In this document: positions 1 to 64,000 of the stretch, piece by piece | Numbering within the stretch: position 1 is the first letter of the stretch | How the letters are laid out: each line of letters opens with the position of its first letter | DNA from: a virus | DNA: 64,000 nt | Virus genome (UHGV): UHGV-1370141 | Strand: one strand, 5' to 3' | The notes under the pieces: model-generated | Seen by the model: the letters and a program-made list of their open reading frames with translations, nothing else | Told to the model about the DNA's origin: nothing | Database searches by the model: none | Position numbers and translations under genes: made by a program

Positions 1-417
1 TTGAAAACGATTTGGTTCGCAAGCCGTTTCAACCACAGCGTTCTGGTAAAAGAAACGTGATTTCTCATCGTCCTCTACCATCTTAAAGCCGTAGTTTTCA
101 AACTTACACCGATAAGGTGTTCCCTGCGTTAAGTAATGCTCGTAAAGCTTATACTCAATGCCAAATTCGGTGGCCGTACGATTAATAATAATGCGTAAAC
201 GCTCAGAAAAGTTCCTGTGGAAGATAAACGAGCGGAGAGAAGGTATATGCGCGTAATACGGATCGCCACGTTCAGTGAATATACGACCGTAATGCTTGCC
301 CATCTTAGGAGCGTGCATATGTTCTTCTGCCCACTTAAGTATCGCCGACTCTATCTGTCGGCACGGGACTTCAACCCTCACCCCCATGCTGGTAAAGGTC
401 ATGTGGAATTCGTACAT
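1..417 (-). CDS. hypothetical protein (partial; 3' end beyond left window edge)
   Basis: Minus-strand frame open from an ATG at about 417 to position 1 (hand translation MYEFHMTFTSMGVRVEV...); absent from ORF track because no stop in window; purine-rich SD-like GAGGGGA just upstream. Confidence 0.4.
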   Translation of the reverse strand, partial: MYEFHMTFTSMGVRVEVPCRQIESAILKWAEEHMHAPKMGKHYGRIFTERGDPYYAHIPSLRSFIFHRNFSERLRIIINRTATEFGIEYKLYEHYLTQGTPYRCKFENYGFKMVEDDEKSRFFYQNAVVETACEPNRFQ

Positions 418-420
418 GCT

Positions 421-456
421 CCCCTCTTACAAAAAAAGAGGGGCGCAGGCCCCTCT
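421..456 (-). terminator. intergenic GC-rich hairpin with T-run (minus orientation)
   Basis: Hairpin gaggggc-gca-gcccctc followed on minus strand by TTTTTTT, directly after the stop of the 460..2559 gene. Confidence 0.4.
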
Positions 457-459
457 CGT

Positions 460-2559
460 TTACTCAATAATCGTTGCTGCGACAGAATTGTCGTACAACG
501 AAGCAGGACGTTTACGTGACGTATAGAAACGTACGTTGTCCAAGTTCTTCTGCTGTCCCTCAAACAACAACATCGGGATTGCAGAACGCATCGCAATCAG
601 TGTATTGTGATCTTCGAAGCGTTTTCCTTCTGCGGCATCGGCATCCTCACTGTCAAACCCTACTGCCGGGAATGGGTTAGTAGGTGACTCAACACGAGAG
701 ATTGCCAACATAATCGCGATGTGCGTCATCGGAATCCCTTTGAGCTTACGTTGGATATATTTGAACACGTAGAACAACGCATGAGTACATTGTTTTTCCG
801 TGGCACCACGCATCTGAACGAGGGTAATCGGTTTAACCTTACCACTCTTCTTGCTCAAACGCATTGACTCGTCCGAGAACTGTTCGAAGTTATCTGACTT
901 GTCCGATGCTACCGAACGTAAAATCAATTCCAACCCTGCTACAAACTCCGCCATAGATTCAGACCGATTCGTATAAATTAGGATCGGCCAGGACGGTTTC
1001 CATCCTTTTAGCGGAACACGCACCGTTTTCTTGCTGGGGAATACGAGCTTATCACGATTCTTCAAGAAGAAGCGAAGGAACGACTTAGAGAAGTTACCGC
1101 AGACGCCCATTCGAACGTCAATCGGATCTTCTGCCAGGATGTTCCCTTCTGCATCTAAACGAACAAACGTAAGGTCATTAATTTCCGGGAGTGCCGTTTC
1201 ATCAATATCGTCCAGGTCTTCATGATACGCAATCTGGCTAATCTCTGAATAGACTTCATCCGAAATTACCAGTTGGTATTCATCCCAGGTACCGTATTGC
1301 GGCTTCTCCAGTAAACTAATCCCTTTAACGGAGTTGTGCTTATACTCCGTGAGATAATCACGCATTCTTGGCGACAAGACCAAGTTCAGCAGATAACGCA
1401 GGAAGTCAAGGTGTTTCGTCGACAGAATACCTTGAGTGCCCTTTTCTGAAATTGCGGTTGACGCAAGGTGACCCGGTGATGTGCCAGGTGACAGGTTATA
1501 AATCAAGTCACCCATACACGTTGCACAGATAGTCTGTCGTGACATCCCTTTGCAACACATCGCGGTACGGAACTCGATAGGTTTGTTCAAGACTTTCTCA
1601 AACTCACCGTCTTCGAATCGTAACCACGGACCACCAGTACCTTCGAAGCGATAACGCATTCCTTTCATCGCTTTGAATTTCGCTTCTTCCAACGGCGAAT
1701 TCGTAAAGGTGTGTCTGTGTACGTGATGTGTACCACAGTCTTCGTAATCGAAGAACATCAGCACGTTAGCCGCTAACTGCAACTTACGCGATGCGTACTC
1801 TGCGTCTGCAATCTTGTCGGTATTATACAGGTGAGAACGCGATGTCGCACCTGCTTCTTTCAGTCGACTGATAACAGAATGCAAGCCGGTGAAGAAACCT
1901 TCCCATACCTGGTTAGAGTACACACGGGAGTCAATCTCTGAAGTCTTACCACGAATGTAAGCCTGGAGAATCTGATCCATTTTCAGTGTGCGGTCTAACA
2001 CAGACATGACAACTGGGTTGTTTGAGAGTCTCGGATCTTTAAAGATTTTCTCAATGAGTTGATAGGCTTCTTCTACCTTATCGTTACCTTCCTCATCGTA
2101 ACCCGTCGGATAGAGTTTAGACCATTCGATAATCAGCTTGAAGTTTTCATGCTGATAAATCTCCATCATCGTATCGTAGTCAATGGTAACACAATACGAC
2201 AACAGGTTTTTCACCGTCAGGTTAAACGCGTTTGCATAAACGTGCTGCGATAACAGGTAACGGGTATCGGCCAGATCCACTCCGGCCTTACGTGCTGCTA
2301 CAGCTGCCAACGACATAAAGCGCAGATGCGCATCGTCAGTTGCCGTGTCGCCATGCTTATACGCCATGTTCGACGAGATTGGCACTTGGGGATAAAACTG
2401 GGTTAATCCCCAATACGGCCAGCTCAACTTAATGTGTCGACCAGACATTCTCAACGTGACCCCATCGTCGAAGGACACGTCGTAAACGCCCCGAAGTAGC
2501 CACACCTGATCCGAATTCAACTTGCACAAGTCTCTTACGTGAACCGGAGTCGCCTTCAT
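460..2559 (-). CDS. multisubunit RNA polymerase beta' subunit, C-terminal fragment (bridge helix + trigger loop region)
   Basis: AAVAARKAGVDLADTRYLL resembles the beta' bridge helix (GARKGLADTALKTA..YLTRRL); AISEKGTQGILSTKHLD resembles the trigger-loop segment SIGEPGTQLTMRTFH. Start overlaps stop of upstream gene (TAATG). Confidence 0.7.
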   Translation of the reverse strand: MKATPVHVRDLCKLNSDQVWLLRGVYDVSFDDGVTLRMSGRHIKLSWPYWGLTQFYPQVPISSNMAYKHGDTATDDAHLRFMSLAAVAARKAGVDLADTRYLLSQHVYANAFNLTVKNLLSYCVTIDYDTMMEIYQHENFKLIIEWSKLYPTGYDEEGNDKVEEAYQLIEKIFKDPRLSNNPVVMSVLDRTLKMDQILQAYIRGKTSEIDSRVYSNQVWEGFFTGLHSVISRLKEAGATSRSHLYNTDKIADAEYASRKLQLAANVLMFFDYEDCGTHHVHRHTFTNSPLEEAKFKAMKGMRYRFEGTGGPWLRFEDGEFEKVLNKPIEFRTAMCCKGMSRQTICATCMGDLIYNLSPGTSPGHLASTAISEKGTQGILSTKHLDFLRYLLNLVLSPRMRDYLTEYKHNSVKGISLLEKPQYGTWDEYQLVISDEVYSEISQIAYHEDLDDIDETALPEINDLTFVRLDAEGNILAEDPIDVRMGVCGNFSKSFLRFFLKNRDKLVFPSKKTVRVPLKGWKPSWPILIYTNRSESMAEFVAGLELILRSVASDKSDNFEQFSDESMRLSKKSGKVKPITLVQMRGATEKQCTHALFYVFKYIQRKLKGIPMTHIAIMLAISRVESPTNPFPAVGFDSEDADAAEGKRFEDHNTLIAMRSAIPMLLFEGQQKNLDNVRFYTSRKRPASLYDNSVAATIIE

Positions 2560-4799
2560 TATTCTTCGCCCCTTTTCATTTTCACCAATTCAAACCCTTC
2601 ACAGCTGTGAATGTTTTTCATCATTCTGTCAATCTGCGAATCTCCTAATGGGAGCTTATTCCGGTCTACCAGTACGCCCGGATTGGAAGGAGTTTGAGAT
2701 CGGTACAGCCCTACTAAAATCTCTCGATGCACAGCAGGGTTATTTGCCCTATCGTGAACCTCTTCGTAGTTACCTGGACCATAACCCGCTAATAGTCGTT
2801 CTTCCGAAGGACCAGCCCATTTCAGCGTTTTATAGTTTACCGGATACGAACCACGTCCTTGGTTAGACGCATCAATCGTGCCCAGGTAGTTCAGGTACAT
2901 CGACGAAATACTTGAGAATTCACGTCCCGTTTTATCAAGCCGTAATGTTTCTACACCACCCACGTAAAACTCGTCTTTTGTCCATTCCTGTTTACCATCG
3001 TAATTGGTAATAAGCAGTTTCGACTTACGGGGTTTAAACTCACCTAAACGTTCACTGATTTCCACCGGAGTGTCATCAAGTTCGTGAGGTAAGTAAATGC
3101 GGATGGTGAAATCGTAAATCTCTTTAAAGAGTTCTCGCTGCAAATCCTCCGTAGGATGCGTAGCCTGTAACGTGTTCGCCCATTCTGGATTATAGCGTGA
3201 AAGGTAGTCCATCAGGATTTCCCAACACTCGCCAATACGCCCTTCATCCAGCATCGGTTTAAGACGCATCTTCAGTTGTTCAGATGCTGCTGACCAATAC
3301 ATGTGGAACAGCGCGGCGTAAGTAGAACGACGAATTACGGCGTTCATTGAACGTAGTACGTGAACACGTTCGCCGAACTCGTTAATTGGCATCTGTTCAA
3401 CTGGCAGTACACGACCCACAATCCCTTTCGTACCCGAACGGTCGGTAATCTTAGAAGACACCGTCACCGGGATCGGATAACGTACCGCGATACGAATTGT
3501 GTACGTGTTGATAGGATCGCTTAATCCACGCTGAACAGGTGAAGTCAGTTTAGAGATAATCTGTTGACTTACGTTCTCTTTACCGTATTCGCCGCGACGA
3601 ATTGCATCTTCAATCACTCCGCGAATTTCTTCACGAAACTCTGCGTAGACTTCGTACGTTTCAGATGCGAAAGCTTTCTCCAGCAACACACACGCTTTGG
3701 GAGACCAGATAACGTTTTTATCTCTCGACACGGAGAAATAGAAGCGAACAATCGCATTGTAGTAGTCCTTTAACGCCAATGCGTATTTGTCAAGCTCACG
3801 TTTGTTCTCTTCAGTACAGTTAATGTTATTCGTTCCATTACCGCATGACGTTTCATCACGCCAAACCTGAATATCAACAATGCGTGTTCCGCTACGTTCC
3901 ATCAGTTCGTGGTTGTTTTCCAAACGTGCTTTATAGTGTATCGGATCGGCATCCACGTAATCACAGTTATCGAAGAACGGAGAAACGTGTTGGGTTTCTC
4001 CTAAGGTTGCATCGATCGCTGCGTACAGGTCATCGAAACGACGAGAAGCGATAACTAACCCGTCATCACGAATCGCTTCACCCACGTCTGGGAAATAGCG
4101 CGGTACACGATTCCCCTCGGGATCGTTATAGCCGTAGGTATCCAGCAAGAATTCATCTTCACGTAAGGTTTTCTCAATAACTTTCAACCCATACCCGTGA
4201 AGCTTCTGTGCCGCTTCTTCGGAAATCGTGTAGGAATCTTCGATAATGTCTGGATGTGAAATGGTAACCGTTGGCAGCACCGCACTGTCTGCGAATTCAC
4301 CATCCACCATGCACGGCATTGTCGTCAGGATTTCATCCTTTTCTAACTGGTCGGTTTCACCACGTAACAAACTGCGCAGTTTTGGCGATTCCCATTTCTC
4401 GGAAGAGAACACGTTATCGTGATTAGTATAAAAGTTAATCTCGATAACATCTATCATTGTTTTGCCCGGAATACGGCATTCTGCACGACGGAAGAATATC
4501 GCGTGTTCCAGCGCACGGGAATCCCCACGACGGCCATAACGGGTAAACGTTGCGCGACGTTGTCTACCTTCCTTAGTTGTGTAATGACAGATGCTCCCAC
4601 TGTCTTCCACAATATCGTTAAACAGAAAATCGTGGTAATTGGTATCTGCTCCCGTAAAGTGAGGTGACGGCTCAGGATGATCAATCGGCACCGAGGACTT
4701 CATATGGTTACCTACCATCGATGCCCTTGCACCTGACACCTGTGCGATATTAACTTCACGGTCAGCGACGCTGCTCAATAGCTCAACTGGCGTTTTCAT
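2559..4799 (-). CDS. multisubunit RNA polymerase beta subunit fragment (catalytic region)
   Basis: TDRSGTKGIVGRVLPVEQMP matches the beta motif NRHGNKGVISKINPIEDMP; YNDPEGNRVP resembles ETPEGPNIGL; translationally coupled to the downstream beta'-C gene. Confidence 0.75.
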   Translation of the reverse strand: MKTPVELLSSVADREVNIAQVSGARASMVGNHMKSSVPIDHPEPSPHFTGADTNYHDFLFNDIVEDSGSICHYTTKEGRQRRATFTRYGRRGDSRALEHAIFFRRAECRIPGKTMIDVIEINFYTNHDNVFSSEKWESPKLRSLLRGETDQLEKDEILTTMPCMVDGEFADSAVLPTVTISHPDIIEDSYTISEEAAQKLHGYGLKVIEKTLREDEFLLDTYGYNDPEGNRVPRYFPDVGEAIRDDGLVIASRRFDDLYAAIDATLGETQHVSPFFDNCDYVDADPIHYKARLENNHELMERSGTRIVDIQVWRDETSCGNGTNNINCTEENKRELDKYALALKDYYNAIVRFYFSVSRDKNVIWSPKACVLLEKAFASETYEVYAEFREEIRGVIEDAIRRGEYGKENVSQQIISKLTSPVQRGLSDPINTYTIRIAVRYPIPVTVSSKITDRSGTKGIVGRVLPVEQMPINEFGERVHVLRSMNAVIRRSTYAALFHMYWSAASEQLKMRLKPMLDEGRIGECWEILMDYLSRYNPEWANTLQATHPTEDLQRELFKEIYDFTIRIYLPHELDDTPVEISERLGEFKPRKSKLLITNYDGKQEWTKDEFYVGGVETLRLDKTGREFSSISSMYLNYLGTIDASNQGRGSYPVNYKTLKWAGPSEERLLAGYGPGNYEEVHDRANNPAVHREILVGLYRSQTPSNPGVLVDRNKLPLGDSQIDRMMKNIHSCEGFELVKMKRGEE

Positions 4800-4823
4800 T
4801 TTAATGCTCCTTTAGGTTGATTC

Positions 4824-4845
4824 GGTAGGATAATATCTATCTCAC
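4824..4845 (-). promoter_or_regulatory. recurrent promoter-like motif (coding strand GTGAGATAGATATTATCCTACC)
   Basis: About 30-40 nt upstream of the SD (AAAGGAG) of the beta-like gene; same motif recurs upstream of at least 7 other minus-strand genes. Coordinates approximate. Confidence 0.45.
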
Positions 4846-4862
4846 TTAATTTAGGAACAACT

Positions 4863-5186
4863 ATGCTTGAAGATTTTATTACCCTAAAAGAAATCATACC
4901 TGCGCCCTATACCAGCACCTGGAAAGTGCTGCACGATTACACAGATTTTCTGCGTAAACACCCACAAACTAAAGTAGAAACTGTAGACCCACGATTCAGT
5001 TATCCTGAGATTCACAATTTCTACGCTTATTGCAAACTGAAAGGTTATGCCGAAAACATCATCTACCCGATGATGCTACTCAATAACTTGGAAGACCCTA
5101 TGAACTTCACCCCTGAGATTACAGAGCTGATAGTTCCAGATGCCGGGGTCGTCGCCAGTATTCTTAGCACCATCGTAGACGATTAA
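4863..5186 (+). CDS. hypothetical protein
   Basis: 107-aa ORF on plus strand between divergent region and a bidirectional terminator; no recognisable motif. Confidence 0.4.
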   Translation: MLEDFITLKEIIPAPYTSTWKVLHDYTDFLRKHPQTKVETVDPRFSYPEIHNFYAYCKLKGYAENIIYPMMLLNNLEDPMNFTPEITELIVPDAGVVASILSTIVDD

Positions 5187-5215
5187 AAAAAGAAGGGACA
5201 CTGTCCCTTCTTTTT
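5185..5215. terminator. bidirectional rho-independent terminator
   Basis: Perfect hairpin gaagggacactgtcccttc flanked by A-run upstream and T-run downstream, between convergent genes. Confidence 0.65.
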
Positions 5216-5221
5216 ACTACC

Positions 5222-6601
5222 CTAGTACGAGCTCTTAAACGGACTCGTAGAAGCACTAGCAAATGGGTTGCTTGTACTACTACCAAATCCGCTAGACGAA
5301 CCAAACTGAGGCTGGCTGCCGAAAGAGCTGCCTCCGAATGATGAACCCCCGCCAAAAGAGTGCCCGCCACCAAACGTATTCGACAGCGAGTTCGGTTGAC
5401 CGAATCCACCTACGTCACCAAAACCGCTGTTCTTACGCTCGCCACCGAAAGCATCTACTACAGAAATCCGTCCTACCATTCCTGTACCAGCCAGGTTAGT
5501 TGTGTTGTGTTCTTCCACAAAACGCTGCATTGCTGGAGAAAGATTACCGAAGCTGTTCGTTGGAGTCATCCGTTGCTTACGCGCACGGAAGAACTCTACC
5601 GGATCGTCCAGGTTCGGCTTATCCGCATCAGACGCCTTCTTCGTCGGGATCTGTTCCGTTGCCGACGATCTGTCAATTCTGAACTCACGGGCACTGGTAT
5701 CACGCTCAGGATTGTCTGAACGTGGACCGGTGTTATACGGTAAGGTCTGGATGACATTATCGTAAATCTCCATGTTGTCCAGCTGTGAAATCCATTCATC
5801 GTCCAACGGGCGCAGTGGTGTGTGGTCACGTAGCCCTTTCACTACGTTATTGTAGTTTACCACGTACTGTGCCCAACCGCGTGCTAACGACCCGAAGTAC
5901 GGACGGGAATCGTTAGAACCGGTGACACTTGGATACCAACCGAACACAGTAGTCAGCAGGCGATGAATAATCACCTTATCCTGTTTACGTTGAAGCTTCA
6001 CCGAGAAGTACATTGCAGTACCGTCTAAGGATTCTTCTTCGAACATATGGCGATAATTAGCCACACGGTTAAACTTCACACCGTCGATAACTAAATCAGA
6101 TGCAATAAAGAGCTGGGTAACTTTGTGCTTTTTATCGCGCTCCAATAAGCCATAAACGTATTGTTTAACTGCTTCCCAGGATTTTACCAAACGATCGTCA
6201 AACGTCGGATCTTTCATCCCTTCACAAATCTGTTCCGTTAAGAACTTCTTGTACGCCGCAGAACGAATTGCTTTACCACTGGCAGCCGTTTCCAGAATAG
6301 CGTCAATCAACGCAAAGGAACGAATGAACAAATTCGCATTGATAGATTTCTTCAAGAAACGGATGGTGCCCGATTCACCGGCCAGCACAGATTCACAGAG
6401 AGGATGGAATGCCTGACATTCACGTCCATCGTCATCTTCCATTCCTTTCTTAATCATTGCCGACGTTGGAAGCGCCAGGCGGCGCTTCACTTTGTTGTAG
6501 GTAAATTCTGCTGGCTCACCGTCATCACGGGTAAGCAAATCGTTCTCGAAATCGAATCCTTGTGATTTAAGAAACGATTTATAGAATTCAATAATTTTCA
6601 T
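5222..6601 (-). CDS. hypothetical protein with C-terminal FG-repeat low-complexity tail
   Basis: 459-aa ORF; last ~90 aa contain ~9 FG dipeptides in S/G/N/Q-rich spacers (AFGG, GFGD, GGFGQ, TFGGG, SFGGG, SFGGS, SFGS, QFGSS, GFGSS). Confidence 0.65.
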   Translation of the reverse strand: MKIIEFYKSFLKSQGFDFENDLLTRDDGEPAEFTYNKVKRRLALPTSAMIKKGMEDDDGRECQAFHPLCESVLAGESGTIRFLKKSINANLFIRSFALIDAILETAASGKAIRSAAYKKFLTEQICEGMKDPTFDDRLVKSWEAVKQYVYGLLERDKKHKVTQLFIASDLVIDGVKFNRVANYRHMFEEESLDGTAMYFSVKLQRKQDKVIIHRLLTTVFGWYPSVTGSNDSRPYFGSLARGWAQYVVNYNNVVKGLRDHTPLRPLDDEWISQLDNMEIYDNVIQTLPYNTGPRSDNPERDTSAREFRIDRSSATEQIPTKKASDADKPNLDDPVEFFRARKQRMTPTNSFGNLSPAMQRFVEEHNTTNLAGTGMVGRISVVDAFGGERKNSGFGDVGGFGQPNSLSNTFGGGHSFGGGSSFGGSSFGSQPQFGSSSGFGSSTSNPFASASTSPFKSSY

Positions 6602-6622
6602 TTATTAATCCTTGATATTTTT

Positions 6623-8326
6623 TTACTCGCCGAAAGCGCCGAATACACCGCCTGCGGTGGAAATGTTGTCAGGAGCACCAAAGCTACCGAAAGAACCGAA
6701 GCTATTGGTAGGCGCAGCCGCTGCCGTAGGAATGTTGGACAGGATATTAGTCCGGTTTTGTCCACGGTTGAATTCCTGATAACCTTCTTCTACTTTGTTC
6801 ATCAGCTGTGCCGTTTCAACAGCCAACTGATTGGTGTAGTTAAGGTCAGTTGTCACCCCACTGTGGATACGCGCTTTCATGAACGATGCGAAAGTGTAAT
6901 ACTCAGGCATCTCACCATCGAGTTCAATCTCAATGCGCGTTACCACACCAACGATACAAGTTACTGTCATGCAGCAACGGATACGGTTGTGTTTGGTCAC
7001 TTGTAGCATCAAACCTTGGAGATCGCTCATGAAACGACGTGCTAATACATCCGGCAAACCTTCGTCTGTTAATGCACCGAGAGTGTGGTGAGCAACTTGC
7101 AGCATCGGTTGTGTGGAAATATCCGCCATGCGGTTATCGTAGAAGAAGGTAATCTCACCAATCAAGTTACGGGACACGATTGGGCCGAGTACCATCGCCA
7201 AATCAAACGCAACCAGAGAACCTTGGGTAGAATAGTTATTACGTCCTACCCAATCGTCGGTACGTTCAATCTCACCGAAACCACGGCGGTCAGCTACCGC
7301 TAGAGATTGCGAAATCGCAATATCCAAATCTTGCGGGTTCATGATTGCGTTACGCAAATCAGCTAACTTAAACGCTGCGCGGTTGACTGCGTTCCAACCA
7401 CCAGACACATCCGACGTCGCGTTCGTTAACGCGGCACGGAAAGCACGGATCAGTTCGTAGTTATTGAAATTGCGCATTACCCCGATTTGGTTCAGCTCAG
7501 ATTCCACGCCAAGAGAATGGTCACCTGCAAAGAAGCTGTCTACCGTGCTCAGCTCTGTTTCAATCCCCATCGTGTTGATGAAAGAATTCGCAATCGCTGT
7601 AACAAAAGACTCAGGACGAGTCAGTTGACCAGACATCAGCTGCGGCGCGGATTGACAGTTCGCAGAGATAACCGTTTGGTCATCGTAAGTGAACTTCTCA
7701 CCTGCGTTAATCAGATTACGAATCGTGGATGCTGCTTTTGCAGTAGAGATTGCATCGATGGTGTGTTCACTGTAGCTATCTACTGTCAGAGTTTTAGACA
7801 GCACGTAGTTATCAACCAGACGGAAAGAATCTGGGTTGATACGACGTCCCCCGAACGCATCGGTAATGTACGTACACTGCAAGCCGTAGATTTCATTGAT
7901 GTATAACACCATGTCATCTGGCAGGTGGTTAAATACGGAACGCTCTGCCTGGGAGGTATAACCCGAGACGACATAACGGGTTTCCTGCGTACGACTTTCG
8001 TTAATCACGTTACCTACGATAATCGCAACGAAGTTATACACGCCAGTGTCACGGGAATTATACTGGAATTGTACCGGACGAGATTCATCATCGCTTACGT
8101 TAATCAGCGGAGTTTCAACGCCGGTCGGAGTATTATCAAACCCTACAATCTGCCCTAACGCTTCTTGATAATCTCGAGTCTTGGTCGCATTCTCGCCGTG
8201 TTGCGCCACAACGTTTACGAGTTCATCTAAAGCGTACTTAGATTCAAAGAACCCAATACGACGACGAATCTGTTTAGGAATTTCGTACACTGGGTTGATT
8301 TGAAGCTTTAGAAGTTTCATTGCCAT
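6623..8326 (-). CDS. hypothetical protein with short C-terminal FG-repeat tail
   Basis: 567-aa ORF ending NSFGSFGSFGAPDNISTAGGVFGAFGE; SD AAAGGAG upstream of ATG. Confidence 0.65.
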   Translation of the reverse strand: MAMKLLKLQINPVYEIPKQIRRRIGFFESKYALDELVNVVAQHGENATKTRDYQEALGQIVGFDNTPTGVETPLINVSDDESRPVQFQYNSRDTGVYNFVAIIVGNVINESRTQETRYVVSGYTSQAERSVFNHLPDDMVLYINEIYGLQCTYITDAFGGRRINPDSFRLVDNYVLSKTLTVDSYSEHTIDAISTAKAASTIRNLINAGEKFTYDDQTVISANCQSAPQLMSGQLTRPESFVTAIANSFINTMGIETELSTVDSFFAGDHSLGVESELNQIGVMRNFNNYELIRAFRAALTNATSDVSGGWNAVNRAAFKLADLRNAIMNPQDLDIAISQSLAVADRRGFGEIERTDDWVGRNNYSTQGSLVAFDLAMVLGPIVSRNLIGEITFFYDNRMADISTQPMLQVAHHTLGALTDEGLPDVLARRFMSDLQGLMLQVTKHNRIRCCMTVTCIVGVVTRIEIELDGEMPEYYTFASFMKARIHSGVTTDLNYTNQLAVETAQLMNKVEEGYQEFNRGQNRTNILSNIPTAAAAPTNSFGSFGSFGAPDNISTAGGVFGAFGE

Positions 8327-8359
8327 TTTGTAAATACTCCTTTAGGTTATGCCGATAAA

Positions 8360-10021
8360 TTACTGATTAAACCACGCCACTTCTTCACATTTCTTCCTGT
8401 TCTGAATTAACAGGAATTCTGCTAACATGTTCTGAAGTCGTGGGTGTGGTGTGTAGCCTAACATCACTTCTCCACTCCGAAGCATTCTTGCTGCTTCAGG
8501 TGTTGCCCTGAGATTGAAGTTAAACGGCGCAATATGTTCACGTACCAACAACGTCAAAGACGTCTTCAATGTTGACTGTTCGTAGATATTGCGATTGGTA
8601 CGGTATGCCTGAGGATAAAATCTATCCGATTTTATTTTGATCTCATTATCAATAGGTTCGATTGGATAACCCCCATTGTTGGGATCTAAAACCATTTCAC
8701 AGCTTAGCAACTGTGCAATCTCATGCATTCCGTAGTAGATATAAATCGCTTGTGCGATCCCCATTGCATTCTTAAACGCAGCAGCGTCAATGTCCTTATA
8801 GGTTCTGCGGTCAGCAAAGCGATGCAGTGCGGCTGCAACCAACCACTCGTACAGTTCGTAGAACGGATATTGATGATTCAGGTGAATAGAATCAATCAGT
8901 ACCTTAGCATCCGCAGGAGCGATATCGATCCCTAAGGAACGAACCACACGACGATAATCGTTGAAAAACTCTTGGGTACGAACAAACTCTTTCATCGGCG
9001 CTTTAGAGCGCGCTTGAACCAAGTCTATCGCACAAGTTTTCCCTTTCTCACCGTTAAACATAATCTTTTCAGGATGCGCTTTTAAGATGACGTTCTGTGA
9101 CGAAATCTTTCCTGCAAATCCTGTTTCGATTTCCTGCTTGATATTAAAGTACATCCCTGCAACGATGTTGTTCTCCACCATCGTACCTGGAGGTAACTCT
9201 GCGCCGATGAGTTTCATGGCGATTAAGCGAATCACCGCGAATGCCATGATGTACTCTTCCACCATATCCGTACCGTAACCACAGATAGAGGCCAGCACCG
9301 TTAAGTTCGCACTGTTCGGTCCTTTATTGCCACCGTCCTGTACTTTCGAAATCACCGACACTAAGAAGTCCCGCAATTTACTGATTGCAGGTAGTTGTGC
9401 TATCTCGGTGTCGTAAAGCAATTCCATGCAATGGGTTAAGTTATAAACGCTTTTCCGCTTGGAGTCCACAGCGGCGCGTGTTGTTGGGAAAGCATCCATG
9501 ACCAAGAATACCGGAATGAACGGTTTTACCATCAACGACAGTATGACCAGTTCGTAGTAGTCTTGTACGATATACGTCATCTCTTTCGGATAGTTAGATG
9601 ACATTTCTTCGTAAGTTTCGTGGACGTTTTGAGGAATCCACACGGAGCTTTGTGGATAGAGTTGGCGGAATCTGTCCGCGTGGTGGAATTTGGCAATTTG
9701 TGCAACAATCTCTGGCGCATGTTTACGAATCGTTTCGGGTTCTTCATTACCCAGCATTTCTAACTCTTCGTACGCCGAGAATAATTCTTCCTTTTCCTCC
9801 GACGTTAACGTTGACCAATAACGTTCGATTTCCATGAACATAATTTTGTCATGGGTAACCACTTTGCCGGAGCTATCGCGTACGTCTGGCACATTCGCAT
9901 CTTTGCGTCCATTACGGAATCCGTTAAACCCTACTTCCTTATCACCGTAACTAATAATGAGACGGTCGCGATTTTTCTCAATACGCATTTTAAAATCTCC
10001 AGGGATAACATAGTCGACCAC
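8360..10021 (-). CDS. hypothetical protein
   Basis: 553-aa ORF; track start is GTG at 10021, a more plausible start is the ATG at about 9988 (M12) preceded by GGAG. Confidence 0.6.
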   Translation of the reverse strand: MVDYVIPGDFKMRIEKNRDRLIISYGDKEVGFNGFRNGRKDANVPDVRDSSGKVVTHDKIMFMEIERYWSTLTSEEKEELFSAYEELEMLGNEEPETIRKHAPEIVAQIAKFHHADRFRQLYPQSSVWIPQNVHETYEEMSSNYPKEMTYIVQDYYELVILSLMVKPFIPVFLVMDAFPTTRAAVDSKRKSVYNLTHCMELLYDTEIAQLPAISKLRDFLVSVISKVQDGGNKGPNSANLTVLASICGYGTDMVEEYIMAFAVIRLIAMKLIGAELPPGTMVENNIVAGMYFNIKQEIETGFAGKISSQNVILKAHPEKIMFNGEKGKTCAIDLVQARSKAPMKEFVRTQEFFNDYRRVVRSLGIDIAPADAKVLIDSIHLNHQYPFYELYEWLVAAALHRFADRRTYKDIDAAAFKNAMGIAQAIYIYYGMHEIAQLLSCEMVLDPNNGGYPIEPIDNEIKIKSDRFYPQAYRTNRNIYEQSTLKTSLTLLVREHIAPFNFNLRATPEAARMLRSGEVMLGYTPHPRLQNMLAEFLLIQNRKKCEEVAWFNQ

Positions 10022-10022
10022 A

Positions 10023-10045
10023 AAGATAAAATCTATCTAAGATAA
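10023..10045 (-). promoter_or_regulatory. recurrent promoter-like motif (coding strand TTAGATAGATTTTATC)
   Basis: Variant of the GATAGATATTATC motif immediately upstream of the 8360..10021 gene. Approximate. Confidence 0.35.
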
Positions 10046-10077
10046 CTTCGACTGTGTTCTGCACACATACACGATAA

Positions 10078-10114
10078 GAAGCCCCAGGATTCCCTGGGGC
10101 TGAATTATTGTTTT
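10078..10114. terminator. candidate terminator hairpin
   Basis: Hairpin gccccagg-attc-cctggggc with T-rich flank, just downstream of the 10122..10763 gene. Confidence 0.35.
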
Positions 10115-10121
10115 ACGTTAA

Positions 10122-10763
10122 TTAGATAATGTCGTCAAAACTGCTGTCTGGTGCGGGTGCTTTTGTTGCCTGTTGGTTGTAACCACCGCCGTTATTGTTG
10201 CTATTATAGCCGCCACGACCGTAGCTACCGCCACCAGTGTTGTTGAACTCGCGAGGTTTATAGTTGTCACGGAAATCTTCCAGGAAGATATCAGCATTCT
10301 TAATAAACGCACGCAGAGTACGTTCTGCCAGTTCTAAATCAGAAACCTGTTGGCCATTACGGAAAACACGATAACCTTTCGGATAGGTGAAGTAGAATTT
10401 CTTCTGGCGTGCGCCAGCTCCTGGGATCTCACCACTGATAGCCATGAACGGCGTCAGGTTTTCATCGCGGCCTACGTGCAAGCTAACTGGCGATTTCTTC
10501 CCTTTAGCATCTTCCCATTTGTGAACGATTTTCTCTGCCTTAACCAACACGGTGCGCAGCGTTTCGAAAATGTCCACACAAACGGTATAGCCAGCAGTAA
10601 AATACAAACCTTCGCCTTTACCGAAAGAATAGCTGAACTTCATCAGCTCAACGTCACCGTTGAATTCGTTAAGCTCGATACCCAGTTTACGGGTACGTCC
10701 CTGCTGATCTGGTTCGGTTTGCGGGTAAAGATATTTTTCTTTAAAGAAGTTTTTGTTAACCAT
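10122..10763 (-). CDS. hypothetical protein with Gly/Tyr/Asn-rich disordered tail and acidic tip (SSB-like tail architecture)
   Basis: 213 aa; C-terminus NTGGGSYGRGGYNSNNNGGGYNQQ...SSFDDII resembles the Gly-rich linker plus acidic tip (DDDIPF) of SSB proteins; the N-terminal domain was not recognised. Confidence 0.55.
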   Translation of the reverse strand: MVNKNFFKEKYLYPQTEPDQQGRTRKLGIELNEFNGDVELMKFSYSFGKGEGLYFTAGYTVCVDIFETLRTVLVKAEKIVHKWEDAKGKKSPVSLHVGRDENLTPFMAISGEIPGAGARQKKFYFTYPKGYRVFRNGQQVSDLELAERTLRAFIKNADIFLEDFRDNYKPREFNNTGGGSYGRGGYNSNNNGGGYNQQATKAPAPDSSFDDII

Positions 10764-10821
10764 TTACTTTATCCTATTCTACATTTTCGGAGTGCTCAAA
10801 CTAACAAAACGTTCTGTAAAA

Positions 10822-11658
10822 TTAGCGAGCCAGTCTGTGAAGGAACTCAATTACGAAAGGTTCGTTTACCAACTTCAAGCAACTGTAGATACGATCCATC
10901 GTCGTGTCTTGTCGCCAGTGATATTTTTCAGCGGTCTTTAACACCACTTTACGAACTTTTCTGTCCAGGGGAGCGAACATATACCCGTCGCCAAATAACG
11001 TCAGGAACGCTTTGTTAAACGGGATCTGTTCGGGTTTACCGTTAAGTTTCGTGTACCATTCTAATCGACCTTTAATCTTACCCGTGTGTGACTCTAAGAG
11101 ATTCAGTAACGGGAAATCTTTGTAGGCCAATAAGTCGGCAGGGTAATGGGTTAAAATCAGCGTATCGTGCTGCCCTTTCGGGTATACATCAAAGCTTTCG
11201 AACTTCTCAGCATATTTTTCACCGTACAACTTTAACGTGTCATGTTCTAACGCGTTATAGTGTAACTGGTTGGGCGTCATCTTTTCCTGCCCACCTGCGA
11301 TAGTACGGAACGACGCTTCGGGAAAGATTCTGTTCGCACTTTTGTACGTACAGAGATAAGGGACACATAGCACCGAAGGCGCTACCGCTTTCGCGGTAGC
11401 GTAGATAGTATTGATATCTTCTTCAATCGATGCCAGCATCACTTCAGGCGTTAATCTTTCACGATTTGTCTCAAACGCGTAAAACGCGTTACGGAACAGC
11501 GTCCGTACATTCAGGTAAATTTCCTGATACTTGTGGATAGGGATCGGTCCCTTCCAGTCGGCATACTCTCCTTCATGGAGGAGCCCTTCAAAAGCCAACG
11601 ATGTGGCAATTGACATCTGATAAAACCCAAACGTGCGATCAACACTGATTGGGGTCAT
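10822..11658 (-). CDS. hypothetical protein
   Basis: 278-aa ORF, start overlaps stop of the upstream phosphoesterase gene. Confidence 0.55.
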   Translation of the reverse strand: MTPISVDRTFGFYQMSIATSLAFEGLLHEGEYADWKGPIPIHKYQEIYLNVRTLFRNAFYAFETNRERLTPEVMLASIEEDINTIYATAKAVAPSVLCVPYLCTYKSANRIFPEASFRTIAGGQEKMTPNQLHYNALEHDTLKLYGEKYAEKFESFDVYPKGQHDTLILTHYPADLLAYKDFPLLNLLESHTGKIKGRLEWYTKLNGKPEQIPFNKAFLTLFGDGYMFAPLDRKVRKVVLKTAEKYHWRQDTTMDRIYSCLKLVNEPFVIEFLHRLAR

Positions 11659-12803
11659 TTAATACTCCTGATAATGTCAGTAACAATTTGTGTATCGTAT
11701 TTAAACGGCACAAGTGCTTCTAACATAATCGACTCAACATTCTCTTCAGAGATAGTTTCTTCGACTTCAGCGTCGAGAGCGAAACCTGCTGCGAGAACTT
11801 GCTCTTCTTCAGGCGTACGAATACGCGTGCCTGAAATATGGAAAGAATATTGCGACTTCCATTTAGTAATGGCCTCGGCCAATGGAGAATCAGGATAATA
11901 TTCAATTTCCAACCGCCCTATCTCGTAGGACGGATGAGTATCAATATACTCTAACGCCTTGAGACACTTCGCATACTGCGATTCGTAGTCTTCTTCTGCC
12001 GCAATTTTTATTTGCGGGCAAGCGCGTTCGTTAACCAGGAAATAATCCCTGGCCAACTCAGGAGTGAAATCGACAATAGCAAAGCCTTTGTCCTCTTCTT
12101 CACCCATTACCAGACGATCGGGACTGCCTGGTACACGAATCTTACCCAACTGTTTTCGACGATGATCGTGGTGAATGATAATCAAATGCTTGACTAACGG
12201 TTCCCAAAAATCAGTGTGGAAAAAACGGGTAGACTCAACAGGAACTTGAAACTGAAAACAGCCATGCATAAAGCAGAAGTCCATCTGCTCTATACCGCGC
12301 GTGGCTAAAAGCTCAGCCATTTCCTTTTCCGTTGCGGTGGCGTCAATTGTCTCCGACCCTAGGGCTTTATACTCGTCCTGAACCCACCCAATCGTGGCAT
12401 CAAGTGCCTCGTCGTAGAAAACACCAATCTTATCCAGATACAAACAATCTGCGCCAACGGCTGAATTCAGCTCCTCGACAATTTTTGACTGTTTATGATC
12501 GTGGGACGGTGTTCCCTCCAGGACACGGATTGCCGTATTGGTGCTTTTAGCCCAGAACAACAACCAAGTTAAAAACCCTATGGCTTCTTGAGAATCTTCC
12601 TGCCGCAAGTGCCGGGAATCATCAAATAGATCACCAGCTATATAAATAGCGTCAATCGTGTTTTCAAACTTCACCAACGTCTCTTTCAACACATTAACAA
12701 TGTGCCACGTCGGTACACGGCGATGCAAGAGATGTACATCGCCTGTTGAAAAGATACGTTTAACGCCCGCAGGTTTCGGCGGAGGATTAGTAATCGTAAT
12801 CAT
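11655..12803 (-). CDS. calcineurin-like metallophosphoesterase (SbcD/Mre11-like nuclease or phosphatase)
   Basis: Ordered motifs STGDVHL (GDxH), IAGDLFDD (GDxxD), LEGTPSHD (GNHD-like), FMHG, IIHHDH (GHxH-like). Confidence 0.6.
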   Translation of the reverse strand: MITITNPPPKPAGVKRIFSTGDVHLLHRRVPTWHIVNVLKETLVKFENTIDAIYIAGDLFDDSRHLRQEDSQEAIGFLTWLLFWAKSTNTAIRVLEGTPSHDHKQSKIVEELNSAVGADCLYLDKIGVFYDEALDATIGWVQDEYKALGSETIDATATEKEMAELLATRGIEQMDFCFMHGCFQFQVPVESTRFFHTDFWEPLVKHLIIIHHDHRRKQLGKIRVPGSPDRLVMGEEEDKGFAIVDFTPELARDYFLVNERACPQIKIAAEEDYESQYAKCLKALEYIDTHPSYEIGRLEIEYYPDSPLAEAITKWKSQYSFHISGTRIRTPEEEQVLAAGFALDAEVEETISEENVESIMLEALVPFKYDTQIVTDIIRSIK

Positions 12804-13449
12804 CGAAACGTCTTGTTTTAACGGGTTCGGGTTTCTTCTCTACAACCTGGGCGGGTTTACTTTTACCTTCAATCTGATTGCAAAGTTCTTCCAACCCTTC
12901 TGGATAAGGAAGTTGACCGTTAACTTGATAGCGACGGAAAATCCAGTTTAAGAGATCGATGACTTTTTTTGCCCGCAGTGCATTTTCTTCGTACGACAGT
13001 CTCTCGATACCGTCTAACGTGTAATCGATCATCTGGTGCAACTGCTGCTCACCCACTTCGGAGATAATATCAGCAGTCTGCCGAATAGCTTCCGTCTCCT
13101 CCGTTAATGAGGGTTGACCTTCAACGTGTTGAAGAGAACGACCGGTATTCAGCAACGGTGGGATAGTGAATAACAGTTTAGAATGGTCAGCATCCGAAAC
13201 AATCTGTAACGGAACAAACGCGCTACCGACGTAATCTACCCAAGTGTCTTCGTTAAACGTACCGTCTAACATCCCTGACAACAAAGGTAAGCCCTGACGA
13301 CGGAACATCGATTCTGTAAAAACACTGCACACATTCTGGCCTTGCTGGAGTACGCTCTCCATTTCCAGAAGTTTATCGTATTCGAATTTAGCGCGGCCAG
13401 AAAGTTCATTAATAGGAACCCCATTAAATTTTCCTGGTTCTTGACTCAT
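12787..13449 (-). CDS. hypothetical protein
   Basis: 220-aa ORF in tight minus-strand array. Confidence 0.5.
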   Translation of the reverse strand: MSQEPGKFNGVPINELSGRAKFEYDKLLEMESVLQQGQNVCSVFTESMFRRQGLPLLSGMLDGTFNEDTWVDYVGSAFVPLQIVSDADHSKLLFTIPPLLNTGRSLQHVEGQPSLTEETEAIRQTADIISEVGEQQLHQMIDYTLDGIERLSYEENALRAKKVIDLLNWIFRRYQVNGQLPYPEGLEELCNQIEGKSKPAQVVEKKPEPVKTRRFDDYDY

Positions 13450-13451
13450 CT

Positions 13452-13835
13452 TTATTCGTCCTCAATACGTGAAGTTTCAGTTTCGACATACCGTTCAACA
13501 TCGTACCAAATCCCGCCCGATTTCGCACGAGCTTGAATAATGATACGATAACGAACATCAGTATCGGGGAGATACTCCCATTTCGTTTCGACCTCAACGC
13601 CCTCAGGGAAGATATTCCCGTAAATAGCAGTCAGGTCAGATTTGACTTTGGAAGCAAGACCGTCGGGATCTTGTGCATACATTTGCTGTGCTTTTGCTAA
13701 TGAACGCACATTCCCTTGATAAATCTGCGATTGGCTATACCCTGCTTCTGTATAGTGATTCATTGCCTCACGAATACGTTCGCGGGGAGTTCTGGCCCAA
13801 CCGCGAGTAGAAACTGTTCCTACTGCAATAGCCAT
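13452..13835 (-). CDS. hypothetical protein
   Basis: 127-aa ORF following a terminator. Confidence 0.5.
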   Translation of the reverse strand: MAIAVGTVSTRGWARTPRERIREAMNHYTEAGYSQSQIYQGNVRSLAKAQQMYAQDPDGLASKVKSDLTAIYGNIFPEGVEVETKWEYLPDTDVRYRIIIQARAKSGGIWYDVERYVETETSRIEDE

Positions 13836-13871
13836 CTTACTCTCCTATCACATTGATAGCTCGAGCTGTAA

Positions 13872-13900
13872 TTAAGAAAAAATAAGGGGCCGAAGCCCCT
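13872..13900 (-). terminator. rho-independent terminator
   Basis: Hairpin aggggccgaagcccct followed on minus strand by TATTTTTTCTT, downstream of the 13905..14492 gene. Confidence 0.6.
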
Positions 13901-13904
13901 CACT

Positions 13905-14492
13905 TTAGCAGGACGCACCAAGTTCTGAACAGGGATCTTCATCTTCCCAGTCAAAACTTCGCATACGTGCCCAGTTAATCTGCATGTCAACTTGCTGAAC
14001 GCGAGTAAGTCGATTGGAGCGATCTTCGTTGGATACCCAGTTCCAGATACGATCCTCGTCGTACTCCGTTGACATACCTGACGTAACTTCACGATAGTTA
14101 TCGTCAGTGTGCATGTACGCCGAGCCTCGGAATCGGTCTACCTTAGAGTAACCGTTCTCAAAGCCCGTCGCCATGTTATTGTTGTAGAGCTGTCGGTATT
14201 CCGGCATTGCAATTAAGAACGGTTGTAACGCCTCATTCGCAAACTGGAATTGCCCGATAGTTTCAAGTTGTCTTACTACATTCGTTGCATCGCTATTTTG
14301 AACCTTACGCGCAGCTGCGTACATTTCGCGGAAACGTTGCAATGAGATCAGTTCATTACACTTCTGCTTCACGCGCTCAACCATATCCGGTGCGAAACTA
14401 GACAGGTTAAAGTTCTCTTTGAAATAACGATACATACCGCTATTTTCGTCTTGACGCTGCCAAATAGACCCGCCTAGATTCCACATGCCCAT
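13905..14492 (-). CDS. hypothetical protein
   Basis: 195-aa ORF. Confidence 0.5.
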   Translation of the reverse strand: MGMWNLGGSIWQRQDENSGMYRYFKENFNLSSFAPDMVERVKQKCNELISLQRFREMYAAARKVQNSDATNVVRQLETIGQFQFANEALQPFLIAMPEYRQLYNNNMATGFENGYSKVDRFRGSAYMHTDDNYREVTSGMSTEYDEDRIWNWVSNEDRSNRLTRVQQVDMQINWARMRSFDWEDEDPCSELGASC

Positions 14493-14498
14493 GTTTTA

Positions 14499-14738
14499 CT
14501 ACCCCGCCATTAAGATTAATTCTGAGTCGATGGCGATACCCGCCTCCAGATCTTCTTCGGTATCGCGTAAGAAACGGTTTTCCATGCTGATAAGCTCATT
14601 GTGTAACACCATGCTGCTAGACACTTCGTCTACGTTTGTGCTGGACATAAATCCGTTATCTGGGCGATAAGCCAGCGCCAAATCCATCTCCGTGGTATCG
14701 ACTAAAAGTCTAACCTGTAATTGGTCGCCGTCGAAATC
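14499..14738 (-). CDS. RNA polymerase beta' N-terminal-like subunit, exon 2 (starts at the DFDGD catalytic triad)
   Basis: Frame of track ORF 14499..14783 from codon 16 onward: DFDGDQLQVRLLVD...GFMSSTNV aligns with beta' [15 protein letters not shown]...MMSTNNI. Confidence 0.75.
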   Translation of the reverse strand, partial: DFDGDQLQVRLLVDTTEMDLALAYRPDNGFMSSTNVDEVSSSMVLHNELISMENRFLRDTEEDLEAGIAIDSELILMAG

Positions 14739-15088
14739 CTGTTTGTCCACTCCATTCCTTTTGGAGCAGGTGTGCAATGACACCCTCCCATGTTTTCACA
14801 TGGGCACAGACTATATCATAACCGTAGGTATTGCTACCCGTAGGTCTCCCCCACTTCGCCGCTAAACTAAGCAGCTACTCTACTCGGTTTTACCCTTTCG
14901 ATAGTCGTTGAACGATTTTCATCGCTGCTGGTTATCCATTATCACAACCCTTAGCATTATTGGTTAGCATAGGCTATCTTACGAATTGTTTCTGACTTTC
15001 GCCACCCTGTCGGGATCGTAAGCTTTAGGAGTTTCCAGCAATTCGAGGGATACGCACTAGAGGTTTCCCGTCTAGTGGGCCAAATTTT
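14739..15088 (-). ncRNA. group I self-splicing intron (ORF-less, about 350 nt) interrupting the RNAP beta'-like gene
   Basis: Separates ...KAPNA from DFDGDQ...; 5' exon ends in U, intron ends in G; contains P-like ACGGGAAAC, Q-like AUCCCGACAG, R-like GUUCAACGACUA and S-like GAUAUAGUCU elements with complementary GACUA/UAGUC (P7). Confidence 0.8.
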
Positions 15089-16456
15089 AGCATTCGGAGC
15101 TTTGATGACGCGATCGGAGATACGTAACGAACACTGTGTAACATCAGGGTTAACAGCTGAGATAAATAATGTCTGAATAGACAACTGTACAAGCGTCGGG
15201 TTTCGTAGCGCTGATATCATCAGGCCGTAACCGCCACGAGACTCCTTAATAAGTTCGTTGATAATTTCATGAACCAACGGTACGTACTGCATTGATGCAA
15301 ATGCAATAACACGTTCACACTGCCGTGGTGTGAAGTTCCGTCGACCGAGTTTGTTTTCAATAGCTACAGATTCTAACGTCACTAGCCAACGCCAAGGTGC
15401 AATAACCTTCATAGCGTCATGCGGTTCTGAGATTGGAGAGATTGTTACACGACCACCCCACGGGATGTGTGTTGAACCTAACTTGGCACGATAGAATCCA
15501 GGTTTACCTTCCATCACCTCCTGACGATGGTCAATATAGAAGTACGCTAACTGGCGATTTGCTTTTAATGCGCGACTAATAATGAAATGGGTTGGGATGC
15601 GTCGTGCATTAGTATAAAGTAACGCGATGTTCTTAACCGCGTCTATTGCACCGGTATAAACAGGATCGATAAAGATACCCTGACGTCGTTCCTCCGTAAC
15701 GATCAGTTTGGGTGAAATGATTGGAAGATGAACCGGAAAGAAAGTGTGTGATTGTTCTTCGAAGAACTTTTTCCACTCTAAGCGAGTACGTTCGCTCTCA
15801 TATCGGTTATTTTTCGTTGGTGGATAAATTTCTTTCCAGACTTCAGGAGAAGTTAAGATATTGAATATTGTTCGATGGTGGTCAATAAAATTCCTAATGC
15901 CGCGTGGAACTTGATACTCGCTAAAGATACGTTTGATTATTCGGGATCGAGTACCTTCGTCTTTATCAGGTTTATAGCACGGATCTAACATCCACATCAA
16001 TAAATCAGAACCACGTTCTACGGTCACTTTGTTTCGGTTAAACTTCTTAAGTTTAGAACCGAAGAAAGCGTTAAACATCGACCAGAATCGTGGGTTAATA
16101 AAGTTGCCTATTTCCTCCGGGGCACGAATCCAGACTTCTGAAACAATACGATGTTCTGTCACTACATAGCCGCAGGTAGGACATCGCATACCGAGATTAT
16201 ATCGATGAACGATAGGTGCTTCACAATCAATACTACAAATGGGTGCCGAATTTAGCGTCTCGTCGACTGTCCGGTTCTGTAAGATTCGGTTAATCAACTC
16301 TGACGTCTCAATGGTGTCTTTATATTTCGCAACATCATTGATAATCATCGGCGGTTTATAGCCCTTTTCCTCCGCCTCTTTGAAAGCGTCACGTAACATT
16401 TTATCGTGACTGATTAATCGCCCTGATACACCGAAGTATTGTAATCTGTCTTTCAC
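15089..16456 (-). CDS. RNA polymerase beta' N-terminal-like subunit, exon 1
   Basis: GFYRAKLGSTHIPWGGRVTISPI resembles [32 protein letters not shown] resembles NRAPTLHRLGIQ; Cys cluster CPTCGY near the N-terminus; exon ends ...RVIKAPNA immediately before the catalytic motif. Confidence 0.75.
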
Positions 16457-16469
16457 GCCAAATCCTCAA

Positions 16470-16512
16470 CAAAAAAAGAGAGGGAAGGGACAGGGGGTTT
16501 TTCCCCTGTCCC
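16470..16512 (-). terminator. strong rho-independent terminator
   Basis: Hairpin gggacaggggg-ttttt-cccctgtccc followed on minus strand by a long T-run; lies downstream of the highly expressed 612-aa gene. Confidence 0.65.
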
Positions 16513-16544
16513 TAATTACTACCAATTACGCACTACTACATCTG

Positions 16545-18383
16545 TCAGACAGGGCTGTAGTTACCGGAAGCGAATGACATGTTGTAGTCACTGCCGAAGG
16601 AGTTCGGGCCGTTACCAGACAGAGTGAAGTTTTCACCGCCGTTGTTGAAGAACAACGTATTAGCCAGGCTATTGACTGCGGTAACACCATTCACTTGGAA
16701 GATGCAGTTATCACGCACGTAGTCCAGCAGCGCTTTGGCGAATTTCGGGTTGATTGCCAAATCGGTGGACTCGCCAGTTACGACCGGCTGTTTGCTGCCG
16801 AACAGGGAAGCGGCCAGCTTCAGCAGGTACAAACGCTGTTCAGTCGCGTTGAACTGACGGTGTGAGTAAGATTGCGCGTACAGGTAAGTGTAGGCATCGT
16901 GTTGGTTATCACCAACTTTGCTCAGAACAGACACCAGGTCCTGATCCTGGAAGCTACGTTTCTGGCTGTTGCTGAAATACTGACCGGAAACAGTCGGTAC
17001 GCCAGCGATAACAACGTGGTTGCAGGTGATGGTATTAACTTTCAGCATTTCAGCGAAACGCTGCGTGAACACCGTAGCACCTTTCGGAGCCATGTTGTCC
17101 AGGATGGTCAGGATGTTAGACAGTGTACCAGTGTTACCCTGGGAAACTTCACTGAACATCGTGGAGAGACCACCGATACCGTTACCAGCACGATGGTTCA
17201 CAACCAGCGCAGCTTCTGGGTAGGCGAACATGTTCAGGCACTCTTCGATAGCTTCGCGGTTGCCATCGATTTTGCTCAGGTCCGGACGTTTGTCACCCCA
17301 CTCTACGTATTCCATAACGCGGGAGAAACGACGATCGGTTTTGTTGAGAGAGTGCATGAAGCGTTCACGCCAGCCACCGATAGCGGCGATTTCTGCAAAG
17401 GCGGCCAGTTCAATCAGCTGACGTTCGATTGGTACCATAGCCCCGGAAGACTGAGAGTCCATCAGAGAAACAACAACTTCTGCTTGCAGCTGTTTGTAAT
17501 CCTGTACGCCATTTTCAGGTGCACGGCGGCCAGTGTAACGCAGGTTGATGTAACCCACACCCGCAACGCTCGGATAACCCTGAACACGTTCAGAGGACAT
17601 CAGCGTCGGGTTAGTATCGAAGCTACCGGTCTGAGTGTGTTCAACCTGAACCATCAGGTCAGCACGTTGTGCAGAGCCGTTAACGTCAGTCAGAGAACCT
17701 TCGTCTACCGCAGTTACCTGTGCAACGAAGCGATCGCCACGAGTCAGTTTCAGCTGACCCAGGTAGCCCGGAATACGGCCAAAGATACCCAGAGTCAGCT
17801 GACCCATCAGCTGGATAGCCCACTCTTCGGTCAGCGTTTTACCCAGGTCTGGAATGCAGTTCATTACCATGAATTGCACAGACGACAGGTTCTGCTGTTC
17901 GCAGATTTGTTTGGTGATGGAATCCATTACGCCAGCCTGACCGAACAGAGATGCCAGGGTGTAATAAGTTTCTTTACCGTTGATTTCACGGAAGCGTACA
18001 GACTGACCGTGTTCGAAGAACAGGATACCGTACATCCAGTGGCTGCCGTTTTCATCTGCTGGCGCAGCAACGTATGCCGCAGAACCCATTTCTGGATTCA
18101 CACCATCGATAACACCGCAGCGGAATTTGCTCAGGTACGGGTTACGTTCAACCATCTTCGCAATCAGCGCGGTGAAATGTGAAGCGGCAGAAACGTAGGA
18201 CATATAGCCGAACGCTTTATCGAAAGTGGAGATATTCTTAGACATACCACCGAAAGCATTTGCTGCGTGGGTGTTATCCACACTGCCTGCACCAGCACCT
18301 ACACCACCAAAAGACGGAGCCGGGTCTACACCAGCAGCGCCAGCATTTACGTTGTTAGGAATTTCGTTAAACTCTTTAGCCAT
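16545..18383 (-). CDS. highly expressed major protein; candidate phage-nucleus shell protein (chimallin-like) or capsid protein
   Basis: 612 aa with strongly optimal codon usage (ctg, cgt, ggt, aac), Gly-rich N- and C-terminal extensions, tandem promoter motifs upstream and a strong terminator downstream; no diagnostic motif recognised. Confidence 0.35.
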   Translation of the reverse strand: MAKEFNEIPNNVNAGAAGVDPAPSFGGVGAGAGSVDNTHAANAFGGMSKNISTFDKAFGYMSYVSAASHFTALIAKMVERNPYLSKFRCGVIDGVNPEMGSAAYVAAPADENGSHWMYGILFFEHGQSVRFREINGKETYYTLASLFGQAGVMDSITKQICEQQNLSSVQFMVMNCIPDLGKTLTEEWAIQLMGQLTLGIFGRIPGYLGQLKLTRGDRFVAQVTAVDEGSLTDVNGSAQRADLMVQVEHTQTGSFDTNPTLMSSERVQGYPSVAGVGYINLRYTGRRAPENGVQDYKQLQAEVVVSLMDSQSSGAMVPIERQLIELAAFAEIAAIGGWRERFMHSLNKTDRRFSRVMEYVEWGDKRPDLSKIDGNREAIEECLNMFAYPEAALVVNHRAGNGIGGLSTMFSEVSQGNTGTLSNILTILDNMAPKGATVFTQRFAEMLKVNTITCNHVVIAGVPTVSGQYFSNSQKRSFQDQDLVSVLSKVGDNQHDAYTYLYAQSYSHRQFNATEQRLYLLKLAASLFGSKQPVVTGESTDLAINPKFAKALLDYVRDNCIFQVNGVTAVNSLANTLFFNNGGENFTLSGNGPNSFGSDYNMSFASGNYSPV

Positions 18384-18424
18384 TTTATTTATCCTTTAAA
18401 GGTTTAATACAATTGTAGTGTTGG

Positions 18425-18449
18425 TTCACGTAGATAACATATACCTGAG
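18425..18449 (-). promoter_or_regulatory. promoter-like motif copy 1 upstream of the 612-aa gene
   Basis: Coding strand CTCAGGTATATGTTATCTACGTGAA, a variant of GATAGATATTATCCTAGTGAG. Approximate. Confidence 0.4.
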
Positions 18450-18504
18450 ATATTTTAGAATGCGTCTAGAACACACATAACTCAAAATAGTTAACCACCG
18501 AACC

Positions 18505-18530
18505 ATCACATAGATAATATCATTCTCAGA
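18505..18530 (-). promoter_or_regulatory. promoter-like motif copy 2 upstream of the 612-aa gene
   Basis: Coding strand CTGAGAATGATATTATCTATGTGATG; second tandem copy in the divergent intergenic region. Confidence 0.4.
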
Positions 18531-18589
18531 TATTTTTCAATGTGAGTAGAATGTGACCGTTTCCTATGTGTAACCCCAAGGAGTCAGTC

Positions 18590-19651
18590 ATGTTCAGTCA
18601 AGCCGAGTTAAACCAAGCAGTCATAAAGGGGCGCTACGAAGACCCTTCTGCTATACAATTGGTCAATGCCGTAAAAAATAATAACCAGCGCATTCGCAAC
18701 TATTTAGAATCGATTCAAACCAGCGTTGGTTCTGGTCATCTCGTCCTAAAAATCTTAGCAGCTATCGGCTATGCCGGTGAACCCACGTACGAAGAAATCG
18801 AATGGGCTTGTCGTCGAAAGCTGTCAGATATCGGCAACGCTCTACGCTTAACTTCTGTGGGGGAGTATGGTCAAGTTTTTAACGGCGCTTTTATAGAAGG
18901 TCAGGATGAAATCATCTCGTTAGTTGCGAGACCTGTCGATCCTAATCTTTCTTTCCGTGACTACACACCGGCGGTTTACCTTTATCACGAATACACGAAT
19001 CTTAACTGGACGCTCGGTAACGGAAAACCCCGAGGGATCAGCATTATCGAGATAAATCTGGTTGCACTACTGTGGCAATATGTTCTTGCTGAACAATACT
19101 ACCGAACACAACCAGAACCCATCACGCGCTTGGTATACGCGCAGCGACACATCATTTACAGGATGTTACCCAGTTACATGGATATCGCTTTATTAAATAT
19201 TCATCGTGCGATTGCCTTCGGTAAAGAGATAGAAGAAGAAAACCCGTTACGAGTTATTCCGACTCCGCCTCTACGCGATTTAGCAATCCGTCACGCGAAA
19301 GCGATTTCAAAATCGTTACGTGCTGGTAAACCTCTACCTGCGGTTGTCATGGCTCACATACCTCAGATTTTCGAAGACCCGAATAAACCGTCCACGGCGT
19401 TGGATCGAATTCTGTTTAAAGAACCCGGTTCGACAATTCAAGGCAGTTGGCATCGAAATATCGTCAACTGGTATTGGGCATTGTTCTGCCTGCAATACGA
19501 CAACACGAGCATGGGTAAATACAAATCTAATCTGATGGTAAGGATTGCCCGTTTCGAGGATGCAAAGATTCTGGAGAAACTTACACGTTCGGCAAGAAAC
19601 TACTACCGACACGAGTTAATTCTGCCATTATACAGTGCGCTCGAAAAATAA
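18590..19651 (+). CDS. hypothetical protein
   Basis: Track ORF 18566..19651; ATG at 18590 is preceded by AAGGAG, so used as the start. Confidence 0.55.
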   Translation: MFSQAELNQAVIKGRYEDPSAIQLVNAVKNNNQRIRNYLESIQTSVGSGHLVLKILAAIGYAGEPTYEEIEWACRRKLSDIGNALRLTSVGEYGQVFNGAFIEGQDEIISLVARPVDPNLSFRDYTPAVYLYHEYTNLNWTLGNGKPRGISIIEINLVALLWQYVLAEQYYRTQPEPITRLVYAQRHIIYRMLPSYMDIALLNIHRAIAFGKEIEEENPLRVIPTPPLRDLAIRHAKAISKSLRAGKPLPAVVMAHIPQIFEDPNKPSTALDRILFKEPGSTIQGSWHRNIVNWYWALFCLQYDNTSMGKYKSNLMVRIARFEDAKILEKLTRSARNYYRHELILPLYSALEK

Positions 19652-19705
19652 GACTTACTCTCCCCCGCTGAGGACTCTTTCGAATCCTCATATAATAGAG
19701 TAATA

Positions 19706-19745
19706 ACGTTGCACAAGTGTGCAACGTTACCTCTTTATTTTATCG
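19706..19745 (+). terminator. rho-independent terminator
   Basis: Hairpin acgttgcaca-agt-gtgcaacgt followed by CTCTTTATTTTAT, between convergent genes. Confidence 0.5.
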
Positions 19746-19773
19746 CAAAACGTTAGGGGCTAACGTTGAACGG

Positions 19774-22071
19774 TTACTCCTCATCGAATGTTTCTTCTTC
19801 ATCTTCCTCCTCATCATCCTCACCTGCCCTTTCTGATTTCTTGACATACTGTACTTCCGCAAGCTCTTTATACAATCCTTCGTCTTCAGCGGTTTTATCG
19901 TAGAAATCCGACAGTAAACGCATACGGTTTTTATCCATCATGAACACACCTAAGCATTCAAGGATGTGATAGTACGGTTCTACGGTGGAGAACGCCGTGC
20001 GACGAATGTCCGCAATTTCGATCAATTCTTTAGGAATACCGTAGTTCTCTACTAAGTGCTCTGGCAGAATCAACGTTTTGTATTTACGGAAATTGTTTTC
20101 CTCAAACCACGCGGTTGCACCGTTTCGGATAATCGGATCTTCGATGCTGTCCAACCACTCTTTAATCTTGGTTTTGTTTTCTAAAACCACCGGTAGTTTT
20201 ACAGCGTCGTAAGGCGGTTCTTCCAAATGGCCAAACTTCGGACCAAAGATGGCGTTGTACATTCGATGATAGTGATAGTTTTTCTCGTCCTTCTCGTTAT
20301 AAGCGCTACGTTCCTTAATGTTCGTTGTTTTCAGATAGCCCGGATTACCCGAACGAATGGAATCCATAATGGTGTGTTCAATCTGCGCAACCTTTTCCAG
20401 TAACGGAATGATTTCAATCTGGTCACCACGTGCGACGACTTCACACAGTCCTTTAATAGTATTCTTAAACTCCTTCATGATAATCGGTGGAATGTTCGAG
20501 GTACGTAAAGACACCCCTTTTACTTCCAGCTCGGGATCTTTTTTCAACTGACCTTCCTGACCGGTAATCAGTGAGAAGTAGTGTTTTGCTTTAGTCGTTA
20601 ATGCAAACGAATCGAACTTAAATTCGTTCTTCATCGCGTACAAGAACAGACGTTCTTTCGCTACACCGATATTCGCAGACATACTCGCCATCAGGTGACG
20701 GAGGTGTTGCGTTGCAATATAAATCATTGCATTGGATACACGAGTTGCTTCTTCACCGTAATGCTTACCAGTATACCAAACCGCCCACCATTGTGCAGTC
20801 ATCATTGTAGAGTCGGTATCTGAAACCACACCTACCCGACGAACCACATCCGGCATTCTTGCGATATTAATCGGTAAGTTTTTAGTGGTCAGGATATTGC
20901 GAATTAAAAGTGCGTACTTACCGATGGTTTTCTGTAAGAACAGTGCGGAACGAATCAGCTCCTTATAGTCGTCCTGCTGATCCCACGGTAATGGCTTTTT
21001 CTTATCGTCGAGTTTCTTAACGTGGCTGAACGCTTTGCCCATCGGCACCACGTCAGTACGGAACTGGGAGATGATGATCTGCATGTCACCATCAATGGTT
21101 TTTTCCGCAGCATCCCAGTCTTCGACTTCGTCAATCATCTCACGAGAAATCAACGCGGTAATAAAACCACGCATGAACTGATCGTTGTACTTCGCAAGAT
21201 GATAAAAATCACCCATGTAAACAAATGCCGCGCGAGTGAGCGGAGAAACATTTGATACATAGTGCTCAACAAACTCCATCCCCTCTTCGTTCTTGAAATA
21301 AAAGTCCGCAGAGTAATGAATCACGTCCATCACTTCTTCTACGGTCGGATAATGAAGCTCGTACGTATCCATACATTTCTTGAAGCTATTCCAATCGGTT
21401 AACGTGCCGATGGACAAGAAATGATCGATGATACGTGACGGTGTGTCGTAATGACGATTACCGCCTAATAAACGTTCGTTACCTGCGTTACCGAATGAGG
21501 TTGCAGTACGGCAGGTTGATGTTAAAACAGAGTGTGAAGACTGGTTAAAGATGATCGTGTACGGAGAAGAGAATGCGCCCGACATCCCGTTGTTCAGAGT
21601 CTTGACTGCGTTCTGTTCATTCTTTTTGTTAATCTGTAAAACTCTATTACCTGCTGCTTCGGCAGCAAACATCTCTTTTTTCACCGCTGCACGTTTAGCT
21701 ACGTTAGCGGCAGTGAATTCTGATAGCTTGGAACGTTTGATGTGTTCTGGGATATAAAACGTTAACGACGGTGCGGAGATAATCTGTTTATCGATTACGG
21801 TTTTAAACAGTTTATCAACAGTTGTGTATTTCTCTTCACGGTCTCCTGTTTTCTGATTACGCACCCACATCTTACACAGCGGTGATTCGGTTGATAACTC
21901 ACCGCCAGGTGCCAACATCTCGTCAACTTCTTTACGACATAATTCCAAAGGGTATTTTTGTGCGGTTACGTTGTGAATGTATAGCGCAACCTGTTCACGA
22001 TAAGCATCGTTAATATCGATATCACGATGGTACTCGTCTACCGATAAACGAAAAGGAGAATTGTATTCCAC
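19774..22071 (-). CDS. DNA polymerase-like protein (family B-like palm motifs), acidic C-terminal tail
   Basis: VGVVSDTDSTMM resembles motif C (YGDTDS); KAKHYFS about 55 aa later resembles the KxY motif; EVKGVSLRTSNIPP resembles KIMGLETQKSSTP of T4-family polymerases; ends ERAGEDDEEEDEEETFDEE. Motifs A/B and exonuclease motifs not recognised. Confidence 0.4.
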   Translation of the reverse strand: MEYNSPFRLSVDEYHRDIDINDAYREQVALYIHNVTAQKYPLELCRKEVDEMLAPGGELSTESPLCKMWVRNQKTGDREEKYTTVDKLFKTVIDKQIISAPSLTFYIPEHIKRSKLSEFTAANVAKRAAVKKEMFAAEAAGNRVLQINKKNEQNAVKTLNNGMSGAFSSPYTIIFNQSSHSVLTSTCRTATSFGNAGNERLLGGNRHYDTPSRIIDHFLSIGTLTDWNSFKKCMDTYELHYPTVEEVMDVIHYSADFYFKNEEGMEFVEHYVSNVSPLTRAAFVYMGDFYHLAKYNDQFMRGFITALISREMIDEVEDWDAAEKTIDGDMQIIISQFRTDVVPMGKAFSHVKKLDDKKKPLPWDQQDDYKELIRSALFLQKTIGKYALLIRNILTTKNLPINIARMPDVVRRVGVVSDTDSTMMTAQWWAVWYTGKHYGEEATRVSNAMIYIATQHLRHLMASMSANIGVAKERLFLYAMKNEFKFDSFALTTKAKHYFSLITGQEGQLKKDPELEVKGVSLRTSNIPPIIMKEFKNTIKGLCEVVARGDQIEIIPLLEKVAQIEHTIMDSIRSGNPGYLKTTNIKERSAYNEKDEKNYHYHRMYNAIFGPKFGHLEEPPYDAVKLPVVLENKTKIKEWLDSIEDPIIRNGATAWFEENNFRKYKTLILPEHLVENYGIPKELIEIADIRRTAFSTVEPYYHILECLGVFMMDKNRMRLLSDFYDKTAEDEGLYKELAEVQYVKKSERAGEDDEEEDEEETFDEE

Positions 22072-22124
22072 GGCTGTCCCCGAAAAAGGCAGTTTAACTC
22101 GGCTATAAGGATGGCAGGTAACGT

Positions 22125-22166
22125 GAAAAAAGAAAAAAAAAATAAACCCTCTCCGAAGAGAGGGTC
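22125..22166 (-). terminator. rho-independent terminator
   Basis: Hairpin accctctc-cgaa-gagagggt followed on minus strand by a long T-run, downstream of the 22173..22586 gene. Confidence 0.6.
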
Positions 22167-22172
22167 TTAACT

Positions 22173-22586
22173 TTAACCGGCTTCGTTTTCAATGATTTCG
22201 ATTTCGACGTCATTGAATCCGCGTGCGTTGAGCGCTGCTACCAGATCGTCTTTTTCTTGTTTGTTGTCCAACTGAACCACAAACCGTGCAGTGAGGCTTT
22301 TCACCACACGAACTTCACGTACCCACGCATCCGCAGTGACGCCGATGCGGTTACTGGAGTCCTTAAACAACATGTAGTTGTACGCGGTCAAATCGTTAAC
22401 CGGTTGTCCAACCAAAGACGAGTAAATGTTTTTCTGGATAGCGGCTAAATCTTCACCTGAGTTTTTAGCGAGCTCATAACCCACCTTTGACGCGAGTACA
22501 CGGACTCGCGTTTCGTTACCACGTAACGGGGTATCGTAAACGATGTTTACAATTGAACCCGGTTCGATGTTACTGAAGTCGTACAT
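22173..22586 (-). CDS. hypothetical protein (last gene of a 9-gene array)
   Basis: 137-aa ORF. Confidence 0.5.
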   Translation of the reverse strand: MYDFSNIEPGSIVNIVYDTPLRGNETRVRVLASKVGYELAKNSGEDLAAIQKNIYSSLVGQPVNDLTAYNYMLFKDSSNRIGVTADAWVREVRVVKSLTARFVVQLDNKQEKDDLVAALNARGFNDVEIEIIENEAG

Positions 22587-22589
22587 TTT

Positions 22590-23192
22590 TCACCCTTTCA
22601 TTTTAATCAAGAATGTAAATGACAAGAACAAACTACCCTGACCATAACCCGGATTATAGACTTTAATAGCAAGTTCCAGTCCAGAGACTTTTCCCTTATG
22701 CGCTGTACGAAACAGTTCTAAAGCAGGTCGACATTTCTCGTCAAACATTCTGACCAGCTCCTCACGAAACGTCTCAACAGCGTGCTCACGAAGAACATCC
22801 CAAGAGGAATCGCCTTGCAATTTACAGAACTCGTAAATTTCCAAAAGTGGTTTCATGTCATCGAGAACTGCGTCTGTATAACAGGTCTCCATCATTGACA
22901 TGAAATTCCACTGTCGATATTCCTTATTCAACCCTTTTAGGTATTTATCGAGTTTGGCTAACTCATTCTTGTTACCAGGAAACTTAATCGTACCGGAACG
23001 CTCGTTCAAGCATTTGTTGAAAATGCGCGTGACGTCATCGGGATTTTCAATATCCGTAGGTAATGAAATCGTTAGCTGGTCAAACAAATTCATCGATTTT
23101 ATCAGTAACTCTTTATAGAAGTCACCGCCGGAAACATATTCCAGTAAACCTAAATTCGGCTGAACAAAGTGATCGCCACGCACTTTATACAT
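22590..23192 (-). CDS. hypothetical protein
   Basis: 200-aa ORF; 3-nt spacing to next gene. Confidence 0.5.
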   Translation of the reverse strand: MYKVRGDHFVQPNLGLLEYVSGGDFYKELLIKSMNLFDQLTISLPTDIENPDDVTRIFNKCLNERSGTIKFPGNKNELAKLDKYLKGLNKEYRQWNFMSMMETCYTDAVLDDMKPLLEIYEFCKLQGDSSWDVLREHAVETFREELVRMFDEKCRPALELFRTAHKGKVSGLELAIKVYNPGYGQGSLFLSFTFLIKMKG

Positions 23193-23624
23193 TCAAACCT
23201 CTACTCGAATAAAACCTTTTCCCATCTCTTTCATAAACAAAGAGACTCTCGACCTTTTTGATCCTTCCTCTGCGGTATAGCCGCTTTCTCGCCACAAACT
23301 CTCCACCAACAAACGTATACGATGGTAGTCGATGCCTTTATCAATCTCTTCCCACATTAAAGAATGCGAAAAGATAATAACCTCATCTTCAGGATACATT
23401 TGTGACAACTGGGTGAGAATAAAATAGCGGTTGGGCGGGATGAACGTCAAAAACGTTTCACCCTCGCCCATCCGTTTAACGATAGAGCGTACCGATTCCT
23501 CAGCATACTTCGCCAGAAACAGATACGCCAAATCAGGTTTCACTTTACATTGATCCGCCATTTTAACTCGCGAAAGCAGTTGGTCCCGAAAGAACACTTC
23601 CGAAACTTCCATATAGAGTATCAT
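23193..23624 (-). CDS. hypothetical protein
   Basis: 143-aa ORF; true start may be an internal Met (M22, about 23561) because the track start overlaps the upstream gene by about 60 nt. Confidence 0.45.
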   Translation of the reverse strand: MILYMEVSEVFFRDQLLSRVKMADQCKVKPDLAYLFLAKYAEESVRSIVKRMGEGETFLTFIPPNRYFILTQLSQMYPEDEVIIFSHSLMWEEIDKGIDYHRIRLLVESLWRESGYTAEEGSKRSRVSLFMKEMGKGFIRVEV

Positions 23625-24069
23625 AACAGATAATCACCAATTCGCTAAAAGACTCACCTGACCAGTTTTCTAACTGACCTGGGAACATAGAGTTAATAAG
23701 TCCGGCTAACCCTGTTTGTGTTTCCAATTCACGAATGAGAATATCGGCAGCGGTTCCGATTGCGAGAATATGTTGGTCCTCAGTACCCTGCGTGGAAAGG
23801 AAGCTAATACTTTCTACCGTAGTACCTGGGATGGTATTCTCATCATACGCAACGGACATCACCATTTCTTTAAACAGTTCAGGATTACGGCTTTTCACAC
23901 CGATAATGTACGCAGTTGCAAAGTCCTCATAGAGTCGACGTATATCGTACTCTGATACGGACAACCTGCTTGTTTCGAGAACCTGCACTAAAACTTCGCG
24001 CACGGCGTCGTAGAACTTCAACCTGCCGTAATCAAGTACATGTTGTGCTACGTGAAAGTAGTATCTCAT
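23563..24069 (-). CDS. hypothetical protein
   Basis: 168-aa ORF; start abuts stop of the upstream gene. Confidence 0.5.
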   Translation of the reverse strand: MRYYFHVAQHVLDYGRLKFYDAVREVLVQVLETSRLSVSEYDIRRLYEDFATAYIIGVKSRNPELFKEMVMSVAYDENTIPGTTVESISFLSTQGTEDQHILAIGTAADILIRELETQTGLAGLINSMFPGQLENWSGESFSELVIICYDTLYGSFGSVLSGPTAFAS

Positions 24070-24578
24070 TAGAGCATCTTCCCTGCCAAGTTACCGAGCA
24101 ATAACTCAACAACGCTGAGGAGTCCAACCGACATCGTTTGAATAGCCTCAGGGTTCTCGAATTCGGGGTATTTTACCTGTTCGTAACGAACCAGAAACTC
24201 CACAGCACCAGGCTTATTGGTACAATAACGCGCACCTACCCATGTACCAAAACGGGTGAACCAATGCGGGTGACTAGAGACCGCGAGTAAGTACGCTTTG
24301 GCCACATCTTGAACGGCTTTCACATAAGTGAGCGCTCTTTCACCCTCAATGATATACCCCTGGGCATTTAACTCGCGAGAGATAAATTCAATGGTACCCT
24401 GTATCGCAAAACGATCCAGCTTAGGAAACTCCCCAGTTATTCCATACTGAATCGCATAGTTTAACACTTCGTTAAGATCGGTATTGATTTCTCGCAATAT
24501 CGAGTTGGGATCGAATTCGGTTAATGGACCACAAATGAATTGATAGTCCGGGATAATAAAGTAGCTCTCACGCACCAT
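24069..24578 (-). CDS. hypothetical protein
   Basis: 169-aa ORF, overlapping neighbours by a few nt. Confidence 0.5.
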   Translation of the reverse strand: MVRESYFIIPDYQFICGPLTEFDPNSILREINTDLNEVLNYAIQYGITGEFPKLDRFAIQGTIEFISRELNAQGYIIEGERALTYVKAVQDVAKAYLLAVSSHPHWFTRFGTWVGARYCTNKPGAVEFLVRYEQVKYPEFENPEAIQTMSVGLLSVVELLLGNLAGKML

Positions 24579-24972
24579 AAATCACTCCTGTAGTATACAT
24601 TCGCCATACACCACCACCTACATGAAACAGAAGAAAATCTGATTTCGGTAAGAATGGGACTTCTTCCTCTAAGCGTGCCCATAACGACTTAGAGGCTAAC
24701 AGCTCGGTTTCAATAACATGATTAAGGCAGTAACTGTTCGGTTTCTCCAACTCAACGATGGGATACCGCTTCATTATATCTAAGAACAACTCTTGAACTG
24801 TCCGCTTATCGATTTGGAACTTCCGTCGCATCACTTCCAGTCTTACTAACTGTTCGACATAATAGTCCACAGTATCCGCCACATCGAGGTACTGAAGAAA
24901 CGCTGTCCGTTTAACTACTTTTAGAATCTCTGCGGTTGTCCACGGAAACTCAATAAAGATCGTCATAGGCAT
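24568..24972 (-). CDS. hypothetical protein
   Basis: 134-aa ORF. Confidence 0.5.
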   Translation of the reverse strand: MPMTIFIEFPWTTAEILKVVKRTAFLQYLDVADTVDYYVEQLVRLEVMRRKFQIDKRTVQELFLDIMKRYPIVELEKPNSYCLNHVIETELLASKSLWARLEEEVPFLPKSDFLLFHVGGGVWRMYTTGVIYGA

Positions 24973-25384
24973 CAGTTACCTTCTTTGGAATAAATCGGAG
25001 GAAGTGTCCGTCTAAACGAAAGTAGAAACGCCAGCCGCGTGGAGGAATGCCCATTTCCTCGCACAACGCGTTTCGTACATAACTCGTTATCAAACGAACA
25101 TCTTCTTCCGTTGATTTCGGTCTAAACGACCTGACTATCGTGGTCACACAATGAGTATCCCATAAACCGGTCTCTGTAAAGTTCGGTATGAGATACTCAA
25201 GTAATGACAGAATCACGTACTTCAGTTGTTCCGCATCTGTACCAGAATACGACGACAACCTATCGTCCGCGAGTATGCGTTGGTACGCTTTATACGTCAC
25301 GTGTTCGAGTAGGGTGATTCGGATCGTATCTTTTTTCTGGGAAACAGTTGCGGTAGTGGACAAATCGGATATCTTCTCCAACAC
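24950..25384 (-). CDS. hypothetical protein
   Basis: 144-aa ORF. Confidence 0.5.
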   Translation of the reverse strand: MLEKISDLSTTATVSQKKDTIRITLLEHVTYKAYQRILADDRLSSYSGTDAEQLKYVILSLLEYLIPNFTETGLWDTHCVTTIVRSFRPKSTEEDVRLITSYVRNALCEEMGIPPRGWRFYFRLDGHFLRFIPKKVTDAYDDLY

Positions 25385-25919
25385 GAAGCTCCATCATTGC
25401 AATCTGGCCACGTGGTGTTAAGTGGGGTTCTATCTCAACCGTAAGGTAAGGATTAAACGGTTGGTTTACCGCCTCGAACCCTTGCTTTACTAATTGCTCA
25501 ACCTCACACAACAACACATCGTAACAATCATCAAAAGCCAATCCCAATAGATACGACTTTGGACGTAAAACACAAACTTCACGCTGTTCAAACCCTACGG
25601 GTGTTTCGCCAAACACGGTCTGTTCAATACGTAACCGACGCGTTTGGATCGTTTTCGGTGGGCTCATTTTGCCACTGTTCACCAGAAGGTTCGTCAATAC
25701 AAAAGAATCTGTGTAGTCTTCTAAAAAGTCCGGTAATCGTGTATTAGGCATTCGCGGAATAGAATAAAAAATGTCCTCCAATGCAGTGTGTATCAGTTGT
25801 ACAGTAACGGCCTGTTTCTCCTTTACGGTCATCCGCAAAGCGGGAGCGTAGGTTGTTTCTTCCACCGCTGCCCAGAAGTTATGATAAACTGTAGCTGGAT
25901 TGAAGTGTATTTTGACCAC
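25290..25919 (-). CDS. hypothetical protein
   Basis: 209-aa ORF; N-terminus overlaps the upstream ORF, true start possibly internal. Confidence 0.45.
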   Translation of the reverse strand: MVKIHFNPATVYHNFWAAVEETTYAPALRMTVKEKQAVTVQLIHTALEDIFYSIPRMPNTRLPDFLEDYTDSFVLTNLLVNSGKMSPPKTIQTRRLRIEQTVFGETPVGFEQREVCVLRPKSYLLGLAFDDCYDVLLCEVEQLVKQGFEAVNQPFNPYLTVEIEPHLTPRGQIAMMELRVGEDIRFVHYRNCFPEKRYDPNHPTRTRDV

Positions 25920-26152
25920 GTTTGCACAACTCCGTTTTTGTAAGAAAATGGACTGGAATGGTCACGACCTAAAGCACCAATCATAAACCAAGCGTCCGAA
26001 CCAAAATATCTTTCTGCAATCTTTAAGCAATCGCTGGGTAGGTTGTGTATCCCAGGATAAATCAGTTCCTGCATCGCTGTTAGAATTTCCTCAGGACGAT
26101 AGCGAACTGAATGGCTAGAGTCTGGCAGAAAACCAAAAAGTACGCGCGACAT
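25829..26152 (-). CDS. hypothetical protein (first gene of the 9-gene array)
   Basis: Track ORF 25829..26227 trimmed to the ATG at 26152 (M26), which is preceded by AAAGGAG; promoter motif further upstream. Confidence 0.5.
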   Translation of the reverse strand: MSRVLFGFLPDSSHSVRYRPEEILTAMQELIYPGIHNLPSDCLKIAERYFGSDAWFMIGALGRDHSSPFSYKNGVVQTWSKYTSIQLQFIITSGQRWKKQPTLPLCG

Positions 26153-26179
26153 TAACTTTAAATACTCCTTTAAGGGAAC

Positions 26180-26203
26180 ATCACAGAGATAATATCTATA
26201 CGA
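26180..26203 (-). promoter_or_regulatory. recurrent promoter-like motif (coding strand CGTATAGATATTATCTCTGTGATG)
   Basis: About 30 nt upstream of the SD of the first gene of the small-gene array. Approximate. Confidence 0.4.
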
Positions 26204-26318
26204 AAAAAGTTCGAGTATAGTGCGCACAGGAAGGGCATAGAGTGTATTTTTTAGTAGTGGTGTAGTTACCCATTACCCGATCCTATGAACCGTTTTACAG
26301 AGCTAACAGGAGCACACA

Positions 26319-27131
26319 ATGAGTGTCATCGACTACTGTCTACGGAGAATACGTCGAGAGATTCCAGAACCGATTCTTCGCGCTGCGTTTGTACCCAAAA
26401 ATCTTCGCTATTACGGTGTTGCGTCTTCCTTAGATAACGAGATTACTGAAAAGGTATTTAAAGAATACCTTATCCCAGAAGTTTCCCGTCTAGGTCAATA
26501 CACCGAAATCGACCTCCAAGGTTTACCTTTTGAGAACGACACCCAGGATTACTACTCACGTATCTATTACCTGGATGACATTAAGACCGGGGGTAGACCG
26601 ATACTGGACGTCCACATTGCCGTAACGCCGGTGGCAGGGCAAGCGTACACCTTACCCCCAGCAGGATCTTATTTAGACGGGGCAACTTCAGGGGTGCTGG
26701 CCTCCACGCAACAAGTAGTGGATAGTCAATCTGCAATGCCGCGTATCTCCTCACCCGAAGTTAAGAAACTTGGGCCGAACACCATCAAAATCAAAGACCC
26801 AGGAATGTTCGTCTACGCAACTAAGCTTCAAGTTAAGTTTGCAATGTCTGATGACTTAAACGAAATCAAACCGGCCTTCTATCCGGTAGTTGCAGATATG
26901 GCACTGTACGCCACTAAGCAGGTCATCTACAACAAAATGATTTTCGATATGGATTCAGGTCATCTTGAAAACGGTATGGAGTTCGGGGCGTTTAAAAACG
27001 TTATCGAAGGCTATTCCGACGCCGGGGAAATGTTCAACGACAACCTACCACGCCTACAGCGTGCGATGGTTCACAACGACGACGCAGGCAACCGTTACAA
27101 CTACATGTCTGGCGGTCGTTTCAAATCTTAA
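26319..27131 (+). CDS. hypothetical protein
   Basis: 270-aa plus-strand ORF followed by a bidirectional terminator. Confidence 0.55.
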   Translation: MSVIDYCLRRIRREIPEPILRAAFVPKNLRYYGVASSLDNEITEKVFKEYLIPEVSRLGQYTEIDLQGLPFENDTQDYYSRIYYLDDIKTGGRPILDVHIAVTPVAGQAYTLPPAGSYLDGATSGVLASTQQVVDSQSAMPRISSPEVKKLGPNTIKIKDPGMFVYATKLQVKFAMSDDLNEIKPAFYPVVADMALYATKQVIYNKMIFDMDSGHLENGMEFGAFKNVIEGYSDAGEMFNDNLPRLQRAMVHNDDAGNRYNYMSGGRFKS

Positions 27132-27186
27132 CAAAAAAAGAAAACCTACCCACTACTCCGTTCGAGTAGTGGGTCTTATCGTTTTC
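27131..27186. terminator. bidirectional rho-independent terminator
   Basis: 10-bp hairpin cccactactc-cgttc-gagtagtggg flanked by A-run and T-run, between convergent genes. Confidence 0.6.
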
Positions 27187-27565
27187 ACTGCAACATATTT
27201 TTTAAATGACATGCGGTTCCTGTTGTCCATGCCACACCGTTGCGAATGTTTTCAGGTTGGGCATTCACAAGTCGACGTAAAGAAATGATATTCTCCGCAG
27301 GGCCAGCAATCGGTAAGCTGTACGGAACCGTCATCTCTGCCATATATTGCACGACATCATCGTAACCCTCAGGTACACCCCAGTCGATGACTGAACCTTC
27401 AGCAATATCGCTGTAGCGTGTATTTTTGTATTCGTCAGGATGTAATACAAACCCCCACTCTAAAGACGAGATAAGTTTTTTGTCTAACTCGCACCGTAGA
27501 GTAATTTTACTCAATGCGTCCGGGTGCACCAAAATCACGTCCAGCGGACGCAGTGTAGTATTCAT
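27185..27565 (-). CDS. hypothetical protein
   Basis: 126-aa ORF. Confidence 0.5.
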   Translation of the reverse strand: MNTTLRPLDVILVHPDALSKITLRCELDKKLISSLEWGFVLHPDEYKNTRYSDIAEGSVIDWGVPEGYDDVVQYMAEMTVPYSLPIAGPAENIISLRRLVNAQPENIRNGVAWTTGTACHLKNMLQ

Positions 27566-27584
27566 TTTTCTCTCCCACTATAAC

Positions 27585-27986
27585 TCAATGGACATTAGAC
27601 AGCTTATTGGTTGCCTGGTACTGGAAACTACAGATTGCATCCAATAACACAGAGAAAGCTTCCATAACGGTAATCTGTTGGTTTATAACAGCATGACTGA
27701 TTTCAACCATAAACGACTGTACAAACTTTGATGTTGTAGCACAGACTTCGTTTCGGGTAATGTGATAATTCGTCCTGATAACAGGGACATCTTCATGCAT
27801 TAAAACAGAAGACACATCTTCAGACTCCATGCTATCAAACCATTCTTTAAAAGCAGGGTATTCAGTAATAATCGGCATTAGCATGTAGATAACATGAAAC
27901 CCCAATCGACTACGAATTGCAACTTCGTTCGGAAAACGCTTTTGTTCTAGTAAACTATAAAAATCGTATTGTGGTTGTTCGTTCAC
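27585..27986 (-). CDS. hypothetical protein
   Basis: 133-aa ORF. Confidence 0.5.
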   Translation of the reverse strand: MNEQPQYDFYSLLEQKRFPNEVAIRSRLGFHVIYMLMPIITEYPAFKEWFDSMESEDVSSVLMHEDVPVIRTNYHITRNEVCATTSKFVQSFMVEISHAVINQQITVMEAFSVLLDAICSFQYQATNKLSNVH

Positions 27987-28020
27987 GGTACCACCTCCTA
28001 TAAATACATACCAGTACCGT

Positions 28021-28053
28021 AAAAATCAAAAAAAATGGGGACACGCAGTCCCC
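28021..28053 (-). terminator. rho-independent terminator
   Basis: Hairpin ggggac-acgca-gtcccc preceded on plus strand by a long A-run (T-run on minus), downstream of the 28080..28520 gene. Confidence 0.55.
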
Positions 28054-28079
28054 AAACACCCTCTATAGCTGATTTATAG

Positions 28080-28520
28080 TTATACTAATTCGGCAACGTG
28101 TCGTTCGTGGTAGAGCTCTGCTAACTGCTTCGTTTTAATACGTAACTCACCTCTGTCGTAAACTAATACCCGACCTGCCCCGTTTGTTCCTAACTCGGTA
28201 TAAATCGCTAAACCGTACCGTCTTACAAATTCAATTGCCGGGAACGTAAATTCTTCACCGTCACAACGAAACACCAACATACACCACGGATTAGGGTTTA
28301 GGTGCTTACGCTCTTTCCCGTCCGCCCACCGTAAACTAAATTCATTCCGATTACGATTCAACACACGTTCAACGAATCGCTCTACTAACTTACCGGTTGG
28401 CCCATCTTCAGGTAACGCTTGCCACACGGAGAAATGTCGTGACAGAAACGGACGAATAACCGCCGCTTCTTCGAATGAATAACCCATACCCATTAATCCT
28501 TCAATCGCATCTAATTTCAT
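28080..28520 (-). CDS. hypothetical protein
   Basis: 146-aa ORF with promoter-like motif upstream. Confidence 0.5.
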   Translation of the reverse strand: MKLDAIEGLMGMGYSFEEAAVIRPFLSRHFSVWQALPEDGPTGKLVERFVERVLNRNRNEFSLRWADGKERKHLNPNPWCMLVFRCDGEEFTFPAIEFVRRYGLAIYTELGTNGAGRVLVYDRGELRIKTKQLAELYHERHVAELV

Positions 28521-28564
28521 TTTATCAGTTCCTAAAAAGTCGAAGTAAACGTTTCACGCGAACA

Positions 28565-28587
28565 CTCACTAAAATAATATCTATCTC
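28565..28587 (-). promoter_or_regulatory. recurrent promoter-like motif (coding strand GAGATAGATATTATTTTAGTGAG)
   Basis: About 50 nt upstream of the 28080..28520 start. Approximate. Confidence 0.45.
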
Positions 28588-28599
28588 TAAAATTTTGCG

Positions 28600-28637
28600 A
28601 TAAAAAAGAATATACCTACCTCCTTTCGGAGGTAGGT
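28600..28637 (-). terminator. rho-independent terminator (ACCTACCTCC/GGAGGTAGGT stem family)
   Basis: Hairpin acctacctcc-tttc-ggaggtaggt with T-run on minus strand, downstream of the 28741..29388 gene; the same stem sequence recurs near 45825. Confidence 0.55.
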
Positions 28638-28740
28638 ACGTTCCCTGGCATCGGCATGAAACTACAGGATTAAACCCTTCAGGGCATGAGAATGGGCATT
28701 CTCGAAGGGCGGGCTTTAGCTTTCGGCAGAGCTAAACTGG

Positions 28741-29388
28741 TTATCTCAGGTTATCGATGGTTTTACCTTCACTGTTCATGATGTAAACCGCATCACCTGG
28801 ATAGAAAAATTCGTAAGCATCGTCGACATGTAACACGCCGATAGCCTCGTCAACAGAGTGCTTACCGCTACGGAGCTGATTCTGATAGAAAGTATCACCG
28901 TCTTCGTTGATCAACTCGCGGACTAATTCGACTTCTTGAGATGGAATTGCAAAAGACATCTCTTCTAGGGTAAACCCTACAAAACGGCACACAAAGTCGA
29001 CTGTTACCCCAGGAACATAAATTTCATCGACGGACGTTTCTCCGGTATCCGGATTAAACGGTCGAATAAAAACGACACGTCCAGATGGTGAGGTAGCTTT
29101 CTGTCCTGGAAATGCCCAGGCCCAACCGTCGGTGTTTTTCAGAAATGGGTAAATGGCAGTCAACGTTGACGCTATAAGCAGAGGATCTAACCCTATCAGG
29201 GTCTCATACTCAATCCGAGTGGGTTTTCTCGGCAAATCGATGGCGCTGTTAAAACATAATTCGTTATTTTCGCCGTTAACGACTTTAAGTGCTTCTTTGT
29301 AAACACGGGACATTTTGTCACCTAAACGTACACGTTCGTGTACAGTGATGACTCGATCACCGTTAATGATACGTTTAACTGTAAGCAT
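28741..29388 (-). CDS. hypothetical protein
   Basis: 215-aa ORF. Confidence 0.55.
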   Translation of the reverse strand: MLTVKRIINGDRVITVHERVRLGDKMSRVYKEALKVVNGENNELCFNSAIDLPRKPTRIEYETLIGLDPLLIASTLTAIYPFLKNTDGWAWAFPGQKATSPSGRVVFIRPFNPDTGETSVDEIYVPGVTVDFVCRFVGFTLEEMSFAIPSQEVELVRELINEDGDTFYQNQLRSGKHSVDEAIGVLHVDDAYEFFYPGDAVYIMNSEGKTIDNLR

Positions 29389-29828
29389 TTCTGTTACCTC
29401 GTTCTGTTACTACTACTCGTTCTGTTGTACGTCGCTATACCCCGACGTGTGGGTTAATGGGACGCGTTGAACGTCTGTTGAGGCGCAGCAGGCAGTGGCA
29501 GCAATGACAGCAAGGGCAGCAATGGTACAAACGCCAACGCGAATAAAAAACGCTACTGTCACTGAACACAGCTTCAGAATACTGACAATAACGCAAAAAG
29601 GGTGTCGCTAACGGGTGTCGAGCCCCAGCCTCGGTGTGTAGCCACGTCACCAGGCATAGCGACAAAGTTCGGTACTGGTCAAACACAGCATGACATGGGA
29701 CGATGAAGGTTTACAGGTGATCATCGACCAGTACCGTCGAGTTAACACGTAACTCTCAATTCACATTACAGGGTATTCACGTTACACTTAGGGGAAATAC
29801 CCAATAATTAAATTCTTGGTGGGTGCAG

Positions 29829-29894
29829 GTGGGAGGTTTTATCCTCCCACCGTACAACCGTTTAGGTGGTCTAACCACCAGGGTCTCACGACCC
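29829..29894. other. cluster of three consecutive perfect stem-loops (structured RNA or processing site candidate)
   Basis: ggtgggagg-tttta-cctcccacc, ggtggt-ctaa-accacc, gggtc-tcac-gaccc; no flanking T-runs; non-coding context next to the tRNA-like element. Confidence 0.35.
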
Positions 29895-30042
29895 TAACGT
29901 AAGTCCGAACTTAATCGGTAGGTGTTTACACGTTTTTAAGGAGCTTTCTACCCGTGAGCAAGAGCAGAAGTTATCAGAACAACCGACGCTCAGTTGAAGG
30001 CTGACGAGTTTGTAACTCTTGTTCGATTGCTCTAATCTGGGC

Positions 30043-30115
30043 GACCAATGGCAGGATTCGAACCTGCGAAATAACCGATTATTAGTCGGGTGTTAATTCC
30101 TCTAACTTCAATGGT
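30043..30115 (-). tRNA. tRNA-like element (about 73 nt; anticodon uncertain, possibly pseudo-tRNA)
   Basis: Perfect T-arm GCAGG-TTCGAAT-CCTGC, 7-bp acceptor stem with one mismatch, anticodon-like stem-loop CCGA-CTAATAA-TCGG; D-arm weak and no encoded CCA. Hand-folded only. Confidence 0.4.
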
Positions 30116-30124
30116 CTAAATCCA

Positions 30125-30625
30125 TCAAAACAGCTTAAGTGATTGCGTTTGTCCGCCGCTGTACAGGTCGTAACGTTTCGCCACTTCCACCGCAGTGGGG
30201 GCGTCAACGCCAGCGCCTAATGCACCCAGGGCATAGTGAGCACCTGAGCCTATCGCATACGGTGGCTCTACAAACACGTAACTGGCGTATTTGTTGTCTT
30301 TGCACTTCGAGGCATCAATAACACGCCCGTCTGTCAAAACAGCAAGTACGATAAATTCAATCTGTTCGGGATACGTCGTTTCAAAACGAACCCCACCCCG
30401 TTCGATACCGCCGAAACGTTCAAGCGTGAGTTCTTGACGCACGGATTGCAATGCGGCGACATCACCTGCCAAACCAATCGCTTTCACGTCCTCACCCAAA
30501 AGCTTCCACGTCGTACCCTCAGGCGGCGTGTGAATCTTACGGTATTGCGTAGCAGCGCTTCGCTCTTCCACGGTGACTTGGCCATCGCAAGCTAACGTCT
30601 TTCCGTCAAAAACAATCGTGGTCAT
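30125..30625 (-). CDS. HslV-like peptidase (proteasome beta-type Ntn hydrolase)
   Basis: From the internal ATG: MTTIVFDGKTLACDGQVT resembles HslV MTTIVSVRRNG..IAGDGQ.T (Thr nucleophile after Met); YAIGSGAHYALGALGAG resembles IAIGSGGPYAQAAARAL. The track ORF 30125..30736 extends upstream, but the HslV-type N-terminus and the TAATG overlap with the upstream ORF favour the start at 30625. Confidence 0.6.
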   Translation of the reverse strand: MTTIVFDGKTLACDGQVTVEERSAATQYRKIHTPPEGTTWKLLGEDVKAIGLAGDVAALQSVRQELTLERFGGIERGGVRFETTYPEQIEFIVLAVLTDGRVIDASKCKDNKYASYVFVEPPYAIGSGAHYALGALGAGVDAPTAVEVAKRYDLYSGGQTQSLKLF

Positions 30626-30969
30626 TATGGCGAACCCCAATCCATGATGAACGTAGCCATGCACTGCTCGGCGTGTTTCATGATAGCTTTGTGCAAGCAT
30701 CTCTGAACCGCTGAGAACAGGTAAGGCCGATAACACACATGCGACTCCTTGGGAGACGGGGTGTGAGTAACCAACTGACCATCGGTGAGTTTAACACAAA
30801 CCGTAACAAGCTCTGTGTTTCGCCAATGGTTCACTGACACTGTCTCGATGCAGTTTAGCAGCGACGAATCATAACAACCCCAATTCTCGGGCGCTTTTAG
30901 CAGCCTGCCCAATTCATCGAGTCGGTACGGGACATTCGAACCGATGTTCGGAACGTCTTTGGAATCCAT
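30625..30969 (-). CDS. hypothetical protein, translationally coupled to the HslV-like gene
   Basis: Track ORF 30625..31065 starts with GTG and no SD; ATG at 30969 (M33) is preceded by AGGAGA; its stop overlaps the HslV-like start (TAATG). Confidence 0.45.
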   Translation of the reverse strand: MDSKDVPNIGSNVPYRLDELGRLLKAPENWGCYDSSLLNCIETVSVNHWRNTELVTVCVKLTDGQLVTHTPSPKESHVCYRPYLFSAVQRCLHKAIMKHAEQCMATFIMDWGSP

Positions 30970-31619
30970 ATTAAAATCTCCTGCCGTGGTTTGTGTCACA
31001 CCAACAGGAAACTCTGTAAAAAATAATTCAGCTGCGTACCGGCGTTTCTCAACGGGAGTACGCACCCCTCTCGTCTTTGCGAGCCGTCAAGCTAGAGGAC
31101 ATCACACTGCCAGCGCTACCTGGAGCAGGGTTGTTTCGACGCAACGTCGTAATTCGGATTCTGGCCGCACCTCTGGGAGCGCATCCCACCGTCGGCTGCC
31201 CGCAGGTAAGTTCTACGGACCTCTCGCCAACGTCGCCCCCAGAGGCTGCCACGGTTCACTCGGATTTTCTCATGTCGGCCACGCGTCGCTGATAGCGCGG
31301 CTTCCCCCAAACTTCGTAAGTCGCGGGAACGGTACCGAGCACCTGAATTCGTGGGGTTTACCAACCCCTGAGGTTTTTATCCGAAGTCACGGAAACCCCA
31401 TAGTAAAACAAACCGCCAGTGTTAGGCCGAACGTTTTGTTTTTCCCAGCACACGGTGAACTAAAATCCATGCACTTGAAAAAACACCCCTGGCCAATAAC
31501 CAACCAGGGGGTTCGAGCTCTGCTGAATCATCGCAGACAGTAATCGTGTTGAGCTGTGAGCAGTAATACCTGAACTCCGAAAAATCTTCGTGGTTGTAAA
31601 TCAACCCCACGCAAATCCT

Positions 31620-31857
31620 CCGAACATACCATAGGGTTTTAACGTTCGGAAAAGGGGAATGGGGGTTTACCCCTTGGGTCAGGTGTTCAGGATCTCCCCG
31701 GAAGGGTAACCCCTACCCGATCCCCCAGGTGGGGATTTTACCCTGGCGAATTACCCCGGGTACGATTTTCGGTTTTTCCGGAAAATACCGCTCACCGATC
31801 CCCACCCCCTCACCGGGGGTCAGAGCGAGATCAGATCTCATAATAAGGATCGCGCGC
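31620..31857. repeat. G-tract / C-tract rich structured flank of the AT-rich core
   Basis: Runs such as ggggaatgggggtttacccc, ccccggaagggtaacccctacccgatcccccaggtgggg, ccccaccccctcaccggggg; non-coding. Confidence 0.4.
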
Positions 31858-32270
31858 GTTTTATATATATTTATATATAATATATATTATATATAATAAT
31901 TATATTATTAATATATTTATTTAATATATTTATATTTATTAAAATAAATATATATTAAAATATATAATTAAATAATACCAAAAGGTATTATTATTTTGAT
32001 CCTAAAGGAATAATATATTTATAAATAAATATATTATACTATACGTGTGCGCACGCACACGCGTATAAGGAAGAGATCTTGAGATCAGGTTTTTGAGAGA
32101 GTTAAATTTTTAAGATCGATCCGAGAGACTTGAGGTCTCTCGAGAGTATTTAAAAAACCAAGCAAGATAACTACTCAACTTGAATCTTCAGTGTGTGAAG
32201 ATTCAAAACGTTGATCCAATCACTTGATCCGTTAGTACGCGAAGCGTGAATGTTTTTTTGATCGGCACGG
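31825..32270. promoter_or_regulatory. GATC-dense, palindrome-rich region around the AT core (candidate replication origin / DNA unwinding element)
   Basis: About 11 GATC sites in about 440 bp (expected 1-2), including agatcagatct, agatcttgagatcag, agatcgatcc; palindromes cgagagac-ttgag-gtctctcg and gaatcttca-gtgtg-tgaagattc. Confidence 0.4.
31858..32045. repeat. about 185-bp almost pure A/T tract (TATA/TAAT-rich) bounded by alternating GC elements
   Basis: tttatatatatttatatataatatatattatatataat... bounded by gatcgcgcgcg on the left and gtgtgcgcacgcacacgcg on the right; extreme compositional outlier in a ~48% GC genome. Confidence 0.8.
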
Positions 32271-32659
32271 CGGCTGGCCGTCGGGTGGCAGGGTCGGGTC
32301 TCACCCACCCCCGGCAAGGGGTCGTACGCTTTCTCAATCGCTCCACATCGCGCTAAACGGGGTCAGGTAACCCAAGTGTACTGGGTAGGGGTAAAAACCG
32401 CGTTAAAATCGTTTCTAGAGCGTTTTACGAAATCCGGTTAAAAAATCACCAACCGGATAGGGTTTCCAGAGACAATCCAGCACCCGGTTTTGGGGTTTGT
32501 TGCGGTTTGGGTTAAAATAAATTCTTCGACAGGGAATAAAACCCCGTCAAATTCTTCCTGAGAAGCTCTCTAACGAGAAAAACTCACCCAGGGTATACGA
32601 ACGTACCACCTCGACCTAAAAATGCGTTAGAATCGCTCTGAGGAGGTCGAAGTTTTTTT

Positions 32660-32711
32660 GGCAAAAAAAAAATAAAAAAAAACAGGTGGCCGAAGCCACC
32701 CGATATTTTTT
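32660..32711. terminator. bidirectional rho-independent terminator
   Basis: Hairpin ggtggc-cgaa-gccacc flanked by an about 20-nt A-run and an 8-nt T-run; immediately downstream of the 32712 gene on the minus strand. Confidence 0.6.
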
Positions 32712-33836
32712 TTACGGACAGACCTGTTCTTTCTGAGGGTAGTGCAGTTTTACCTCCAACAGGCTGTAGCCCGTGGCGTAGAAAATCTGACTCCCCACTG
32801 AAGCCACAAAGCCTTCAGGGTCAATCACCTCAACGGAGAAATCCGATTCGAAAAGCCAGGTTTCTTGCTTACCGTCTCGTTCGAATACCGCTGCATAGCG
32901 ACCGTACTCCGCACCCCGTCGGAAGCGGAAAAGCGTTAACCCTGTTTCACGTTCGTAACCGGAAATCACACCCCCTTCCTCGAAAATCTCGGCACGGTTA
33001 CAGCGGGTAACGGTCAATAACGCCGGTCGTTGTGTTGGAATGGTTTTGAACGGGGAAGGCCCTTCGTATGTCGTTGAGACCCAGTCTCCCATGTTGTCCA
33101 GCGCTAACGCTCGGTATGCGATAGGGGACTTGTAATTACACAGCCGATTCCCTTCCGTGTACATCGTGTATTCGATACGTAACGTCGTACCGACGATGTC
33201 TTCCAGGGAAAGTTTGTAGTGTTCTAACTGTGCCTGAATACGTCGTGAGAGTATCGTGCACAGGAAGGTGTGTCCTTCGGAAGAACGACAAACGATTCCG
33301 TAATCCGTTACGGCCAAAAGCGTCGCATCGGTTTTACGGACAGGTTCTAATCGGAATGTGTGTTCACCCGTTTCGATGATAAACTGGGAAACGGCTTGGT
33401 TACGGGATTTGACTTTAATCATGTCAAATACGTCACCGGCTTTTACGATTAATGGCTCAACAACGTTCACCTGGAAAGGCAAGGGTTTCGTGGGATACTG
33501 GCCTAGTGTGGTAATCGTTACCGAACTGAGTTCGGGGTCTGATGCGTCAGGGTCACTAGACAGCCAGTACGTTAACCACTTAGACAGCGTTTGTGGGATA
33601 ACACGGGTGGTGTAAAATAACACCTCGCCTTGTAACCCTGCTTCCGCCAGTTCTCGTGCTAAGAACGAGTTGACGGCGTCGTAAGTACCGTTACGCAGGA
33701 TGTCCATCCCACCGACTCTGTCCAGGTCACAAATCACGCCGTGAGGAAGCACCCACATCTTGACTTGTTGTTCGCGGTCGATGGTACCTTCACGCAACAT
33801 CTTGTGCCAAGCAGGTTTGCGCAGATAATTTCTCAT
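32712..33836 (-). CDS. hypothetical protein
   Basis: Track ORF 32712..33869 trimmed to the ATG at 33836 (M12), which is preceded by AAAGGAG; promoter motif upstream. Confidence 0.55.
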   Translation of the reverse strand: MRNYLRKPAWHKMLREGTIDREQQVKMWVLPHGVICDLDRVGGMDILRNGTYDAVNSFLARELAEAGLQGEVLFYTTRVIPQTLSKWLTYWLSSDPDASDPELSSVTITTLGQYPTKPLPFQVNVVEPLIVKAGDVFDMIKVKSRNQAVSQFIIETGEHTFRLEPVRKTDATLLAVTDYGIVCRSSEGHTFLCTILSRRIQAQLEHYKLSLEDIVGTTLRIEYTMYTEGNRLCNYKSPIAYRALALDNMGDWVSTTYEGPSPFKTIPTQRPALLTVTRCNRAEIFEEGGVISGYERETGLTLFRFRRGAEYGRYAAVFERDGKQETWLFESDFSVEVIDPEGFVASVGSQIFYATGYSLLEVKLHYPQKEQVCP

Positions 33837-33863
33837 GGTAAAAACTCCTTTAGGTAATAAGAC

Positions 33864-33888
33864 TCTCACTAGGATAATATCTATCCGT
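33864..33888 (-). promoter_or_regulatory. recurrent promoter-like motif (coding strand CGGATAGATATTATCCTAGTGAGAG)
   Basis: About 25 nt upstream of the SD of the 32712..33836 gene, in a divergent intergenic region. Approximate. Confidence 0.45.
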
Positions 33889-33908
33889 AATAATTTCGAG
33901 GTTCACTG

Positions 33909-35285
33909 ATGGCTGAACTGGTTTATGATTTTACCTCCGGTTGTTATCAAACCACCGGAACCCGCGTTGCTCAGGAATCGTTCGGTCACGACCCGTACTT
34001 CGACGACGCGGAAACCTCACCGGGTTTGTACTACGACTACGGTTTTGGTGGCTACGTACCGATGGGATTCTCCGTCGCTCACGAAGCCCGTCACGACGAC
34101 CGTTTACGTAAAGCGTTTGACAGCGTGTTTAACAAACTCGTGATTGATCGCAAGCTGGCGTCTAAGCTGCGTCACTACGTAAGCGGGATACTCTCTCGTG
34201 AAGGCAACGTGGAGTGGTTAGGGTCGAACCTCCTCGGTGTCCACAGCATTCGTTTTTTCGATTCTGACCGTAACCGTCTGTTCGATGAGGTGATTAACAT
34301 CGACGAAGACTATCTGTCAGAGTTGATTAAAGAGTCGCATTCCATCAATACCGATTGGCAGGTGGCGGGTGACACGTATAACCTGACCATCGTGTATCTG
34401 TTGCACCTGATGATTCCGAAGTTCGGTGACAAAGAGATTCTCGCTGCGGCTATCGACCTGGTGACGATTCTTCAGTTCAAATTTTACTCGAGTATTTACT
34501 ACCACTTCTTCCCGAAGCCGGTAGACTTACCTGCTGCCGAAGCCGCGTACTCGATGTTGTCGATGAAATTCGATATTCGTCGTTTAGGGAACTGGGGGTT
34601 GCACATGGCAGAACGTGCAACGTATTTCTGTTCTCCGGAATACCCTAACTACGATGCGGTAAAACGTTTCGATGCGCCGGATATGGTGTTGCGTTATATC
34701 ACCGACCTGAATACCCGTACGAAGCAAACCGTGAAAGACTACTACGCGGTGCTCGACCGTGTACGTCGTGAGAACGCTCGTGTGGTCAGCCAGTCGGCAC
34801 GTGTGGAATTAGACGGACAGTCGGTGATTCGTGACAAAGTCGGTGCGTTGGAAATCGCAAAACAGAACCTGTTTGATGCGTCTTACGATATCAACAATTT
34901 GTACAAAGAAGAGTTGGCGCGTGTGGTGCTGGAGATGGTACCGAAAGCGTCACCTGCGGCACTGAAAACGTTGCTGACGTATATCGCAGGACTCCCCATC
35001 GGGAAGAAACGTGATGAAGTTAACAGCATCATGGAAGACACGTTGTCTCACGCTTTTGACGAAATCGTTACCAACCGAATTAACTTCAATGATGCGGTCA
35101 CGGTATTACAGCGTATGCGTGCGTTGTACCAGGCGTCGAAATCGCCTAACCCGTATGTGTTGTCGTTGCGTTCTCGCATTGAGAAACTGGCAGCGAAAGA
35201 GACACACATTCGCCACGAGTCTGCGTTAGCTGCACTGCGTAACGCGCTACTGCTTTACTTCCTGATTCGTTCGTTACAGAAATAA
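33909..35285 (+). CDS. hypothetical protein
   Basis: 458-aa ORF with optimal codon usage (cgt, ctg rich); followed by a bidirectional terminator. Confidence 0.6.
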   Translation: MAELVYDFTSGCYQTTGTRVAQESFGHDPYFDDAETSPGLYYDYGFGGYVPMGFSVAHEARHDDRLRKAFDSVFNKLVIDRKLASKLRHYVSGILSREGNVEWLGSNLLGVHSIRFFDSDRNRLFDEVINIDEDYLSELIKESHSINTDWQVAGDTYNLTIVYLLHLMIPKFGDKEILAAAIDLVTILQFKFYSSIYYHFFPKPVDLPAAEAAYSMLSMKFDIRRLGNWGLHMAERATYFCSPEYPNYDAVKRFDAPDMVLRYITDLNTRTKQTVKDYYAVLDRVRRENARVVSQSARVELDGQSVIRDKVGALEIAKQNLFDASYDINNLYKEELARVVLEMVPKASPAALKTLLTYIAGLPIGKKRDEVNSIMEDTLSHAFDEIVTNRINFNDAVTVLQRMRALYQASKSPNPYVLSLRSRIEKLAAKETHIRHESALAALRNALLLYFLIRSLQK

Positions 35286-35335
35286 AAAAAGAGTTAGCCT
35301 GAGACCCCGGTGGGTCTCAGGCTAGTTTATTTTAA
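35284..35335. terminator. bidirectional rho-independent terminator
   Basis: 12-bp hairpin agcctgagaccc-cggt-gggtctcaggct flanked by A-run and T-run. Confidence 0.65.
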
Positions 35336-35341
35336 AAGGCT

Positions 35342-35581
35342 TCAATGGGCCCCGGATACCGCTAATAGGTGGATGGTGTACACCAAGTTTAGAGCGTAAG
35401 TCGTTGATGTCCCTGCCACCATTAATCCGAATACTGCTACCGCCTGCGCATACCGCGTCGTACGATGACACACACCGTGCGATGCACCGTATCGTTCTAT
35501 CGATTGGTAACTGTGTCTAATCATTTTGTACGTCGCGATCCACGAAAAGAACACGAGCAAATAGTAAATTGGAGCCATCAC
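35342..35581 (-). CDS. small hydrophobic (probably membrane) protein
   Basis: 79 aa with two hydrophobic segments (IYYLLVFFSWIATY, AVAVFGLMVAGTSTTYALNLVYTIHLLAV); start overlaps the terminase stop (ATGA). Confidence 0.4.
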   Translation of the reverse strand: MMAPIYYLLVFFSWIATYKMIRHSYQSIERYGASHGVCHRTTRYAQAVAVFGLMVAGTSTTYALNLVYTIHLLAVSGAH

Positions 35582-37686
35582 TTCATCCTCTGGCGTTGGA
35601 GAAGCTCTCTCAAGCTTTCCATTGACGCCACGTTTTGTGTATCAGTGTTAAGTTGAGAGATGAGGGCCTGAAGTCGGTTACGAGCGGCCATTGCTTGAAC
35701 CGGGTCGAGTAACCCGTGAGTCGTTCTCACTAACTGCTCAATTTCCCCCATCAGTTTTTGCTGTCGCGCTTCCTCTTCGAGCTGTAACTCTTCGTCCACC
35801 CCTTCCCGGTTTTCTGCCAAGTTACGATTACGCATCATCAATCGGCTGTTGTTGATCTCGTAATGTCCTAAGTTATTCCCAAGTAGCAATAACCACATCG
35901 CAAGTAACCAAGAAATCACAAGGTCATCGTGACCGGATGCTTTGTGGTCGATACGACCATTTTTCTCCACGAGGTTAAGAATTTGGTCGATGAGCTCTCC
36001 ACAACGGAGTTTATCGGCAGACAAGCGCAACGCGGTGGTGAATACCTCACCGTACAGTTTACGACGTTTCTCCTGGTCGGTTGAGAACCCGATGTATTTG
36101 CGGAATTTATTCCAGAATTTCTCTGCGCTCCCCACTGGGCCACGGTGATACTCTTTGTAGAGATCGTCCGTACGCGAGTAGTCCTGGGTGATTCGCACAA
36201 ACAAACGACGGTGTAAATCGGGTACCCGTGATTGCAATTGCAGGATAACCGCATCTGCAACGGATGAGCCTGTTGAGCGTCGTTCCAGAATCAGTACCGT
36301 GTTCGGATATCGCACCATAAAATCCGCTAAATGGATCGCGAACGAAATAACGTTGGATTCATTAACGGTAAGCTTACCGGCGTACTCGGCCGTGACTGAG
36401 TTGACGATGGACATGGCGATCGCATCTCGACCTACGGCTTCGGAGGTATCCAAACCGATGACATGACGATCTTTGAGTTTCATCATCATTTCTTCTTCGG
36501 TGTAGTACCAGTCGGTAACGTAGTTTTGTGGCGAGATATCTTTGAACACTGCACGCATTCGTGAAGCATTCATACGATCTGCATCTTCCGCTGAGAACGG
36601 CTTGTTCAGACCACCGGTCGTCCATTCGCCACCGAAGTCACGACGGATCTGGTCAGGGGTACCTTTGGCGTTCGCAATCATTGCCGCTAACTGTTCATCT
36701 GTGGTCCCGAGCTGACGGTGGTTGTACTTCACGTAGAACATGATACGTGGGACTTCTGCCGTGGAGTTAGAACGGATGATGTCAATGAGCTGTTTACGGG
36801 TTGGAATGTCGATATAGCGCTCATCCCACATAATCCCTGACGTCATCAGCTCGTACATGTACTTGCCTTCTTCCGTCGCTAAGTCACCAGGGGTTGTTGC
36901 GAATACGTTACCGTAAGGAACACCTTCCGCTTCGTTAATACGACGTGCCGCTGTACCGGATGCCAGCGCTGCCGGTAGAATGTGGTGTACGTTTTTGGTA
37001 AAGGGGCCTTCGTCCGAGAACAGACGACCAGCAGTAAGTCCACGACCGATACCGTTAGCGGACTCTGGGTCGTTTTGGCCGATACCTGTAATCAGTTTAT
37101 TACCCTGAGCTAAACACGCAAAGGTTTCTCGGTTATCTGGGTCATCAGGATGCGCTGGCCAGAGGTAACTCGGTAAACCGTTACGAAGTTGTTTCAGTTT
37201 GTTGATAGTTTCTTCACGCAGTGCCGGGCCTTTTGTGATAAGAATTGTTCGGGAGTTTTCTAAGAAACGAATCAACCACAGCAGTAAACCACTCATCCCG
37301 ACGGTTTTACCGTGCTGACGCAAGAACTCGACAGCAACGTCGATGTTGTTAAAGAAAATCCAGTACATCGAGAAGTTACCACGGTCGATACGGAACGGGG
37401 AACCGTACTTCATACCGTCCGCAGGCACCCTGACACATTCCCTGAACCAGTACCACGGGTTCTCAGCACATTCGATGGCGATGTATGCCTTCATCTGTTC
37501 TGAAAGGTTTTCATCGAACGGGTCTACGCCCTGCAACAGTGGGTTATGCAACGCCAGGTGAATATACCAGTGTTTGACACCCAGTTTTTTCAGTAAGTTA
37601 GCAAACTTGATAAAGGATTTGTTTGTTGTTTTATCGTCAACAATAGCGCCTGGATAATAACGCCAGTCCGATTCACGTAGTATCAT
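35578..37686 (-). CDS. terminase large subunit
   Basis: Deviant Walker A LRQHGKTVGMSG as in T4 gp17 (SRQLGKT); nuclease-domain-like IGLDTSEAVGRDAIAMSIV; 702 aa. Confidence 0.6.
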   Translation of the reverse strand: MILRESDWRYYPGAIVDDKTTNKSFIKFANLLKKLGVKHWYIHLALHNPLLQGVDPFDENLSEQMKAYIAIECAENPWYWFRECVRVPADGMKYGSPFRIDRGNFSMYWIFFNNIDVAVEFLRQHGKTVGMSGLLLWLIRFLENSRTILITKGPALREETINKLKQLRNGLPSYLWPAHPDDPDNRETFACLAQGNKLITGIGQNDPESANGIGRGLTAGRLFSDEGPFTKNVHHILPAALASGTAARRINEAEGVPYGNVFATTPGDLATEEGKYMYELMTSGIMWDERYIDIPTRKQLIDIIRSNSTAEVPRIMFYVKYNHRQLGTTDEQLAAMIANAKGTPDQIRRDFGGEWTTGGLNKPFSAEDADRMNASRMRAVFKDISPQNYVTDWYYTEEEMMMKLKDRHVIGLDTSEAVGRDAIAMSIVNSVTAEYAGKLTVNESNVISFAIHLADFMVRYPNTVLILERRSTGSSVADAVILQLQSRVPDLHRRLFVRITQDYSRTDDLYKEYHRGPVGSAEKFWNKFRKYIGFSTDQEKRRKLYGEVFTTALRLSADKLRCGELIDQILNLVEKNGRIDHKASGHDDLVISWLLAMWLLLLGNNLGHYEINNSRLMMRNRNLAENREGVDEELQLEEEARQQKLMGEIEQLVRTTHGLLDPVQAMAARNRLQALISQLNTDTQNVASMESLRELLQRQRMK

Positions 37687-37698
37687 ACAGACTCCTAA

Positions 37699-37737
37699 CC
37701 TCCTACCCTTGCGGGTAGGAGGTCTTTTATTTTTTAT
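37699..37737 (+). terminator. hairpin with T-run in plus orientation, between two minus-strand genes
   Basis: cctcctaccc-ttgc-gggtaggagg followed by TCTTTTATTTTTTATT; sits just upstream of the terminase SD on the opposite strand. Confidence 0.4.
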
Positions 37738-39374
37738 TCGATGTGATGCGCAAGCATCGGTGACGCTGCAAGGTTAAGCGTATCGGTTGGAGTACGACGA
37801 ATCCAACGGATCACCAACGGTGCGTCTAACGGGACGCGGTAATCGATAACTTTCTTATCTAACCACTCGTCCACGCTGTAGGTGTAAACTTTACCCCCAA
37901 CGTGAATTTCGAAATGGGTAGGTTCAGGCGGTTCCGATTCGTTACGGCGATCGTACAACGGATAAATCGGTTCGTACAGCAGTTTAAGCCACTCTGCTTT
38001 CGAGCTGACTTTGTTACTGACGTCGATTTCCGAGTAGTTAACGTTGGAGTATTTGAATTCCGCCCATACGTTTTCACCGTATTTCTCACCGTCAGGCAGA
38101 TACTCCAGAATGAAGTTGGTGTTCAGTTCGTTACCTGGATTTACCAGTGTAATCGCAAAGGACTGCGACTGGATAAACGCACGGAACTTACTGTCTACCT
38201 TGCTGATGTCAACCTGGACGTTTAGACGCTGTTTCACACCCATCAATAGCGGGTCAAACGTGGTGCCCGTTGTGTAGTTGACGTGTGCTGTTGCATCGTA
38301 AACCTTACCACGCGTCAGGTTATACAACAGGAAGTCCAGACGATAACCACGGGTAGCATCCAACCATCTCGGTACCACAAACAGTTTCATGGAGTAAGCC
38401 CCATCAACCTGTTCGGTGACAGCGGTGTAGTTCTTCACGATGGTGTCACCAACGATATCCGTACCACCGTAAGTTTCCCCTTTCGAGAGTTTGTAACTCA
38501 GTACGCAAGGGAGACTGTTACCGGCGTTAGACGCGATGTAGAAGGTGTCATGAGAACCGGCGTTACGTAAACCGTTGAATTTCACACGCGCCTGGTCTAT
38601 CGGTAAACGTTTGGTACCGTCACTGTAAATCACATCACACCACAACGGAATAGAGTCGATAGGCATGTTGATAGGCAGTGTCAGCGTGGTACCGTCGTTG
38701 TCCACCAAGAACGGAGAAACCAGCTTAATGCCCAATACTGTACGAGCCGGTGTTTCCTGTGCCATCACCAGGTTGGTTTTGATGATGTGGGCATGGCCGA
38801 TTTGTACCACGTTACCTACGTCCGAGTACACGGCAAACATACACGCTTCACCGTTCTCAACGTCGGCTAAGCACGCGCCAGGTAGCGTTTGTTTAACAAC
38901 ACGTTCAGCGCCTTCCACCGAGATGGTCTGTACGGGCAGGTACGTGTATTTGAGTTTACCGTCTTTGTAATACCCCGACAGGATTTCTGCGTGGTCATCT
39001 ACGGTGCTCCCACGGAAGACACGTACACCGTCTACGTCAGGTCCTTCAAACGTCAACGCGTTATCCAAGACCATCGTTGCAGGCAGTTTTGAACTGTCCA
39101 CGTAGACACGGTATTTGTCACTTCGTAATGGGTAGTGGCCATTCAGACGTCCGTCCTGGTTGGCAACACCCACCCCACCCCACGGTTCAGTTTCCCACGA
39201 GGGTTTCGCGTAGTTAACGCTTACGACGATATCAAAACCAGAGGTGATATCGTTAACGATCAGATCTTTCGGGTTCGGTACGTAACCGGTAGGTCGTTCC
39301 GCCGCGTAAAGCTCCTCAGGACGCCATACACGGAAACCGCGATCCTTGTTGATAATGTCAGTTGTTAAGGCCAT
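37734..39374 (-). CDS. hypothetical protein (possibly virion structural)
   Basis: 546-aa ORF immediately upstream of the terminase gene. Confidence 0.55.
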   Translation of the reverse strand: MALTTDIINKDRGFRVWRPEELYAAERPTGYVPNPKDLIVNDITSGFDIVVSVNYAKPSWETEPWGGVGVANQDGRLNGHYPLRSDKYRVYVDSSKLPATMVLDNALTFEGPDVDGVRVFRGSTVDDHAEILSGYYKDGKLKYTYLPVQTISVEGAERVVKQTLPGACLADVENGEACMFAVYSDVGNVVQIGHAHIIKTNLVMAQETPARTVLGIKLVSPFLVDNDGTTLTLPINMPIDSIPLWCDVIYSDGTKRLPIDQARVKFNGLRNAGSHDTFYIASNAGNSLPCVLSYKLSKGETYGGTDIVGDTIVKNYTAVTEQVDGAYSMKLFVVPRWLDATRGYRLDFLLYNLTRGKVYDATAHVNYTTGTTFDPLLMGVKQRLNVQVDISKVDSKFRAFIQSQSFAITLVNPGNELNTNFILEYLPDGEKYGENVWAEFKYSNVNYSEIDVSNKVSSKAEWLKLLYEPIYPLYDRRNESEPPEPTHFEIHVGGKVYTYSVDEWLDKKVIDYRVPLDAPLVIRWIRRTPTDTLNLAASPMLAHHIE

Positions 39375-39376
39375 GA

Positions 39377-41893
39377 TTAACCCTTGATTTTCAGATACTG
39401 GTTCAGCTGAACTTCACCGTTCAGGTACCGTTCGTTTACGCGGTCTAAGAACGCAAAACCGAGTTCGTTGATTTCCACCGTCTCGTATTTGACGTGTGGG
39501 TGGAGTTTGACGAACGCTTTATCGTAGCCGATATACGCCGGGTCGAAGGGAAGCAGATCTTTGTAACGTTCCATGATCTCATCCAACTGAGTCGTTGAGA
39601 TACGGTAGTCAGGATCGTCTTCTCGCAGGATTAAAATACCGTTTAGGTAATCCCACATGATTTTGTTCAGTGTCGGCGAATACAGGTGGTATAAGTGCGG
39701 TAGCGGTACCGGGTTTTCAGGCGGTGGTGTTGGGAACCAGTGTGTCATGTAATTCTCAACACGCGTGTCCAGGTCTCGGGCAACGTCACGCAATTCGTAC
39801 GTGTCCCCGGTGACCATCGTCAGTAACGGGATAGTCGGGTCGTCAACCGAGTACGGATAACCGTCGTCAACGATATTGACCCCAACGGTGTTGTCTTCAC
39901 GGAACACCACTTCATCACGCAGCAGTAAAGAACCGCCAGCCACAACACGAATGACTTTGTCATCACGACAATCGAATTGGCTGTTGTTAGACAGTAAGCC
40001 ACTGGAGACAAACCCGTGTTTCGGTATACGCAGCATACCCGTTACTCCACGGCAGCGTACGGCGATATGGTTGTCTTCGTCGTCACTTACCCAGGACTTA
40101 CACACCACGACGATTTCAGGCCAAATAACGTGATAGTCGATACCGTGTACCAGCGGGTGGCCGTTTAACCACACTTCAACGGTTTCCATCGGAATCCACA
40201 GCGTACGCTGGTTCCCTTCCTGGTTACGTGCCATAATCGGAATACGGATTTCCCCTTCCCGTACTGCAAAGGTGGTCTCGAAGAACAGATGACGGTCGTC
40301 GTAAATCACCGTTGGATGACGTCGCGTTCTGTCTACCGACCAGGTAATCTTGTTCCCGTCCCGTTCGTAGTCCGTCCCTTCTACCGCTTCGATATACTCG
40401 TCACGAGGAATATCGTCAATGACTTTACGTAACCAGAGGTTAACGTTTTCACCTTCGTTAATCACGAAGTCATCGGCGTTATCGACAATGGTCACCGCGT
40501 CGTCTTTTGCCCCCGCAATCGCTTCGATAATGCGTGCGTTGGGATTACGAGCTTGGTAAACGTCATAACCTGTGTTTTGATGCGCCTCTAACAGTAAACC
40601 ATCACCGTCGTATTCGTATACGGTGGAGTTAACCGCCAGTAACGCAGGGAGCGTTGCACGATAACCACCTTCGGTTAAGGTCAGGCGCTGCGGTGTGTCA
40701 GCTGCGTAACGCGTAACGGCATTATAACCGTAAGCGTCAGTGCACAGGTCACGGTTAATGTTTTCCAGCTTAGCCGCAGCCAAACGGTTAAACGCAGCCT
40801 GTTCTAAGTTAGCCGCTTGCCACTCCGTTACGTTGGCGTTAGCGCCAATCATCGCGTCGATAATCAGCTCGTCAGTGAGACGATACAAATCGTGGACGTG
40901 GGACGAGTTATACAGCGGCGTAATGTCCAGATAGTCGTCACGGATAATAAGACGAATGACCAGTTCATCTAAGTCGGTGATAGACTCGTTAAAGACATTA
41001 CGGTATTTCGCAATGCGTTCAGTCGGGATTGCCAAATCGTTCCACGTTAGCTGACGCATCGCCTGGTGACGATGACGGTGGTAATAACGACCGCGACCTT
41101 TCCAGAACAGCTGAATTTCGGCGTCGTTGTTGAAAATCCAAATCCCGTCTTTTTTCGGAATGTGGAGCAAATACTTACGCTTGCTGTCGAGCGTAGACAT
41201 AAACGTCGGTAAGTCGCCACAACGGAATTCAACGATGCGGCGTACACGACCGTCAACACGAATGTCGATGTCGTCCCAGACTTTAATGTCTTGCGTTTTC
41301 GGTGAGTCGATTAATTCACCGTTTAACCAGAACTCAACGTAACCTTTATTCTGTTGCTTAAGTAGGTTATACCGATCGACGACTCTCTGAACCTGTTCGC
41401 GGTTAGGCGGTGAGAAATACTCAACGGTGGTTGGGTTAATATACGGTGCGTTTTCACCCCCACTGTAACCCGGATAAATTCGCAGGTAGCAGATGTCTTC
41501 TTCTAACCAGCTATAGCGATCGGATTGTGGGATAGCCATGTAAACCATCCCAGAGCTGGTGCGGTAAAAGTAGACGTACTCAGAGGGGATCGAAACTCCG
41601 CTCTCGTTGTAGACCAGCATCCAGGTACTGAAGCCGTTCACACACGTTGAAAGCTTCTTCCAACGGTTTAGGGGGATGGCTAAGTTCCCCCAGTTTACGT
41701 GAAGTTTATCAATAGCGAATGCGTGCCACCAGGTATTTTCTTTCGGTAGCGCTACCGGTGTCCGACCGTGTTTGAAAAAGCCGATCGCCCCGGTCTTGGG
41801 TGAAAGACGGAAGGGTGCAATGTTCAACACCCCGTCGAGATATGGACGCTGCCACGCTTTTTGGATGGCGTGGGCGACCAGCCAGTTCTCCAT
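39377..41893 (-). CDS. hypothetical protein (possibly virion structural)
   Basis: 838-aa ORF, 3 nt from the next gene. Confidence 0.55.
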   Translation of the reverse strand: MENWLVAHAIQKAWQRPYLDGVLNIAPFRLSPKTGAIGFFKHGRTPVALPKENTWWHAFAIDKLHVNWGNLAIPLNRWKKLSTCVNGFSTWMLVYNESGVSIPSEYVYFYRTSSGMVYMAIPQSDRYSWLEEDICYLRIYPGYSGGENAPYINPTTVEYFSPPNREQVQRVVDRYNLLKQQNKGYVEFWLNGELIDSPKTQDIKVWDDIDIRVDGRVRRIVEFRCGDLPTFMSTLDSKRKYLLHIPKKDGIWIFNNDAEIQLFWKGRGRYYHRHRHQAMRQLTWNDLAIPTERIAKYRNVFNESITDLDELVIRLIIRDDYLDITPLYNSSHVHDLYRLTDELIIDAMIGANANVTEWQAANLEQAAFNRLAAAKLENINRDLCTDAYGYNAVTRYAADTPQRLTLTEGGYRATLPALLAVNSTVYEYDGDGLLLEAHQNTGYDVYQARNPNARIIEAIAGAKDDAVTIVDNADDFVINEGENVNLWLRKVIDDIPRDEYIEAVEGTDYERDGNKITWSVDRTRRHPTVIYDDRHLFFETTFAVREGEIRIPIMARNQEGNQRTLWIPMETVEVWLNGHPLVHGIDYHVIWPEIVVVCKSWVSDDEDNHIAVRCRGVTGMLRIPKHGFVSSGLLSNNSQFDCRDDKVIRVVAGGSLLLRDEVVFREDNTVGVNIVDDGYPYSVDDPTIPLLTMVTGDTYELRDVARDLDTRVENYMTHWFPTPPPENPVPLPHLYHLYSPTLNKIMWDYLNGILILREDDPDYRISTTQLDEIMERYKDLLPFDPAYIGYDKAFVKLHPHVKYETVEINELGFAFLDRVNERYLNGEVQLNQYLKIKG

Positions 41894-41903
41894 AGTGGAC
41901 CTC

Positions 41904-42809
41904 TTACTGGATATTTAAGGGTTTGGTATTCTGGTTCAGTAATGTATCGTAAGCGATGGTAAACGCATCTTTACGTTTTGCTACGTCACATTTCTTAATC
42001 AGCCCACCCAAACGTGAACGGTTGAACACCGAGTTTTCTAAACAGGTGCGGACAATCACAAACAGCGATGGCGGATATTCGATGGCGCTCGTTACCAACT
42101 GGCGGTCGTAGCTGATGTAGCTGCCTAAGCTGGTCGCCAGCATTGACTGCAAGCTAACCACGCTCAGTTCATTAAGACGTGGGATGCCTGCTGCTTTAAC
42201 CATCTCAACGAATTCACCGATATTACGCGGGAACAGAAACTCGGTATTACCGGTGACGGTTTCGAAAAACTGTGGCGAAAGTCGCAGTTCACGTTCCAAC
42301 TGCTGCTGCATACGCAGCATTTTTACTTCATCTTCGAAGTTGTTATAGAACTGTCCTACGGAAAACAGCGCTGCGAGTGCCTTGACTTGACCGCTTTGAT
42401 ATGGAGCAAGTGCATAGGTGTGTTCAATCGCATCGCTAATCCACCTGCTGAAGATCTCATGGTGATAAGACATTCGGGCCATCAACGCACCGAGCTTATC
42501 ATTGTTCCGTTTCCACACTAATTCCCAACGTGCTTCGTCTAGACGTAATTGGTGCTCAATGGGGTTACGAATTTTTAACTCGCCGTTTTTATCGAGCGTC
42601 GTAAAAGTTCGTGCGTCAACGTACACGTCATCACCAATGACGATAGGTAACGGGAACGGTTTTACATCGGCTGTTTCGATAACGTAATGGACTTCTTCAG
42701 ACTGAGCAACAGTTTGGTTAACCTTACGAGCCAATTCCAAGTCCGCGTGTAAGCGGGTAAGGTCTATGGTATTAAAGGGAGTGCCGTTGTAAGCGTTTTT
42801 GAGTGCCAT
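41904..42809 (-). CDS. hypothetical protein
   Basis: 301-aa ORF at the head of the minus-strand block. Confidence 0.55.
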   Translation of the reverse strand: MALKNAYNGTPFNTIDLTRLHADLELARKVNQTVAQSEEVHYVIETADVKPFPLPIVIGDDVYVDARTFTTLDKNGELKIRNPIEHQLRLDEARWELVWKRNNDKLGALMARMSYHHEIFSRWISDAIEHTYALAPYQSGQVKALAALFSVGQFYNNFEDEVKMLRMQQQLERELRLSPQFFETVTGNTEFLFPRNIGEFVEMVKAAGIPRLNELSVVSLQSMLATSLGSYISYDRQLVTSAIEYPPSLFVIVRTCLENSVFNRSRLGGLIKKCDVAKRKDAFTIAYDTLLNQNTKPLNIQ

Positions 42810-42871
42810 GAGTATGATACCTTAGTATGACCCTTTTTCAAGGTCTTAAAGACTGAATATGGAGACGTTCC

Positions 42872-44929
42872 ATGAGTTTTATTCCACGAAACGGCGCGCC
42901 GTTGAATAACAAGCAGGGGTGGCAGGACAATTCTGTCCCTGAGCTTGTTCGGACCCCCACGGGTGATCCGATTCATAAGCCGCTGATCTTCACCTTTGCT
43001 TCACGCGGGGTAGACGACGAGGCGTTCCCGTTATCCGGGGATAATGCATTGTCTCTGCTTGGTCGCGATCTGTTCGACCTGCGTGGCGATTACGCGACGT
43101 TTAACACACCTTTCCAGGCGATGTTCAACGCTAACGGTAACGATTGCATGTATCAGCGCCTGGTACCGGATGATGCGAAAACCGCAGCTATCCGTCTGGT
43201 TGCTGACGTACTGGAAACGAAAGTTCCCGCTTATGAGCGTGTGAACGGCGTGATTCAGTACGACGTAAGCGGTAAGCCGAAAGTCAGAGAACAGGTAGAC
43301 GGTCTGAAAATCGTCTTCCGACTGTCCGTCATCGAAGATGTCAGCAACGTAAAAGCGGGCACCGTCACCGAAGGTACGATGACTGATACCGAGACTCAGG
43401 CGAAATCAAAACTCTATCCGATTTTTGATATCAAAGGTCCGTACGCGGGTGCTGATGTCAACGGATTTGGTTTCAAACTGGTTCCGCTGAACGAAAAATC
43501 CAGCCCGTCTATTGCGTCTGCTTATCAGACGAATGTAGGCGGACGTATGTACGCACTGCAATGGTTTGAGACCTTAGCAGGGGTAACATCACCGGTGATT
43601 TGGAAGACCCTCAAAGGTCTTAGCAGCATCAATGTTAGCTTCAAGCCCGATGCATACTATCAGCCGATGAGCACCCAGCTGGACTTCGAAGTCGTCGTTC
43701 CAGATGCGTATCGTCAGACGATGCCGGATATCGGTGGTCTGCCGGATTACGGCCCGTTCGAAGAGTTTTACATCTACCGCGAAAACCTGGAAACGGTGCT
43801 GAAACTGGCCCAATCTAAGATTCAAAACGCAAAACCGGCAATTACCGATCCGTATATGGTCGATATTTTCGGTGGCGTTGACTTAACCGGTCAGCTCTAC
43901 GACGGTTTACAAGTTAACCCGTCTGAAGAAGTAGGTAAAATTGTTTTCTCTGCTTCGAATATCCACTACCTGCAAGGCGGTAGTAACGGGACCATGAACA
44001 ACGATGTTTACGACGAACTGGTTCGCCGTGAAATGTCTCTGTTCCCGGACGGTGGTAAAGTCCGCTACGATAACGAACTGAAATACTCTCTGGGTTGCTT
44101 CTGGGACTCCGGCTTCAGCATGGATACCAAGAAAGCCCTGACGAACTTCATCGGTCGTTCTCGTAACACGTTCCTGACTCTTTGCACTCACGTTTACAAC
44201 CAAGGTCGTAACGATCTGCAAACGGAAGAGAACGTGAAGACAGCGCTGATCGAAATGATCACGTCTGTACCTGAATCGTCTTATTACGGTACCCCAGCGT
44301 GCCGTGGGATGATTTGTGGTCAGGACGCCTACATCCGTAACTCCTCTTACAAGAAACCGGTTCCGATGTGTTACAGCATCGCGAACTTCTTCTCGAAGTA
44401 TCTGGGTTCCGGTGAAGGTCGCGCTAAACCTGCTTATCGCTTCAGCCGTGGTGAAGAGACGATTATCGAAGATCTGTACGATCTGAGTATGCCGTGGAAA
44501 GGTAACGAGATTTACGCATCCGACTGGGATGTGTCACTGGTTACTGCACGTTCCCGCGACTACTATCGTTTGTTCATCCCAGCACTTCAGTCCATCTATA
44601 GCGAAGAACGTTCAGTGCTGAATAACGCACTGTTTAACTTCATCATGACCTACGTTTATCGTGTCAGTGATCAAGTTTGGGCAGATATGTCCGGTGAGAG
44701 CCGTATGACGGACGACGAACGCGCGAAAATGATTGAGAACAAAATCACCGAGCGTTTGGAAGGTCGCCTGGATAGTATTGCCAACATTACTCCGAGTGCG
44801 TACATGACAGCGGATGACAAAGCTAACGGCTATTCCATCACGCTGGACATTAAAGCTGAAGGCGGTGTACTGTTGACGCAGTTCAACACGACGATCAAAG
44901 TTTATCGTCGCGACAGTACGGAGAGCTAA
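42872..44929 (+). CDS. candidate tail sheath protein
   Basis: 685 aa with optimal codons and an SD, immediately followed by a 291-aa gene and a strong terminator (sheath-tube-like arrangement). No motif-level evidence. Confidence 0.35.
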   Translation: MSFIPRNGAPLNNKQGWQDNSVPELVRTPTGDPIHKPLIFTFASRGVDDEAFPLSGDNALSLLGRDLFDLRGDYATFNTPFQAMFNANGNDCMYQRLVPDDAKTAAIRLVADVLETKVPAYERVNGVIQYDVSGKPKVREQVDGLKIVFRLSVIEDVSNVKAGTVTEGTMTDTETQAKSKLYPIFDIKGPYAGADVNGFGFKLVPLNEKSSPSIASAYQTNVGGRMYALQWFETLAGVTSPVIWKTLKGLSSINVSFKPDAYYQPMSTQLDFEVVVPDAYRQTMPDIGGLPDYGPFEEFYIYRENLETVLKLAQSKIQNAKPAITDPYMVDIFGGVDLTGQLYDGLQVNPSEEVGKIVFSASNIHYLQGGSNGTMNNDVYDELVRREMSLFPDGGKVRYDNELKYSLGCFWDSGFSMDTKKALTNFIGRSRNTFLTLCTHVYNQGRNDLQTEENVKTALIEMITSVPESSYYGTPACRGMICGQDAYIRNSSYKKPVPMCYSIANFFSKYLGSGEGRAKPAYRFSRGEETIIEDLYDLSMPWKGNEIYASDWDVSLVTARSRDYYRLFIPALQSIYSEERSVLNNALFNFIMTYVYRVSDQVWADMSGESRMTDDERAKMIENKITERLEGRLDSIANITPSAYMTADDKANGYSITLDIKAEGGVLLTQFNTTIKVYRRDSTES

Positions 44930-44932
44930 TAG

Positions 44933-45808
44933 ATGTCCATCAAAGAACGCATGATTTTACCTGACCAGGGCTTGCATGTTGACGGTGGTCAGTACGACAT
45001 GGTCAACCCGTTCAGCTCGGGTCAAAACGGTCCGGTCGGACAGGTTGGTAAGTTTGTTACCAACGCCCACCGTCTGCGTCGTAACGTAATCGCCCGTGTG
45101 ATGGAATTCCCTCGCTGGGTTGATTACATGCCGAACCCACAATTGTGGCGTCAGGCAATCAAATCGTTTATCGAGGTTCACACCACGATTACCGGTTTGG
45201 ATAAATCCCTGAGTGCTGAGTACGTGCAGACCCAACAGGGTCGTAACAACCGCGTCCAGTATGAAGCTGGTCTGGTAACGGAAGCTCTGTCTTCTGTTAC
45301 GCACACTACCCCGGATAAACTGGGTAAAGTGTATCAGAACATGCTCTGGGCGTGGCTGGTATACGGTGTTTGTGACCCGCACACAGGCCACCCTGGTCTG
45401 GCGGCAATCAACCCGAACGTTCCTGACCACCTGCCGGATATGTATAGCATGACTGTGCTGTACTTCGAACCGGATGCGTATCAGCGTAAACCGCAGAACG
45501 CATGGTGGCTGACCAACATGGCTCCTGAGTCTAACGGTCAGGATATCGGTGAACGTGACCCGAACACTGGTCCGCAAACTAACGAACTGTCCATCACCTT
45601 TACCTCCCAGCAATGGACAGGTTGGGGCCCGATGCAGGCAGCGCAGAAGGAACTGGAACGTATGAAACTGTACGGTCTGCGTCCTTACGAGCGCAAACTG
45701 TGGCTCACTCCGTCTCAACAGACCGACGGTATCAACCCAGACGTCGATGCTACGGCTGGCGGTTATCGTTCTGTGTCCGACGAGCAGATGGCCAATCAGC
45801 TTCGTTAA
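44933..45808 (+). CDS. candidate tail tube protein
   Basis: 291 aa, 3 nt downstream of the candidate sheath gene, GGAGAG SD; size and position only. Confidence 0.3.
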   Translation: MSIKERMILPDQGLHVDGGQYDMVNPFSSGQNGPVGQVGKFVTNAHRLRRNVIARVMEFPRWVDYMPNPQLWRQAIKSFIEVHTTITGLDKSLSAEYVQTQQGRNNRVQYEAGLVTEALSSVTHTTPDKLGKVYQNMLWAWLVYGVCDPHTGHPGLAAINPNVPDHLPDMYSMTVLYFEPDAYQRKPQNAWWLTNMAPESNGQDIGERDPNTGPQTNELSITFTSQQWTGWGPMQAAQKELERMKLYGLRPYERKLWLTPSQQTDGINPDVDATAGGYRSVSDEQMANQLR

Positions 45809-45856
45809 GAAAAAAAAATAAGTTTACCTACCTCCGTAAAGGAGGTAGGTACTTTT
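45809..45856. terminator. bidirectional rho-independent terminator (ACCTACCTCC/GGAGGTAGGT stem family)
   Basis: Hairpin tacctacctcc-gtaaa-ggaggtaggta flanked by A-run and T-run between convergent genes. Confidence 0.65.
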
Positions 45857-46417
45857 TTATTTTTCTTCCGTTCCCAGGACTTTCGATGCGGATGCACGGA
45901 TGATTAAGTTTTTCATTTGCATCAACAACAGGAAGGTTGAAATTAAATCGTAAGTGGTCGGTGGGGTGTTGGTGATATCGTCAGGATAAGCGAGTTTCCA
46001 CAGCGTTAATTCGTTGGAACCCTCACCTTTTTCGTTACGTACGATTTCGTTGTCGTGTAACGAAACCAGTTCACGTTCAAGGGAATCGATAACATCTTTA
46101 CCGAATTCGATTAACAGTAACTGTTTGAAACGAATAACAAAACCGGCGATAACGTTACCTGAAGCCGTTGATCTGATTTCAGTTAGGAAACGTTGATATC
46201 CGTTGATGGTGTGGGGGATGGTTTCAGCAGGCCAGCCTGCAATGTGTGGGAACGCATCTTCCAACACAGATTTCATTGACAGCGTAAAGACTTCACCGAT
46301 TTGGTTTAGGCGATTAATAACCTCAGTGCGCGTCATGACGTTAGGTAACGGTTTTACATCATCGACAATCTGATGTCCTGGTGTAACAGGCCCACCAAAA
46401 AGGTTAGGATTTGACAT
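45857..46417 (-). CDS. hypothetical protein
   Basis: 186-aa ORF with AGGAG SD. Confidence 0.5.
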   Translation of the reverse strand: MSNPNLFGGPVTPGHQIVDDVKPLPNVMTRTEVINRLNQIGEVFTLSMKSVLEDAFPHIAGWPAETIPHTINGYQRFLTEIRSTASGNVIAGFVIRFKQLLLIEFGKDVIDSLERELVSLHDNEIVRNEKGEGSNELTLWKLAYPDDITNTPPTTYDLISTFLLLMQMKNLIIRASASKVLGTEEK

Positions 46418-46434
46418 TTTATATCTCCTGAGAT

Positions 46435-46470
46435 CAAAAAAATAAGGCGGTCATAAAACCGCCTTAACTT
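46435..46470 (-). terminator. rho-independent terminator
   Basis: Hairpin aaggcggt-cataaa-accgcctt with T-run on minus strand, about 20 nt upstream of the next SD. Confidence 0.5.
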
Positions 46471-46621
46471 TTATTTTCTCCGTCGATGCGACAGATACAC
46501 CAAACCGTCAATCGGTTTAGGTAACCCTAACGTTCTGGAGAGTGGGTTCTGCCAGGCCGTAGGGTTAATCGGTGTAGGAGGGATATAGGTACGTTTTACC
46601 TTCCCTCCGAGTATCGCAACC

Positions 46622-47104
46622 TTATTCGTCGTCTTCGTCATCGGAAGCCATCATGTCCGCAGCGAATTGCTTACGAAGTTTGCCTTCCAGTGCTTTAGAC
46701 TTCGGCACACCGTAACCGAAACCGATGGATGCAGCCCATTCTTTCTGGCTGATGGTGTCCCCGGTCGGGCGAGAGAACACCGTGGAGAACGATGCGTTGC
46801 CGATTTCGGTGGTGATGTTCATCGCGGCCAACTCAGCATCGGCTTTCGCTTTTTCCACAATCAGACCAGAAGCGACTTTCCCGTACACTTCCAGGAAGTT
46901 AGCATCGTGTTGACGAACCGCGTCGGCGTCTTTCAGCGTTAAGCGATAGTCAGTATCGTTAACTTTGATAACCGGCAGCGTTTCTTCATAAATTTTTACC
47001 ATCGGGTCAGCGTTGACCACCAGGTCGTCGTTCATGGTCATTGCCGGAGTTTCCAGTGCATCGATCATTGCAGCCAGGTCTTTGATAGAAGTTACTTTAG
47101 CCAT
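46622..47104 (-). CDS. hypothetical protein with acidic C-terminal tail
   Basis: 160 aa ending MASDDEDDE. Confidence 0.5.
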   Translation of the reverse strand: MAKVTSIKDLAAMIDALETPAMTMNDDLVVNADPMVKIYEETLPVIKVNDTDYRLTLKDADAVRQHDANFLEVYGKVASGLIVEKAKADAELAAMNITTEIGNASFSTVFSRPTGDTISQKEWAASIGFGYGVPKSKALEGKLRKQFAADMMASDDEDDE

Positions 47105-47125
47105 TAGTTTTATTCCTTCAGGTTA

Positions 47126-47797
47126 TTACTGGTTTTGGATACGACTTTCTAAGTCGTTGGTGATTTCAAAAGTAAAGTGCTCGAGGCTGAGCATCTCTAC
47201 GTACTCTTGACGTTCCAGAATCTCTTTCGCGAAGAGTTTCTCGTACCACTCTGGAACGCGAGATTTGCCATTACGACCGAACTTTTCTTGTACGTGACGA
47301 ATCGCATGGAACTTCGAATCGGTAACGGATTTTCCATGGTCACGTGCGTATAAGTAAGAGCGGTACATGTAATTTTTCACTTCATCGATAGAAGGGATAC
47401 CACGATCCGCAGCCGCGACAATTTCGGATACGATAGAGTTGTACCCGCCTTTGTGTGAACTGCGATGTTCTAGTACCGCGTAAGCTATCTCGGTAACGTC
47501 ATCACAGGTAAGCTTAAAGCGACGTTTTAGAATCGGTGCAGAATCCAGAACGTAGTTGAAGGCTTTGATGTGATGGGAAGCACGATCGGCTTTAGTTGAG
47601 AAAATGTCATGTGCTGCCACAGCGACCAGGATATTTTTAAGGTGCTTAGACTCACCCAGCAGATAAGCAATGCGAATGGCATTAGACTTCACTGACTGGA
47701 TGTGGTCGATACGGTGGGCGCTGTCTGTGTAGCGATAGAAATCGCGGAATTGAGCAATGACTTGTTCCCAGAATTTGTTAATTTCGATAGCTTCCAT
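47126..47797 (-). CDS. hypothetical protein
   Basis: 223-aa ORF. Confidence 0.5.
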   Translation of the reverse strand: MEAIEINKFWEQVIAQFRDFYRYTDSAHRIDHIQSVKSNAIRIAYLLGESKHLKNILVAVAAHDIFSTKADRASHHIKAFNYVLDSAPILKRRFKLTCDDVTEIAYAVLEHRSSHKGGYNSIVSEIVAAADRGIPSIDEVKNYMYRSYLYARDHGKSVTDSKFHAIRHVQEKFGRNGKSRVPEWYEKLFAKEILERQEYVEMLSLEHFTFEITNDLESRIQNQ

Positions 47798-47818
47798 TTA
47801 TAAAACCTTACATGTCGA

Positions 47819-48208
47819 TTAGGAGAATGTGAACTGGCAGCGGATTAACATCAGACGTAAGTCGTGCCAACTGTCAGGTTGTTGAATGATATTCCGATAG
47901 AGCAGATGGTCAGAACTCACCGCTCGGGCAAGTTCTTGTACCATGTCTGCTAACGTCGGTGCCTTTAACCGATGTGTTTTACGCCACGTAGGAGACATCA
48001 TACGGACATAAAACGCATCAGCTGGTTCTAGGGTATTACTTTCCTCTTTAAGCGTCTCTAAACGCGTCTCCTCACGTTTTACGTGATTGCTCAACGCTTG
48101 TGGGTCTTTGACGAAAGTATAGAATCTGTCGTCTCGCCGTAGGCTGCACAGCAACCACAGTGTGAACGGGTCACGACAGACCTCGATAAGTTCTTTTGAC
48201 CATTTCAT
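47819..48208 (-). CDS. hypothetical protein
   Basis: 129-aa ORF. Confidence 0.5.
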   Translation of the reverse strand: MKWSKELIEVCRDPFTLWLLCSLRRDDRFYTFVKDPQALSNHVKREETRLETLKEESNTLEPADAFYVRMMSPTWRKTHRLKAPTLADMVQELARAVSSDHLLYRNIIQQPDSWHDLRLMLIRCQFTFS

Positions 48209-48209
48209 C

Positions 48210-48599
48210 TTAGCTACCTACGCTAGAAAGCATCCAATTGTTTCTGATGGCGTTAATTTGTTTAACGGATTCCCGAATACCTTCAAATAGTTCGATGCGT
48301 TCCGATGTGGAAAGACACTGTTTAAGATCTTTATCGAGAGAGAACAGCATCGCCAGTTTTGCAAGCGAAACACTCAAGATATCAGACAATTCATTGTTTC
48401 TACGCCACTCGGGATTACGGAAGATAGTCACCAGACGTCCGATGCTTTCGCAAGGACATTCTTTGTTCAGTAGTTTGTCACGTTGCTCGCACAGATAAGC
48501 CTCATCTGTAATTAATCGTTCCAGGTCATCTGGACGCATGATTGCACGAGTAGAAATCATTAGTACAACAAACGGGTCTTTGAATAATTCGTTTTTCAT
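48210..48599 (-). CDS. hypothetical protein
   Basis: 129-aa ORF with AAAGGAG SD and promoter-like motif upstream. Confidence 0.5.
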   Translation of the reverse strand: MKNELFKDPFVVLMISTRAIMRPDDLERLITDEAYLCEQRDKLLNKECPCESIGRLVTIFRNPEWRRNNELSDILSVSLAKLAMLFSLDKDLKQCLSTSERIELFEGIRESVKQINAIRNNWMLSSVGS

Positions 48600-48650
48600 C
48601 TTTAATACTCCTTTAGGTTAACAAGTCGAATAGCGTGTAATTCTACAACG

Positions 48651-48675
48651 CTCACCTAAGTAATATATATCTAAG
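48651..48675 (-). promoter_or_regulatory. recurrent promoter-like motif (coding strand CTTAGATATATATTACTTAGGTGAG)
   Basis: About 50 nt upstream of the 48210..48599 start. Approximate. Confidence 0.4.
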
Positions 48676-48741
48676 ATATTTTTCAATAGGGCTAAAAATA
48701 AGTAGGGTAGTCTATCCAATGGATAGACTACCCGAGAGGTT

Positions 48742-49293
48742 TTACTGCACGCACAAAATTTGACCTGAGTATTCTAAGGGACTTTCTGCAAACGTCCTGA
48801 TTTGTCGGCAAATCACATCGACTTCAGGTTCGTTCGTCCGCGTATAAATTGCGGTCCCGCCCTTTAACACCCACTCACGGCAATTACGACCATAATCGTC
48901 AACCAACAATCTTCCCTTCTCCGCGTAGGTCGCTTTCTCCGCAGAGGAAGTTGTCACGATGACTTTATGGCCAGGGATACCGAAGTGTTTTTCGAAGAAT
49001 AATTTTTTGCTTTCTACAACACGGTCGTGGTCGAAATGATCTTCTGAACCTGACGTTAAAATCGCCCAACATTCTCCCAGACTTTCTACTGTTTCGAGGA
49101 TTTTAACGGCCTCGGGTATCGGGTCTAGTTTATAAAAAAGATCCGGGTCGTTTAAATAGATTTCCCGCATCAAAGCACGACGATGCAACTCTGGCATTCC
49201 GTGAAATTCTTCTATACTCATTCCTTTAAGGTGGTGTTCCAAAACGTAACCACGCCAGTTTGCGAAAACGCCGTCGCTGTCTAAATTAAACAT
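48742..49293 (-). CDS. HAD-superfamily hydrolase, 5'(3')-deoxyribonucleotidase-like
   Basis: N-terminal FNLDSDGVFANW (DxDGV motif I), AILTSGS (motif II-like), LLVDDYGRN (motif IV-like). Confidence 0.5.
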   Translation of the reverse strand: MFNLDSDGVFANWRGYVLEHHLKGMSIEEFHGMPELHRRALMREIYLNDPDLFYKLDPIPEAVKILETVESLGECWAILTSGSEDHFDHDRVVESKKLFFEKHFGIPGHKVIVTTSSAEKATYAEKGRLLVDDYGRNCREWVLKGGTAIYTRTNEPEVDVICRQIRTFAESPLEYSGQILCVQ

Positions 49294-49350
49294 ATTTGGT
49301 TATCCTTTGTAATTTTCCTCCGACACAGTAAACGGTAGAAATTGTAAAAA

Positions 49351-49650
49351 TTAAGACTGCTTAATCGAAAGAATGAACCGACAAGGTTCAGTTAACAAGA
49401 GATACGTACGCGCAAAGTCGATTTCGGTTCCAGCTTTACGGACGTCGCAATAAAATTTTGCGATATCTTGTTGTGAAATACCTGCGACAATGTTGTTTAC
49501 TTTACGTTTGGTGTCGAAACGTTCAGCGAGTATTTCGGAAAGCACCTCCTTTCCTGCACGTCCTTGGACGGCAAAGATTGTTAGTGCTTTCAATTCCTCA
49601 GGCGTTAAAGTTTGCAAAGTCGGAGGTATGGCAATGTTAACCACTTTCAT
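49351..49650 (-). CDS. hypothetical protein
   Basis: 99-aa ORF. Confidence 0.45.
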   Translation of the reverse strand: MKVVNIAIPPTLQTLTPEELKALTIFAVQGRAGKEVLSEILAERFDTKRKVNNIVAGISQQDIAKFYCDVRKAGTEIDFARTYLLLTEPCRFILSIKQS

Positions 49651-49699
49651 GCTTCCCTCACAATCGACAAATTCGGGTTGCAGACCATGAACTGGGCGA

Positions 49700-50338
49700 T
49701 TATGGAGTTACAGTGTATTCGTTTAACGCAGCGTCAAAAATACCACGCGAGATTTCTGTCGCATCACTAACAGCAATCAGCGGTTCCCGTTCAGAGATAG
49801 TCACCGTGATTTCGTAAAACTTACCTGCCTTTAACAGCTGGTTATTGTTTAAACGAACGTCTTCGTGTAACGCAACAGCGAGTGTGTGTTTATATCCGTT
49901 ATCTGCTAATCGAACTAGGCGCAACTCACCGATAACGGTGGGTTTGATTTCCCAGTTCGATAAACGATGTGGAACAATCCAAACCTCGTTCGCACGGAAA
50001 GGTTCACTTGAGAGTTCTACCGATGGTTGAACAACGTCACGCTCATCAAATGCATGAAGATAGTAACGGTGTCTCAGGTCCTCATAAGGACTCGGTACGA
50101 AGTAACGTCGAACGCCGCGCAAACATTTTTCTAAATCGACAGAACAACAAATACGAGGAACCGTTTTGTCTTCGTCGCTGTAAACGCTATGAGGAATCCT
50201 GGGCGTAAAGACCGGGATTTTTTTATCGCTGATGTGGAGTGGAGCGGTATCCAGTTTTTTCAACGAAACTTTTTTCGCGGTACGTGGCAACTGTTGCTCC
50301 AACCACTTTACCAGCGAAGGTTCGACATTATCAGCCAT
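49700..50338 (-). CDS. hypothetical protein
   Basis: 212-aa ORF. Confidence 0.5.
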   Translation of the reverse strand: MADNVEPSLVKWLEQQLPRTAKKVSLKKLDTAPLHISDKKIPVFTPRIPHSVYSDEDKTVPRICCSVDLEKCLRGVRRYFVPSPYEDLRHRYYLHAFDERDVVQPSVELSSEPFRANEVWIVPHRLSNWEIKPTVIGELRLVRLADNGYKHTLAVALHEDVRLNNNQLLKAGKFYEITVTISEREPLIAVSDATEISRGIFDAALNEYTVTP

Positions 50339-51142
50339 TTACCACTTCCCGTTCCCTAAGCCCATAACACGCAGGTTGGTGCGTTTGTTGGCAATTGCCA
50401 GATACTCCTGAGCTAAAGCACGGACTTCACCACGACGGGATTCCGTTGCGATAGTTGAAGTGGTGTTTGGATTACGCAGGATGTCTTCCAGCGCCTGAAG
50501 CGACACACGGCGGTCCAGCAGGACACGGGTAGATTCCTGAGCCACTTTGCTACCACGCTGAATCGCGGAGTATTTGTTGCAAATCTGAAGCCCATCTTCG
50601 ATAACCCAGTCGAAGGTGACCAGACGATCCAGACGACGCGTTTTCACCCCACCAACATACCCTTCACGTACGATAGCACGCAGAGAGAAGCAAACGTTTT
50701 GATGTGGATTCTCTAACGCTTCTGCCAGATACGGACCACGTTCACGGTTCGGTTTAATCCAGCCCCAGATTTCCATTACCGGCAAACCATTACAGGTCTG
50801 GTCGGTCGGAATAACTTCAACTTCACGAATGTGCATACAGACGTTTTTCGTCTCAATCCATTCGTTACGGTCAATCCACTGCGCTTCGGTCATTCCCGGT
50901 TCTGGTGCAGGGTGGTCTTCTTCCCCGAACAGGTTACCGGCTTTTACTTTACGCATGAAAATGTTAGAGCGTTCGAATACGTGCTTAGACTCGTTATAGG
51001 CGTAGAAAATCCCTTCCGAGTTAAAAATATTCAGAGCACCCAATAATACGCGGTAATAACCATCCGCGTCTTTCTCCAGAGTAGCTGGAGCATTAACACC
51101 GGCTAACGCTACGCAATTGTAACGTAGGGTCAAGTTGTCCAT
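50339..51142 (-). CDS. hypothetical protein
   Basis: 267-aa ORF, directly abutting the downstream gene. Confidence 0.5.
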   Translation of the reverse strand: MDNLTLRYNCVALAGVNAPATLEKDADGYYRVLLGALNIFNSEGIFYAYNESKHVFERSNIFMRKVKAGNLFGEEDHPAPEPGMTEAQWIDRNEWIETKNVCMHIREVEVIPTDQTCNGLPVMEIWGWIKPNRERGPYLAEALENPHQNVCFSLRAIVREGYVGGVKTRRLDRLVTFDWVIEDGLQICNKYSAIQRGSKVAQESTRVLLDRRVSLQALEDILRNPNTTSTIATESRRGEVRALAQEYLAIANKRTNLRVMGLGNGKW

Positions 51143-51173
51143 TGTTTTCCCCGAGTGAAAGTAAAAAGGTAAA

Positions 51174-51908
51174 TTACCTCATAAACAAATCTTCGAGCGG
51201 TTCGGCACGTACCGGGTCAACTTGTAGCGCAGAACGAATACCACGTTTCAGTTCTACGTCAGCAAGCTTCGCCAGTCTCGACGTTTTGTTAAGAGACCCA
51301 CTACGTAGTGGGATGAATTGGACAGGGTTGTTTAAGTCACTGTCTTTTTTCAGTGTATAACGGAAAAACGTTTTTGGATCACCCACTTTACGCTGCGTGT
51401 GTGCAGCATAAACGTCAGCGGTAATCTGGTCGGCAAATACAGTAAAACCGTTCCATCGCTTTACCTTATCCGGTGCTAATAGTTCAGCATCGTCGTAAGC
51501 GGTAAACCAGAAAGGACGGTTACCAAAGTCGTAAATATACGACGCAATGTTGTATATCGGTGCGGACAACACCTGTAAATTGCGGTTGGGGAAAACCACT
51601 GTGCCGGGGTCAAAACGAAATTCGTAATAAGGGACGCCAAAGACGTCAATCTCTTCAAACGCCGTTGGGGTAATCTCAATCAGTGTTGTGACACTGGAAA
51701 CCCCGTAAGTTTTACGGTCCGTTGAGATAGCAAAAATACCTACAATCGTTACCGTAGAAGAAATAACCGCCAACTCTTTCGCCACAAACCCAACGGGGAT
51801 GTAAATGTAACATCCCCCTTTGGTAGTGGTGACCGTGCCGTTATTTACCAAGTCCGCATGAATCTTAGTGGGATCACGACGGGCTGTTTCAATCGCACTC
51901 ACGATCAC
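51174..51908 (-). CDS. hypothetical protein
   Basis: 244-aa ORF. Confidence 0.5.
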   Translation of the reverse strand: MIVSAIETARRDPTKIHADLVNNGTVTTTKGGCYIYIPVGFVAKELAVISSTVTIVGIFAISTDRKTYGVSSVTTLIEITPTAFEEIDVFGVPYYEFRFDPGTVVFPNRNLQVLSAPIYNIASYIYDFGNRPFWFTAYDDAELLAPDKVKRWNGFTVFADQITADVYAAHTQRKVGDPKTFFRYTLKKDSDLNNPVQFIPLRSGSLNKTSRLAKLADVELKRGIRSALQVDPVRAEPLEDLFMR

Positions 51909-51919
51909 CTCCTATTGCA

Positions 51920-53380
51920 TTAGAGTTTGTCAACAAACACAGAACCTGAAATCCAGTCCAGAACGTAGTCAATCATCCAACTGGTTGCTGCTTGTGACGG
52001 GTCTTGATTATCCACCATCGCCTGGTGAATCGTCCGCATCAGTGGGGCAATTTCCCATACGCGGAACACGTCATTACACGCGGTCTGGATAATAAAGAGC
52101 GTGATGTCATCATCAGCACTGCTAAAGAAGGCGTCACAGCTTGCCATGACCCAACGTTTCACGTCTTCACGCGTACGCTGGTCTTCTCCGTTATCGAAGT
52201 AGCCCTGATCGAGTTGGTCAATAGCCAGTGAGAACGCCGTTTTCAGTGACTGACGGTTACGTGTTACCCAGTCCTGTTCGTTTTTCTTCTGCGTGATAAT
52301 CGCACGACGGTTATAAGCGTCGACGTACGCATTCTGGTTTTCCAGCAGTGCAGGAACACGTGCAGAAACGTTATAGTCGCCTTCGTCCATCAGATAGATA
52401 GCGCCCAGAAGACCTTCAACGATACCACCTTTAGACAGATAGTCATCCATCGTTTCCTGACAGATGTACACGTCTTTCTTATCGGTGTCGTAGCTGTAAA
52501 TAATGTTACCTGTCGCGACACGGTTCAGGATTTCTTTTTCGAAACCGTAAACCCAACCGATAGAGGTGTAGTAAGCACGACCCATCTCTGCTTTCCACTT
52601 CAACGCGTCAACGCCAGAGTCAGGCCAAGGACGTTCGATGTAGTAGGAAGACAGCAGCAGAACCAGCACACGCTCTTTCAGAATCATCGGTGCGTTGCTT
52701 GCAACCGGTACGGTGTTGTTACCGGCCAGGATCAGTTTAGCCGCATCGTAAATGCTAATGCCTAAATCGTTAAGCAGGCTACGTACTAACTCGTCGTACG
52801 CCTTAACACCGGTTTCTGGGATTTCGATGTTGGTTGGAACGTCGAAATTAATCGGGTCGTAAGTCGTCCCGTTGCCCATCGGGTTAGCGATTTCCTGAAT
52901 CAGTGCCTGGACAACTGGAGAATCAACACAGCTGTCGATACCCACCGGAATCAGGTTCCAGTCTTCTACCAACGGTTTAACTTCGTCGATAACGTTGTTC
53001 TGAATAACCAACTGAACGAACGGTTGCACCACGTTACGGGCGAAATCAAGCATCCCGTTGCAGCGTTGAATTGCCATGTTCTTCAGTTCGAACAGCGTAG
53101 TTTCATGATCGTCAACACGCAGCGCTTCTGGCTCAATGGCACCGTCACGGATAACGGACGCTTCTGACGTTGCCTCCGTCGGACGTTTCAGCTGAGTGAT
53201 TGCTGGCAGTTCCTGGAAGAACTGTTCGTCAGTAATGGTGGTATCAAAAACACGAGATGGATCTACCGCACGGTTCAGCAGGTCAACCGGAGAGTCAACG
53301 TCGGTGCCGAGTTGAATGTTGTGCTGTTTGCACAGCTTCATGGCGTTGGTAACTGCGTTCAGCGAGTATAAACTGATCAT
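51920..53380 (-). CDS. hypothetical protein
   Basis: 486-aa ORF. Confidence 0.55.
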   Translation of the reverse strand: MISLYSLNAVTNAMKLCKQHNIQLGTDVDSPVDLLNRAVDPSRVFDTTITDEQFFQELPAITQLKRPTEATSEASVIRDGAIEPEALRVDDHETTLFELKNMAIQRCNGMLDFARNVVQPFVQLVIQNNVIDEVKPLVEDWNLIPVGIDSCVDSPVVQALIQEIANPMGNGTTYDPINFDVPTNIEIPETGVKAYDELVRSLLNDLGISIYDAAKLILAGNNTVPVASNAPMILKERVLVLLLSSYYIERPWPDSGVDALKWKAEMGRAYYTSIGWVYGFEKEILNRVATGNIIYSYDTDKKDVYICQETMDDYLSKGGIVEGLLGAIYLMDEGDYNVSARVPALLENQNAYVDAYNRRAIITQKKNEQDWVTRNRQSLKTAFSLAIDQLDQGYFDNGEDQRTREDVKRWVMASCDAFFSSADDDITLFIIQTACNDVFRVWEIAPLMRTIHQAMVDNQDPSQAATSWMIDYVLDWISGSVFVDKL

Positions 53381-53670
53381 TGTTTAACCTCATTATTGGT
53401 GGTGATGGCGTCCTGAAGCTTCGTGTACAAACGAGCTCCCACCAGGTCAGCGATATCGCGTTTCAGCAGTTTCTGATCGCCGATACGGTCAGACATTCCA
53501 GAATTGCCACGAATCAATCCGTGCACGATTTCGGTCGTCAGTTCAACCGTGTTGCCCAAAGACACGTAGTTAGTACGTTGGATAGGGCTATAGCCTTCCA
53601 CGCTTTGCTGGGTAATATTTTTCCCAGTCGGAATACCGTGTCGCTGTTTGATTTTATCTAAAATAGACAT
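53377..53670 (-). CDS. hypothetical protein
   Basis: 97-aa ORF overlapping the downstream gene by 4 nt. Confidence 0.45.
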   Translation of the reverse strand: MSILDKIKQRHGIPTGKNITQQSVEGYSPIQRTNYVSLGNTVELTTEIVHGLIRGNSGMSDRIGDQKLLKRDIADLVGARLYTKLQDAITTNNEVKQ

Positions 53671-53691
53671 TCTCTACTCCGGAGTTTATCA

Positions 53692-53710
53692 GGGTGGGAG
53701 CGACCCACCC
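53692..53710. other. intergenic stem-loop between the beta-like gene and the next gene
   Basis: gggtggg-agcga-cccaccc, no clear T-run; possible processing or attenuation site. Confidence 0.3.
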
Positions 53711-53717
53711 CTTGAGA

Positions 53718-56700
53718 TTATTTAAGTGTCGCTGGTAACTCAGGCACGGACTCGCCGTCGAGGATACGACCGATAAGAATCCCTGCTTGTTCACCCACAG
53801 CATTTGCGGTACCGATTCGTTGGATAGAACCTACGATACGTGCGTCGACAGAATCACGACCGAACAAAATGTCAATGTCATCGCCATCTTCTGTTTTGTT
53901 TTCCCCGTACATCACTTCTTGTACAGTGGTTTTCAGCTGGTTAGCAATAACCATCTTATCCGCTGCGGCCATTTCCACTTCGTGCGTAATAAAGAATCGA
54001 ACACAAAGCGAGTTAAAGGCTAACGGTACACCCTCTACACGGTAATCCCCATTAACACTCCCTGATACCGGATCGCCACGATTAACAGCCAATGCTGCTT
54101 TACGACGAATGCGATCGTATTTACGTACCAGTTCTGCCAGTGAAGGCGTCATGTCTTCGGTTTCACCGTGATATACGACTTCGATTTTATCCACGATACC
54201 ACGAACCCCAGCACGAGGCGCGTACGAACTTAAACTTTGCAACGTTTGTGCTGCTTCCTTACTAAAGGTACTCATATCCCCCGTAAGGTCGTCAGTAAAT
54301 GTGCATAGGATTGTGTCGACGTCAACGTGTTCCCCTTCGTTAACGATTTCCAGGAGCATCTGGTTGCTGTTAATCACCACTTCTTTCAGCTTAGTAACCT
54401 GCCCAACCATTTTCTTCGCGAACCGTTCAGAAATAGCATTGGAGTCTTCGATTACTTCTTCAGCTTCGATTAGAGCGACGGTAGCCAGCACCCCGTTTTT
54501 CCAGGAAACCTGAGTAGGGTCGTAGATATCGGGTTCAAAGTGTTGCTCGTTATAGGTGATGACTGCCCCGGCCGGGAGTTTGTCACCGGCTTTCCAGCGA
54601 GTCACCAGGGTGTGCGGATAGAAGGTACCTTCGTGGGGGCCGAACCAGCGCCCTAGAGGAAAGGCTTCTTTACTTCCATCTTCGTACGTAATTTCGATAT
54701 GGTCTTTAGACAGACCGGTGATTTTACCTGCTTTATCAATAACGCGTGCGTGTTTCACCGATGTACGGTGAGCGACAAATTTCTCCTGTTCGGTACGATA
54801 AGGGGTAGTGGTAGCGCCGTTGCAACTGGTGGCAGAACCTAACTGAATCCCAACGAAGTTTTGACGTTTAGCGTCGTCCATCAGGGTATCCGGCACGAGA
54901 CCGTCAATAAATGACAGAGTGTCGCTCGGCTTCAGTTTCTTTTCATCCCGTTTATAGGTTGTGCCGTCAACGGTATCAAAACGCGGGTTGTTGGTGGCGA
55001 AAGCAGTAATACCTACGTCACCGTTATCCACCGTGTTACCGGATACAATACCCAGGTCACTCGGTTGGAACTCACGCGTGTGATAAACCATTGTTTTACG
55101 GTTACGGCCACCCGTACCACCCATGGTGATAACGTCTTTCTCTTTAATCGACTGGATAGGGTTAGCACCCGGCGCTAACAGAACAGACGGGTCGGAGTTA
55201 ATTGCGCCCCAAATCATGTCCTGAGTAAGCTCGAACTTACGGTTACTGTTCGGTGCGTTGTTGTAGTTACGCATCGCCCTGACCATCGCAGTGTAGATGT
55301 GGTAGGAAATACGTTGGTTCCCTAAGAACATCATTTCATCACCGTTAATCTCCGGTAAAGAGTGGTCGGTTTGTAACAGTTCGTTAGAACGTTCCAATAG
55401 CCCGATAAAGGTTTCCGGTTCACCCATTTTCCTGAGGATACGTGCGTGCATGTCATCAACAAACGCGGCCCGCATTTGTTTCAGCTCGTTGATGTAGCGT
55501 GGAGTTAGCCCATCTGCATCACGTATTAAGTTCAGGTAAATGTCTTCGCGGTCGACTTCGGACTCGGTATAAGCTACCAGGTGTTTCAGGTACTTATCCA
55601 GACCGTGTAGAATCATTCGTTGCTGATCGTTATCACACGTTACCAGGAACTTACTGTCCTGGAGACGAATAATAGAATCGTACGTGCTCTTATCTACACG
55701 TTGGCCAACAGGGACGATTTCGTACTGAATACCGAAATGTTTAAGCATCCCTTGCAGACCTAAATAGAACGAGAAGATGAAGCCCAGTGAGAGCGATTTG
55801 CCCATCAGTGAAAGCTCGGTCATTTCTCTTGGCGCTTTCTGGCTACTGAAGCCAAGCACTTCCGAGATGGTACCCAGTGGTGTACACTCTTTACCCTTAA
55901 CGGTATAGAGCATGGACTTGGTATCCATCACCACAATAACTTCACTGCGCGGACGTTTCGCAACCGGCAACATCTCAACGTTGTTTGCGTCAGTAAGCTG
56001 TTCGTCATTAAAGAAGTTAACCGCTTCTTTATAATCGAAGTTCCACATATACCCGCCTGCATTGAAGCTGGCGATACGGCGTGCAATCTCCGTGTACTGA
56101 CGAGGAAGTTTCTCTGTAGGATCGAAAACGTTCGCGAGACGTGCGTCGGTGATCTCCGTGTTGGTCGGGTCTACGGCACGCGTGATAATCGCGTTCGTTA
56201 ACCAACGGCCGTAGTCGTTTGCGACTTTGTCACTACGACGTACGAAGTTTTTACCGTAAGCGGTAGTTAACGCTACGGTGTCTGGGGCGACCTTACGAAT
56301 CGGAACGTCTACACGCTGACGACGCATGGTGTATTCAACACCGTTTGCTACCCAGGTACCGTCTTCGGTTAAACCAGGGATAGAGAAACGCACTGTCGTC
56401 GGTTCACCACCAATCGGTTGAACACGCAGGGTGTGGTGTTCGATAGTTCCCGTAACGGAAACCTCTTTCTCGATCGTGTGGTTGTGAATAGCTAAACCAA
56501 GACGCTGCGAGCTGGCGACTGCTGCCAGCACGTCTTTACTCATCATGGTCTGGTTGTATTGTTTCACCATTTGGTCGGTGACGTTTTCTGCCCAACCTTC
56601 ATCCGTAACCAGTCGCTGGACTTTCTTCGGTTCCGCTTTCACGGCAATGTCTTTTTCGTGAATGGTTAATGCTTCACCGTAAGTCTCTTTCGGGTTGTAC

Positions 56701-57884
56701 GGGTTTGGTAACTGAACGAAACGTTTGGTCGAATCAGACAGGAATTGATACGCTTTGGAGCTTAAGCGGCCCGCCTCAGCCAGTTTCTGCGCTTCCTGTT
56801 TGATAATGTCATCGTGAGCAATCGTTTTTTCGATAACGATAGTCGTCGGCTTAACGTCTTCTTTCGGCTCCTCAATAACGAGGTCTTCTTTTTCATCGAA
56901 AGCGTTATCCGATTCAACCACAGCGTCGTTAACAACGTCTGTATCGTCAACGACGTCAACGGTATCCTCTTCGATGTCCTTAACAAAGATACGTTCATCA
57001 CCTTCCGGTGTCAGGAATTCAGCTTCGTAAGCATTAGACGGTGCTTGAGTCATTACACGCACTAACGTACGATAGAACATCCTGGCCATCTGGTCGTCAC
57101 TTAAACGGCCACCGGACGATTTACGCATCTTCTCCACGACACCCATGTTCATCGACGTAAAGCCGCCGTTGTGGGTGAAGATGAAGTTCATTCGAGACAG
57201 TTGCGTTAAGTCCATTCCCGCAAACAGAGAATCGGACTGTTTACCGTACGCCCAAGCGAACAGTTCCAATAACCACAGCAGGTTAAAATCCTGGAACTTT
57301 TCAATCTTGCTTTTAACACGATCGTTATACGTCGTTTGGAACTTCTGGAAAGACGGTAACGTTGACCCCAGCTCAATCACGAAGTAGTTCTGACGCATGT
57401 ATTCTTGCGTGTCGTATTTGAACTGGTTAGTCATTAACAGCTGGATGTTACGCAGTCTGTCGTACCAGGCTAGTTGAGTGTCTGGATAATAGTAGTGCGA
57501 TAACATCGGTGTATAGTTCTCAATAAGGAGAACTTTTAAGTCTTTACGAATCAGGTCATCTGAAGTCAGACGACGAATTGGACGGTTAGCGCGATGATAC
57601 GCAAAGATAGCACGTTCTTGCCCCTGCACAGGTTTGTTACGTGGATGCCCACTGATCCCTTCTTCGGGAAGTTTAAAGTGGTGGCGAATTTGTGCAGGTT
57701 TTTCCAACGGCTGGATGATTTCCAGCGTAGCAGGTGGCGCTAAGACCACCTGATCGAGATCCACGACGTGCAGTATGGAGCCTCGTGGTATCTGGAGCTT
57801 CTCGAGCGGGATAATCCTCGGATTACCAAACTCGTCTGTTTTACGCACAGAGAAGCGTTGGTTAAACTGTTTAATGAGCAGCAT
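53718..57884 (-). CDS. large RNA polymerase beta-like subunit (second RNAP set), 1388 aa
   Basis: Weak but ordered beta-like motifs in the C-terminal half: QPSDLGIVSGN (EGPNIGLI-like), KAGKITGLSKDHIEITYEDG (NRHGNKGVISKI..YDENG-like), LGRWFGPHEG (GGQRFGEMEV-like); immediately downstream of a beta'-N-like gene. Confidence 0.45.
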   Translation of the reverse strand: MLLIKQFNQRFSVRKTDEFGNPRIIPLEKLQIPRGSILHVVDLDQVVLAPPATLEIIQPLEKPAQIRHHFKLPEEGISGHPRNKPVQGQERAIFAYHRANRPIRRLTSDDLIRKDLKVLLIENYTPMLSHYYYPDTQLAWYDRLRNIQLLMTNQFKYDTQEYMRQNYFVIELGSTLPSFQKFQTTYNDRVKSKIEKFQDFNLLWLLELFAWAYGKQSDSLFAGMDLTQLSRMNFIFTHNGGFTSMNMGVVEKMRKSSGGRLSDDQMARMFYRTLVRVMTQAPSNAYEAEFLTPEGDERIFVKDIEEDTVDVVDDTDVVNDAVVESDNAFDEKEDLVIEEPKEDVKPTTIVIEKTIAHDDIIKQEAQKLAEAGRLSSKAYQFLSDSTKRFVQLPNPYNPKETYGEALTIHEKDIAVKAEPKKVQRLVTDEGWAENVTDQMVKQYNQTMMSKDVLAAVASSQRLGLAIHNHTIEKEVSVTGTIEHHTLRVQPIGGEPTTVRFSIPGLTEDGTWVANGVEYTMRRQRVDVPIRKVAPDTVALTTAYGKNFVRRSDKVANDYGRWLTNAIITRAVDPTNTEITDARLANVFDPTEKLPRQYTEIARRIASFNAGGYMWNFDYKEAVNFFNDEQLTDANNVEMLPVAKRPRSEVIVVMDTKSMLYTVKGKECTPLGTISEVLGFSSQKAPREMTELSLMGKSLSLGFIFSFYLGLQGMLKHFGIQYEIVPVGQRVDKSTYDSIIRLQDSKFLVTCDNDQQRMILHGLDKYLKHLVAYTESEVDREDIYLNLIRDADGLTPRYINELKQMRAAFVDDMHARILRKMGEPETFIGLLERSNELLQTDHSLPEINGDEMMFLGNQRISYHIYTAMVRAMRNYNNAPNSNRKFELTQDMIWGAINSDPSVLLAPGANPIQSIKEKDVITMGGTGGRNRKTMVYHTREFQPSDLGIVSGNTVDNGDVGITAFATNNPRFDTVDGTTYKRDEKKLKPSDTLSFIDGLVPDTLMDDAKRQNFVGIQLGSATSCNGATTTPYRTEQEKFVAHRTSVKHARVIDKAGKITGLSKDHIEITYEDGSKEAFPLGRWFGPHEGTFYPHTLVTRWKAGDKLPAGAVITYNEQHFEPDIYDPTQVSWKNGVLATVALIEAEEVIEDSNAISERFAKKMVGQVTKLKEVVINSNQMLLEIVNEGEHVDVDTILCTFTDDLTGDMSTFSKEAAQTLQSLSSYAPRAGVRGIVDKIEVVYHGETEDMTPSLAELVRKYDRIRRKAALAVNRGDPVSGSVNGDYRVEGVPLAFNSLCVRFFITHEVEMAAADKMVIANQLKTTVQEVMYGENKTEDGDDIDILFGRDSVDARIVGSIQRIGTANAVGEQAGILIGRILDGESVPELPATLK

Positions 57885-57887
57885 TGA

Positions 57888-59513
57888 TTAGCCTTTTGGA
57901 TTCTTTAATAACGCTTGCGTCGCACGTTTAATCACGTTGTTGACAGGATTGATTTTGAAATTCCCGTCTGAATCGAACCAGTAGTTCTTCGAGTGTATCC
58001 AGTTACGGTTTTCCTCGAGTGCTTCTTGCGACATAGGCGCGTTAAGTGAACCGGTGTCACCATCGTAGTCACCCCCTAAGCCACCCAATCGTGACGGGTG
58101 CGGTGCCATCGACTCGACAAAGGTTGGAACCGACCTGTCAGGATAACTGATAGCTCCGTGTGGCTTTTCAGTCTCCCAGTCATCTTCCAGTTCTTTTAGG
58201 TATAAAGATGACGTGGTGGTCTCCAATCTTATGGTCGATGAGTACGTCGAGCCTCGACCGGTGACGGGATAACGTGTAACGAAACCGAAATAATTGTTCC
58301 ACAGTTCGTAACCCGATAAATAGAGTAATTCTACCAGGGTCATTCCGTGGACGTTTTTACGGTCAAACGTTTTAGGCAGTTCGTCGATATCGTAGAACAC
58401 CTTAAAATGTTTGTTGTCTTGGTAGACCAGTGCGACATAATGGGTATCGTTAATCATTAACGGTTGATGACGAAGCTCGCGAGCTTCCATCCGGTTAATT
58501 AATGTTTCGATGCCATCGTCCGTGGTAAAGGTGTCGTAAACACGACCCCCAACCTCCAAGAACTCACGTTTAAGCGTTTTGGTGTTCACGCCATAAAGGT
58601 TGCCATCGCCAGCACGAATGTTACCGAGGTAACGTTCACGTATCTGGTATTGCGCAACAGGTAGCAACGCTTTCAGACCCTGATACAAACCAATTTTGGT
58701 GTCGGTCGGTCGAATCGCATCCTCACGTCCCATGCATTTAGAGCCTGTGGAGAATGAGGACAACACGTTACGTGTCCCGTTCATCAGTTTACGCGACGTC
58801 ACTTTACGACGTTGGAAACCTCCTTTACCGTCCTGGATGTTAAAGAAGTACATCCAGATTTCGTTAAAGGTTTGTTGGAGTTTCCATCGTACAGGGTTCG
58901 TTAATTCAACCCGTGTAGCACGGTCAGGAATCGCCCTGGCCAAAGAAATCAAACGACGATATAACCCACCGATTTCCTCTTCCTGTTCCCTACCGTCTTG
59001 TCTAACCACCAAATCACGTAAACCCGCGGGTAATACGAGAACATAGCGGCTAAGACTCACGGGACGGAACTTCTCGAAGAAATCCACCGTTTCGTCACGT
59101 TGTAACGATTCGTTACGTCCGGGTTTTAAGTCGTTGTAGTGACTAAGGAAAAAGTTAAAACCGGTATCTGCGCCAGCGTCGCCAGGCAAAGCCGGTTCAA
59201 AATCTTTTTCTTTTTCGCTCCAGGTTGCGTAGCGTTTTCCAGAACAAATTTCTTCGTAGAGTTGTTTTAGTTGGAATAACGCCAAACACACCGTCGGCGA
59301 AATGATATCTAATTTAATATCAATGTAAGAAAACGTTGAGTCTCGGGCTTCACTTCCCGTAAGACCGAATATCTCCGTGGAGTACAACCCTTCAGGGTGA
59401 AAGTTTTTTGTCAACCCTTGAAAAGTATCTGTGGTCGTGACGGGTCGTAATCGCGACACAAGAGACTTGTTTACATTGAGCAGATAAAAGTCAACCCAAT
59501 TAAGTTTATTCAC
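57888..59513 (-). CDS. RNA polymerase beta' N-terminal-like subunit (second RNAP set)
   Basis: [10 protein letters not shown] resembles [33 protein letters not shown] resembles [45 protein letters not shown] resembles [23 protein letters not shown]; GTG start with AGGAG SD. Confidence 0.7.
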   Translation of the reverse strand: [541 protein letters not shown]

Positions 59514-59542
59514 GCTAAATCTCCTGATACGGATTAAACGTT

Positions 59543-62500
59543 ATGGCTAAAAAAGGTAAAGACGATTTCGATGAAATCGATCTTGATAACATGGACGACT
59601 GGGACGATTTTGATGAGCCCCCTCGTCAACAAGACCAATCGCGTAACCCGGTCATGGACACATTTCGTGCTGCCCGTAAGTCGGCATTGTCGACTATCTG
59701 GCCCGAAAATAAACGTGATCAGGTCATTTTAAAAGGAATGCCAAAACCGGCGTCTGACGCTTATGAAGGTTATAAGAACGTCAAAGCCGCAGGTCAAGAC
59801 ATTCTGGCCCATACGAAAGACGAGATTGAAAAGACCTCCCGCGTGGTGAAGGCACAAGCTCGTCAATTAGGCCCAACCCTAAAACGGTATTTGCCTGACA
59901 GCGTAACCCGTAAGATCGATAAATGGGCGAAAAGCGACCAGTACGATTACGGGAATTACGATCCTAAACAAGCATTAATGGATCGTGAGTTAGACACTGT
60001 TTTTGCAGGTACCCCACAAACACCTGAACAACAACGTGAAGTTCAGGAAGGAATGGTAGAAGACCGTCTTCGTGACACCATCAAGGACATGAAGTCTGAT
60101 GCGCTGTTCCAGACGGTTATCGGTATTGCGAAAGACGTTAACCTGACGACCAGTTTAAGTCGTGGGGTGATGCTTAACGTTCAGCGTAAACAGTTAGAAC
60201 TGCAATACCGTACGTTATTCGCGTTGCAAGATATTGCTAAACTTAAACAGGATGAGTTTAGCCGTAACACCCCGGCACTTGAAGCGATTGTTAAAAACAC
60301 CGCGTTGCCGGACTACGCAAAAGAGGAATTCTCTGAAGTTCGTTGGGCTAACGTAAAACGTAAAGCTGCCGAATGGATGAACCCCTTGCGTTACGCGGAT
60401 AACTTTATTGATCAGATTCGTGAGAACGCGAAGAAAAAGATTTCGAATATCTTCAGCGACGGACGCGGGATATTAGAACAAGTTCTGTCAATGGGTCAGG
60501 AAGACGACTTTGGCATGGATGACAGTTCTACACTGTCGCCAGAACGTCGTCGTACGAATAGCCGAGGTAAAGTCGCAGGGTTTGCCGGTGGTTGGTTAGC
60601 AAAACGATTCTTACAACCGCAAGTAGAACGTTTACAGAACTGGACACGCAGTGAGTTAGAAAAGAACCCTGAAGTCATGAAACGGCTTCAGTTGGCACGC
60701 TACGGGTTCGGTAACTTATCTTCTATCTCTAACTCGGCGATTGCTGGTGAGATAGACGGCCCACTGGCCACCGTCTTCCGTTTAATGCACGAGTTGGGGT
60801 TAGTGACACCGCTGCGTCGTGAGGGATTAGCTTTAGAAGAACGTTCAGCAGAAGCGTTATCCGCTGCCGCGAAGTTCGACCGTAAAGCGTATCTTAGCAT
60901 CACGGAAGTCATCCCGACTTTGCTGACGGAGATTAACAAATCTATTCGTCGCGGGTACGGCGAACACCACGACCAGGTGTACGATTTAACCACGCGTGGG
61001 ATGATTGACCGTAAAGTCATCGGTAACCGTGTCCGTAAAGCGGTTGCGAACGATGAACAGCGGAAGCGTTTACAGCAGTACATTAACGAAACCGTTGACT
61101 TTATCGACAAAGACAAAACCCTGGATTCGAAAACTCGCCAGGCGCTGGCGGACTATATCGAATCCCGTGCGTCTGAAGGTAAGGCATTCGACGTAGGCAG
61201 TCTGCTGAAAGACCCGATGCACATGTATCGTTACATGAATGCAAACGCGGTAGAAGCGATTCAGGCGGTCTTAGAAGCACGGTCTTCAGAACTGACAGGC
61301 GGTCATCACGAACTTAGCAATGAGATTGCTAGTAAGATTTCAGCCATTCAGTCAACGATACGTGCACGTCAAAACACGGTAGACGAAGCTTCAATTATCT
61401 ACGGTGAGAATGCGTTACGTGACGCAGGTATCTTTAAGTACGATGCGAAGAACGATCGGTTTGATGTAGATAAAGACATTAACGATCCGTATACGCTATA
61501 CAACGACCTGGCCATGGGGAAAACCCGTTCCGGTCGTTCGTTAACGCGTGAACAAGAAATCCAGCGCAAACTGAAAAACGGTTCTGCGCTAGGTGACTAC
61601 TTACGTCGTTTAGGGGTAGACGCTTCCGTAACCGGTGACGAGTCGACTATTGACACCGTTAAAGGTAAAGGTGGACGTGGTGGTCGTGGGCTGTCGGCAC
61701 GACAACTTGCTGCTGTCCTCTACGGTGAAAAATCCACCAACTTTGTTGAACTGTTAAGCGAACGGCCTGACACTAATGCGGGTTTAGAGCAACAGTTTGA
61801 TAGAATCGTTGATGCTATCCGTAACAAATCCGAATCCAACACCGTGCAGGAAATTCTGAAACATGTTAAGAACATGGATGAGGAAGGCATCCTGCTGGCC
61901 AGCTTAGGTGGTGGTCGTGACGGTGAGGGTGACGCATCTGAAGACGCGGGTAGTACCGGTAACAAACGCAAACGTAAGCGCATTGTGCTTGGTGAAAGTG
62001 GGCTGTTCCGTCGTTGGGCGGGCGTACTTTGGGACACCGGTACGGGTGCTGGTCGTTTTGCGAAGAACATGTTCCTGAGAGGAAAAGGGCGTTTACAGTC
62101 ACTGGGCAGTTTTATCCGTGGGAAGTTCTCCGGTGGGTCTTCTGACGGTCCAGGTGTTTTTGAACGACTGAAAGGTTTAGTTACTGGTACGCTGTCCACA
62201 GGCTGGAATTCAGCAGTAGCGTTCGGGAAAGGCGTTCTTGGTGTTCGAGACATCTACGACGAGAAAGGCAATGTTGTTTTACAAGGTAGCCGTTTAGAGG
62301 CAGGTGAGTATTATCAGGCTGACCCTAAAACCAACAAGTTGGTACAACTCCGCTCGTTAGACGACATTAAGCTGGGTCGTGATATTGTTGACGAAGCCGG
62401 GAACTTGATTCTCGCAGCGGCGGACTTAGCGGCTGCGGGTAAACTGCGCTTCTATAAAGGTGGTAAGCTCCAGGCCCTGTTCCAGTATATCTCTGGTAAA

Positions 62501-64000
62501 GCAGGTACAGCGGTAAACAAAGCTGTTAACTTACCGAAGAAACTGATTGGTCTAATCTCACCAAGAGCAGCGTCTATCTTCGAGAAAGCACGTGAGTGGC
62601 TTAACGAGATTCCCGAGGGTAGTGAGAAAACGCGTTTACAAAGCATGATTTCTCGCGTAACCGGAATGCCTGCTCGTTTGTGGAACAATGCAAAACGCGG
62701 CTTTGAGAAATTCAAAGAGTTAGCGACTGACAACCCACTTACCCGGTGGTGGCAGAATCGTAAGGACGGTGGTTCTGGCGGCGGTTTCAGCATGTTCTCC
62801 TGGTCGAATGGCCGTAAGACCAACCATATCCTGATTCGTATCTATAAACTCCTTAACCGTCGTTTAGACGGTGAGCCTGAAGATGAATCCTGGACGGAGC
62901 AACTGGAGAAAAACGTTGGCTCGAAATCTATCAAAGGGATGCTTAACCGTGTTAAGGATTTCCGCGATGGGTTTAAAGACTATTTCCAGAATTTCCGGGA
63001 TTGGCGAGGCAGACAACGTGACCGGTTCTCGCGTTTCCGTCATGGTGTTGGCGATAGACTGTCACGTTGGGGTGCTGCGGGTAAAGGGTGGTTTGACCGT
63101 TTCCGTGGACGCTTTGGCGAAACGGTAGATAGCTTCCGCGATCCACGCTACGACATTGCCACACGTTATCGGACGGAGTCTCGTTTAGCAGGTCGTGACG
63201 ATGACGTTGCTGAGTTTTACCGTCAACACTTATACGCCCGTGGTAAGGTTTCTCCAACACGCGTGATTAACGCAGCGAAGGAGGATTTCGAAACCGCAAC
63301 GGATAGCGCAGGACGCGTTATCAACAAAGGTAAGCAGAAAGCGAAGAGTGTTGGTTCAGCATTACTGGAACGTTTAAACCGGATGGTTAACCTCCAGGAA
63401 ATGTCCTGGTTTAACACCATGCGTGACTCTGCGGAACGTGCTGGTGCGCCAGATGGCTTGATTCGTACGATGTTCAGTAAATTCGGACAACGTAACAAAC
63501 CGGCAGCCAATGATGAAAAACGCGACTACTTCCAATTCTTCCGTCGTCGTAGACGTTCTAAGGAAGAAGAGAAAGCCAAGAAATCCGCCGAACAGAAAGG
63601 ACGTAAAGGCGGGGTGATGGACTTCCTCAAAGGGCTACCGTTAGTAGGACCAATCGTGAGTATCTTAGGTACGGTGGGTTCCATACTGGGTAAAGTTGCG
63701 AAGTGGGGTATTTTTAAACCTACCGGGTTCCTTGGTAAAGCAGTGTGGAACGTTGGTAAGTTTGCCGTCCAGCGTTTAGCGGTTCCGGCGGTGACTGCGG
63801 TAGCCTCGGCTGCGTCTACGGTGGTAGCAGCGGTGGGATGGCCCGCAATTGTGATCGGTGCGACTGCCGCCGGTCTGGGTTATTGGGCGTATAAATGCGC
63901 TACCCGTGTGAAAGCACAGTACCTCGACTATATGCGTCTGGCACAATACGGTTTCCGTGACTACGACCAGTGGTCTTCTGAAGACGGTATGAAAGCCCGT
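59543..64000 (+). CDS. giant protein (over 1486 aa, partial; candidate virion internal / tape-measure-like or ejection protein)
   Basis: Frame open from an ATG at about 59543 to the window end (no complete plus ORF in the track across 4.4 kb); Gly/Arg-rich repeats (GKGGRGGRGL), KRKRKR, and a hydrophobic Gly/Ala-rich C-terminal region (PIVSILGTVGSILG..., AVASAASTVVAAVGWPAIVIGATAAGLGYW). Confidence 0.55.
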   Translation, partial: MAKKGKDDFDEIDLDNMDDWDDFDEPPRQQDQSRNPVMDTFRAARKSALSTIWPENKRDQVILKGMPKPASDAYEGYKNVKAAGQDILAHTKDEIEKTSRVVKAQARQLGPTLKRYLPDSVTRKIDKWAKSDQYDYGNYDPKQALMDRELDTVFAGTPQTPEQQREVQEGMVEDRLRDTIKDMKSDALFQTVIGIAKDVNLTTSLSRGVMLNVQRKQLELQYRTLFALQDIAKLKQDEFSRNTPALEAIVKNTALPDYAKEEFSEVRWANVKRKAAEWMNPLRYADNFIDQIRENAKKKISNIFSDGRGILEQVLSMGQEDDFGMDDSSTLSPERRRTNSRGKVAGFAGGWLAKRFLQPQVERLQNWTRSELEKNPEVMKRLQLARYGFGNLSSISNSAIAGEIDGPLATVFRLMHELGLVTPLRREGLALEERSAEALSAAAKFDRKAYLSITEVIPTLLTEINKSIRRGYGEHHDQVYDLTTRGMIDRKVIGNRVRKAVANDEQRKRLQQYINETVDFIDKDKTLDSKTRQALADYIESRASEGKAFDVGSLLKDPMHMYRYMNANAVEAIQAVLEARSSELTGGHHELSNEIASKISAIQSTIRARQNTVDEASIIYGENALRDAGIFKYDAKNDRFDVDKDINDPYTLYNDLAMGKTRSGRSLTREQEIQRKLKNGSALGDYLRRLGVDASVTGDESTIDTVKGKGGRGGRGLSARQLAAVLYGEKSTNFVELLSERPDTNAGLEQQFDRIVDAIRNKSESNTVQEILKHVKNMDEEGILLASLGGGRDGEGDASEDAGSTGNKRKRKRIVLGESGLFRRWAGVLWDTGTGAGRFAKNMFLRGKGRLQSLGSFIRGKFSGGSSDGPGVFERLKGLVTGTLSTGWNSAVAFGKGVLGVRDIYDEKGNVVLQGSRLEAGEYYQADPKTNKLVQLRSLDDIKLGRDIVDEAGNLILAAADLAAAGKLRFYKGGKLQALFQYISGKAGTAVNKAVNLPKKLIGLISPRAASIFEKAREWLNEIPEGSEKTRLQSMISRVTGMPARLWNNAKRGFEKFKELATDNPLTRWWQNRKDGGSGGGFSMFSWSNGRKTNHILIRIYKLLNRRLDGEPEDESWTEQLEKNVGSKSIKGMLNRVKDFRDGFKDYFQNFRDWRGRQRDRFSRFRHGVGDRLSRWGAAGKGWFDRFRGRFGETVDSFRDPRYDIATRYRTESRLAGRDDDVAEFYRQHLYARGKVSPTRVINAAKEDFETATDSAGRVINKGKQKAKSVGSALLERLNRMVNLQEMSWFNTMRDSAERAGAPDGLIRTMFSKFGQRNKPAANDEKRDYFQFFRRRRRSKEEEKAKKSAEQKGRKGGVMDFLKGLPLVGPIVSILGTVGSILGKVAKWGIFKPTGFLGKAVWNVGKFAVQRLAVPAVTAVASAASTVVAAVGWPAIVIGATAAGLGYWAYKCATRVKAQYLDYMRLAQYGFRDYDQWSSEDGMKAR

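Follow-up and report, generated by a model that had tools for sequence, protein, structure and literature searches.

Parts of two diverged multisubunit RNA polymerases, virion and non-virion, in a window of an SPN3US-like jumbo phage genome, with a group I intron in a catalytic motif

A stretch of 64,000 nucleotides from the virus genome UHGV-1370141 (the window, by which we mean the whole stretch that was analysed) contains five open reading frames (ORFs) in which an earlier, sequence-only reading recognized pieces of the β and β' subunits of multisubunit RNA polymerase (RNAP), one of them interrupted by an intron. The locus raises the question of whether two polymerases are encoded, which is which, and whether the interrupted gene is functional. 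The window comes from a giant phage, associated with Salmonella and of the phiKZ/SPN3US type. Our explanation as a whole, which we hold with high confidence, is that the window encodes, in part, two multisubunit RNAPs of bacterial type, both of them split and highly diverged: a non-virion enzyme (nvRNAP, set 1) and a virion enzyme (vRNAP, set 2). Homology, fold, catalytic motifs, orthology and synteny, intron boundaries with conserved RNA structure and the enrichment of a promoter-like motif are all observed directly, and are taken up in turn below. Two phage RNAPs, of which one is virion-packaged and the other is synthesized after infection, are a well-known hallmark of this group, and the system is not new.

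The limits given to the five ORFs in the sequence-only reading proved exact, with all five on the minus strand (Table 1). The hand-read β and β' signatures (NADFDGD, GGDYDGD and the two-lysine DPBB motifs SSKITDRSGTKG and AADKMVIANQLKTT) are real, and all five subunit labels are correct. The PHROG family matched by each ORF bears the annotation RNA polymerase beta subunit. Profile and structure searches, on whose outcome that reading had staked its claim, recovered RNAP β or β' for every ORF. Two parts were absent from its list, namely a gp68-like subunit and an orthologue of SPN3US gp244.

Table 1. Features of the two RNAP gene sets and associated elements in the window.
Position	Strand	Feature	Basis or remark
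436..457	-	terminator-like GC hairpin and T-run	directly after β'-C stop codon; consensus scan; function putative
460..2559	-	nvRNAP β' C-terminal fragment (β'-C), 699 aa	orthologue of SPN3US gp35, phiKZ gp74
2559..4799	-	nvRNAP β C-terminal fragment (β-C) with DPBB-B, 746 aa	orthologue of phiKZ gp71-73
4828..4842	-	promoter-like motif core	upstream of β-C/β'-C pair
8360..10021	-	phiKZ gp68 homologue, sigma-like fifth nvRNAP subunit	phmmer, BLASTP, gene order
10024..10038	-	promoter-like motif copy	upstream of gp68-like gene; GTG at 10021 is part of motif
14499..16456	-	nvRNAP β' N-terminal fragment (β'-N) with intron	PHROG, phmmer, SPN3US orthology
16456..15089	-	exon 1, 456 codons, ending ...VIKAPNA	phrog_2987 aa 9-456
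15088..14739	-	group I intron, 350 nt, ORF-less	Rfam RF00028
14738..14499	-	exon 2, DFDGDQLQV..., 79 aa and stop	aligns to SPN3US C-terminal part
51174..51908	-	SPN3US gp244 orthologue, 244 aa, candidate vRNAP β'-C	87% identity; phrog_2926
53718..57884	-	vRNAP large β fragment, 1388 aa	orthologue of SPN3US gp241, phiKZ gp178
57888..59513	-	vRNAP β' N-terminal fragment with DYDGD catalytic loop, 541 aa	orthologue of SPN3US gp240, phiKZ gp180

Judged by its sequence relationships, set 1 is the non-virion RNAP. In phiKZ, this enzyme consists of gp55, gp68, gp71-73, gp74 and gp123 (PMC8287921), and its structure is solved (PDB 7OGP). The β'-C ORF matches phrog_3015 (E 8e-222) and, by phmmer, PHIKZ074 (7ogp_D, 7e-33) as well as AR9 7s00_D; its product is 73% identical to that of SPN3US 31251-33356, and the hairpin that follows it has a 9-bp stem with 6 GC pairs, then TTTTTTG. 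The β-C ORF, whose stop overlaps the β'-C start by 1 nt, matches phrog_3295 (E 6e-254), Pfam RNA_pol_Rpb2_6 (25.2 bits against a cut-off of 23.4) and PHIKZ071 (7ogp_C, phmmer 3e-30), with bacterial β matched at about residues 820–940. Its product is 71% identical to the SPN3US counterpart and carries SSKITDRSGTKG, the two-lysine motif of RNAP β DPBB-B (GDKxxxRHGNKG region).

The gp68-like gene matches phrog_3209, PHIKZ068 (7ogp_B, phmmer 8e-10) and phiKZ gp68 over nearly its full length (BLASTP E 7e-10), and its position is that of gp68 in the phiKZ gene order. The mechanical ORF is 553 aa long; the true start is probably the ATG at 9988, giving 542 aa, which is also the length reported by the gene caller on identical contigs. 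The read-through ORF of β'-N (14957-16456) matches phrog_2987 (E 2e-136) at aa 9–456 only, while the spliced product reaches PHIKZ055/056.1 (7ogp_A) by phmmer at 2e-37 and carries NADFDGD, the DxDGD Mg-binding loop of β' DPBB-A, at aa 455–461. The three set 1 ORFs follow the gp50-gp75 gene order of phiKZ, and four of the five phiKZ-type nvRNAP subunits (β'-N, β'-C, β-C and gp68-like) have homologues in the window, although the proteins are only ~19–27% identical to those of phiKZ. The remaining window ORFs of at least 100 aa gave no other RNAP family match; the nvRNAP β-N piece (phiKZ gp123) must lie elsewhere in the genome, outside the window.

The intron proposed in β'-N is real. Rfam RF00028 matches at 14787-15099 on the minus strand with 63.7 bits (gathering score 50) over model positions 1–253, a full-length match that includes the conserved catalytic core (P3–P9). 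The insertion falls between the Ala and Asp codons of the catalytic NA|DFDGD, such that DFDGD itself sits in exon 2. Removal of the 350 nt puts exon 2 in frame with exon 1, and the spliced product aligns to the uninterrupted SPN3US gene with 67% identity and no gap across the junction. U15089, the end of the 5' exon, pairs with a G in P1, and the last intron base is G14739. Across four homologous introns, ~70% identical, the U-G pair is invariant, the neighbouring P1 pair switches from C-G to G-C along with the exon codon, and guide and exon covary (GCU pairs with GGC, GGU with GCC). Compensatory double changes affect 38 of the 93 predicted pairs, and the covariation term amounts to -14.4 kcal/mol. 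EC001, Proteus phage 7 and SaP7 have an intron at this site; SPN3US and phiEaH2 have none there. Self-splicing with guanosine is predicted.

An interrupted catalytic motif could instead mark a dead gene, in which the insertion has lost the ability to splice, leaving the phage dependent on host RNAP or on vRNAP alone. Splicing in the present phage is indeed extrapolated from work on relatives, and the window intron lacks a homing-endonuclease ORF, whereas its relatives carry an HNH ORF of the I-HmuI type in the P1 loop; this loss makes the intron a degenerate mobile element. We nevertheless consider a dead gene very improbable. The full-length Rfam match above the gathering score, the compensatory changes and the covariation of the guide with the exon codon all speak against it, both exons are intact, in frame and gapless relative to the intron-less orthologue, the three further nvRNAP genes of the window are likewise intact, and the identical interrupted gene is found on 5 public contigs.

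The intron has parallels in other jumbo phages. In phiKZ, too, a group I intron interrupts the NADFDGD codons of β'-N, but it encodes an HNH endonuclease (gp56) and its insertion point lies one codon further upstream (N|ADFDGD), with which 417-DFDGD-421 of phiKZ is consistent (PMC8287921); phiKZ β-C also has an intron (gp72), whereas the window β-C is uninterrupted. The PhiPA3 gp210 intron (Birkholz et al. 2024, PMC11620839) is another group I intron that interrupts a jumbo-phage RNAP gene at a conserved codon of the active site, although the gene is vRNAP β and not nvRNAP β'-N. Because the window intron lacks an endonuclease, it could provide at most immunity to cleavage and no attack on a competitor. 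We tentatively raise the idea, which we think unlikely to be correct, that the ORF-less intron protects the essential nvRNAP β'-N gene from the HNH endonuclease that co-infecting relatives (Proteus phage 7, SaP7, phiKp_32 type) carry within this intron, and possibly also gates the early-to-late switch, since splicing would be required before any nvRNAP is made. If so, by abolishing the homing site the intron would serve defence, as a counterpart to the interference system of PhiPA3 gp210.

Turning to set 2, the label 'beta-like' given to the longest ORF was right and can be sharpened: an N-terminal extension of ~400 aa that is not RNAP is followed by β through DPBB-B inclusive. The ORF matches phrog_3148 (E 0), and its product is 77% identical to SPN3US gp241. 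The family profile matches T. thermophilus β (3.7e-12, residues 529–656 and 822–880), and the two-lysine motif AADKMVIANQLKTT aligns to residues 822–880, as expected of DPBB-B. The AF2 model of aa 400–1388 (pLDDT 87, pTM 0.83) retrieves with Foldseek whole β chains, the top matches all being bacterial β (best E 3e-27, TM ~0.5). The β'-N ORF of this set matches phrog_2986 (E 3e-235), and its product is 86% identical to SPN3US gp240. Its profile matches AR9 nvRNAP β'-N at 2e-13 and bacterial β' around NADFDGD (E. coli 447–507). Foldseek of its AF2 model (pLDDT 81) places AR9 7s00_d first at 1.3e-15, followed by bacterial β' and cyanobacterial γ; with GGDYDGD at about aa 480–486 and β' chains matched at E 1e-12 to 1e-15, this is the DPBB-A piece.

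In SPN3US, gp240, gp241 and gp244 were detected in virions by mass spectrometry, gp241 is essential, gp241 and gp240 are lost together in a gp241 amber mutant, and the incorporation of all three virion proteins depends on gp241 (PMC5105663). Orthologues of all three are present in the window (gp241 77%, gp240 86%, gp244 87%), which by orthology makes set 2 the virion RNAP and its packaging in the present phage the expected outcome. The comparison with known subunits, set 1 with the phiKZ nvRNAP chains and set 2 with SPN3US gp241 and gp240, thus bears out the proposal of a virion and a non-virion enzyme of the phiKZ type. Location had been offered as a hint to the identity of the sets, and it holds in part: a promoter-like motif precedes two nvRNAP units, and set 2 has protease, sheath, terminase and tail-fibre genes as neighbours. 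However, an orthologue of vRNAP β'-M (phrog_2962, E 3e-169) lies ~5.5–6.8 kb past the left edge of the window, beside the nvRNAP cluster, as read on contigs bearing the identical β'-C gene. The assignment is based on orthology and not on position.

Out of five vRNAP pieces (β-N, β-C, β'-N, β'-M and β'-C), two in the window are certain and one is a candidate. Both RNAPs have pieces outside the window, two of them in the case of the vRNAP; vRNAP β-C (gp218) and nvRNAP β-N are unseen for this reason. The candidate is the gp244 orthologue, whose family, phrog_2926, is annotated as virion structural protein. SPN3US gp244 is a virion protein proposed as the C-terminal piece of vRNAP β' (PMC5105663), with published support (HHpred E 0.05 and co-dependence on gp241) that is itself weak. 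The gp244-family profile gave no β' match against the PDB, just a marginal 'helicase loader', its comparison with the nvRNAP β'-C alignment gave an hhalign E of 0.18 (probability 0.3%), and homology to the β' C-terminal region (a17-a20) was not detectable. With no β' similarity in our tests and weak published support, we file this gene as a gp244 orthologue with a putative β' role; the protein probably belongs to the vRNAP.

The divergence of the two sets invites the reading that just one of them is a working transcriptase, the other being a paralogue that has decayed or taken on a new role, such as that of a structural protein of the head. The sets are nearly unalignable (best BLASTP E 0.001 over 50 aa), set 2 is wholly unrecognised by Pfam, and its large β piece bears the extension unrelated to RNAP. 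Yet the DxDGD loop and both DPBB lysines are retained in each set, the set 2 models superpose on complete β and β' chains, the catalytic residues are among the invariant columns in homologues down to 27–40% identity, and SPN3US gp241 is, as noted, essential, so that a single working enzyme appears exceedingly improbable. Two polymerases remain our reading.

The entire window is collinear with the jumbo phages SPN3US and phiEaH2, and represents about a quarter of such a genome, within the phiKZ-related two-RNAP group. For SPN3US (Seoulvirus; vRNAP gp240, gp241, gp42, gp218 and gp244; nvRNAP gp35 and partners) the collinearity is gene for gene, with the same split points, sizes and neighbours (prohead protease, tail fibre, SbcD, DNA polymerase, helicase), and the five RNAP ORFs are collinear orthologues at 67–87% amino acid identity; β'-N, by contrast, is uninterrupted there, and DNA identity is just ~72–76%, which makes the window phage a different species or genus-level lineage. 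No relative above ~76% DNA identity was found in the phage record collection. Identical genes are nonetheless common in public assemblies, both from Salmonella and from metagenomes, a collection in which 361 blocks index the identical β'-C gene. Although Salmonella enterica assemblies contain records of near-identical proteins, the notion that the ORFs are cellular rpoB/rpoC fragments from a bacterial or plasmid region is refuted by this synteny and by the terminase, tail sheath and prohead protease genes in the window, the carrier contigs being moreover stand-alone and phage-sized (~220–224 kb) and identity to bacterial β and β' just 12–14%.

A promoter-like motif of ~35 nt, TCGAAA..N..GATAGATATTATCT.nGTGA, occurs 14 times in the window for an expectation of 1.06, a count reached in 0 of 100 shuffles, and precedes two nvRNAP transcription units. 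Sigma-70-like promoters are not enriched in the window (24 versus 28.3 expected). The motif was not found directly upstream of β'-N, which is separated from its upstream gene by a terminator-like hairpin. Under the early-promoter rule of jumbo phages (PMC7598289), the motif is a putative early promoter read by the vRNAP. By analogy with phiKZ and AR9 (PMC7598289, PMC8287921), the nvRNAP would be absent from virions, made early and responsible for late genes, with which the motif before the two units is consistent.

We hypothesize that the vRNAP would be made late, packaged in the head and injected with the DNA, and would then transcribe early genes, whose conserved AT-rich promoter would here be TCGAAA..GATAGATATTATCT.nGTGA. 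Early genes would include the nvRNAP subunits β-C, β'-C, the sigma-like gp68 homologue and β'-N, the mRNA of the last having first to lose the intron inside its Mg-binding motif, and the resulting nvRNAP would transcribe middle and late genes without host RNAP. No observation speaks against this model, but several of its steps rest on relatives and not on the present phage: packaging of set 2, expression timing, the pairing of polymerase with promoter and actual splicing are carried over from work on SPN3US, phiKZ and AR9.

As annotation, this indicates that the jumbo phage of the window uses a two-RNAP transcription strategy independent of host RNAP; in public assemblies, the RNAP genes go under the label 'hypothetical protein', and β'-N with its intron is called as two unrelated ORFs. 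Nothing new is learned about the RNAPs themselves. The modest gains are an exact splice map of a catalytic-motif intron that is polymorphic across SPN3US-like phages and may or may not contain an HNH gene, a candidate consensus for the early promoters of the lineage, and the finding that our searches do not bear out the β' nature proposed for the gp244 family.

The split of β' also has counterparts further afield. The nvRNAP of Bacillus phage AR9 (PDB 7S00/7S01), the best structural and profile match for vRNAP β'-N, is split after DPBB-A, although AR9 is a very distant phage whose genome is uracil-DNA and whose promoters follow a different logic (PMC7598289). Cyanobacterial and plastid β' (γ/RpoC1 and RpoC2) is split directly after DPBB-A as well (PMC7598289); these cellular enzymes have alpha, omega and sigma subunits, whereas in the phage enzymes there is neither alpha nor omega, and a gp68-type factor is used. 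Among the best fold matches of the vRNAP β'-N model are chains of cyanobacterial γ and plastid RpoC1.

The five open reading frames (ORFs) that the sequence-only reading took for split beta and beta' genes of multisubunit RNA polymerases (RNAPs) are found exactly where it placed them, all on the minus strand, and each matches a PHROG 'RNA polymerase beta subunit' family (E 1e-136 to 0). Both that observation and its interpretation as two RNAPs, as in phiKZ, are correct: the first set matches the chains of the phiKZ non-virion RNAP (nvRNAP) in the PDB, and the second, the virion RNAP (vRNAP), consists of orthologs of SPN3US virion proteins. The two sets can barely be aligned with each other by BLASTP and are ancient paralogs. 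On the five ORFs, only nvRNAP beta-C passed the Pfam cut-off (Rpb2_6), with nothing for the other four; because Pfam is too insensitive for these proteins, these misses are not evidence against RNAP identity.

RNAP genes, related genes, intron boundaries and promoter-like motif copies (phmmer, single-sequence phmmer against the PDB)
Feature	Position	Strand	Evidence or context
nvRNAP beta'-C	460-2559	-	phiKZ gp74 (7ogp_D), E 7e-33, phmmer
nvRNAP beta-C	2559-4799	-	phiKZ gp71-73 (7ogp_C), E 3e-30, phmmer
gp68-like gene	8360-10021	-	PDB 7ogp_B, E 8e-10; phiKZ gp68 by BLASTP, E 7e-10, nearly full length
nvRNAP beta'-N, spliced	14499-16456	-	phiKZ gp55/56.1 (7ogp_A), E 2e-37, phmmer
Exon 1 end	U15089 (...GCU)	-	sequence reading; exactly 456 codons
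Intron	15088-14739	-	sequence reading; last base G
Exon 2 start		-	GAU UUC GAC GGC GAC; sequence reading
gp244-like gene	51174-51908	-	87% identical to SPN3US gp244
vRNAP beta, large fragment	53718-57884	-	77% identical to SPN3US gp241
vRNAP beta'-N	57888-59513	-	86% identical to SPN3US gp240
Strong motif copy	4828	-	upstream of beta-C/beta'-C
Strong motif copy	10024	-	upstream of gp68-like gene
Strong motif copies, tandem x2	18432-18446, 18512-18526	-	upstream of 16545-18383
Further strong motif copies		-	upstream of several small genes

The nvRNAP beta-C product also matches bacterial beta over about residues 820-940 (phmmer against the PDB), and this set carries the motifs NADFDGD (beta'-N) and SSKITDRSGTKG (beta-C). 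Its neighborhood follows the phiKZ order from gp50 to gp75, and on this synteny the gp68-like gene was picked as the homolog of phiKZ gp68, a sigma-like fifth subunit required for activity and promoter binding (PMC8287921). The earlier list of RNAP parts was right in its five ORFs but lacked this one. Another gp68 candidate, 5222-6601, was dropped; it has no PDB match and is the gp70 homolog by synteny.

Mass spectrometry detected SPN3US gp240 and gp241, the orthologs of the second set, in virions; a gp241 amber mutant loses both, along with gp42, gp218 and gp244 (PMC5105663). Neither vRNAP ORF had a match in single-sequence phmmer searches of the PDB, and family alignments were therefore built for both. 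The beta'-N family profile retrieved the AR9 nvRNAP beta'-N (2e-13) and bacterial beta' around the NADFDGD region, while the beta family profile retrieved Thermus thermophilus beta (3.7e-12), with AADKMVIANQLKTT aligned with the GDKLANRHGNKG segment. AlphaFold models of beta'-N (pLDDT 81) and beta (pLDDT 87, pTM 0.83) retrieved beta' chains (best E 1.3e-15) and beta chains (best E 3e-27), respectively. Profile and structure searches for RNAP folds, which the sequence-only reading had named as decisive, thus recover beta and beta' for this set as well. A 'GDK' at aa 1100 of the large beta fragment was rejected as the DPBB motif, as the profile alignment puts the true motif at about aa 1307-1320.

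Location had also been proposed as a guide to which set is which, and this holds in part. The vRNAP genes have genes for prohead protease, sheath and terminase around them, as well as a giant tail-fibre ORF running off the window, and the promoter-like motif precedes two of the nvRNAP units. However, the vRNAP beta'-M ortholog (phrog_2962, E 3e-169; 68% identical to SPN3US gp42) is found about 5.5-6.8 kb past the left edge of the window, beside the nvRNAP cluster, and position is therefore not a safe guide to set identity.

For the missing C-terminal part of vRNAP beta', SPN3US gp244 has been put forward, because it is co-dependent on gp241 and because HHpred gives a weak match, E 0.05 (PMC5105663). 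A gp244-family profile (15 sequences) retrieved no beta' chain from the PDB, and hhalign of the gp244-like protein against nvRNAP beta'-C gave E 0.18, so that neither search supports it as beta'-C. We keep this protein as a candidate part of the vRNAP. What the same profile did retrieve was a 'helicase loader' chain of 233 aa (PDB 8v9t_V), matched only marginally and in its C-terminal half (E 9e-4, aa 114-223).

The intron expected in nvRNAP beta'-N is a full-length group I intron (Rfam, 14787-15099, minus strand; 63.7 bits against a gathering score of 50). In the ORF 14957-16456, the PHROG family match is confined to aa 9-456, exactly to the end of exon 1, and the predicted spliced product of 535 aa aligns without gaps across the junction to the uninterrupted SPN3US protein. 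The same site is filled by an ORF-less intron of about 70% identity in EC001, JN03, 1252, SPLA3 and SPLA5c, is filled in Proteus phage 7 and SaP7 by an intron with an HNH_3 and NUMOD1 ORF in the P1 loop, and is empty in SPN3US, the SPFM phages, phiEaH2, Stratton and Asesino. This endonuclease ORF, where homologous introns have it, separates the two strands (5' and 3') of P1; the copies in the window and in EC001 are without it. RNAalifold on four of these introns predicted 93 pairs, and 38 show compensatory double changes. Within P1, the splice-site U-G pair is invariant in the four, and the next pair changes from C-G to G-C along with the exon codon, GCU (Ala) vs GGU (Gly). The HNH_3 and NUMOD1 (I-HmuI-like) endonuclease ORF occupies 1991-2851 in the Proteus phage 7 sequence (L004) and 771-1790 in that of phiKp_32 (L006). 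RNAP genes of jumbo phages are well known to contain introns (PMC11620839, PMC12908238); the HNH-bearing intron of phiKZ (gp56) interrupts the same motif but one codon upstream (N/ADFDGD), consistent with the published numbering 417-DFDGD-421 (PMC8287921).

The intron site is also filled in two distant jumbo phages, Klebsiella phage phiKp_32 and Raoultella phage VB_ZK_P1 (L007). There, the intron is followed by 12 nt, GATTTTGACGGT, encoding DFDG, then by a 311-nt insertion, after which the frame resumes (GATACCATG...; L006 2160-2482, L007 2159-2481). The insertion starts after U and ends in G in both phages, and the arrangement looks like two introns parted by a 12-nt micro-exon inside NADFDGD. 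The second insertion of VB_ZK_P1 had no Rfam match even at E = 1.

A conserved element of about 35 nt, TCGAAA..GATAGATATTATCT.nGTGA, has 14 core matches compared to 1.06 expected by chance. Its copies of GATAGATATTATCT include those at 4828, 10024, 18432, 18512, 26187, 28572, 33872 and 48658. Two-RNAP jumbo phages follow a rule that this element would fit: the vRNAP reads an AT-rich early promoter particular to each phage (PMC7598289). A scan of the window for sigma-70-like promoters showed no enrichment. The GTG 'starts' at 10021 (ORF 8360-10021) and 33869 (ORF 32712-33869, minus strand) are the conserved GTG of the motif and not real starts. For the gp68-like gene, the gene caller starts at ATG 9988, 11 codons after the mechanical-ORF GTG. 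Behind the tandem copies, the 612-aa ORF 16545-18383 stands where phiKZ has gp54, the nuclear shell protein chimallin; its BLASTP match to gp54 was not significant (E 0.049), and the ORF is a putative chimallin by synteny and size only. Between this upstream gene and the beta'-N start lies a strong GC hairpin with a T-run (16457-16544, minus strand), with no promoter-like motif between it and the start. The intron-containing gene may be transcribed by read-through or from a different promoter class.

The window ends match only jumbo phages of the SPN3US, phiEaH2, Stratton and Asesino group (megablast, about 72-76% DNA identity), and the genes run in the same order as in SPN3US but in reverse orientation, across the ends of the SPN3US record. 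A PHROG scan of essentially every ORF of at least 100 aa in the window returned expected jumbo-phage families (DNA polymerase, SbcD, terminase, tail sheath, prohead protease, virion proteins). Megablast reported 90-95% DNA matches within 44000-59500; when 59500-64000 was re-searched for high-identity matches, the sole match was a trivial 42 nt. Salmonella enterica isolate assemblies (serovars Wangata and Chester) include proteins 99-100% identical to those of the window, on contigs of about 220 kb; they are labeled 'hypothetical protein' and fall into 90%-identity clusters with 207 and 717 member sequences. Such proteins are also present on metagenome contigs of about 222-224 kb. An assembly collection has the identical beta'-C gene in 361 indexed blocks, the contigs reaching about 224 kb in length. 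In public data the phage is therefore common, yet it has no entry in the phage record collection. Its lineage is without a phage record so far, and it is a textbook case of the two-RNAP arrangement seen in phiKZ-related phages; mildly new are only the exact map of the intron with its polymorphism, the consensus of the promoter and the negative result for gp244.

A single tRNA at 30040-30116 (minus strand) was called tRNA-Ile with anticodon AAT by ARAGORN (Rfam tRNA model, 40 bits); bacterial and phage Ile tRNAs do not usually have A34. The corresponding region of SPN3US has a tRNA-Trp and a tRNA-OTHER instead. The 1.6 kb at 31066-32711, whose counterpart is the ORF-free start of the SPN3US record, is without ORFs of at least 100 aa and includes about 180 nt of almost pure A/T with many overlapping palindromes (31859-32036); it may be an origin, or a packaging or terminus region.

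Follow-up and report, generated by a model that had tools for sequence, protein, structure and literature searches.

Every jumbo phage that encodes its own RNA polymerase (RNAP) has, according to a review, an AT-rich motif of ~10 nt, centred near -10, before its early operons (PMC7598289). In phage AR9, the early promoter AAATATATATTAT-(6N)-G+1 was mapped by dRNA-seq and primer extension (PMC5312081), and an early promoter class of phiKZ was likewise defined by dRNA-seq (PMC8244752). Sites read directly from the phiKZ genome have the form TATATTAC-N5-G, one of them lying before gp54. The window analysed here, a stretch of 64,000 nt, comes from an uncultured phiKZ-like (chimallivirus-type) jumbo phage and carries a repeated AT-rich motif that is very probably the early-class promoter of this phage.

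The window consensus AGATAGATATTAT is identical to the AR9 element at 11 of 13 positions and differs at the other two (PMC5312081). Both elements are extended, AT-rich and highly conserved, followed by a conserved G at a spacing of 6 nt, and both are intergenic and precede early operons (predicted to be early in the window) in phages with two multisubunit RNAPs. Three features set the window motif apart from that of AR9: two positions of GATAGAT are G, the hexamer is followed by a conserved C, and A comes next to the G on its downstream side. Moreover, AR9 DNA contains uracil, its host is Gram-positive and its start sites were mapped experimentally, whereas those of the window are predicted. 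The register TATTAC-6N-G is present in phiKZ DNA and that of the window is TATTAY-6N-G; however, the phiKZ hexamer ends in C, which in the window is found only at the copy at 48659. A/T-rich conservation further upstream (-20/-30) and leaders of 30-40 nt are shared with phiKZ and 201phi2-1, although the upstream part is of a different sequence in those phages (PMC8244752, PMC11512511). The two start sites of phiKZ gp54 recall the tandem copies of the window, but the second gp54 start has a middle-type motif, whereas both tandem copies are of the early type.

A more distant likeness is that to the N4 vRNAP and T7-type systems, in which the phage supplies its own polymerase, by injection in N4, and this enzyme uses a phage-specific conserved sequence while the host enzyme is dispensed with. 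Those polymerases consist of a single subunit, whereas the one presumed to act here is a two-barrel RNAP with split beta/beta' subunits. The promoter is a DNA hairpin in N4 and a 23-nt duplex sequence in T7, whereas the window motif needs no hairpin. The early-promoter class is already known, and the motif is a correct but ordinary finding that represents no new type of system.

Sequence and placement of the motif

An earlier note on this DNA described a repeated AT-rich motif with eight copies before minus-strand genes, and all eight were located (Table 1). The copies are ~35 nt each, and all of them are on the minus strand, intergenic and upstream of minus-strand genes. Their consensus runs from an A-rich 5' part through aGATAGATATTATC and N5 to G-A, with a TAGATATTATC-like core on the minus strand (cores are given in plus-strand coordinates). 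The 12-mer ATAGATATTATC occurs eight times with at most one mismatch, compared with 0.14 expected. A weight matrix of 42 columns, built from the window copies alone, assigned 37-50 bits to the eight sites and at most 10 bits to all other positions on both strands, leaving more than 25 bits between the eight sites and any other window position; the top score on shuffled sequence was 12.6. In leave-one-out scans, seven of the eight held-out sites scored 28-38 bits against a top background of 9-17. The copy at 4829 was weaker (13.9 bits, rank 9th); in this weakest copy CCGA replaces GTGA, and the orthologous copies, upstream of gp34 in SPN3US and of the gp34 orthologues in Asesino and pEa29, share the variant TACCGA. 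The missing GTGA and low leave-one-out score of the 4829 copy were counted against the promoter reading.

Table 1 Motif copies and RNA polymerase genes in the window
Feature	Coordinates	Strand	Core	Conserved G (predicted +1)	Leader (nt)	Context
P1	4822..4859	-	4829-4839	4823	24	Before nvRNAP beta-like gene 2559-4799, then beta'-like gene 460-2559
P2	10018..10055	-	10025-10035	10019	31	Before genes 9988->8360, 8326->6623, 6601->5222; preceded by terminator hairpin 10080-10101
P3, proximal tandem	18426..18463	-	18433-18443	18427	44	Before 612-aa gene 16545-18383
P4, distal tandem	18506..18543	-	18513-18523	18507	124	Top score among copies
P5	26181..26218	-	26188-26198	26182	30	Heads small-gene block, 26152 down to ~22173; orthologous copy before SPN3US gp9
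P6	28566..28603	-	28573-28583	28567	47	Before gene 28080-28520, directly after terminator 28612-28639; SPN3US copy at corresponding position before gp5
P7	33866..33903	-	33873-33883	33867	31	Before gene 32712-33836; orthologous copy before SPN3US gp263
P8	48652..48689	-	TATATATTACT 48659-48669	48653	54	Before gene 48210-48599 and genes downstream; preceded by terminator 48705-48733; holds phiKZ-type TATATTAC; orthologous copy before SPN3US gp249
Intragenic copy (candidate)	8607..8644	-	TAGATTTTATC 8614-8624	8608		Inside gene 8360-9988
nvRNAP beta-like gene	2559-4799	-				phiKZ gp71 homologue; first downstream of P1
nvRNAP beta'-like gene	460-2559	-				phiKZ gp74 homologue; after 2559-4799
nvRNAP beta'-like gene, group I intron-split	14499..16456	-				phiKZ gp55 homologue
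vRNAP subunit genes	53718..59513	-				Orthologues of SPN3US gp241, gp240

Only 7.8% of the window is intergenic, yet all eight copies lie there, with one conserved intragenic copy besides; equal frequency in coding DNA, which the earlier note had set against its own proposal, is not seen. The distance from core end to start codon is 30-60 nt (130 nt for the distal tandem copy), and terminator hairpins stand directly upstream of three copies. A G lies exactly 6 nt past the TATTAT hexamer in 8/8 window copies and in 30 of 31 copies across four phages, and is followed by A in 26 of the 31. Over the same 31 sites, the A at about -29 is invariant and the positions of GATAGATATTATC hold 1.3-2.0 bits each. 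The element is present but longer than the ~20 nt first proposed, with this A and the G past the hexamer as further conserved positions. The 21-mer that had been quoted as consensus is exact at P7 and otherwise too strict, fitting three sites at ≤3 mismatches, and the AAAGGAG Shine-Dalgarno (SD) sequence is exact at four of seven genes, with shorter variants at the remainder. A 12-mer match within gene 2559-4799 (4443-4454) was dismissed as a promoter, as it has no G at 6N, a matrix score of -7 and no SPN3US counterpart. A second candidate motif, TTTTyACG-N-yTTATAG, was rejected as a class because it comprised merely two orthologous intergenic regions.

Conservation in SPN3US and Erwinia phages

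The window is syntenic with Salmonella phage SPN3US at an amino-acid identity of ~55%. When 8 kb of the window were compared with phage genomes by megablast, there were zero matches, and relatives were found by protein search instead. The comparison set comprised four phages with 31 sites: the window phage, SPN3US and the Erwinia phages Asesino and pEa_SNUABM_29 (Seoulvirus/Erskinevirus), the latter two scanned in fetched regions holding the counterparts of seven window sites. The window-only matrix recovered the motif at the orthologous SPN3US site of every window copy and all seven sites in the fetched Asesino and pEa_SNUABM_29 regions. The motif is kept at orthologous sites despite ~55% protein identity and no megablast similarity. 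The three relatives match the window in the consensus aGATAGATATTATCt..GTGA, the orthologous positions, the tandem pair and the intragenic copy. The tandem copies that the earlier note had placed before the gene starting at 18383 are real and kept in SPN3US, Asesino and pEa_SNUABM_29.

A scan of the whole SPN3US genome with the matrix found 21 strong matches, all on the plus strand and all intergenic, against a background of at most 9. They lie before gp5, 9, 22 (two copies), 30, 34, 55, 66, 76 (two copies), 99, 101, 112, 125, 135, 175, 180, 209, 221, 249 and 263, and none of the 21 directly precedes an annotated capsid, tail, terminase or vRNAP gene. The motif has the orientation of the downstream gene at 31/31 sites in the four phages and at 21/21 strong SPN3US sites. 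Near-identical metagenome contigs were too alike to inform on selection acting on the motif, and a scan of IMG/VR for the exact 14-mer AGATAGATATTATC was uninformative, since among the matches listed most were chance single matches. Searching papers for the motif string returned unrelated primers only, and in the literature searched no paper gave the SPN3US motif in full. The predicted motifs of the clade are probably those of Lavysh et al. 2016 (Virology), where the SPN3US motif may be included, and the phiKZ consensus is probably given in Ceyssens 2014 (J Virol).

Polymerase genes and the predicted early operons

The window encodes the two sets of multisubunit RNAP that phiKZ-like phages typically have, virion (vRNAP) and non-virion (nvRNAP). 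The products of 2559-4799 and 460-2559 match chains C and D of PDB 7OGP, and 15089-16456 matches phiKZ gp55 in the same structure; the gene to which it belongs, 14499-16456, follows the 612-aa gene that the tandem copies precede. By synteny, the genes 53718-57884 and 57888-59513 belong to the PHROGs of SPN3US gp241 and gp240, and these SPN3US proteins, virion RNAP subunits, were detected in virions (PMC5105663). The window scan found no motif copy upstream of the vRNAP genes, nor before the terminase, sheath or other structural genes of the window. The presence of nvRNAP genes downstream of copies and the lack of copies at vRNAP genes fit the logic of an early-to-late cascade as reported for phiKZ (PMC13282480), and agree with the earlier suggestion of an early regulon that includes nvRNAP genes. 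A motif before an nvRNAP gene is nevertheless not a universal rule, because some nvRNAP genes of 201phi2-1 have no adjacent early promoter (PMC11512511).

The 612-aa gene 16545-18383 appears by synteny to occupy the position of phiKZ gp54 (chimallin): a gp52 homologue lies divergently on one side and the gp55 homologue follows on the other. The protein shares ~55% identity with its SPN3US counterpart. It has no PDB, Pfam or NCBIfam match, BLASTP and hhalign comparisons with phiKZ gp54 were not significant, and a single-sequence AlphaFold model was unusable (pLDDT 31.5). The earlier description of this gene as the most highly expressed one could not be upheld, as the link is its phiKZ gp54 position by synteny, with homology at the sequence level undemonstrated.

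Taken as an early promoter, the motif would work as follows. The multisubunit vRNAP, injected with the DNA, would bind the conserved AT-rich element, with its A-rich part at about -34 to -20, GATAGATATTATC at about -18 to -6 and TATTAT at -12 to -7. Transcription would begin at the conserved G, six bases past the hexamer, a start position that we infer from the AR9/phiKZ register, and would give leaders of 24-54 nt including the SD sequence. The transcripts would be non-structural early operons, among them those with the nvRNAP genes and with the gene at the chimallin position, and the nvRNAP would next transcribe middle and late genes. The vRNAP is the most likely enzyme to read the motif, and early timing of the transcription is inferred. 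The proposal that a phage RNAP reads the element is supported by the two encoded RNAP sets, the AR9/phiKZ register, the placement of copies upstream of nvRNAP genes but not of vRNAP and structural genes, and the lack of any sigma70 call at the copies. For an uncultured SPN3US-like jumbo phage, the motif thereby supplies a map of predicted promoters and operons. The register TATTAY-6N-G is common to Bacillus phage AR9, phiKZ and this enterobacterial clade, and such a shared register constrains how a sigma-less vRNAP recognises DNA.

Other readings of the motif

The earlier statement that the motif does not resemble a sigma70 promoter is true for the -35 element and the spacing and false for the -10, where TATTAT matches TATAAT at five of six positions, at -12 to -7 relative to the conserved G. 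That the hexamer is also a good sigma70 -10 element was counted against the promoter reading. An ordinary strong early promoter of the host sigma70-RNAP, with TATTAT as -10 and TyGAAA as a weak -35, is nevertheless very improbable. TTGAAA is found upstream in two copies, but in most it reads TCGAAA, TCTAAA or CGCAAA, and it lies 14-15 nt from the hexamer rather than the 16-18 nt of the -35 criterion. A consensus scan for -35/-10 pairs called none of the eight minus-strand copies, and the window holds no excess of sigma70-type pairs, with counts of 24, 25 and 13 where 30, 28 and 22.5, respectively, were expected. Furthermore, sigma70 promoters need neither GATAGA, the base past the hexamer nor the GA at +1/+2, all of which are conserved here, and two papers describe phiKZ-type infections as rifampicin-resistant and independent of host RNAP (PMC4666361, PMC13282480).

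Around a central A/T, the nine nucleotides of the core, GATAWTATC, form a perfect palindrome. Such a palindrome is also typical of dimeric regulator sites, an observation that was counted against the promoter reading. The core could be an operator for a dimeric phage-encoded regulator, with the true promoter determinants elsewhere, and the palindrome does explain the additional matches on the reverse strand at several sites; SPN3US gp101, annotated 'putative transcriptional regulator', comes directly after a copy. This is very unlikely, however, given that conservation is strongly asymmetric: the A-rich stretch is conserved upstream only, and N5-G-A downstream only. A pure operator need not face its gene, as the motif does at every site in the four phages and in the SPN3US scan, and the fixed distance to the conserved G matches the mapped AR9 and phiKZ promoters. 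It is more improbable still that the motif acts in RNA, as a conserved 5' leader or a processing or stability site in transcripts starting further upstream. Its place between terminator hairpins and ribosome-binding sites is one where leader elements also occur, but three copies begin 10-30 nt from a strong terminator, which leaves no space for another promoter, and the motif nearly fills the 63-nt intergenic region 4800-4862. No copy matches an Rfam family, and sequence and register are those of DNA promoters whose mapped starts lie past the element.

The next start codon (8326) comes 288 nt after the intragenic copy. This copy encodes D-R-Y/F-Y as GAT-AGA-TWT-TAT in all four phages, with the G at 6N kept too. 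Since its conservation in the relatives involves a rare codon (AGA, just 1-5.5% of the Arg codons of these phages), it is not a random coding match, and 8607-8644 is a candidate internal promoter. An extended reading, in which the palindromic core lets the vRNAP enter either way and fire both the operon and a divergent gene, and in which the intragenic copy is a working internal promoter, is unlikely. It would mean that one element serves an early operon and a divergent gene. An isolated divergent gene adjoins four of the eight copies (starts 4863, 18590, 26319 and 33909); read in reverse, the copy at 33873 gives TAATAT-6N-G, 22 nt before an ATG, and SPN3US 191599 has a reverse score of 22.6. 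Against this, the reverse +1 base varies: at the copy before the nvRNAP gene, the orthologues have C, G, A and G. Moreover, one of the divergent genes has a homologue in phiKZ that encodes a structural head protein, which suggests late expression instead of early. Under the preferred reading as an early promoter facing its operon, the motif settles three ambiguous start codons at 9988, 26152 and 33836, and not at upstream GTGs.

Distribution and layout of the repeated element

The AT-rich core ATAGATATTATC, which an earlier note had described, occurs eight times in the window with at most one mismatch, as compared with 0.14 occurrences expected. The 21-mer consensus first written for it was too strict, returning three sites in the window even with up to three mismatches, and the eight copies were defined by a looser scan and alignment. 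With a 42-column weight matrix, these copies scored 37–50 bits; the runner-up on the two strands of the window reached 10 bits, and the top position in shuffled sequence 12.6. In a leave-one-out analysis, seven held-out copies scored 28–38 bits (best background 9–17), and the copy at 4829 was weaker (13.9 bits). All eight copies fall in intergenic DNA, which makes up only 7.8% of the window, and each has the orientation of the gene that follows it. The original description was too short: an A-rich upstream part with one invariant A is followed by aGATAGATATTATC, five variable bases and G-A.

Coordinates of motif copies and other features
Feature	Genome	Position	Strand	Predicted start (G = +1) or remark
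Motif core	window	4829	minus	4823
Motif core	window	10025	minus	10019
Motif core	window	18433	minus	18427
Motif core	window	18513	minus	18507
Motif core	window	26188	minus	26182
Motif core	window	28573	minus	28567
Motif core	window	33873	minus	33867
Motif core	window	48659	minus	48653
Predicted leaders	window			24–54 nt; distal tandem copy 124 nt
Motif sites	SPN3US		plus	before gp5, 9, 22 (two copies), 30, 34, 55, 66, 76 (two copies), 99, 101, 112, 125, 135, 175, 180, 209, 221, 249, 263
Candidate bidirectional site	SPN3US	191592–191630		between divergent gp220 and gp221
Intragenic copy	window	8607–8644	minus	inside gene 8360–9988
Intragenic copy	SPN3US	25216–25247		
Intragenic copy	Asesino	25953–25994		
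Intragenic copy	pEa_SNUABM_29	about 26329–26370		
phiKZ gp55 match	window	15089–16456		
phiKZ gp71 match	window	2559–4799		
phiKZ gp74 match	window	460–2559		
SPN3US gp241 counterpart	window	53718–57884		
SPN3US gp240 counterpart	window	57888–59513		
Group I intron	window	14739–15088	minus	RF00028, 63.7 bits; Rfam match 14787–15099
A/T stretch	window	31860–32045		186 nt, 94% A+T; within 31800–32300
Same A/T arrangement	SPN3US	30–260		
TTTTT(C)ACG element	window	22103–22129	minus	
TTTTT(C)ACG element	window	27998–28025	minus	
TTTTT(C)ACG element	SPN3US	11492–11518		
TTTTT(C)ACG element	SPN3US	5494–5521		
tRNA-Ile(AAU) gene	window	30040–30116	minus	in mostly non-coding 29.7–32.7 kb
Divergent gene, candidate starts	window	18566, 18590	plus	

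Phage identity and conservation among relatives

PHROG and PDB searches identify the window as part of a phiKZ-like jumbo phage. Three genes match phiKZ proteins that are chains of the solved non-virion RNA polymerase (nvRNAP) structure, and two others correspond to SPN3US proteins that were detected in virions and attributed to the virion RNAP (PMC5105663). The window further encodes a terminase, a tail sheath, virion proteins and a divergent family-B DNA polymerase. Megablast of 8 kb of the window found no match among 50,697 phage records. The 612-aa protein, in the position of phiKZ gp54, shares 54–58% identity with proteins from Salmonella phage SPN3US and from the Erwinia phages Asesino and phiEaH2, the gene order is collinear with SPN3US gp1–gp36 and gp239–gp263 (reversed), and metagenome contigs as long as 222.6 kb encode an identical 612-aa protein; the phage thus belongs to the SPN3US-like clade as an uncultured member.

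A matrix trained on the window copies alone recovered the motif in SPN3US, Asesino and pEa_SNUABM_29. SPN3US carries it ahead of the orthologues of every motif-bearing window gene, again as a tandem pair upstream of the 612-aa gene and, upstream of the nvRNAP gene, in the unusual TACCGA form. Across 31 sites in the four phages, five core positions are invariant. A scan of the whole assembled SPN3US genome yielded 21 strong matches (21–42 bits, with background beginning at 9), all intergenic and on one strand; the two copies before gp76 head an operon with the nvRNAP gene gp77, and no match in this genome lies directly ahead of annotated capsid, tail, terminase or virion RNAP genes. In number and distribution, these matches are comparable to the early promoters of phiKZ (28–32) and AR9 (41). 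One SPN3US copy scores 29.7 forward and 22.6 reverse, and is the top candidate for a bidirectional site.

A further copy, within a coding region, is shared by all four phages. There the codons for the peptide D-R-Y/F-Y are invariably GAT-AGA-TWT-TAT, although AGA accounts for only 1–5.5% of Arg codons and nearby Arg codons are CGN. Conservation of this rare codon and of the G at the six-nucleotide gap suggests DNA-level selection, possibly as an internal promoter about 290 nt ahead of the next gene.

Register of the probable promoter and alternative readings

Every RNAP-encoding jumbo phage has, ahead of its early operons, a bioinformatically findable AT-rich motif of about 10 nt whose centre is near -10 (review by Sokolova et al., PMC7598289). 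The present motif belongs to this class; the observation holds and helps with annotation, and the promoter class was already known. In the literature searched, no paper spelling out the SPN3US-clade motif was found. The AR9 early promoter, AAATATATATTAT-(6N)-G+1, whose starts were located by dRNA-seq and primer extension, is active independently of new protein synthesis and has parallels in phiKZ and phiR1-37, which also start 6 nt after their elements (PMC5312081). The window consensus AGATAGATATTAT differs from that of AR9 at two of 13 positions, and G lies exactly six nucleotides past the TATTAT-like hexamer in all eight window copies and at 30 of the 31 sites. In phiKZ DNA, TATATTAC sites precede small early genes and gp54 and are followed by N5-G, the same register. 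By this analogy, the hexamer would occupy -12 to -7 if the conserved G is +1. On that numbering, translation begins at the ATGs of 9988, 26152 and 33836, because the predicted transcripts start downstream of the alternative GTGs (10021, 26227 and 33869).

It is very unlikely that the motif is a sigma70 promoter: a consensus scan did not call any of the eight copies, sigma70-type pairs do not exceed shuffled expectation across the window, and the TyGAAA-like upstream element is only 14–15 nt from the hexamer. As regards the -35 element and the spacing, this bears out the earlier statement that this is not a -35/-10 pair. A palindromic operator would account for the core GATAWTATC, itself a palindrome, but is very unlikely given flanks conserved on one side and an orientation that is always that of the gene. 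An element acting in RNA is very unlikely too, because several copies start 10–30 nt past a strong terminator and one intergenic region is almost entirely filled by the motif. The reading as an early promoter for a phage RNAP fits the register, the RNAP genes and the conservation; enzyme, start site and timing we infer by analogy. Injected virion RNAP most likely initiates at the motif sites and would then transcribe the early operons, the nvRNAP genes among them, following the phiKZ scheme (PMC7598289; PMC13282480).

Other features of the window

The group I intron interrupts the nvRNAP beta'-like gene within its catalytic NADFDGD motif, with ...KAPNA at the end of exon 1 and DFDGDQ at the start of exon 2. 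A near-identical metagenome contig without the 350-nt insertion encodes an uninterrupted 535-aa protein. The A/T stretch, which may be a replication origin or a DNA-unwinding element, holds the palindrome AATAATACC-N-AAAGGTATTATT; alternating CG/CA tracts flank it, as does the densest GATC cluster of the window (11 in 500 nt; average about 1.3). A single tRNA gene is present, and relatives have 2–13 clustered at the corresponding place.

The sequence TTTTT(C)ACG-N13-14-yTTATAG lies directly past terminator T-runs, ahead of the gene for DNA polymerase and of one small gene, and is the same at the orthologous SPN3US sites; with just two instances in each genome, it may be another type of promoter (middle?) or a mere conserved leader. 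Beside the tandem motif copies, the divergent gene probably starts at the second candidate, as indicated by a conserved AAGGAG before the ATG, a 353-aa product on metagenome contigs and alignment with relatives. A homologue of its product is phiKZ gp52 (BLASTP E = 2e-7), which carries the annotation 'structural head protein', and the phiKZ gene order gp52–gp54–gp55 is thus reproduced.

Follow-up and report, generated by a model that had tools for sequence, protein, structure and literature searches.

Two adjacent proteins encoded in a 64,000-nt stretch of a phage genome (the whole stretch is referred to as the window below), a PicA/Imp1 ortholog of 567 aa and a gp70-family ortholog of 459 aa, both end in tails rich in Phe-Gly (FG) dipeptides that are predicted to be disordered. 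Disorder is predicted from models, and the sticker-spacer character is drawn from composition, motif order and structure models; on these grounds we class both FG tails as intrinsically disordered segments of the sticker-spacer type, with hydrophobic stickers (F here) set among uncharged G/S/N/Q spacers. The likeness to nucleoporins is a clade-specific form of this wider sticker-spacer design. The reading that we tentatively favor, and consider not quite evenly balanced against its being wrong, is that the tails are under selection and may make weak multivalent contacts at the nuclear shell. The features discussed below are listed in Table 1.

Table 1. Positions of the tail-bearing proteins and of other phage-nucleus genes in the window
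Feature	Position	Strand	Length	Remarks
Source window			64,000 nt	UHGV virus genome UHGV-1370141; tail pair examined at 5,222-8,326
PhiKZ gp70 / PhiPA3 gp64 ortholog, nuclear-shell-associated family	5222..6601	-	459 aa	
Predicted disordered FG tail of gp70 ortholog	5225..5452	-		residues 384-459; 9 FG, S/G/N/Q spacers
PicA/Imp1 ortholog (PhiKZ gp69), phage-nucleus protein import factor	6623..8326	-	567 aa	
Predicted disordered FG tail of PicA/Imp1 ortholog	6626..6736	-		residues 531-567; 5 FG
PhiKZ gp68 ortholog, non-virion RNA polymerase subunit	8360..10021	-	553 aa	phrog_3209; BLASTP E 1e-9
ChmC/Imp6 ortholog (PhiKZ gp67)	10122..10763	-	213 aa	phrog_3284 common with PhiKZ gp67
Imp3 ortholog (PhiKZ gp59)	13905..14492	-	195 aa	phrog_3254 common with PhiKZ gp59
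ChmA = chimallin, nuclear shell protein	16545..18383	-	612 aa	57% identity to Asesino gp39; phrog_8316

Judged by its sequence, the source phage is a chimallivirus akin to Erwinia phage Asesino and SPN3US, and the window holds a core phage-nucleus block (chimallin, non-virion RNA polymerase subunits, Imp3, ChmC/Imp6, PicA/Imp1 and the gp70-family protein). The first-pass annotation had left it conditional that the phage is nucleus-forming; its kind is now established by the split RNA polymerases encoded in the window and by a chimallin that aligns across its full length with Asesino gp39, a protein that forms a ring around phage DNA when tagged with GFP (PMC11724907). The C-terminal part of this 612-aa chimallin aligns (E about 1e-26) to metagenome proteins with the Pfam Chimallin_Phikzvirus family, and the protein itself has no Pfam match at E up to 0.01. 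PhiKZ gp54 belongs to phrog_4795, so the PhiKZ-type PHROG is not matched; this placement fits a diverged SPN3US-type chimallin, whose membership rests on homology to Asesino gp39. The same annotation had reported Gly-rich tails on the 213-aa and 612-aa proteins, and both are seen in the ORF translations: APSFGG and ANAFGG lie in the chimallin N-tail and NSFGS in its C-tail, and the N/G/Y-rich tail of the ChmC/Imp6 ortholog closes with an acidic S/D/E stretch (NNTGGGSYGRGGYNSNNNGGGYNQQATKAPAPDSSFDDII), which is the published ChmC layout. In ChmC, the N/G-rich tail drives condensates and its removal abolishes them in vitro (PMC11077065). Imp3 is the third member of a proposed core import system (Kokontis preprint). 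The gp68 ortholog has no low-complexity tail, and its C-terminus is ordinary in all relatives compared.

The order of genes ChmC, gp68, PicA and gp70 is identical in PhiKZ, PhiPA3, 201phi2-1, Goslar, RAY, Asesino, SPN3US and six metagenome loci, and the two tailed proteins are identified as PicA/Imp1 and gp70-family members because they share PHROG families with the known proteins and this order is strictly kept. The 567-aa protein matches phrog_3141 over almost its full length (E 1.1e-125), as does PhiKZ gp69 (E 2.7e-179); BLASTP gave no alignment between the two at E up to 10, and the link is by profiles only. Its gene sits between gp68-like and gp70-like genes, as that of PhiKZ gp69 does, and chimallin, Imp3 and Imp6 co-occur with it. 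The 459-aa protein and PhiKZ gp70 both fall into phrog_3520 (BLASTP E 2.9e-13). At E up to 1e-10 the gp70 family counts 478 representative clusters, whose alignments cover profile positions 1 to about 300. In both the 459-aa protein and PhiKZ gp70, a folded N-terminal domain of about 290 residues precedes a long C-terminal region of low complexity.

Published work places these proteins at the shell. The PhiPA3 counterparts of ChmC, PicA and gp70 (gp61, gp63 and gp64) are shell-localized and expressed early, PhiPA3 gp63 and gp64 co-purify with ChmB and are absent from earlier virion mass spectrometry, and PhiKZ gp70 is a listed nuclear protein. PhiKZ Imp1 forms puncta at the nuclear periphery; shell or puncta localization of PicA/Imp1 and the need for it in cargo import are established in PhiKZ and PhiPA3 only. 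The orthology and the shell localization in PhiPA3 exclude the case, named in the first-pass annotation as one that would count against it, that the pair are ordinary virion structural proteins.

Both FG tails were confirmed in the predicted ORFs, and both exceed what composition predicts. The gp70 ortholog ends in AFGGERKNSGFGDVGGFGQPNSLSNTFGGGHSFGGGSSFGGSSFGSQPQFGSSSGFGSSTSNPFASASTSPFKSSY, a stretch of 76 aa with 20 S, 19 G and 11 F in which G follows F in 9 of 11 cases (9 FG versus a shuffled mean of 2.75, P=3e-5) and which is almost without charge past residue 397. The PicA ortholog ends in PTAAAAPTNSFGSFGSFGAPDNISTAGGVFGAFGE, about 35 residues in which all five F are followed by G (1.0 FG expected by shuffling, P=8e-5). 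AlphaFold2 models built with family alignments assign pLDDT below 50 to both tails (about 35 for residues 385-459 of the gp70 ortholog and 31-40 for residues 531-567 of the PicA ortholog), each adjoining a confident fold. When all 107 ORFs in the window that start with ATG and reach at least 60 aa are ranked by their FG-densest 40-aa stretch, the two tails come first and the N-terminus of the 612-aa chimallin third. In the whole 246-kb Asesino genome, the two densest sticker-G stretches lie in the orthologs of exactly PicA and gp70. Pfam and PDB sequence searches returned nothing relevant and no nucleoporin-family homology, and the literature on the phage nucleus, chimallin and PicA that we searched (the Imp1 work as a preprint) contains no prior description of FG-repeat, disordered or low-complexity tails.

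At the DNA level, Tandem Repeats Finder detected no tandem repeat in either tail, and no long DNA match exists between them, direct repeats being just 12-18 nt. The FG codons and their flanking codons vary within the tails, and therefore the periodicity is maintained at the protein level; on these observations DNA slippage and gene conversion were rejected as explanations of the repeats. Relatives with an overall identity of about 80% agree at 82-86% of positions in the folded parts but at only 38-59% in the tails, which nonetheless keep 4-9 FG, and FG is retained in the PicA tail of both 80%-identical metagenome relatives.

Beyond these close relatives, what is conserved is the low-complexity tail and not FG as such: the tail is kept and its sticky residue changes. 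By the refuting condition set in the first-pass annotation, this lack of FG conservation in orthologs counts against its interpretation. Each of the 147 gp70-family representatives examined has a C-terminal tail, with a median entropy of 3.35 bits in the last 80 residues versus 3.96 for residues 101-180. FG is retained in both proteins only in the clade of the window; sister clades have LG/LLGG or GNSLLD, more distant relatives within the same group have NPF(G) or MFG/LFG tails, the closest named relatives Asesino and SPN3US use L as the sticky residue, and PhiKZ-like phages have Met/Gln/Pro-rich tails. Among relatives, P0081 has four MFGAPQQ repeats, and P0079 has SLFG and GLFG. At least three FG occur in 10 of the 147 gp70-family tails, in several lineages, versus none in the control region. 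R/D/S mixed-charge or RGG-FG-like tails account for 38 of the 147, and many tails in the wider family are Q/P-rich or R/D-rich rather than hydrophobic-G; therefore one single chemistry is insufficient for all. In Goslar, RAY and Eowyn, PicA lacks a low-complexity tail.

The sticker type changes in step in the two proteins. PicA and gp70 tails are both F-type in the window clade and in CR5 and Phobos, and both L-type in Asesino, SPN3US, Machina, Caitlin and Kwan, giving a Spearman rho of 0.83 over 14 genomes with kinship ignored. A neighbor-joining tree shows two switches, both of which occur in PicA and gp70 alike: one from F to L and, in the window clade, a return to F. The covariation rests on only two or three independent switches, without phylogenetic correction. 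In four further metagenome loci, taken to test the pattern, both proteins had F-type tails throughout, and in one of them (L023) each tail contains NPFG. Rejected as a cause was a general change in F or L usage, because the folded parts of the two proteins contain as much F and L in F-type as in L-type clades. We note that F and L are one nucleotide apart, so such changes are easy.

Finer matches between the two tails of one genome include GNSLL in Machina, GNSIL in Caitlin and LGLL at both C-termini in PhiPA3, and NSFGS is shared by the PicA tail and the chimallin C-tail of the window. K-mer sharing between tails forms clade-level blocks and is weak per single genome except in Machina and Caitlin. 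The GNSIL motif of Caitlin includes 13 consecutive identical nucleotides, and micro-conversion is possible there; the Machina codons differ. Chimallin tails follow the sticker switch in part, the N-tail motif being APSFGG here versus APLGG in Asesino and SPN3US. The sticker of the ChmC tail (Y, in N/G context) is unchanged across the F/L switch.

Under the mechanism that we favor, the PicA and gp70 tails would bind one another, and also the short sticker-G motifs in the disordered N- and C-terminal tails of chimallin, through weak multivalent hydrophobic contacts. PicA and gp70 would thereby be tethered and concentrated at shell sites, which would appear as the puncta seen for PhiKZ Imp1, and cargo choice would stay with the folded part of PicA. 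We propose that the sticker type changes together in the partners because the interaction needs matching stickers. PhiKZ gp70 was not pulled down with Imp1 on co-expression in E. coli, which counts against the mechanism, although weak multivalent contacts could escape such an assay. The tail-less PicA of Goslar, RAY and Eowyn also speaks against it, in that a PicA tail is not universally required. As for the suggestion of the first-pass annotation that the tails take part in selective partitioning or a condensate, shell association of the proteins and the condensate precedent of ChmC speak for it and the absence of FG conservation against it; the role itself is one that we infer.

The repeats could instead be short linear motifs (SFG, LGG, GNSLLD, NPFG) that dock into a pocket of a folded receptor and serve as anchors or mimics rather than as cohesive polymers, the candidate receptors being the chimallin core, ChmB or the site that accepts the C-terminal segment of chimallin. 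We consider this unlikely, but worth keeping in view: the same-genome motifs of Machina, Caitlin, L023 and PhiPA3 are true shared motifs beyond composition, NSFGS is common to the PicA tail and the chimallin C-tail of the window, and chimallin itself assembles by flexible terminal segments on neighboring protomers. PicA tips (KLKF, GLKF, KYKF, GFKL) also resemble chimallin tips (QLKF, QFKF, NFKL), but this similarity was not significant in a permutation test of same- versus cross-genome pairs (P 0.18-0.42), by which the idea that the PicA tip is a copy of its own phage's chimallin tip was rejected, and the tips differ in the window clade (FGAFGE versus GNYSPV). Quite improbable, in our judgment, is a reading of the tails as disordered appendages of a neutral or generic kind (linkers, solubility tags or entropic bristles), in which lineage drift produced an FG pattern with no specific role. 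Their fast evolution and wide variation across the family would agree with this, as would the PicA orthologs that lack a tail and the absence of PhiKZ gene 070 from the portion covered of the hit table of an ASO screen, in which it may not have been a target. It is difficult to reconcile with G following F far above the composition expectation, with a sticker type that is kept while the rest of the tail scrambles and that switches jointly in two or three proteins whose folded parts are unchanged, with the restriction of such tails to PicA and gp70 orthologs in the Asesino genome, and with a tail in every gp70-family representative examined.

A true nucleoporin-like barrier, in which the FG tails of PicA, gp70 and chimallin fill a shell opening as a selective phase into which licensed cargo dissolves, a convergent equivalent of the FG meshwork of nuclear pores, we regard as very doubtful. 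The uncharged FG repeats with S/G/N/Q spacers and predicted disorder, carried by an essential importer and its shell-associated neighbor, are what such a barrier would call for, relatives such as P0081 and P0079 are more nucleoporin-like still, and FG-rich gp70-family tails arose in several lineages with none in the control. Against it, the length of the tails is very small (35 and 76 residues, carrying 5 and 9 FG), orthologs swap F for L, M, Q/P-rich and even R/D-rich sequence, some PicA orthologs are tail-less, and import selectivity maps to distinct Imp1 interfaces and to surface patches on the folded cargo, not to tails. We also know of no transport-receptor counterpart in the phage nucleus, which counts against this reading too. 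Even less credible is a role of the gp70-family tail mainly in RNA handling, by which it would enter a condensate with ChmC/Imp6 and phage mRNA close to the non-virion RNA polymerase and so serve mRNA export, the FG form being one route into that condensate. The gp70 gene does lie among ChmC and RNA polymerase genes, ChmC forms RNA condensates via its own tail, and the mixed-charge or RGG-FG-like tails in about a quarter of the representatives (38/147) are typical of RNA-associated condensates; but the tail in the window is almost uncharged, making direct RNA binding unlikely, searches of the folded part of the gp70 ortholog detected no RNA-binding fold, and the ChmC sticker Y stays through the F/L switch.

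Compared with known systems, the 567-aa protein shares phrog_3141 and gene position with PicA/Imp1 (PhiKZ gp69, PhiPA3 gp63), but the PhiKZ PicA tail is about 30-45 residues long, Q/P/N-rich and has one FG, versus five FG in 35 residues here, and the PicA/Imp1 literature covered mentions no tail. PhiKZ gp70 and PhiPA3 gp64 have the N-terminal domain of about 290 residues and the low-complexity C-terminus of the 459-aa protein, whereas their tails are Met/Gln/Pro-rich (one record is annotated 'Med15') and the tail here is FG in S/G/N spacers. The C-terminal region of ChmC/Imp6, encoded two genes away, is likewise low-complexity, Gly-rich, predicted to be disordered and carried by a shell-associated protein, and is the sole experimental precedent for tail-driven condensation in the phage nucleus; it is N/G-rich with Y and R, has an acidic end and works with RNA, unlike the uncharged, hydrophobic-sticker FG tails. 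The terminal segments of chimallin (N-tail, NTS, CTS1, CTS2) are flexible and hold the shell by docking on neighboring protomers, and in this clade the chimallin tails carry the same sticker-G motifs, changing with those of PicA and gp70; the chimallin segments are single ordered docking peptides, whereas the PicA and gp70 tails are repetitive.

The likeness to nucleoporins pointed out in the first-pass annotation holds for part of the features only. Nucleoporin FG domains span hundreds of residues with tens of repeats and are anchored to a pore scaffold lining the channel. The cohesive ones (GLFG, SxFG; Nup98/Nup100, Nsp1) are, like the phage tails, disordered with FG in uncharged S/G/N/Q/T spacers, and both belong to proteins that border a genome compartment with selective protein import. 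Composition and predicted disorder therefore agree with FG nucleoporins, while length, FG conservation and homology do not: the phage tails have no homology to them, are roughly 10-fold shorter with tighter FG spacing (median about 6 residues), have an F that is not conserved in orthologs, and have neither a membrane pore scaffold nor known transport receptors to go with them.

The chief problem posed by the phage nucleus is how folded proteins get across a closed lattice of chimallin; PicA/Imp1 is essential and selective, yet we know of no pore or translocation mechanism. The present analysis shows that PicA and its conserved shell-associated neighbor carry hydrophobic-sticker tails, predicted to be disordered, whose sticker type changes together and partly with chimallin, which offers experiments a definite starting point. 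In a bolder and rather improbable version, chimalliviruses would have convergently evolved a miniature nuclear-pore FG phase, with the tails of PicA/Imp1, gp70 and chimallin forming a local selective phase at import sites and the partners' sticker (F, L, M or Q/Y) co-evolving; the sticker could in addition limit compatibility when phages co-infect a cell. If the tails do organize import sites, the joint travel of the ChmC, PicA and gp70 genes would be explained, and FG-like low-complexity polymers would have been put to use at a genome-compartment boundary a second time, independently.

As claimed in the first-pass annotation, the window contains two neighboring ORFs with FG-rich C-termini, encoding proteins of 459 and 567 aa. 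The final 76 residues of the 459-aa protein include 20 S, 19 G and 11 F (G directly follows 9 of the 11 F), and tail shuffling gives a mean expectation of 2.75 FG for the 9 observed (P=3e-5). All five F in the final 35 residues of the 567-aa protein are directly followed by G (5 FG vs 1.0 expected by tail shuffling, P=8e-5). A ranking of 40-residue stretches by FG density, across the window's 107 ATG-started ORFs of 60 aa or more, puts these two tails and the N-terminus of the 612-aa protein in the top three places. The FG repeats are not DNA repeats: no tandem array was found in the tail DNA, DNA matches between the two tails span only 12-18 nt, and the codons vary. Using AlphaFold2 with family alignments, we obtained a confident fold for residues 1-530 of the 567-aa protein and 1-290 of the 459-aa protein; both tails, beside these folded parts, have pLDDT of 31-40, in agreement with predicted disorder.

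The window belongs to a chimallivirus genome, with Erwinia phages Asesino and phiEaH2 and Salmonella phage SPN3US as nearest named relatives. Proteins were assigned by PHROG families common to PhiKZ proteins and by strict gene order, which is kept in fourteen named phages and six metagenome loci; the PicA/Imp1, gp70/gp64, ChmC and ChmA orthologs are members of known families. The chimallin shares 57% identity with Asesino gp39, whose GFP fusion forms a ring surrounding phage DNA (PMC11724907). The Imp3 ortholog completes the proposed core import set, so that the window encodes Imp1, Imp3 and Imp6 as well as chimallin. According to published work, Imp1/PicA is needed to import every cargo tested, via distinct interfaces; it binds Imp6 and is seen as puncta at the nuclear periphery, and picA knock-down abolishes plaque formation. 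In PhiPA3, gp61, gp63 and gp64 (the counterparts of ChmC, PicA and gp70) are expressed early and localize to the nuclear shell, and two of them, gp63 and gp64, co-purify with ChmB. Of the four Gly-rich tails, one thus belongs to chimallin and the other three to proteins with counterparts that are associated with the phage nucleus at its shell or periphery; by orthology and this association, none of the four carriers (0/4) is a virion protein.

Assigned proteins and neighboring features of the window
Feature	Position	Strand	Assignment	Family
459-aa ORF	5222-6601	-	PhiKZ gp70; FG tail at C-terminus	phrog_3520
567-aa ORF	6623-8326	-	PicA/Imp1 (PhiKZ gp69); FG tail at C-terminus	phrog_3141
553-aa protein			RNA polymerase subunit, PhiKZ gp68	phrog_3209
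213-aa protein			ChmC/Imp6 (PhiKZ gp67)	phrog_3284
195-aa protein	13905-14492	-	Imp3 ortholog (PhiKZ gp59)	phrog_3254
499-aa protein			Non-virion RNA polymerase subunit, PhiKZ gp55-like	phrog_2987
612-aa protein			Chimallin (ChmA)	phrog_8316
Group I intron	14787-15099	-	Between ORFs 14957-16456 and 14499-14783	RF00028
107-aa gene	4863-5186	+	Between gp70-like and RNA polymerase beta genes, opposite strand	phrog_3455
Very large ORF	59543-64003	+	Asesino gp261 counterpart, annotated tail fiber; runs off window end	

Three further features were observed in the window. The group I intron (Rfam, 63.7 bits vs gathering score 50, E 1.4e-15) splits the non-virion RNA polymerase beta-prime gene immediately ahead of the catalytic DFDGD motif; the uninterrupted Asesino gp40 (533 aa) aligns to the two exons at residues 6-456 and 445-530, and the two FG-clade metagenome relatives have the gene split in the same way. 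A gene similar in size to the 107-aa gene, in the same place and orientation (e.g. Asesino gp50, SPN3US_0033, 201phi2-1 gp127 and Goslar gp172), is found in the relatives whose locus was fetched beyond gp70, except PhiKZ and PhiPA3. The gp261 counterpart contains a hydrophobic glycine-zipper segment, PLVGPIVSILGTVGSILGKVAKWGIF, with a high sticker-G dipeptide score (stickers are sticky hydrophobic residues such as F, L or M); being neither polar nor low-complexity, it is unrelated to the FG tails.

A homolog search showed that the low-complexity tail is conserved in orthologs but FG itself is not. Among close homologs, FG is found in both proteins only in the window clade (the window and two ENA metagenome contigs about 80% identical), where it also occurs in the chimallin N-tail (FGG...AFGG) and C-tail. 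The tails are of LG/LLGG type in Asesino, phiEaH2 and SPN3US, GNSLLD with RLGGLGG in Machina and Caitlin, and SLLGG in Kwan; in CR5 and Phobos, the gp70 tail has NNPF and the PicA tail GF/FSFG. The gp70 tails are Met/Gln/Pro-rich in PhiKZ and PhiPA3 and Q/P-rich in RAY and Psa21 (RAY is Met-rich too), and PicA of Goslar, RAY and Eowyn is without such a tail. The gp70 family comprises 478 clusters at E up to 1e-10 in a 1.84-billion-protein representative library, with homology limited to roughly positions 1-300. A low-complexity tail is present in each of the 147 representatives examined (53 Q/P-rich, 38 mixed-charge R/D/S, 20 G/S/N/T-rich and 36 other); three or more FG are seen in 10 tails (0 in a control region) and at least three [FLMYW]G in 66 (1 in the control region).

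Among representatives P0084-P0121, tails of the mixed-charge class, which makes up about a quarter of the family sample, consist of R/D/S/E repeats (e.g. DRRDYRDDRRDYR or RSRDRDSRR), and some other tails are RGG-FG-like (P0085, P0091). These are akin to eukaryotic RS, mixed-charge or GAR domains, and in chemistry they are the opposite of the uncharged FG tails. Separately, the gp70 and PicA orthologs of Salmonella phages SPFM5-SPFM20 (P0043-P0047 and P0075-P0078; GenBank LR5359xx) are block-scrambled, with 20-residue blocks in reversed order (one protein meets the profile in 15 separate stretches), which looks like a database artefact rather than biology and would fit 60-nt sequence lines reversed in some records.

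The sticker residue switches together in the neighboring PicA and gp70 tails. Counted over the C-terminal 40 residues of PicA and 70 of gp70, respectively, the F/L numbers are 5/1 and 10/1 in the window, 0/9 and 3/12 in Asesino, 0/8 and 1/15 in SPN3US, and 4/2 and 8/2 in CR5; F and L content of the folded parts is the same across clades. The F fractions of the two tails correlate across 14 genomes (Spearman rho 0.83, kinship ignored). A neighbor-joining tree of the gp68-like protein puts F as the older state in the supergroup, followed by a single F-to-L switch and later, in the window clade, a return from L to F; both changes took place in both proteins. Machina has GNSLL and Caitlin GNSIL in both tails, and the chimallin N-tail motif is APSFGG in the window vs APLGG in Asesino and SPN3US. 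Four further metagenome loci, fetched to test the prediction and picked because their gp70-family tails are FG-rich (L022, L023) or as relatives of these loci (L024, L025), all have F-type tails in both proteins (e.g. L023, NNPFG in gp70 and NPFG...NNNPFGG in PicA). Across the 644 ORFs of the complete Asesino genome, the top two stretches for sticker-G density are precisely those of the PicA and gp70 orthologs. We also observed near-identical C-terminal motifs on PicA and gp70 within one genome in PhiPA3 (...VADLGLL and ...GGGLGLL), and the corresponding pair in 201phi2-1 is ...VANLGLL and ...GNGMGLI; from their sequences, these may be a common terminal docking motif.

The tails are predicted-disordered, uncharged sticker-spacer segments (spacers being the G/S/N/Q stretches between stickers) under motif-level constraint, on orthologs of shell-associated import-machinery proteins. 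They would bind each other and chimallin's own flexible tails through weak, multivalent hydrophobic contacts. PicA and gp70 would thereby be tethered to shell sites and concentrated there, with cargo selection left to the folded part of PicA. We hold this whole model tentatively, at slightly under an even chance; against it, PhiKZ gp70 was not pulled down with Imp1 in E. coli in the literature, PicA is tail-less in some phages, and the independent sticker switches are few. The repeated motifs might instead dock into a pocket on a folded receptor, including by mimicry of chimallin's docking segments, which is unlikely; a test of mimicry between the PicA and chimallin tips was not significant. 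Within the window clade the tails are 38-59% identical (folded parts, 82-86%) and still carry 4-9 FG, and that they are neutral spacers is quite improbable.

The resemblance to nuclear pore FG domains raised at first pass does not make these proteins nucleoporins: Pfam and PDB sequence searches gave no homology, the tails (76 and 35 residues) are far too short by comparison with nucleoporin FG domains, and FG is not conserved among orthologs. Some gp70-family tails are very nucleoporin-like (P0081, MFGAPQQASN four times; P0079, SLFG/GLFG), and a true nucleoporin-like selective phase is, in our judgment, very unlikely; cohesive FG domains are comparable by analogy only. The known tail that the FG tails may work most like is that of ChmC, whose N/G-rich tail is required in vitro for condensate formation; that the tails act in an RNA condensate together with ChmC is the least probable reading.

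No mention of the PicA and gp70 tails was found in the PicA paper, the Imp1 preprint, reviews or full-text literature searches. With a function proposed from sequence, the tails turn the question of the import site into direct experiments.
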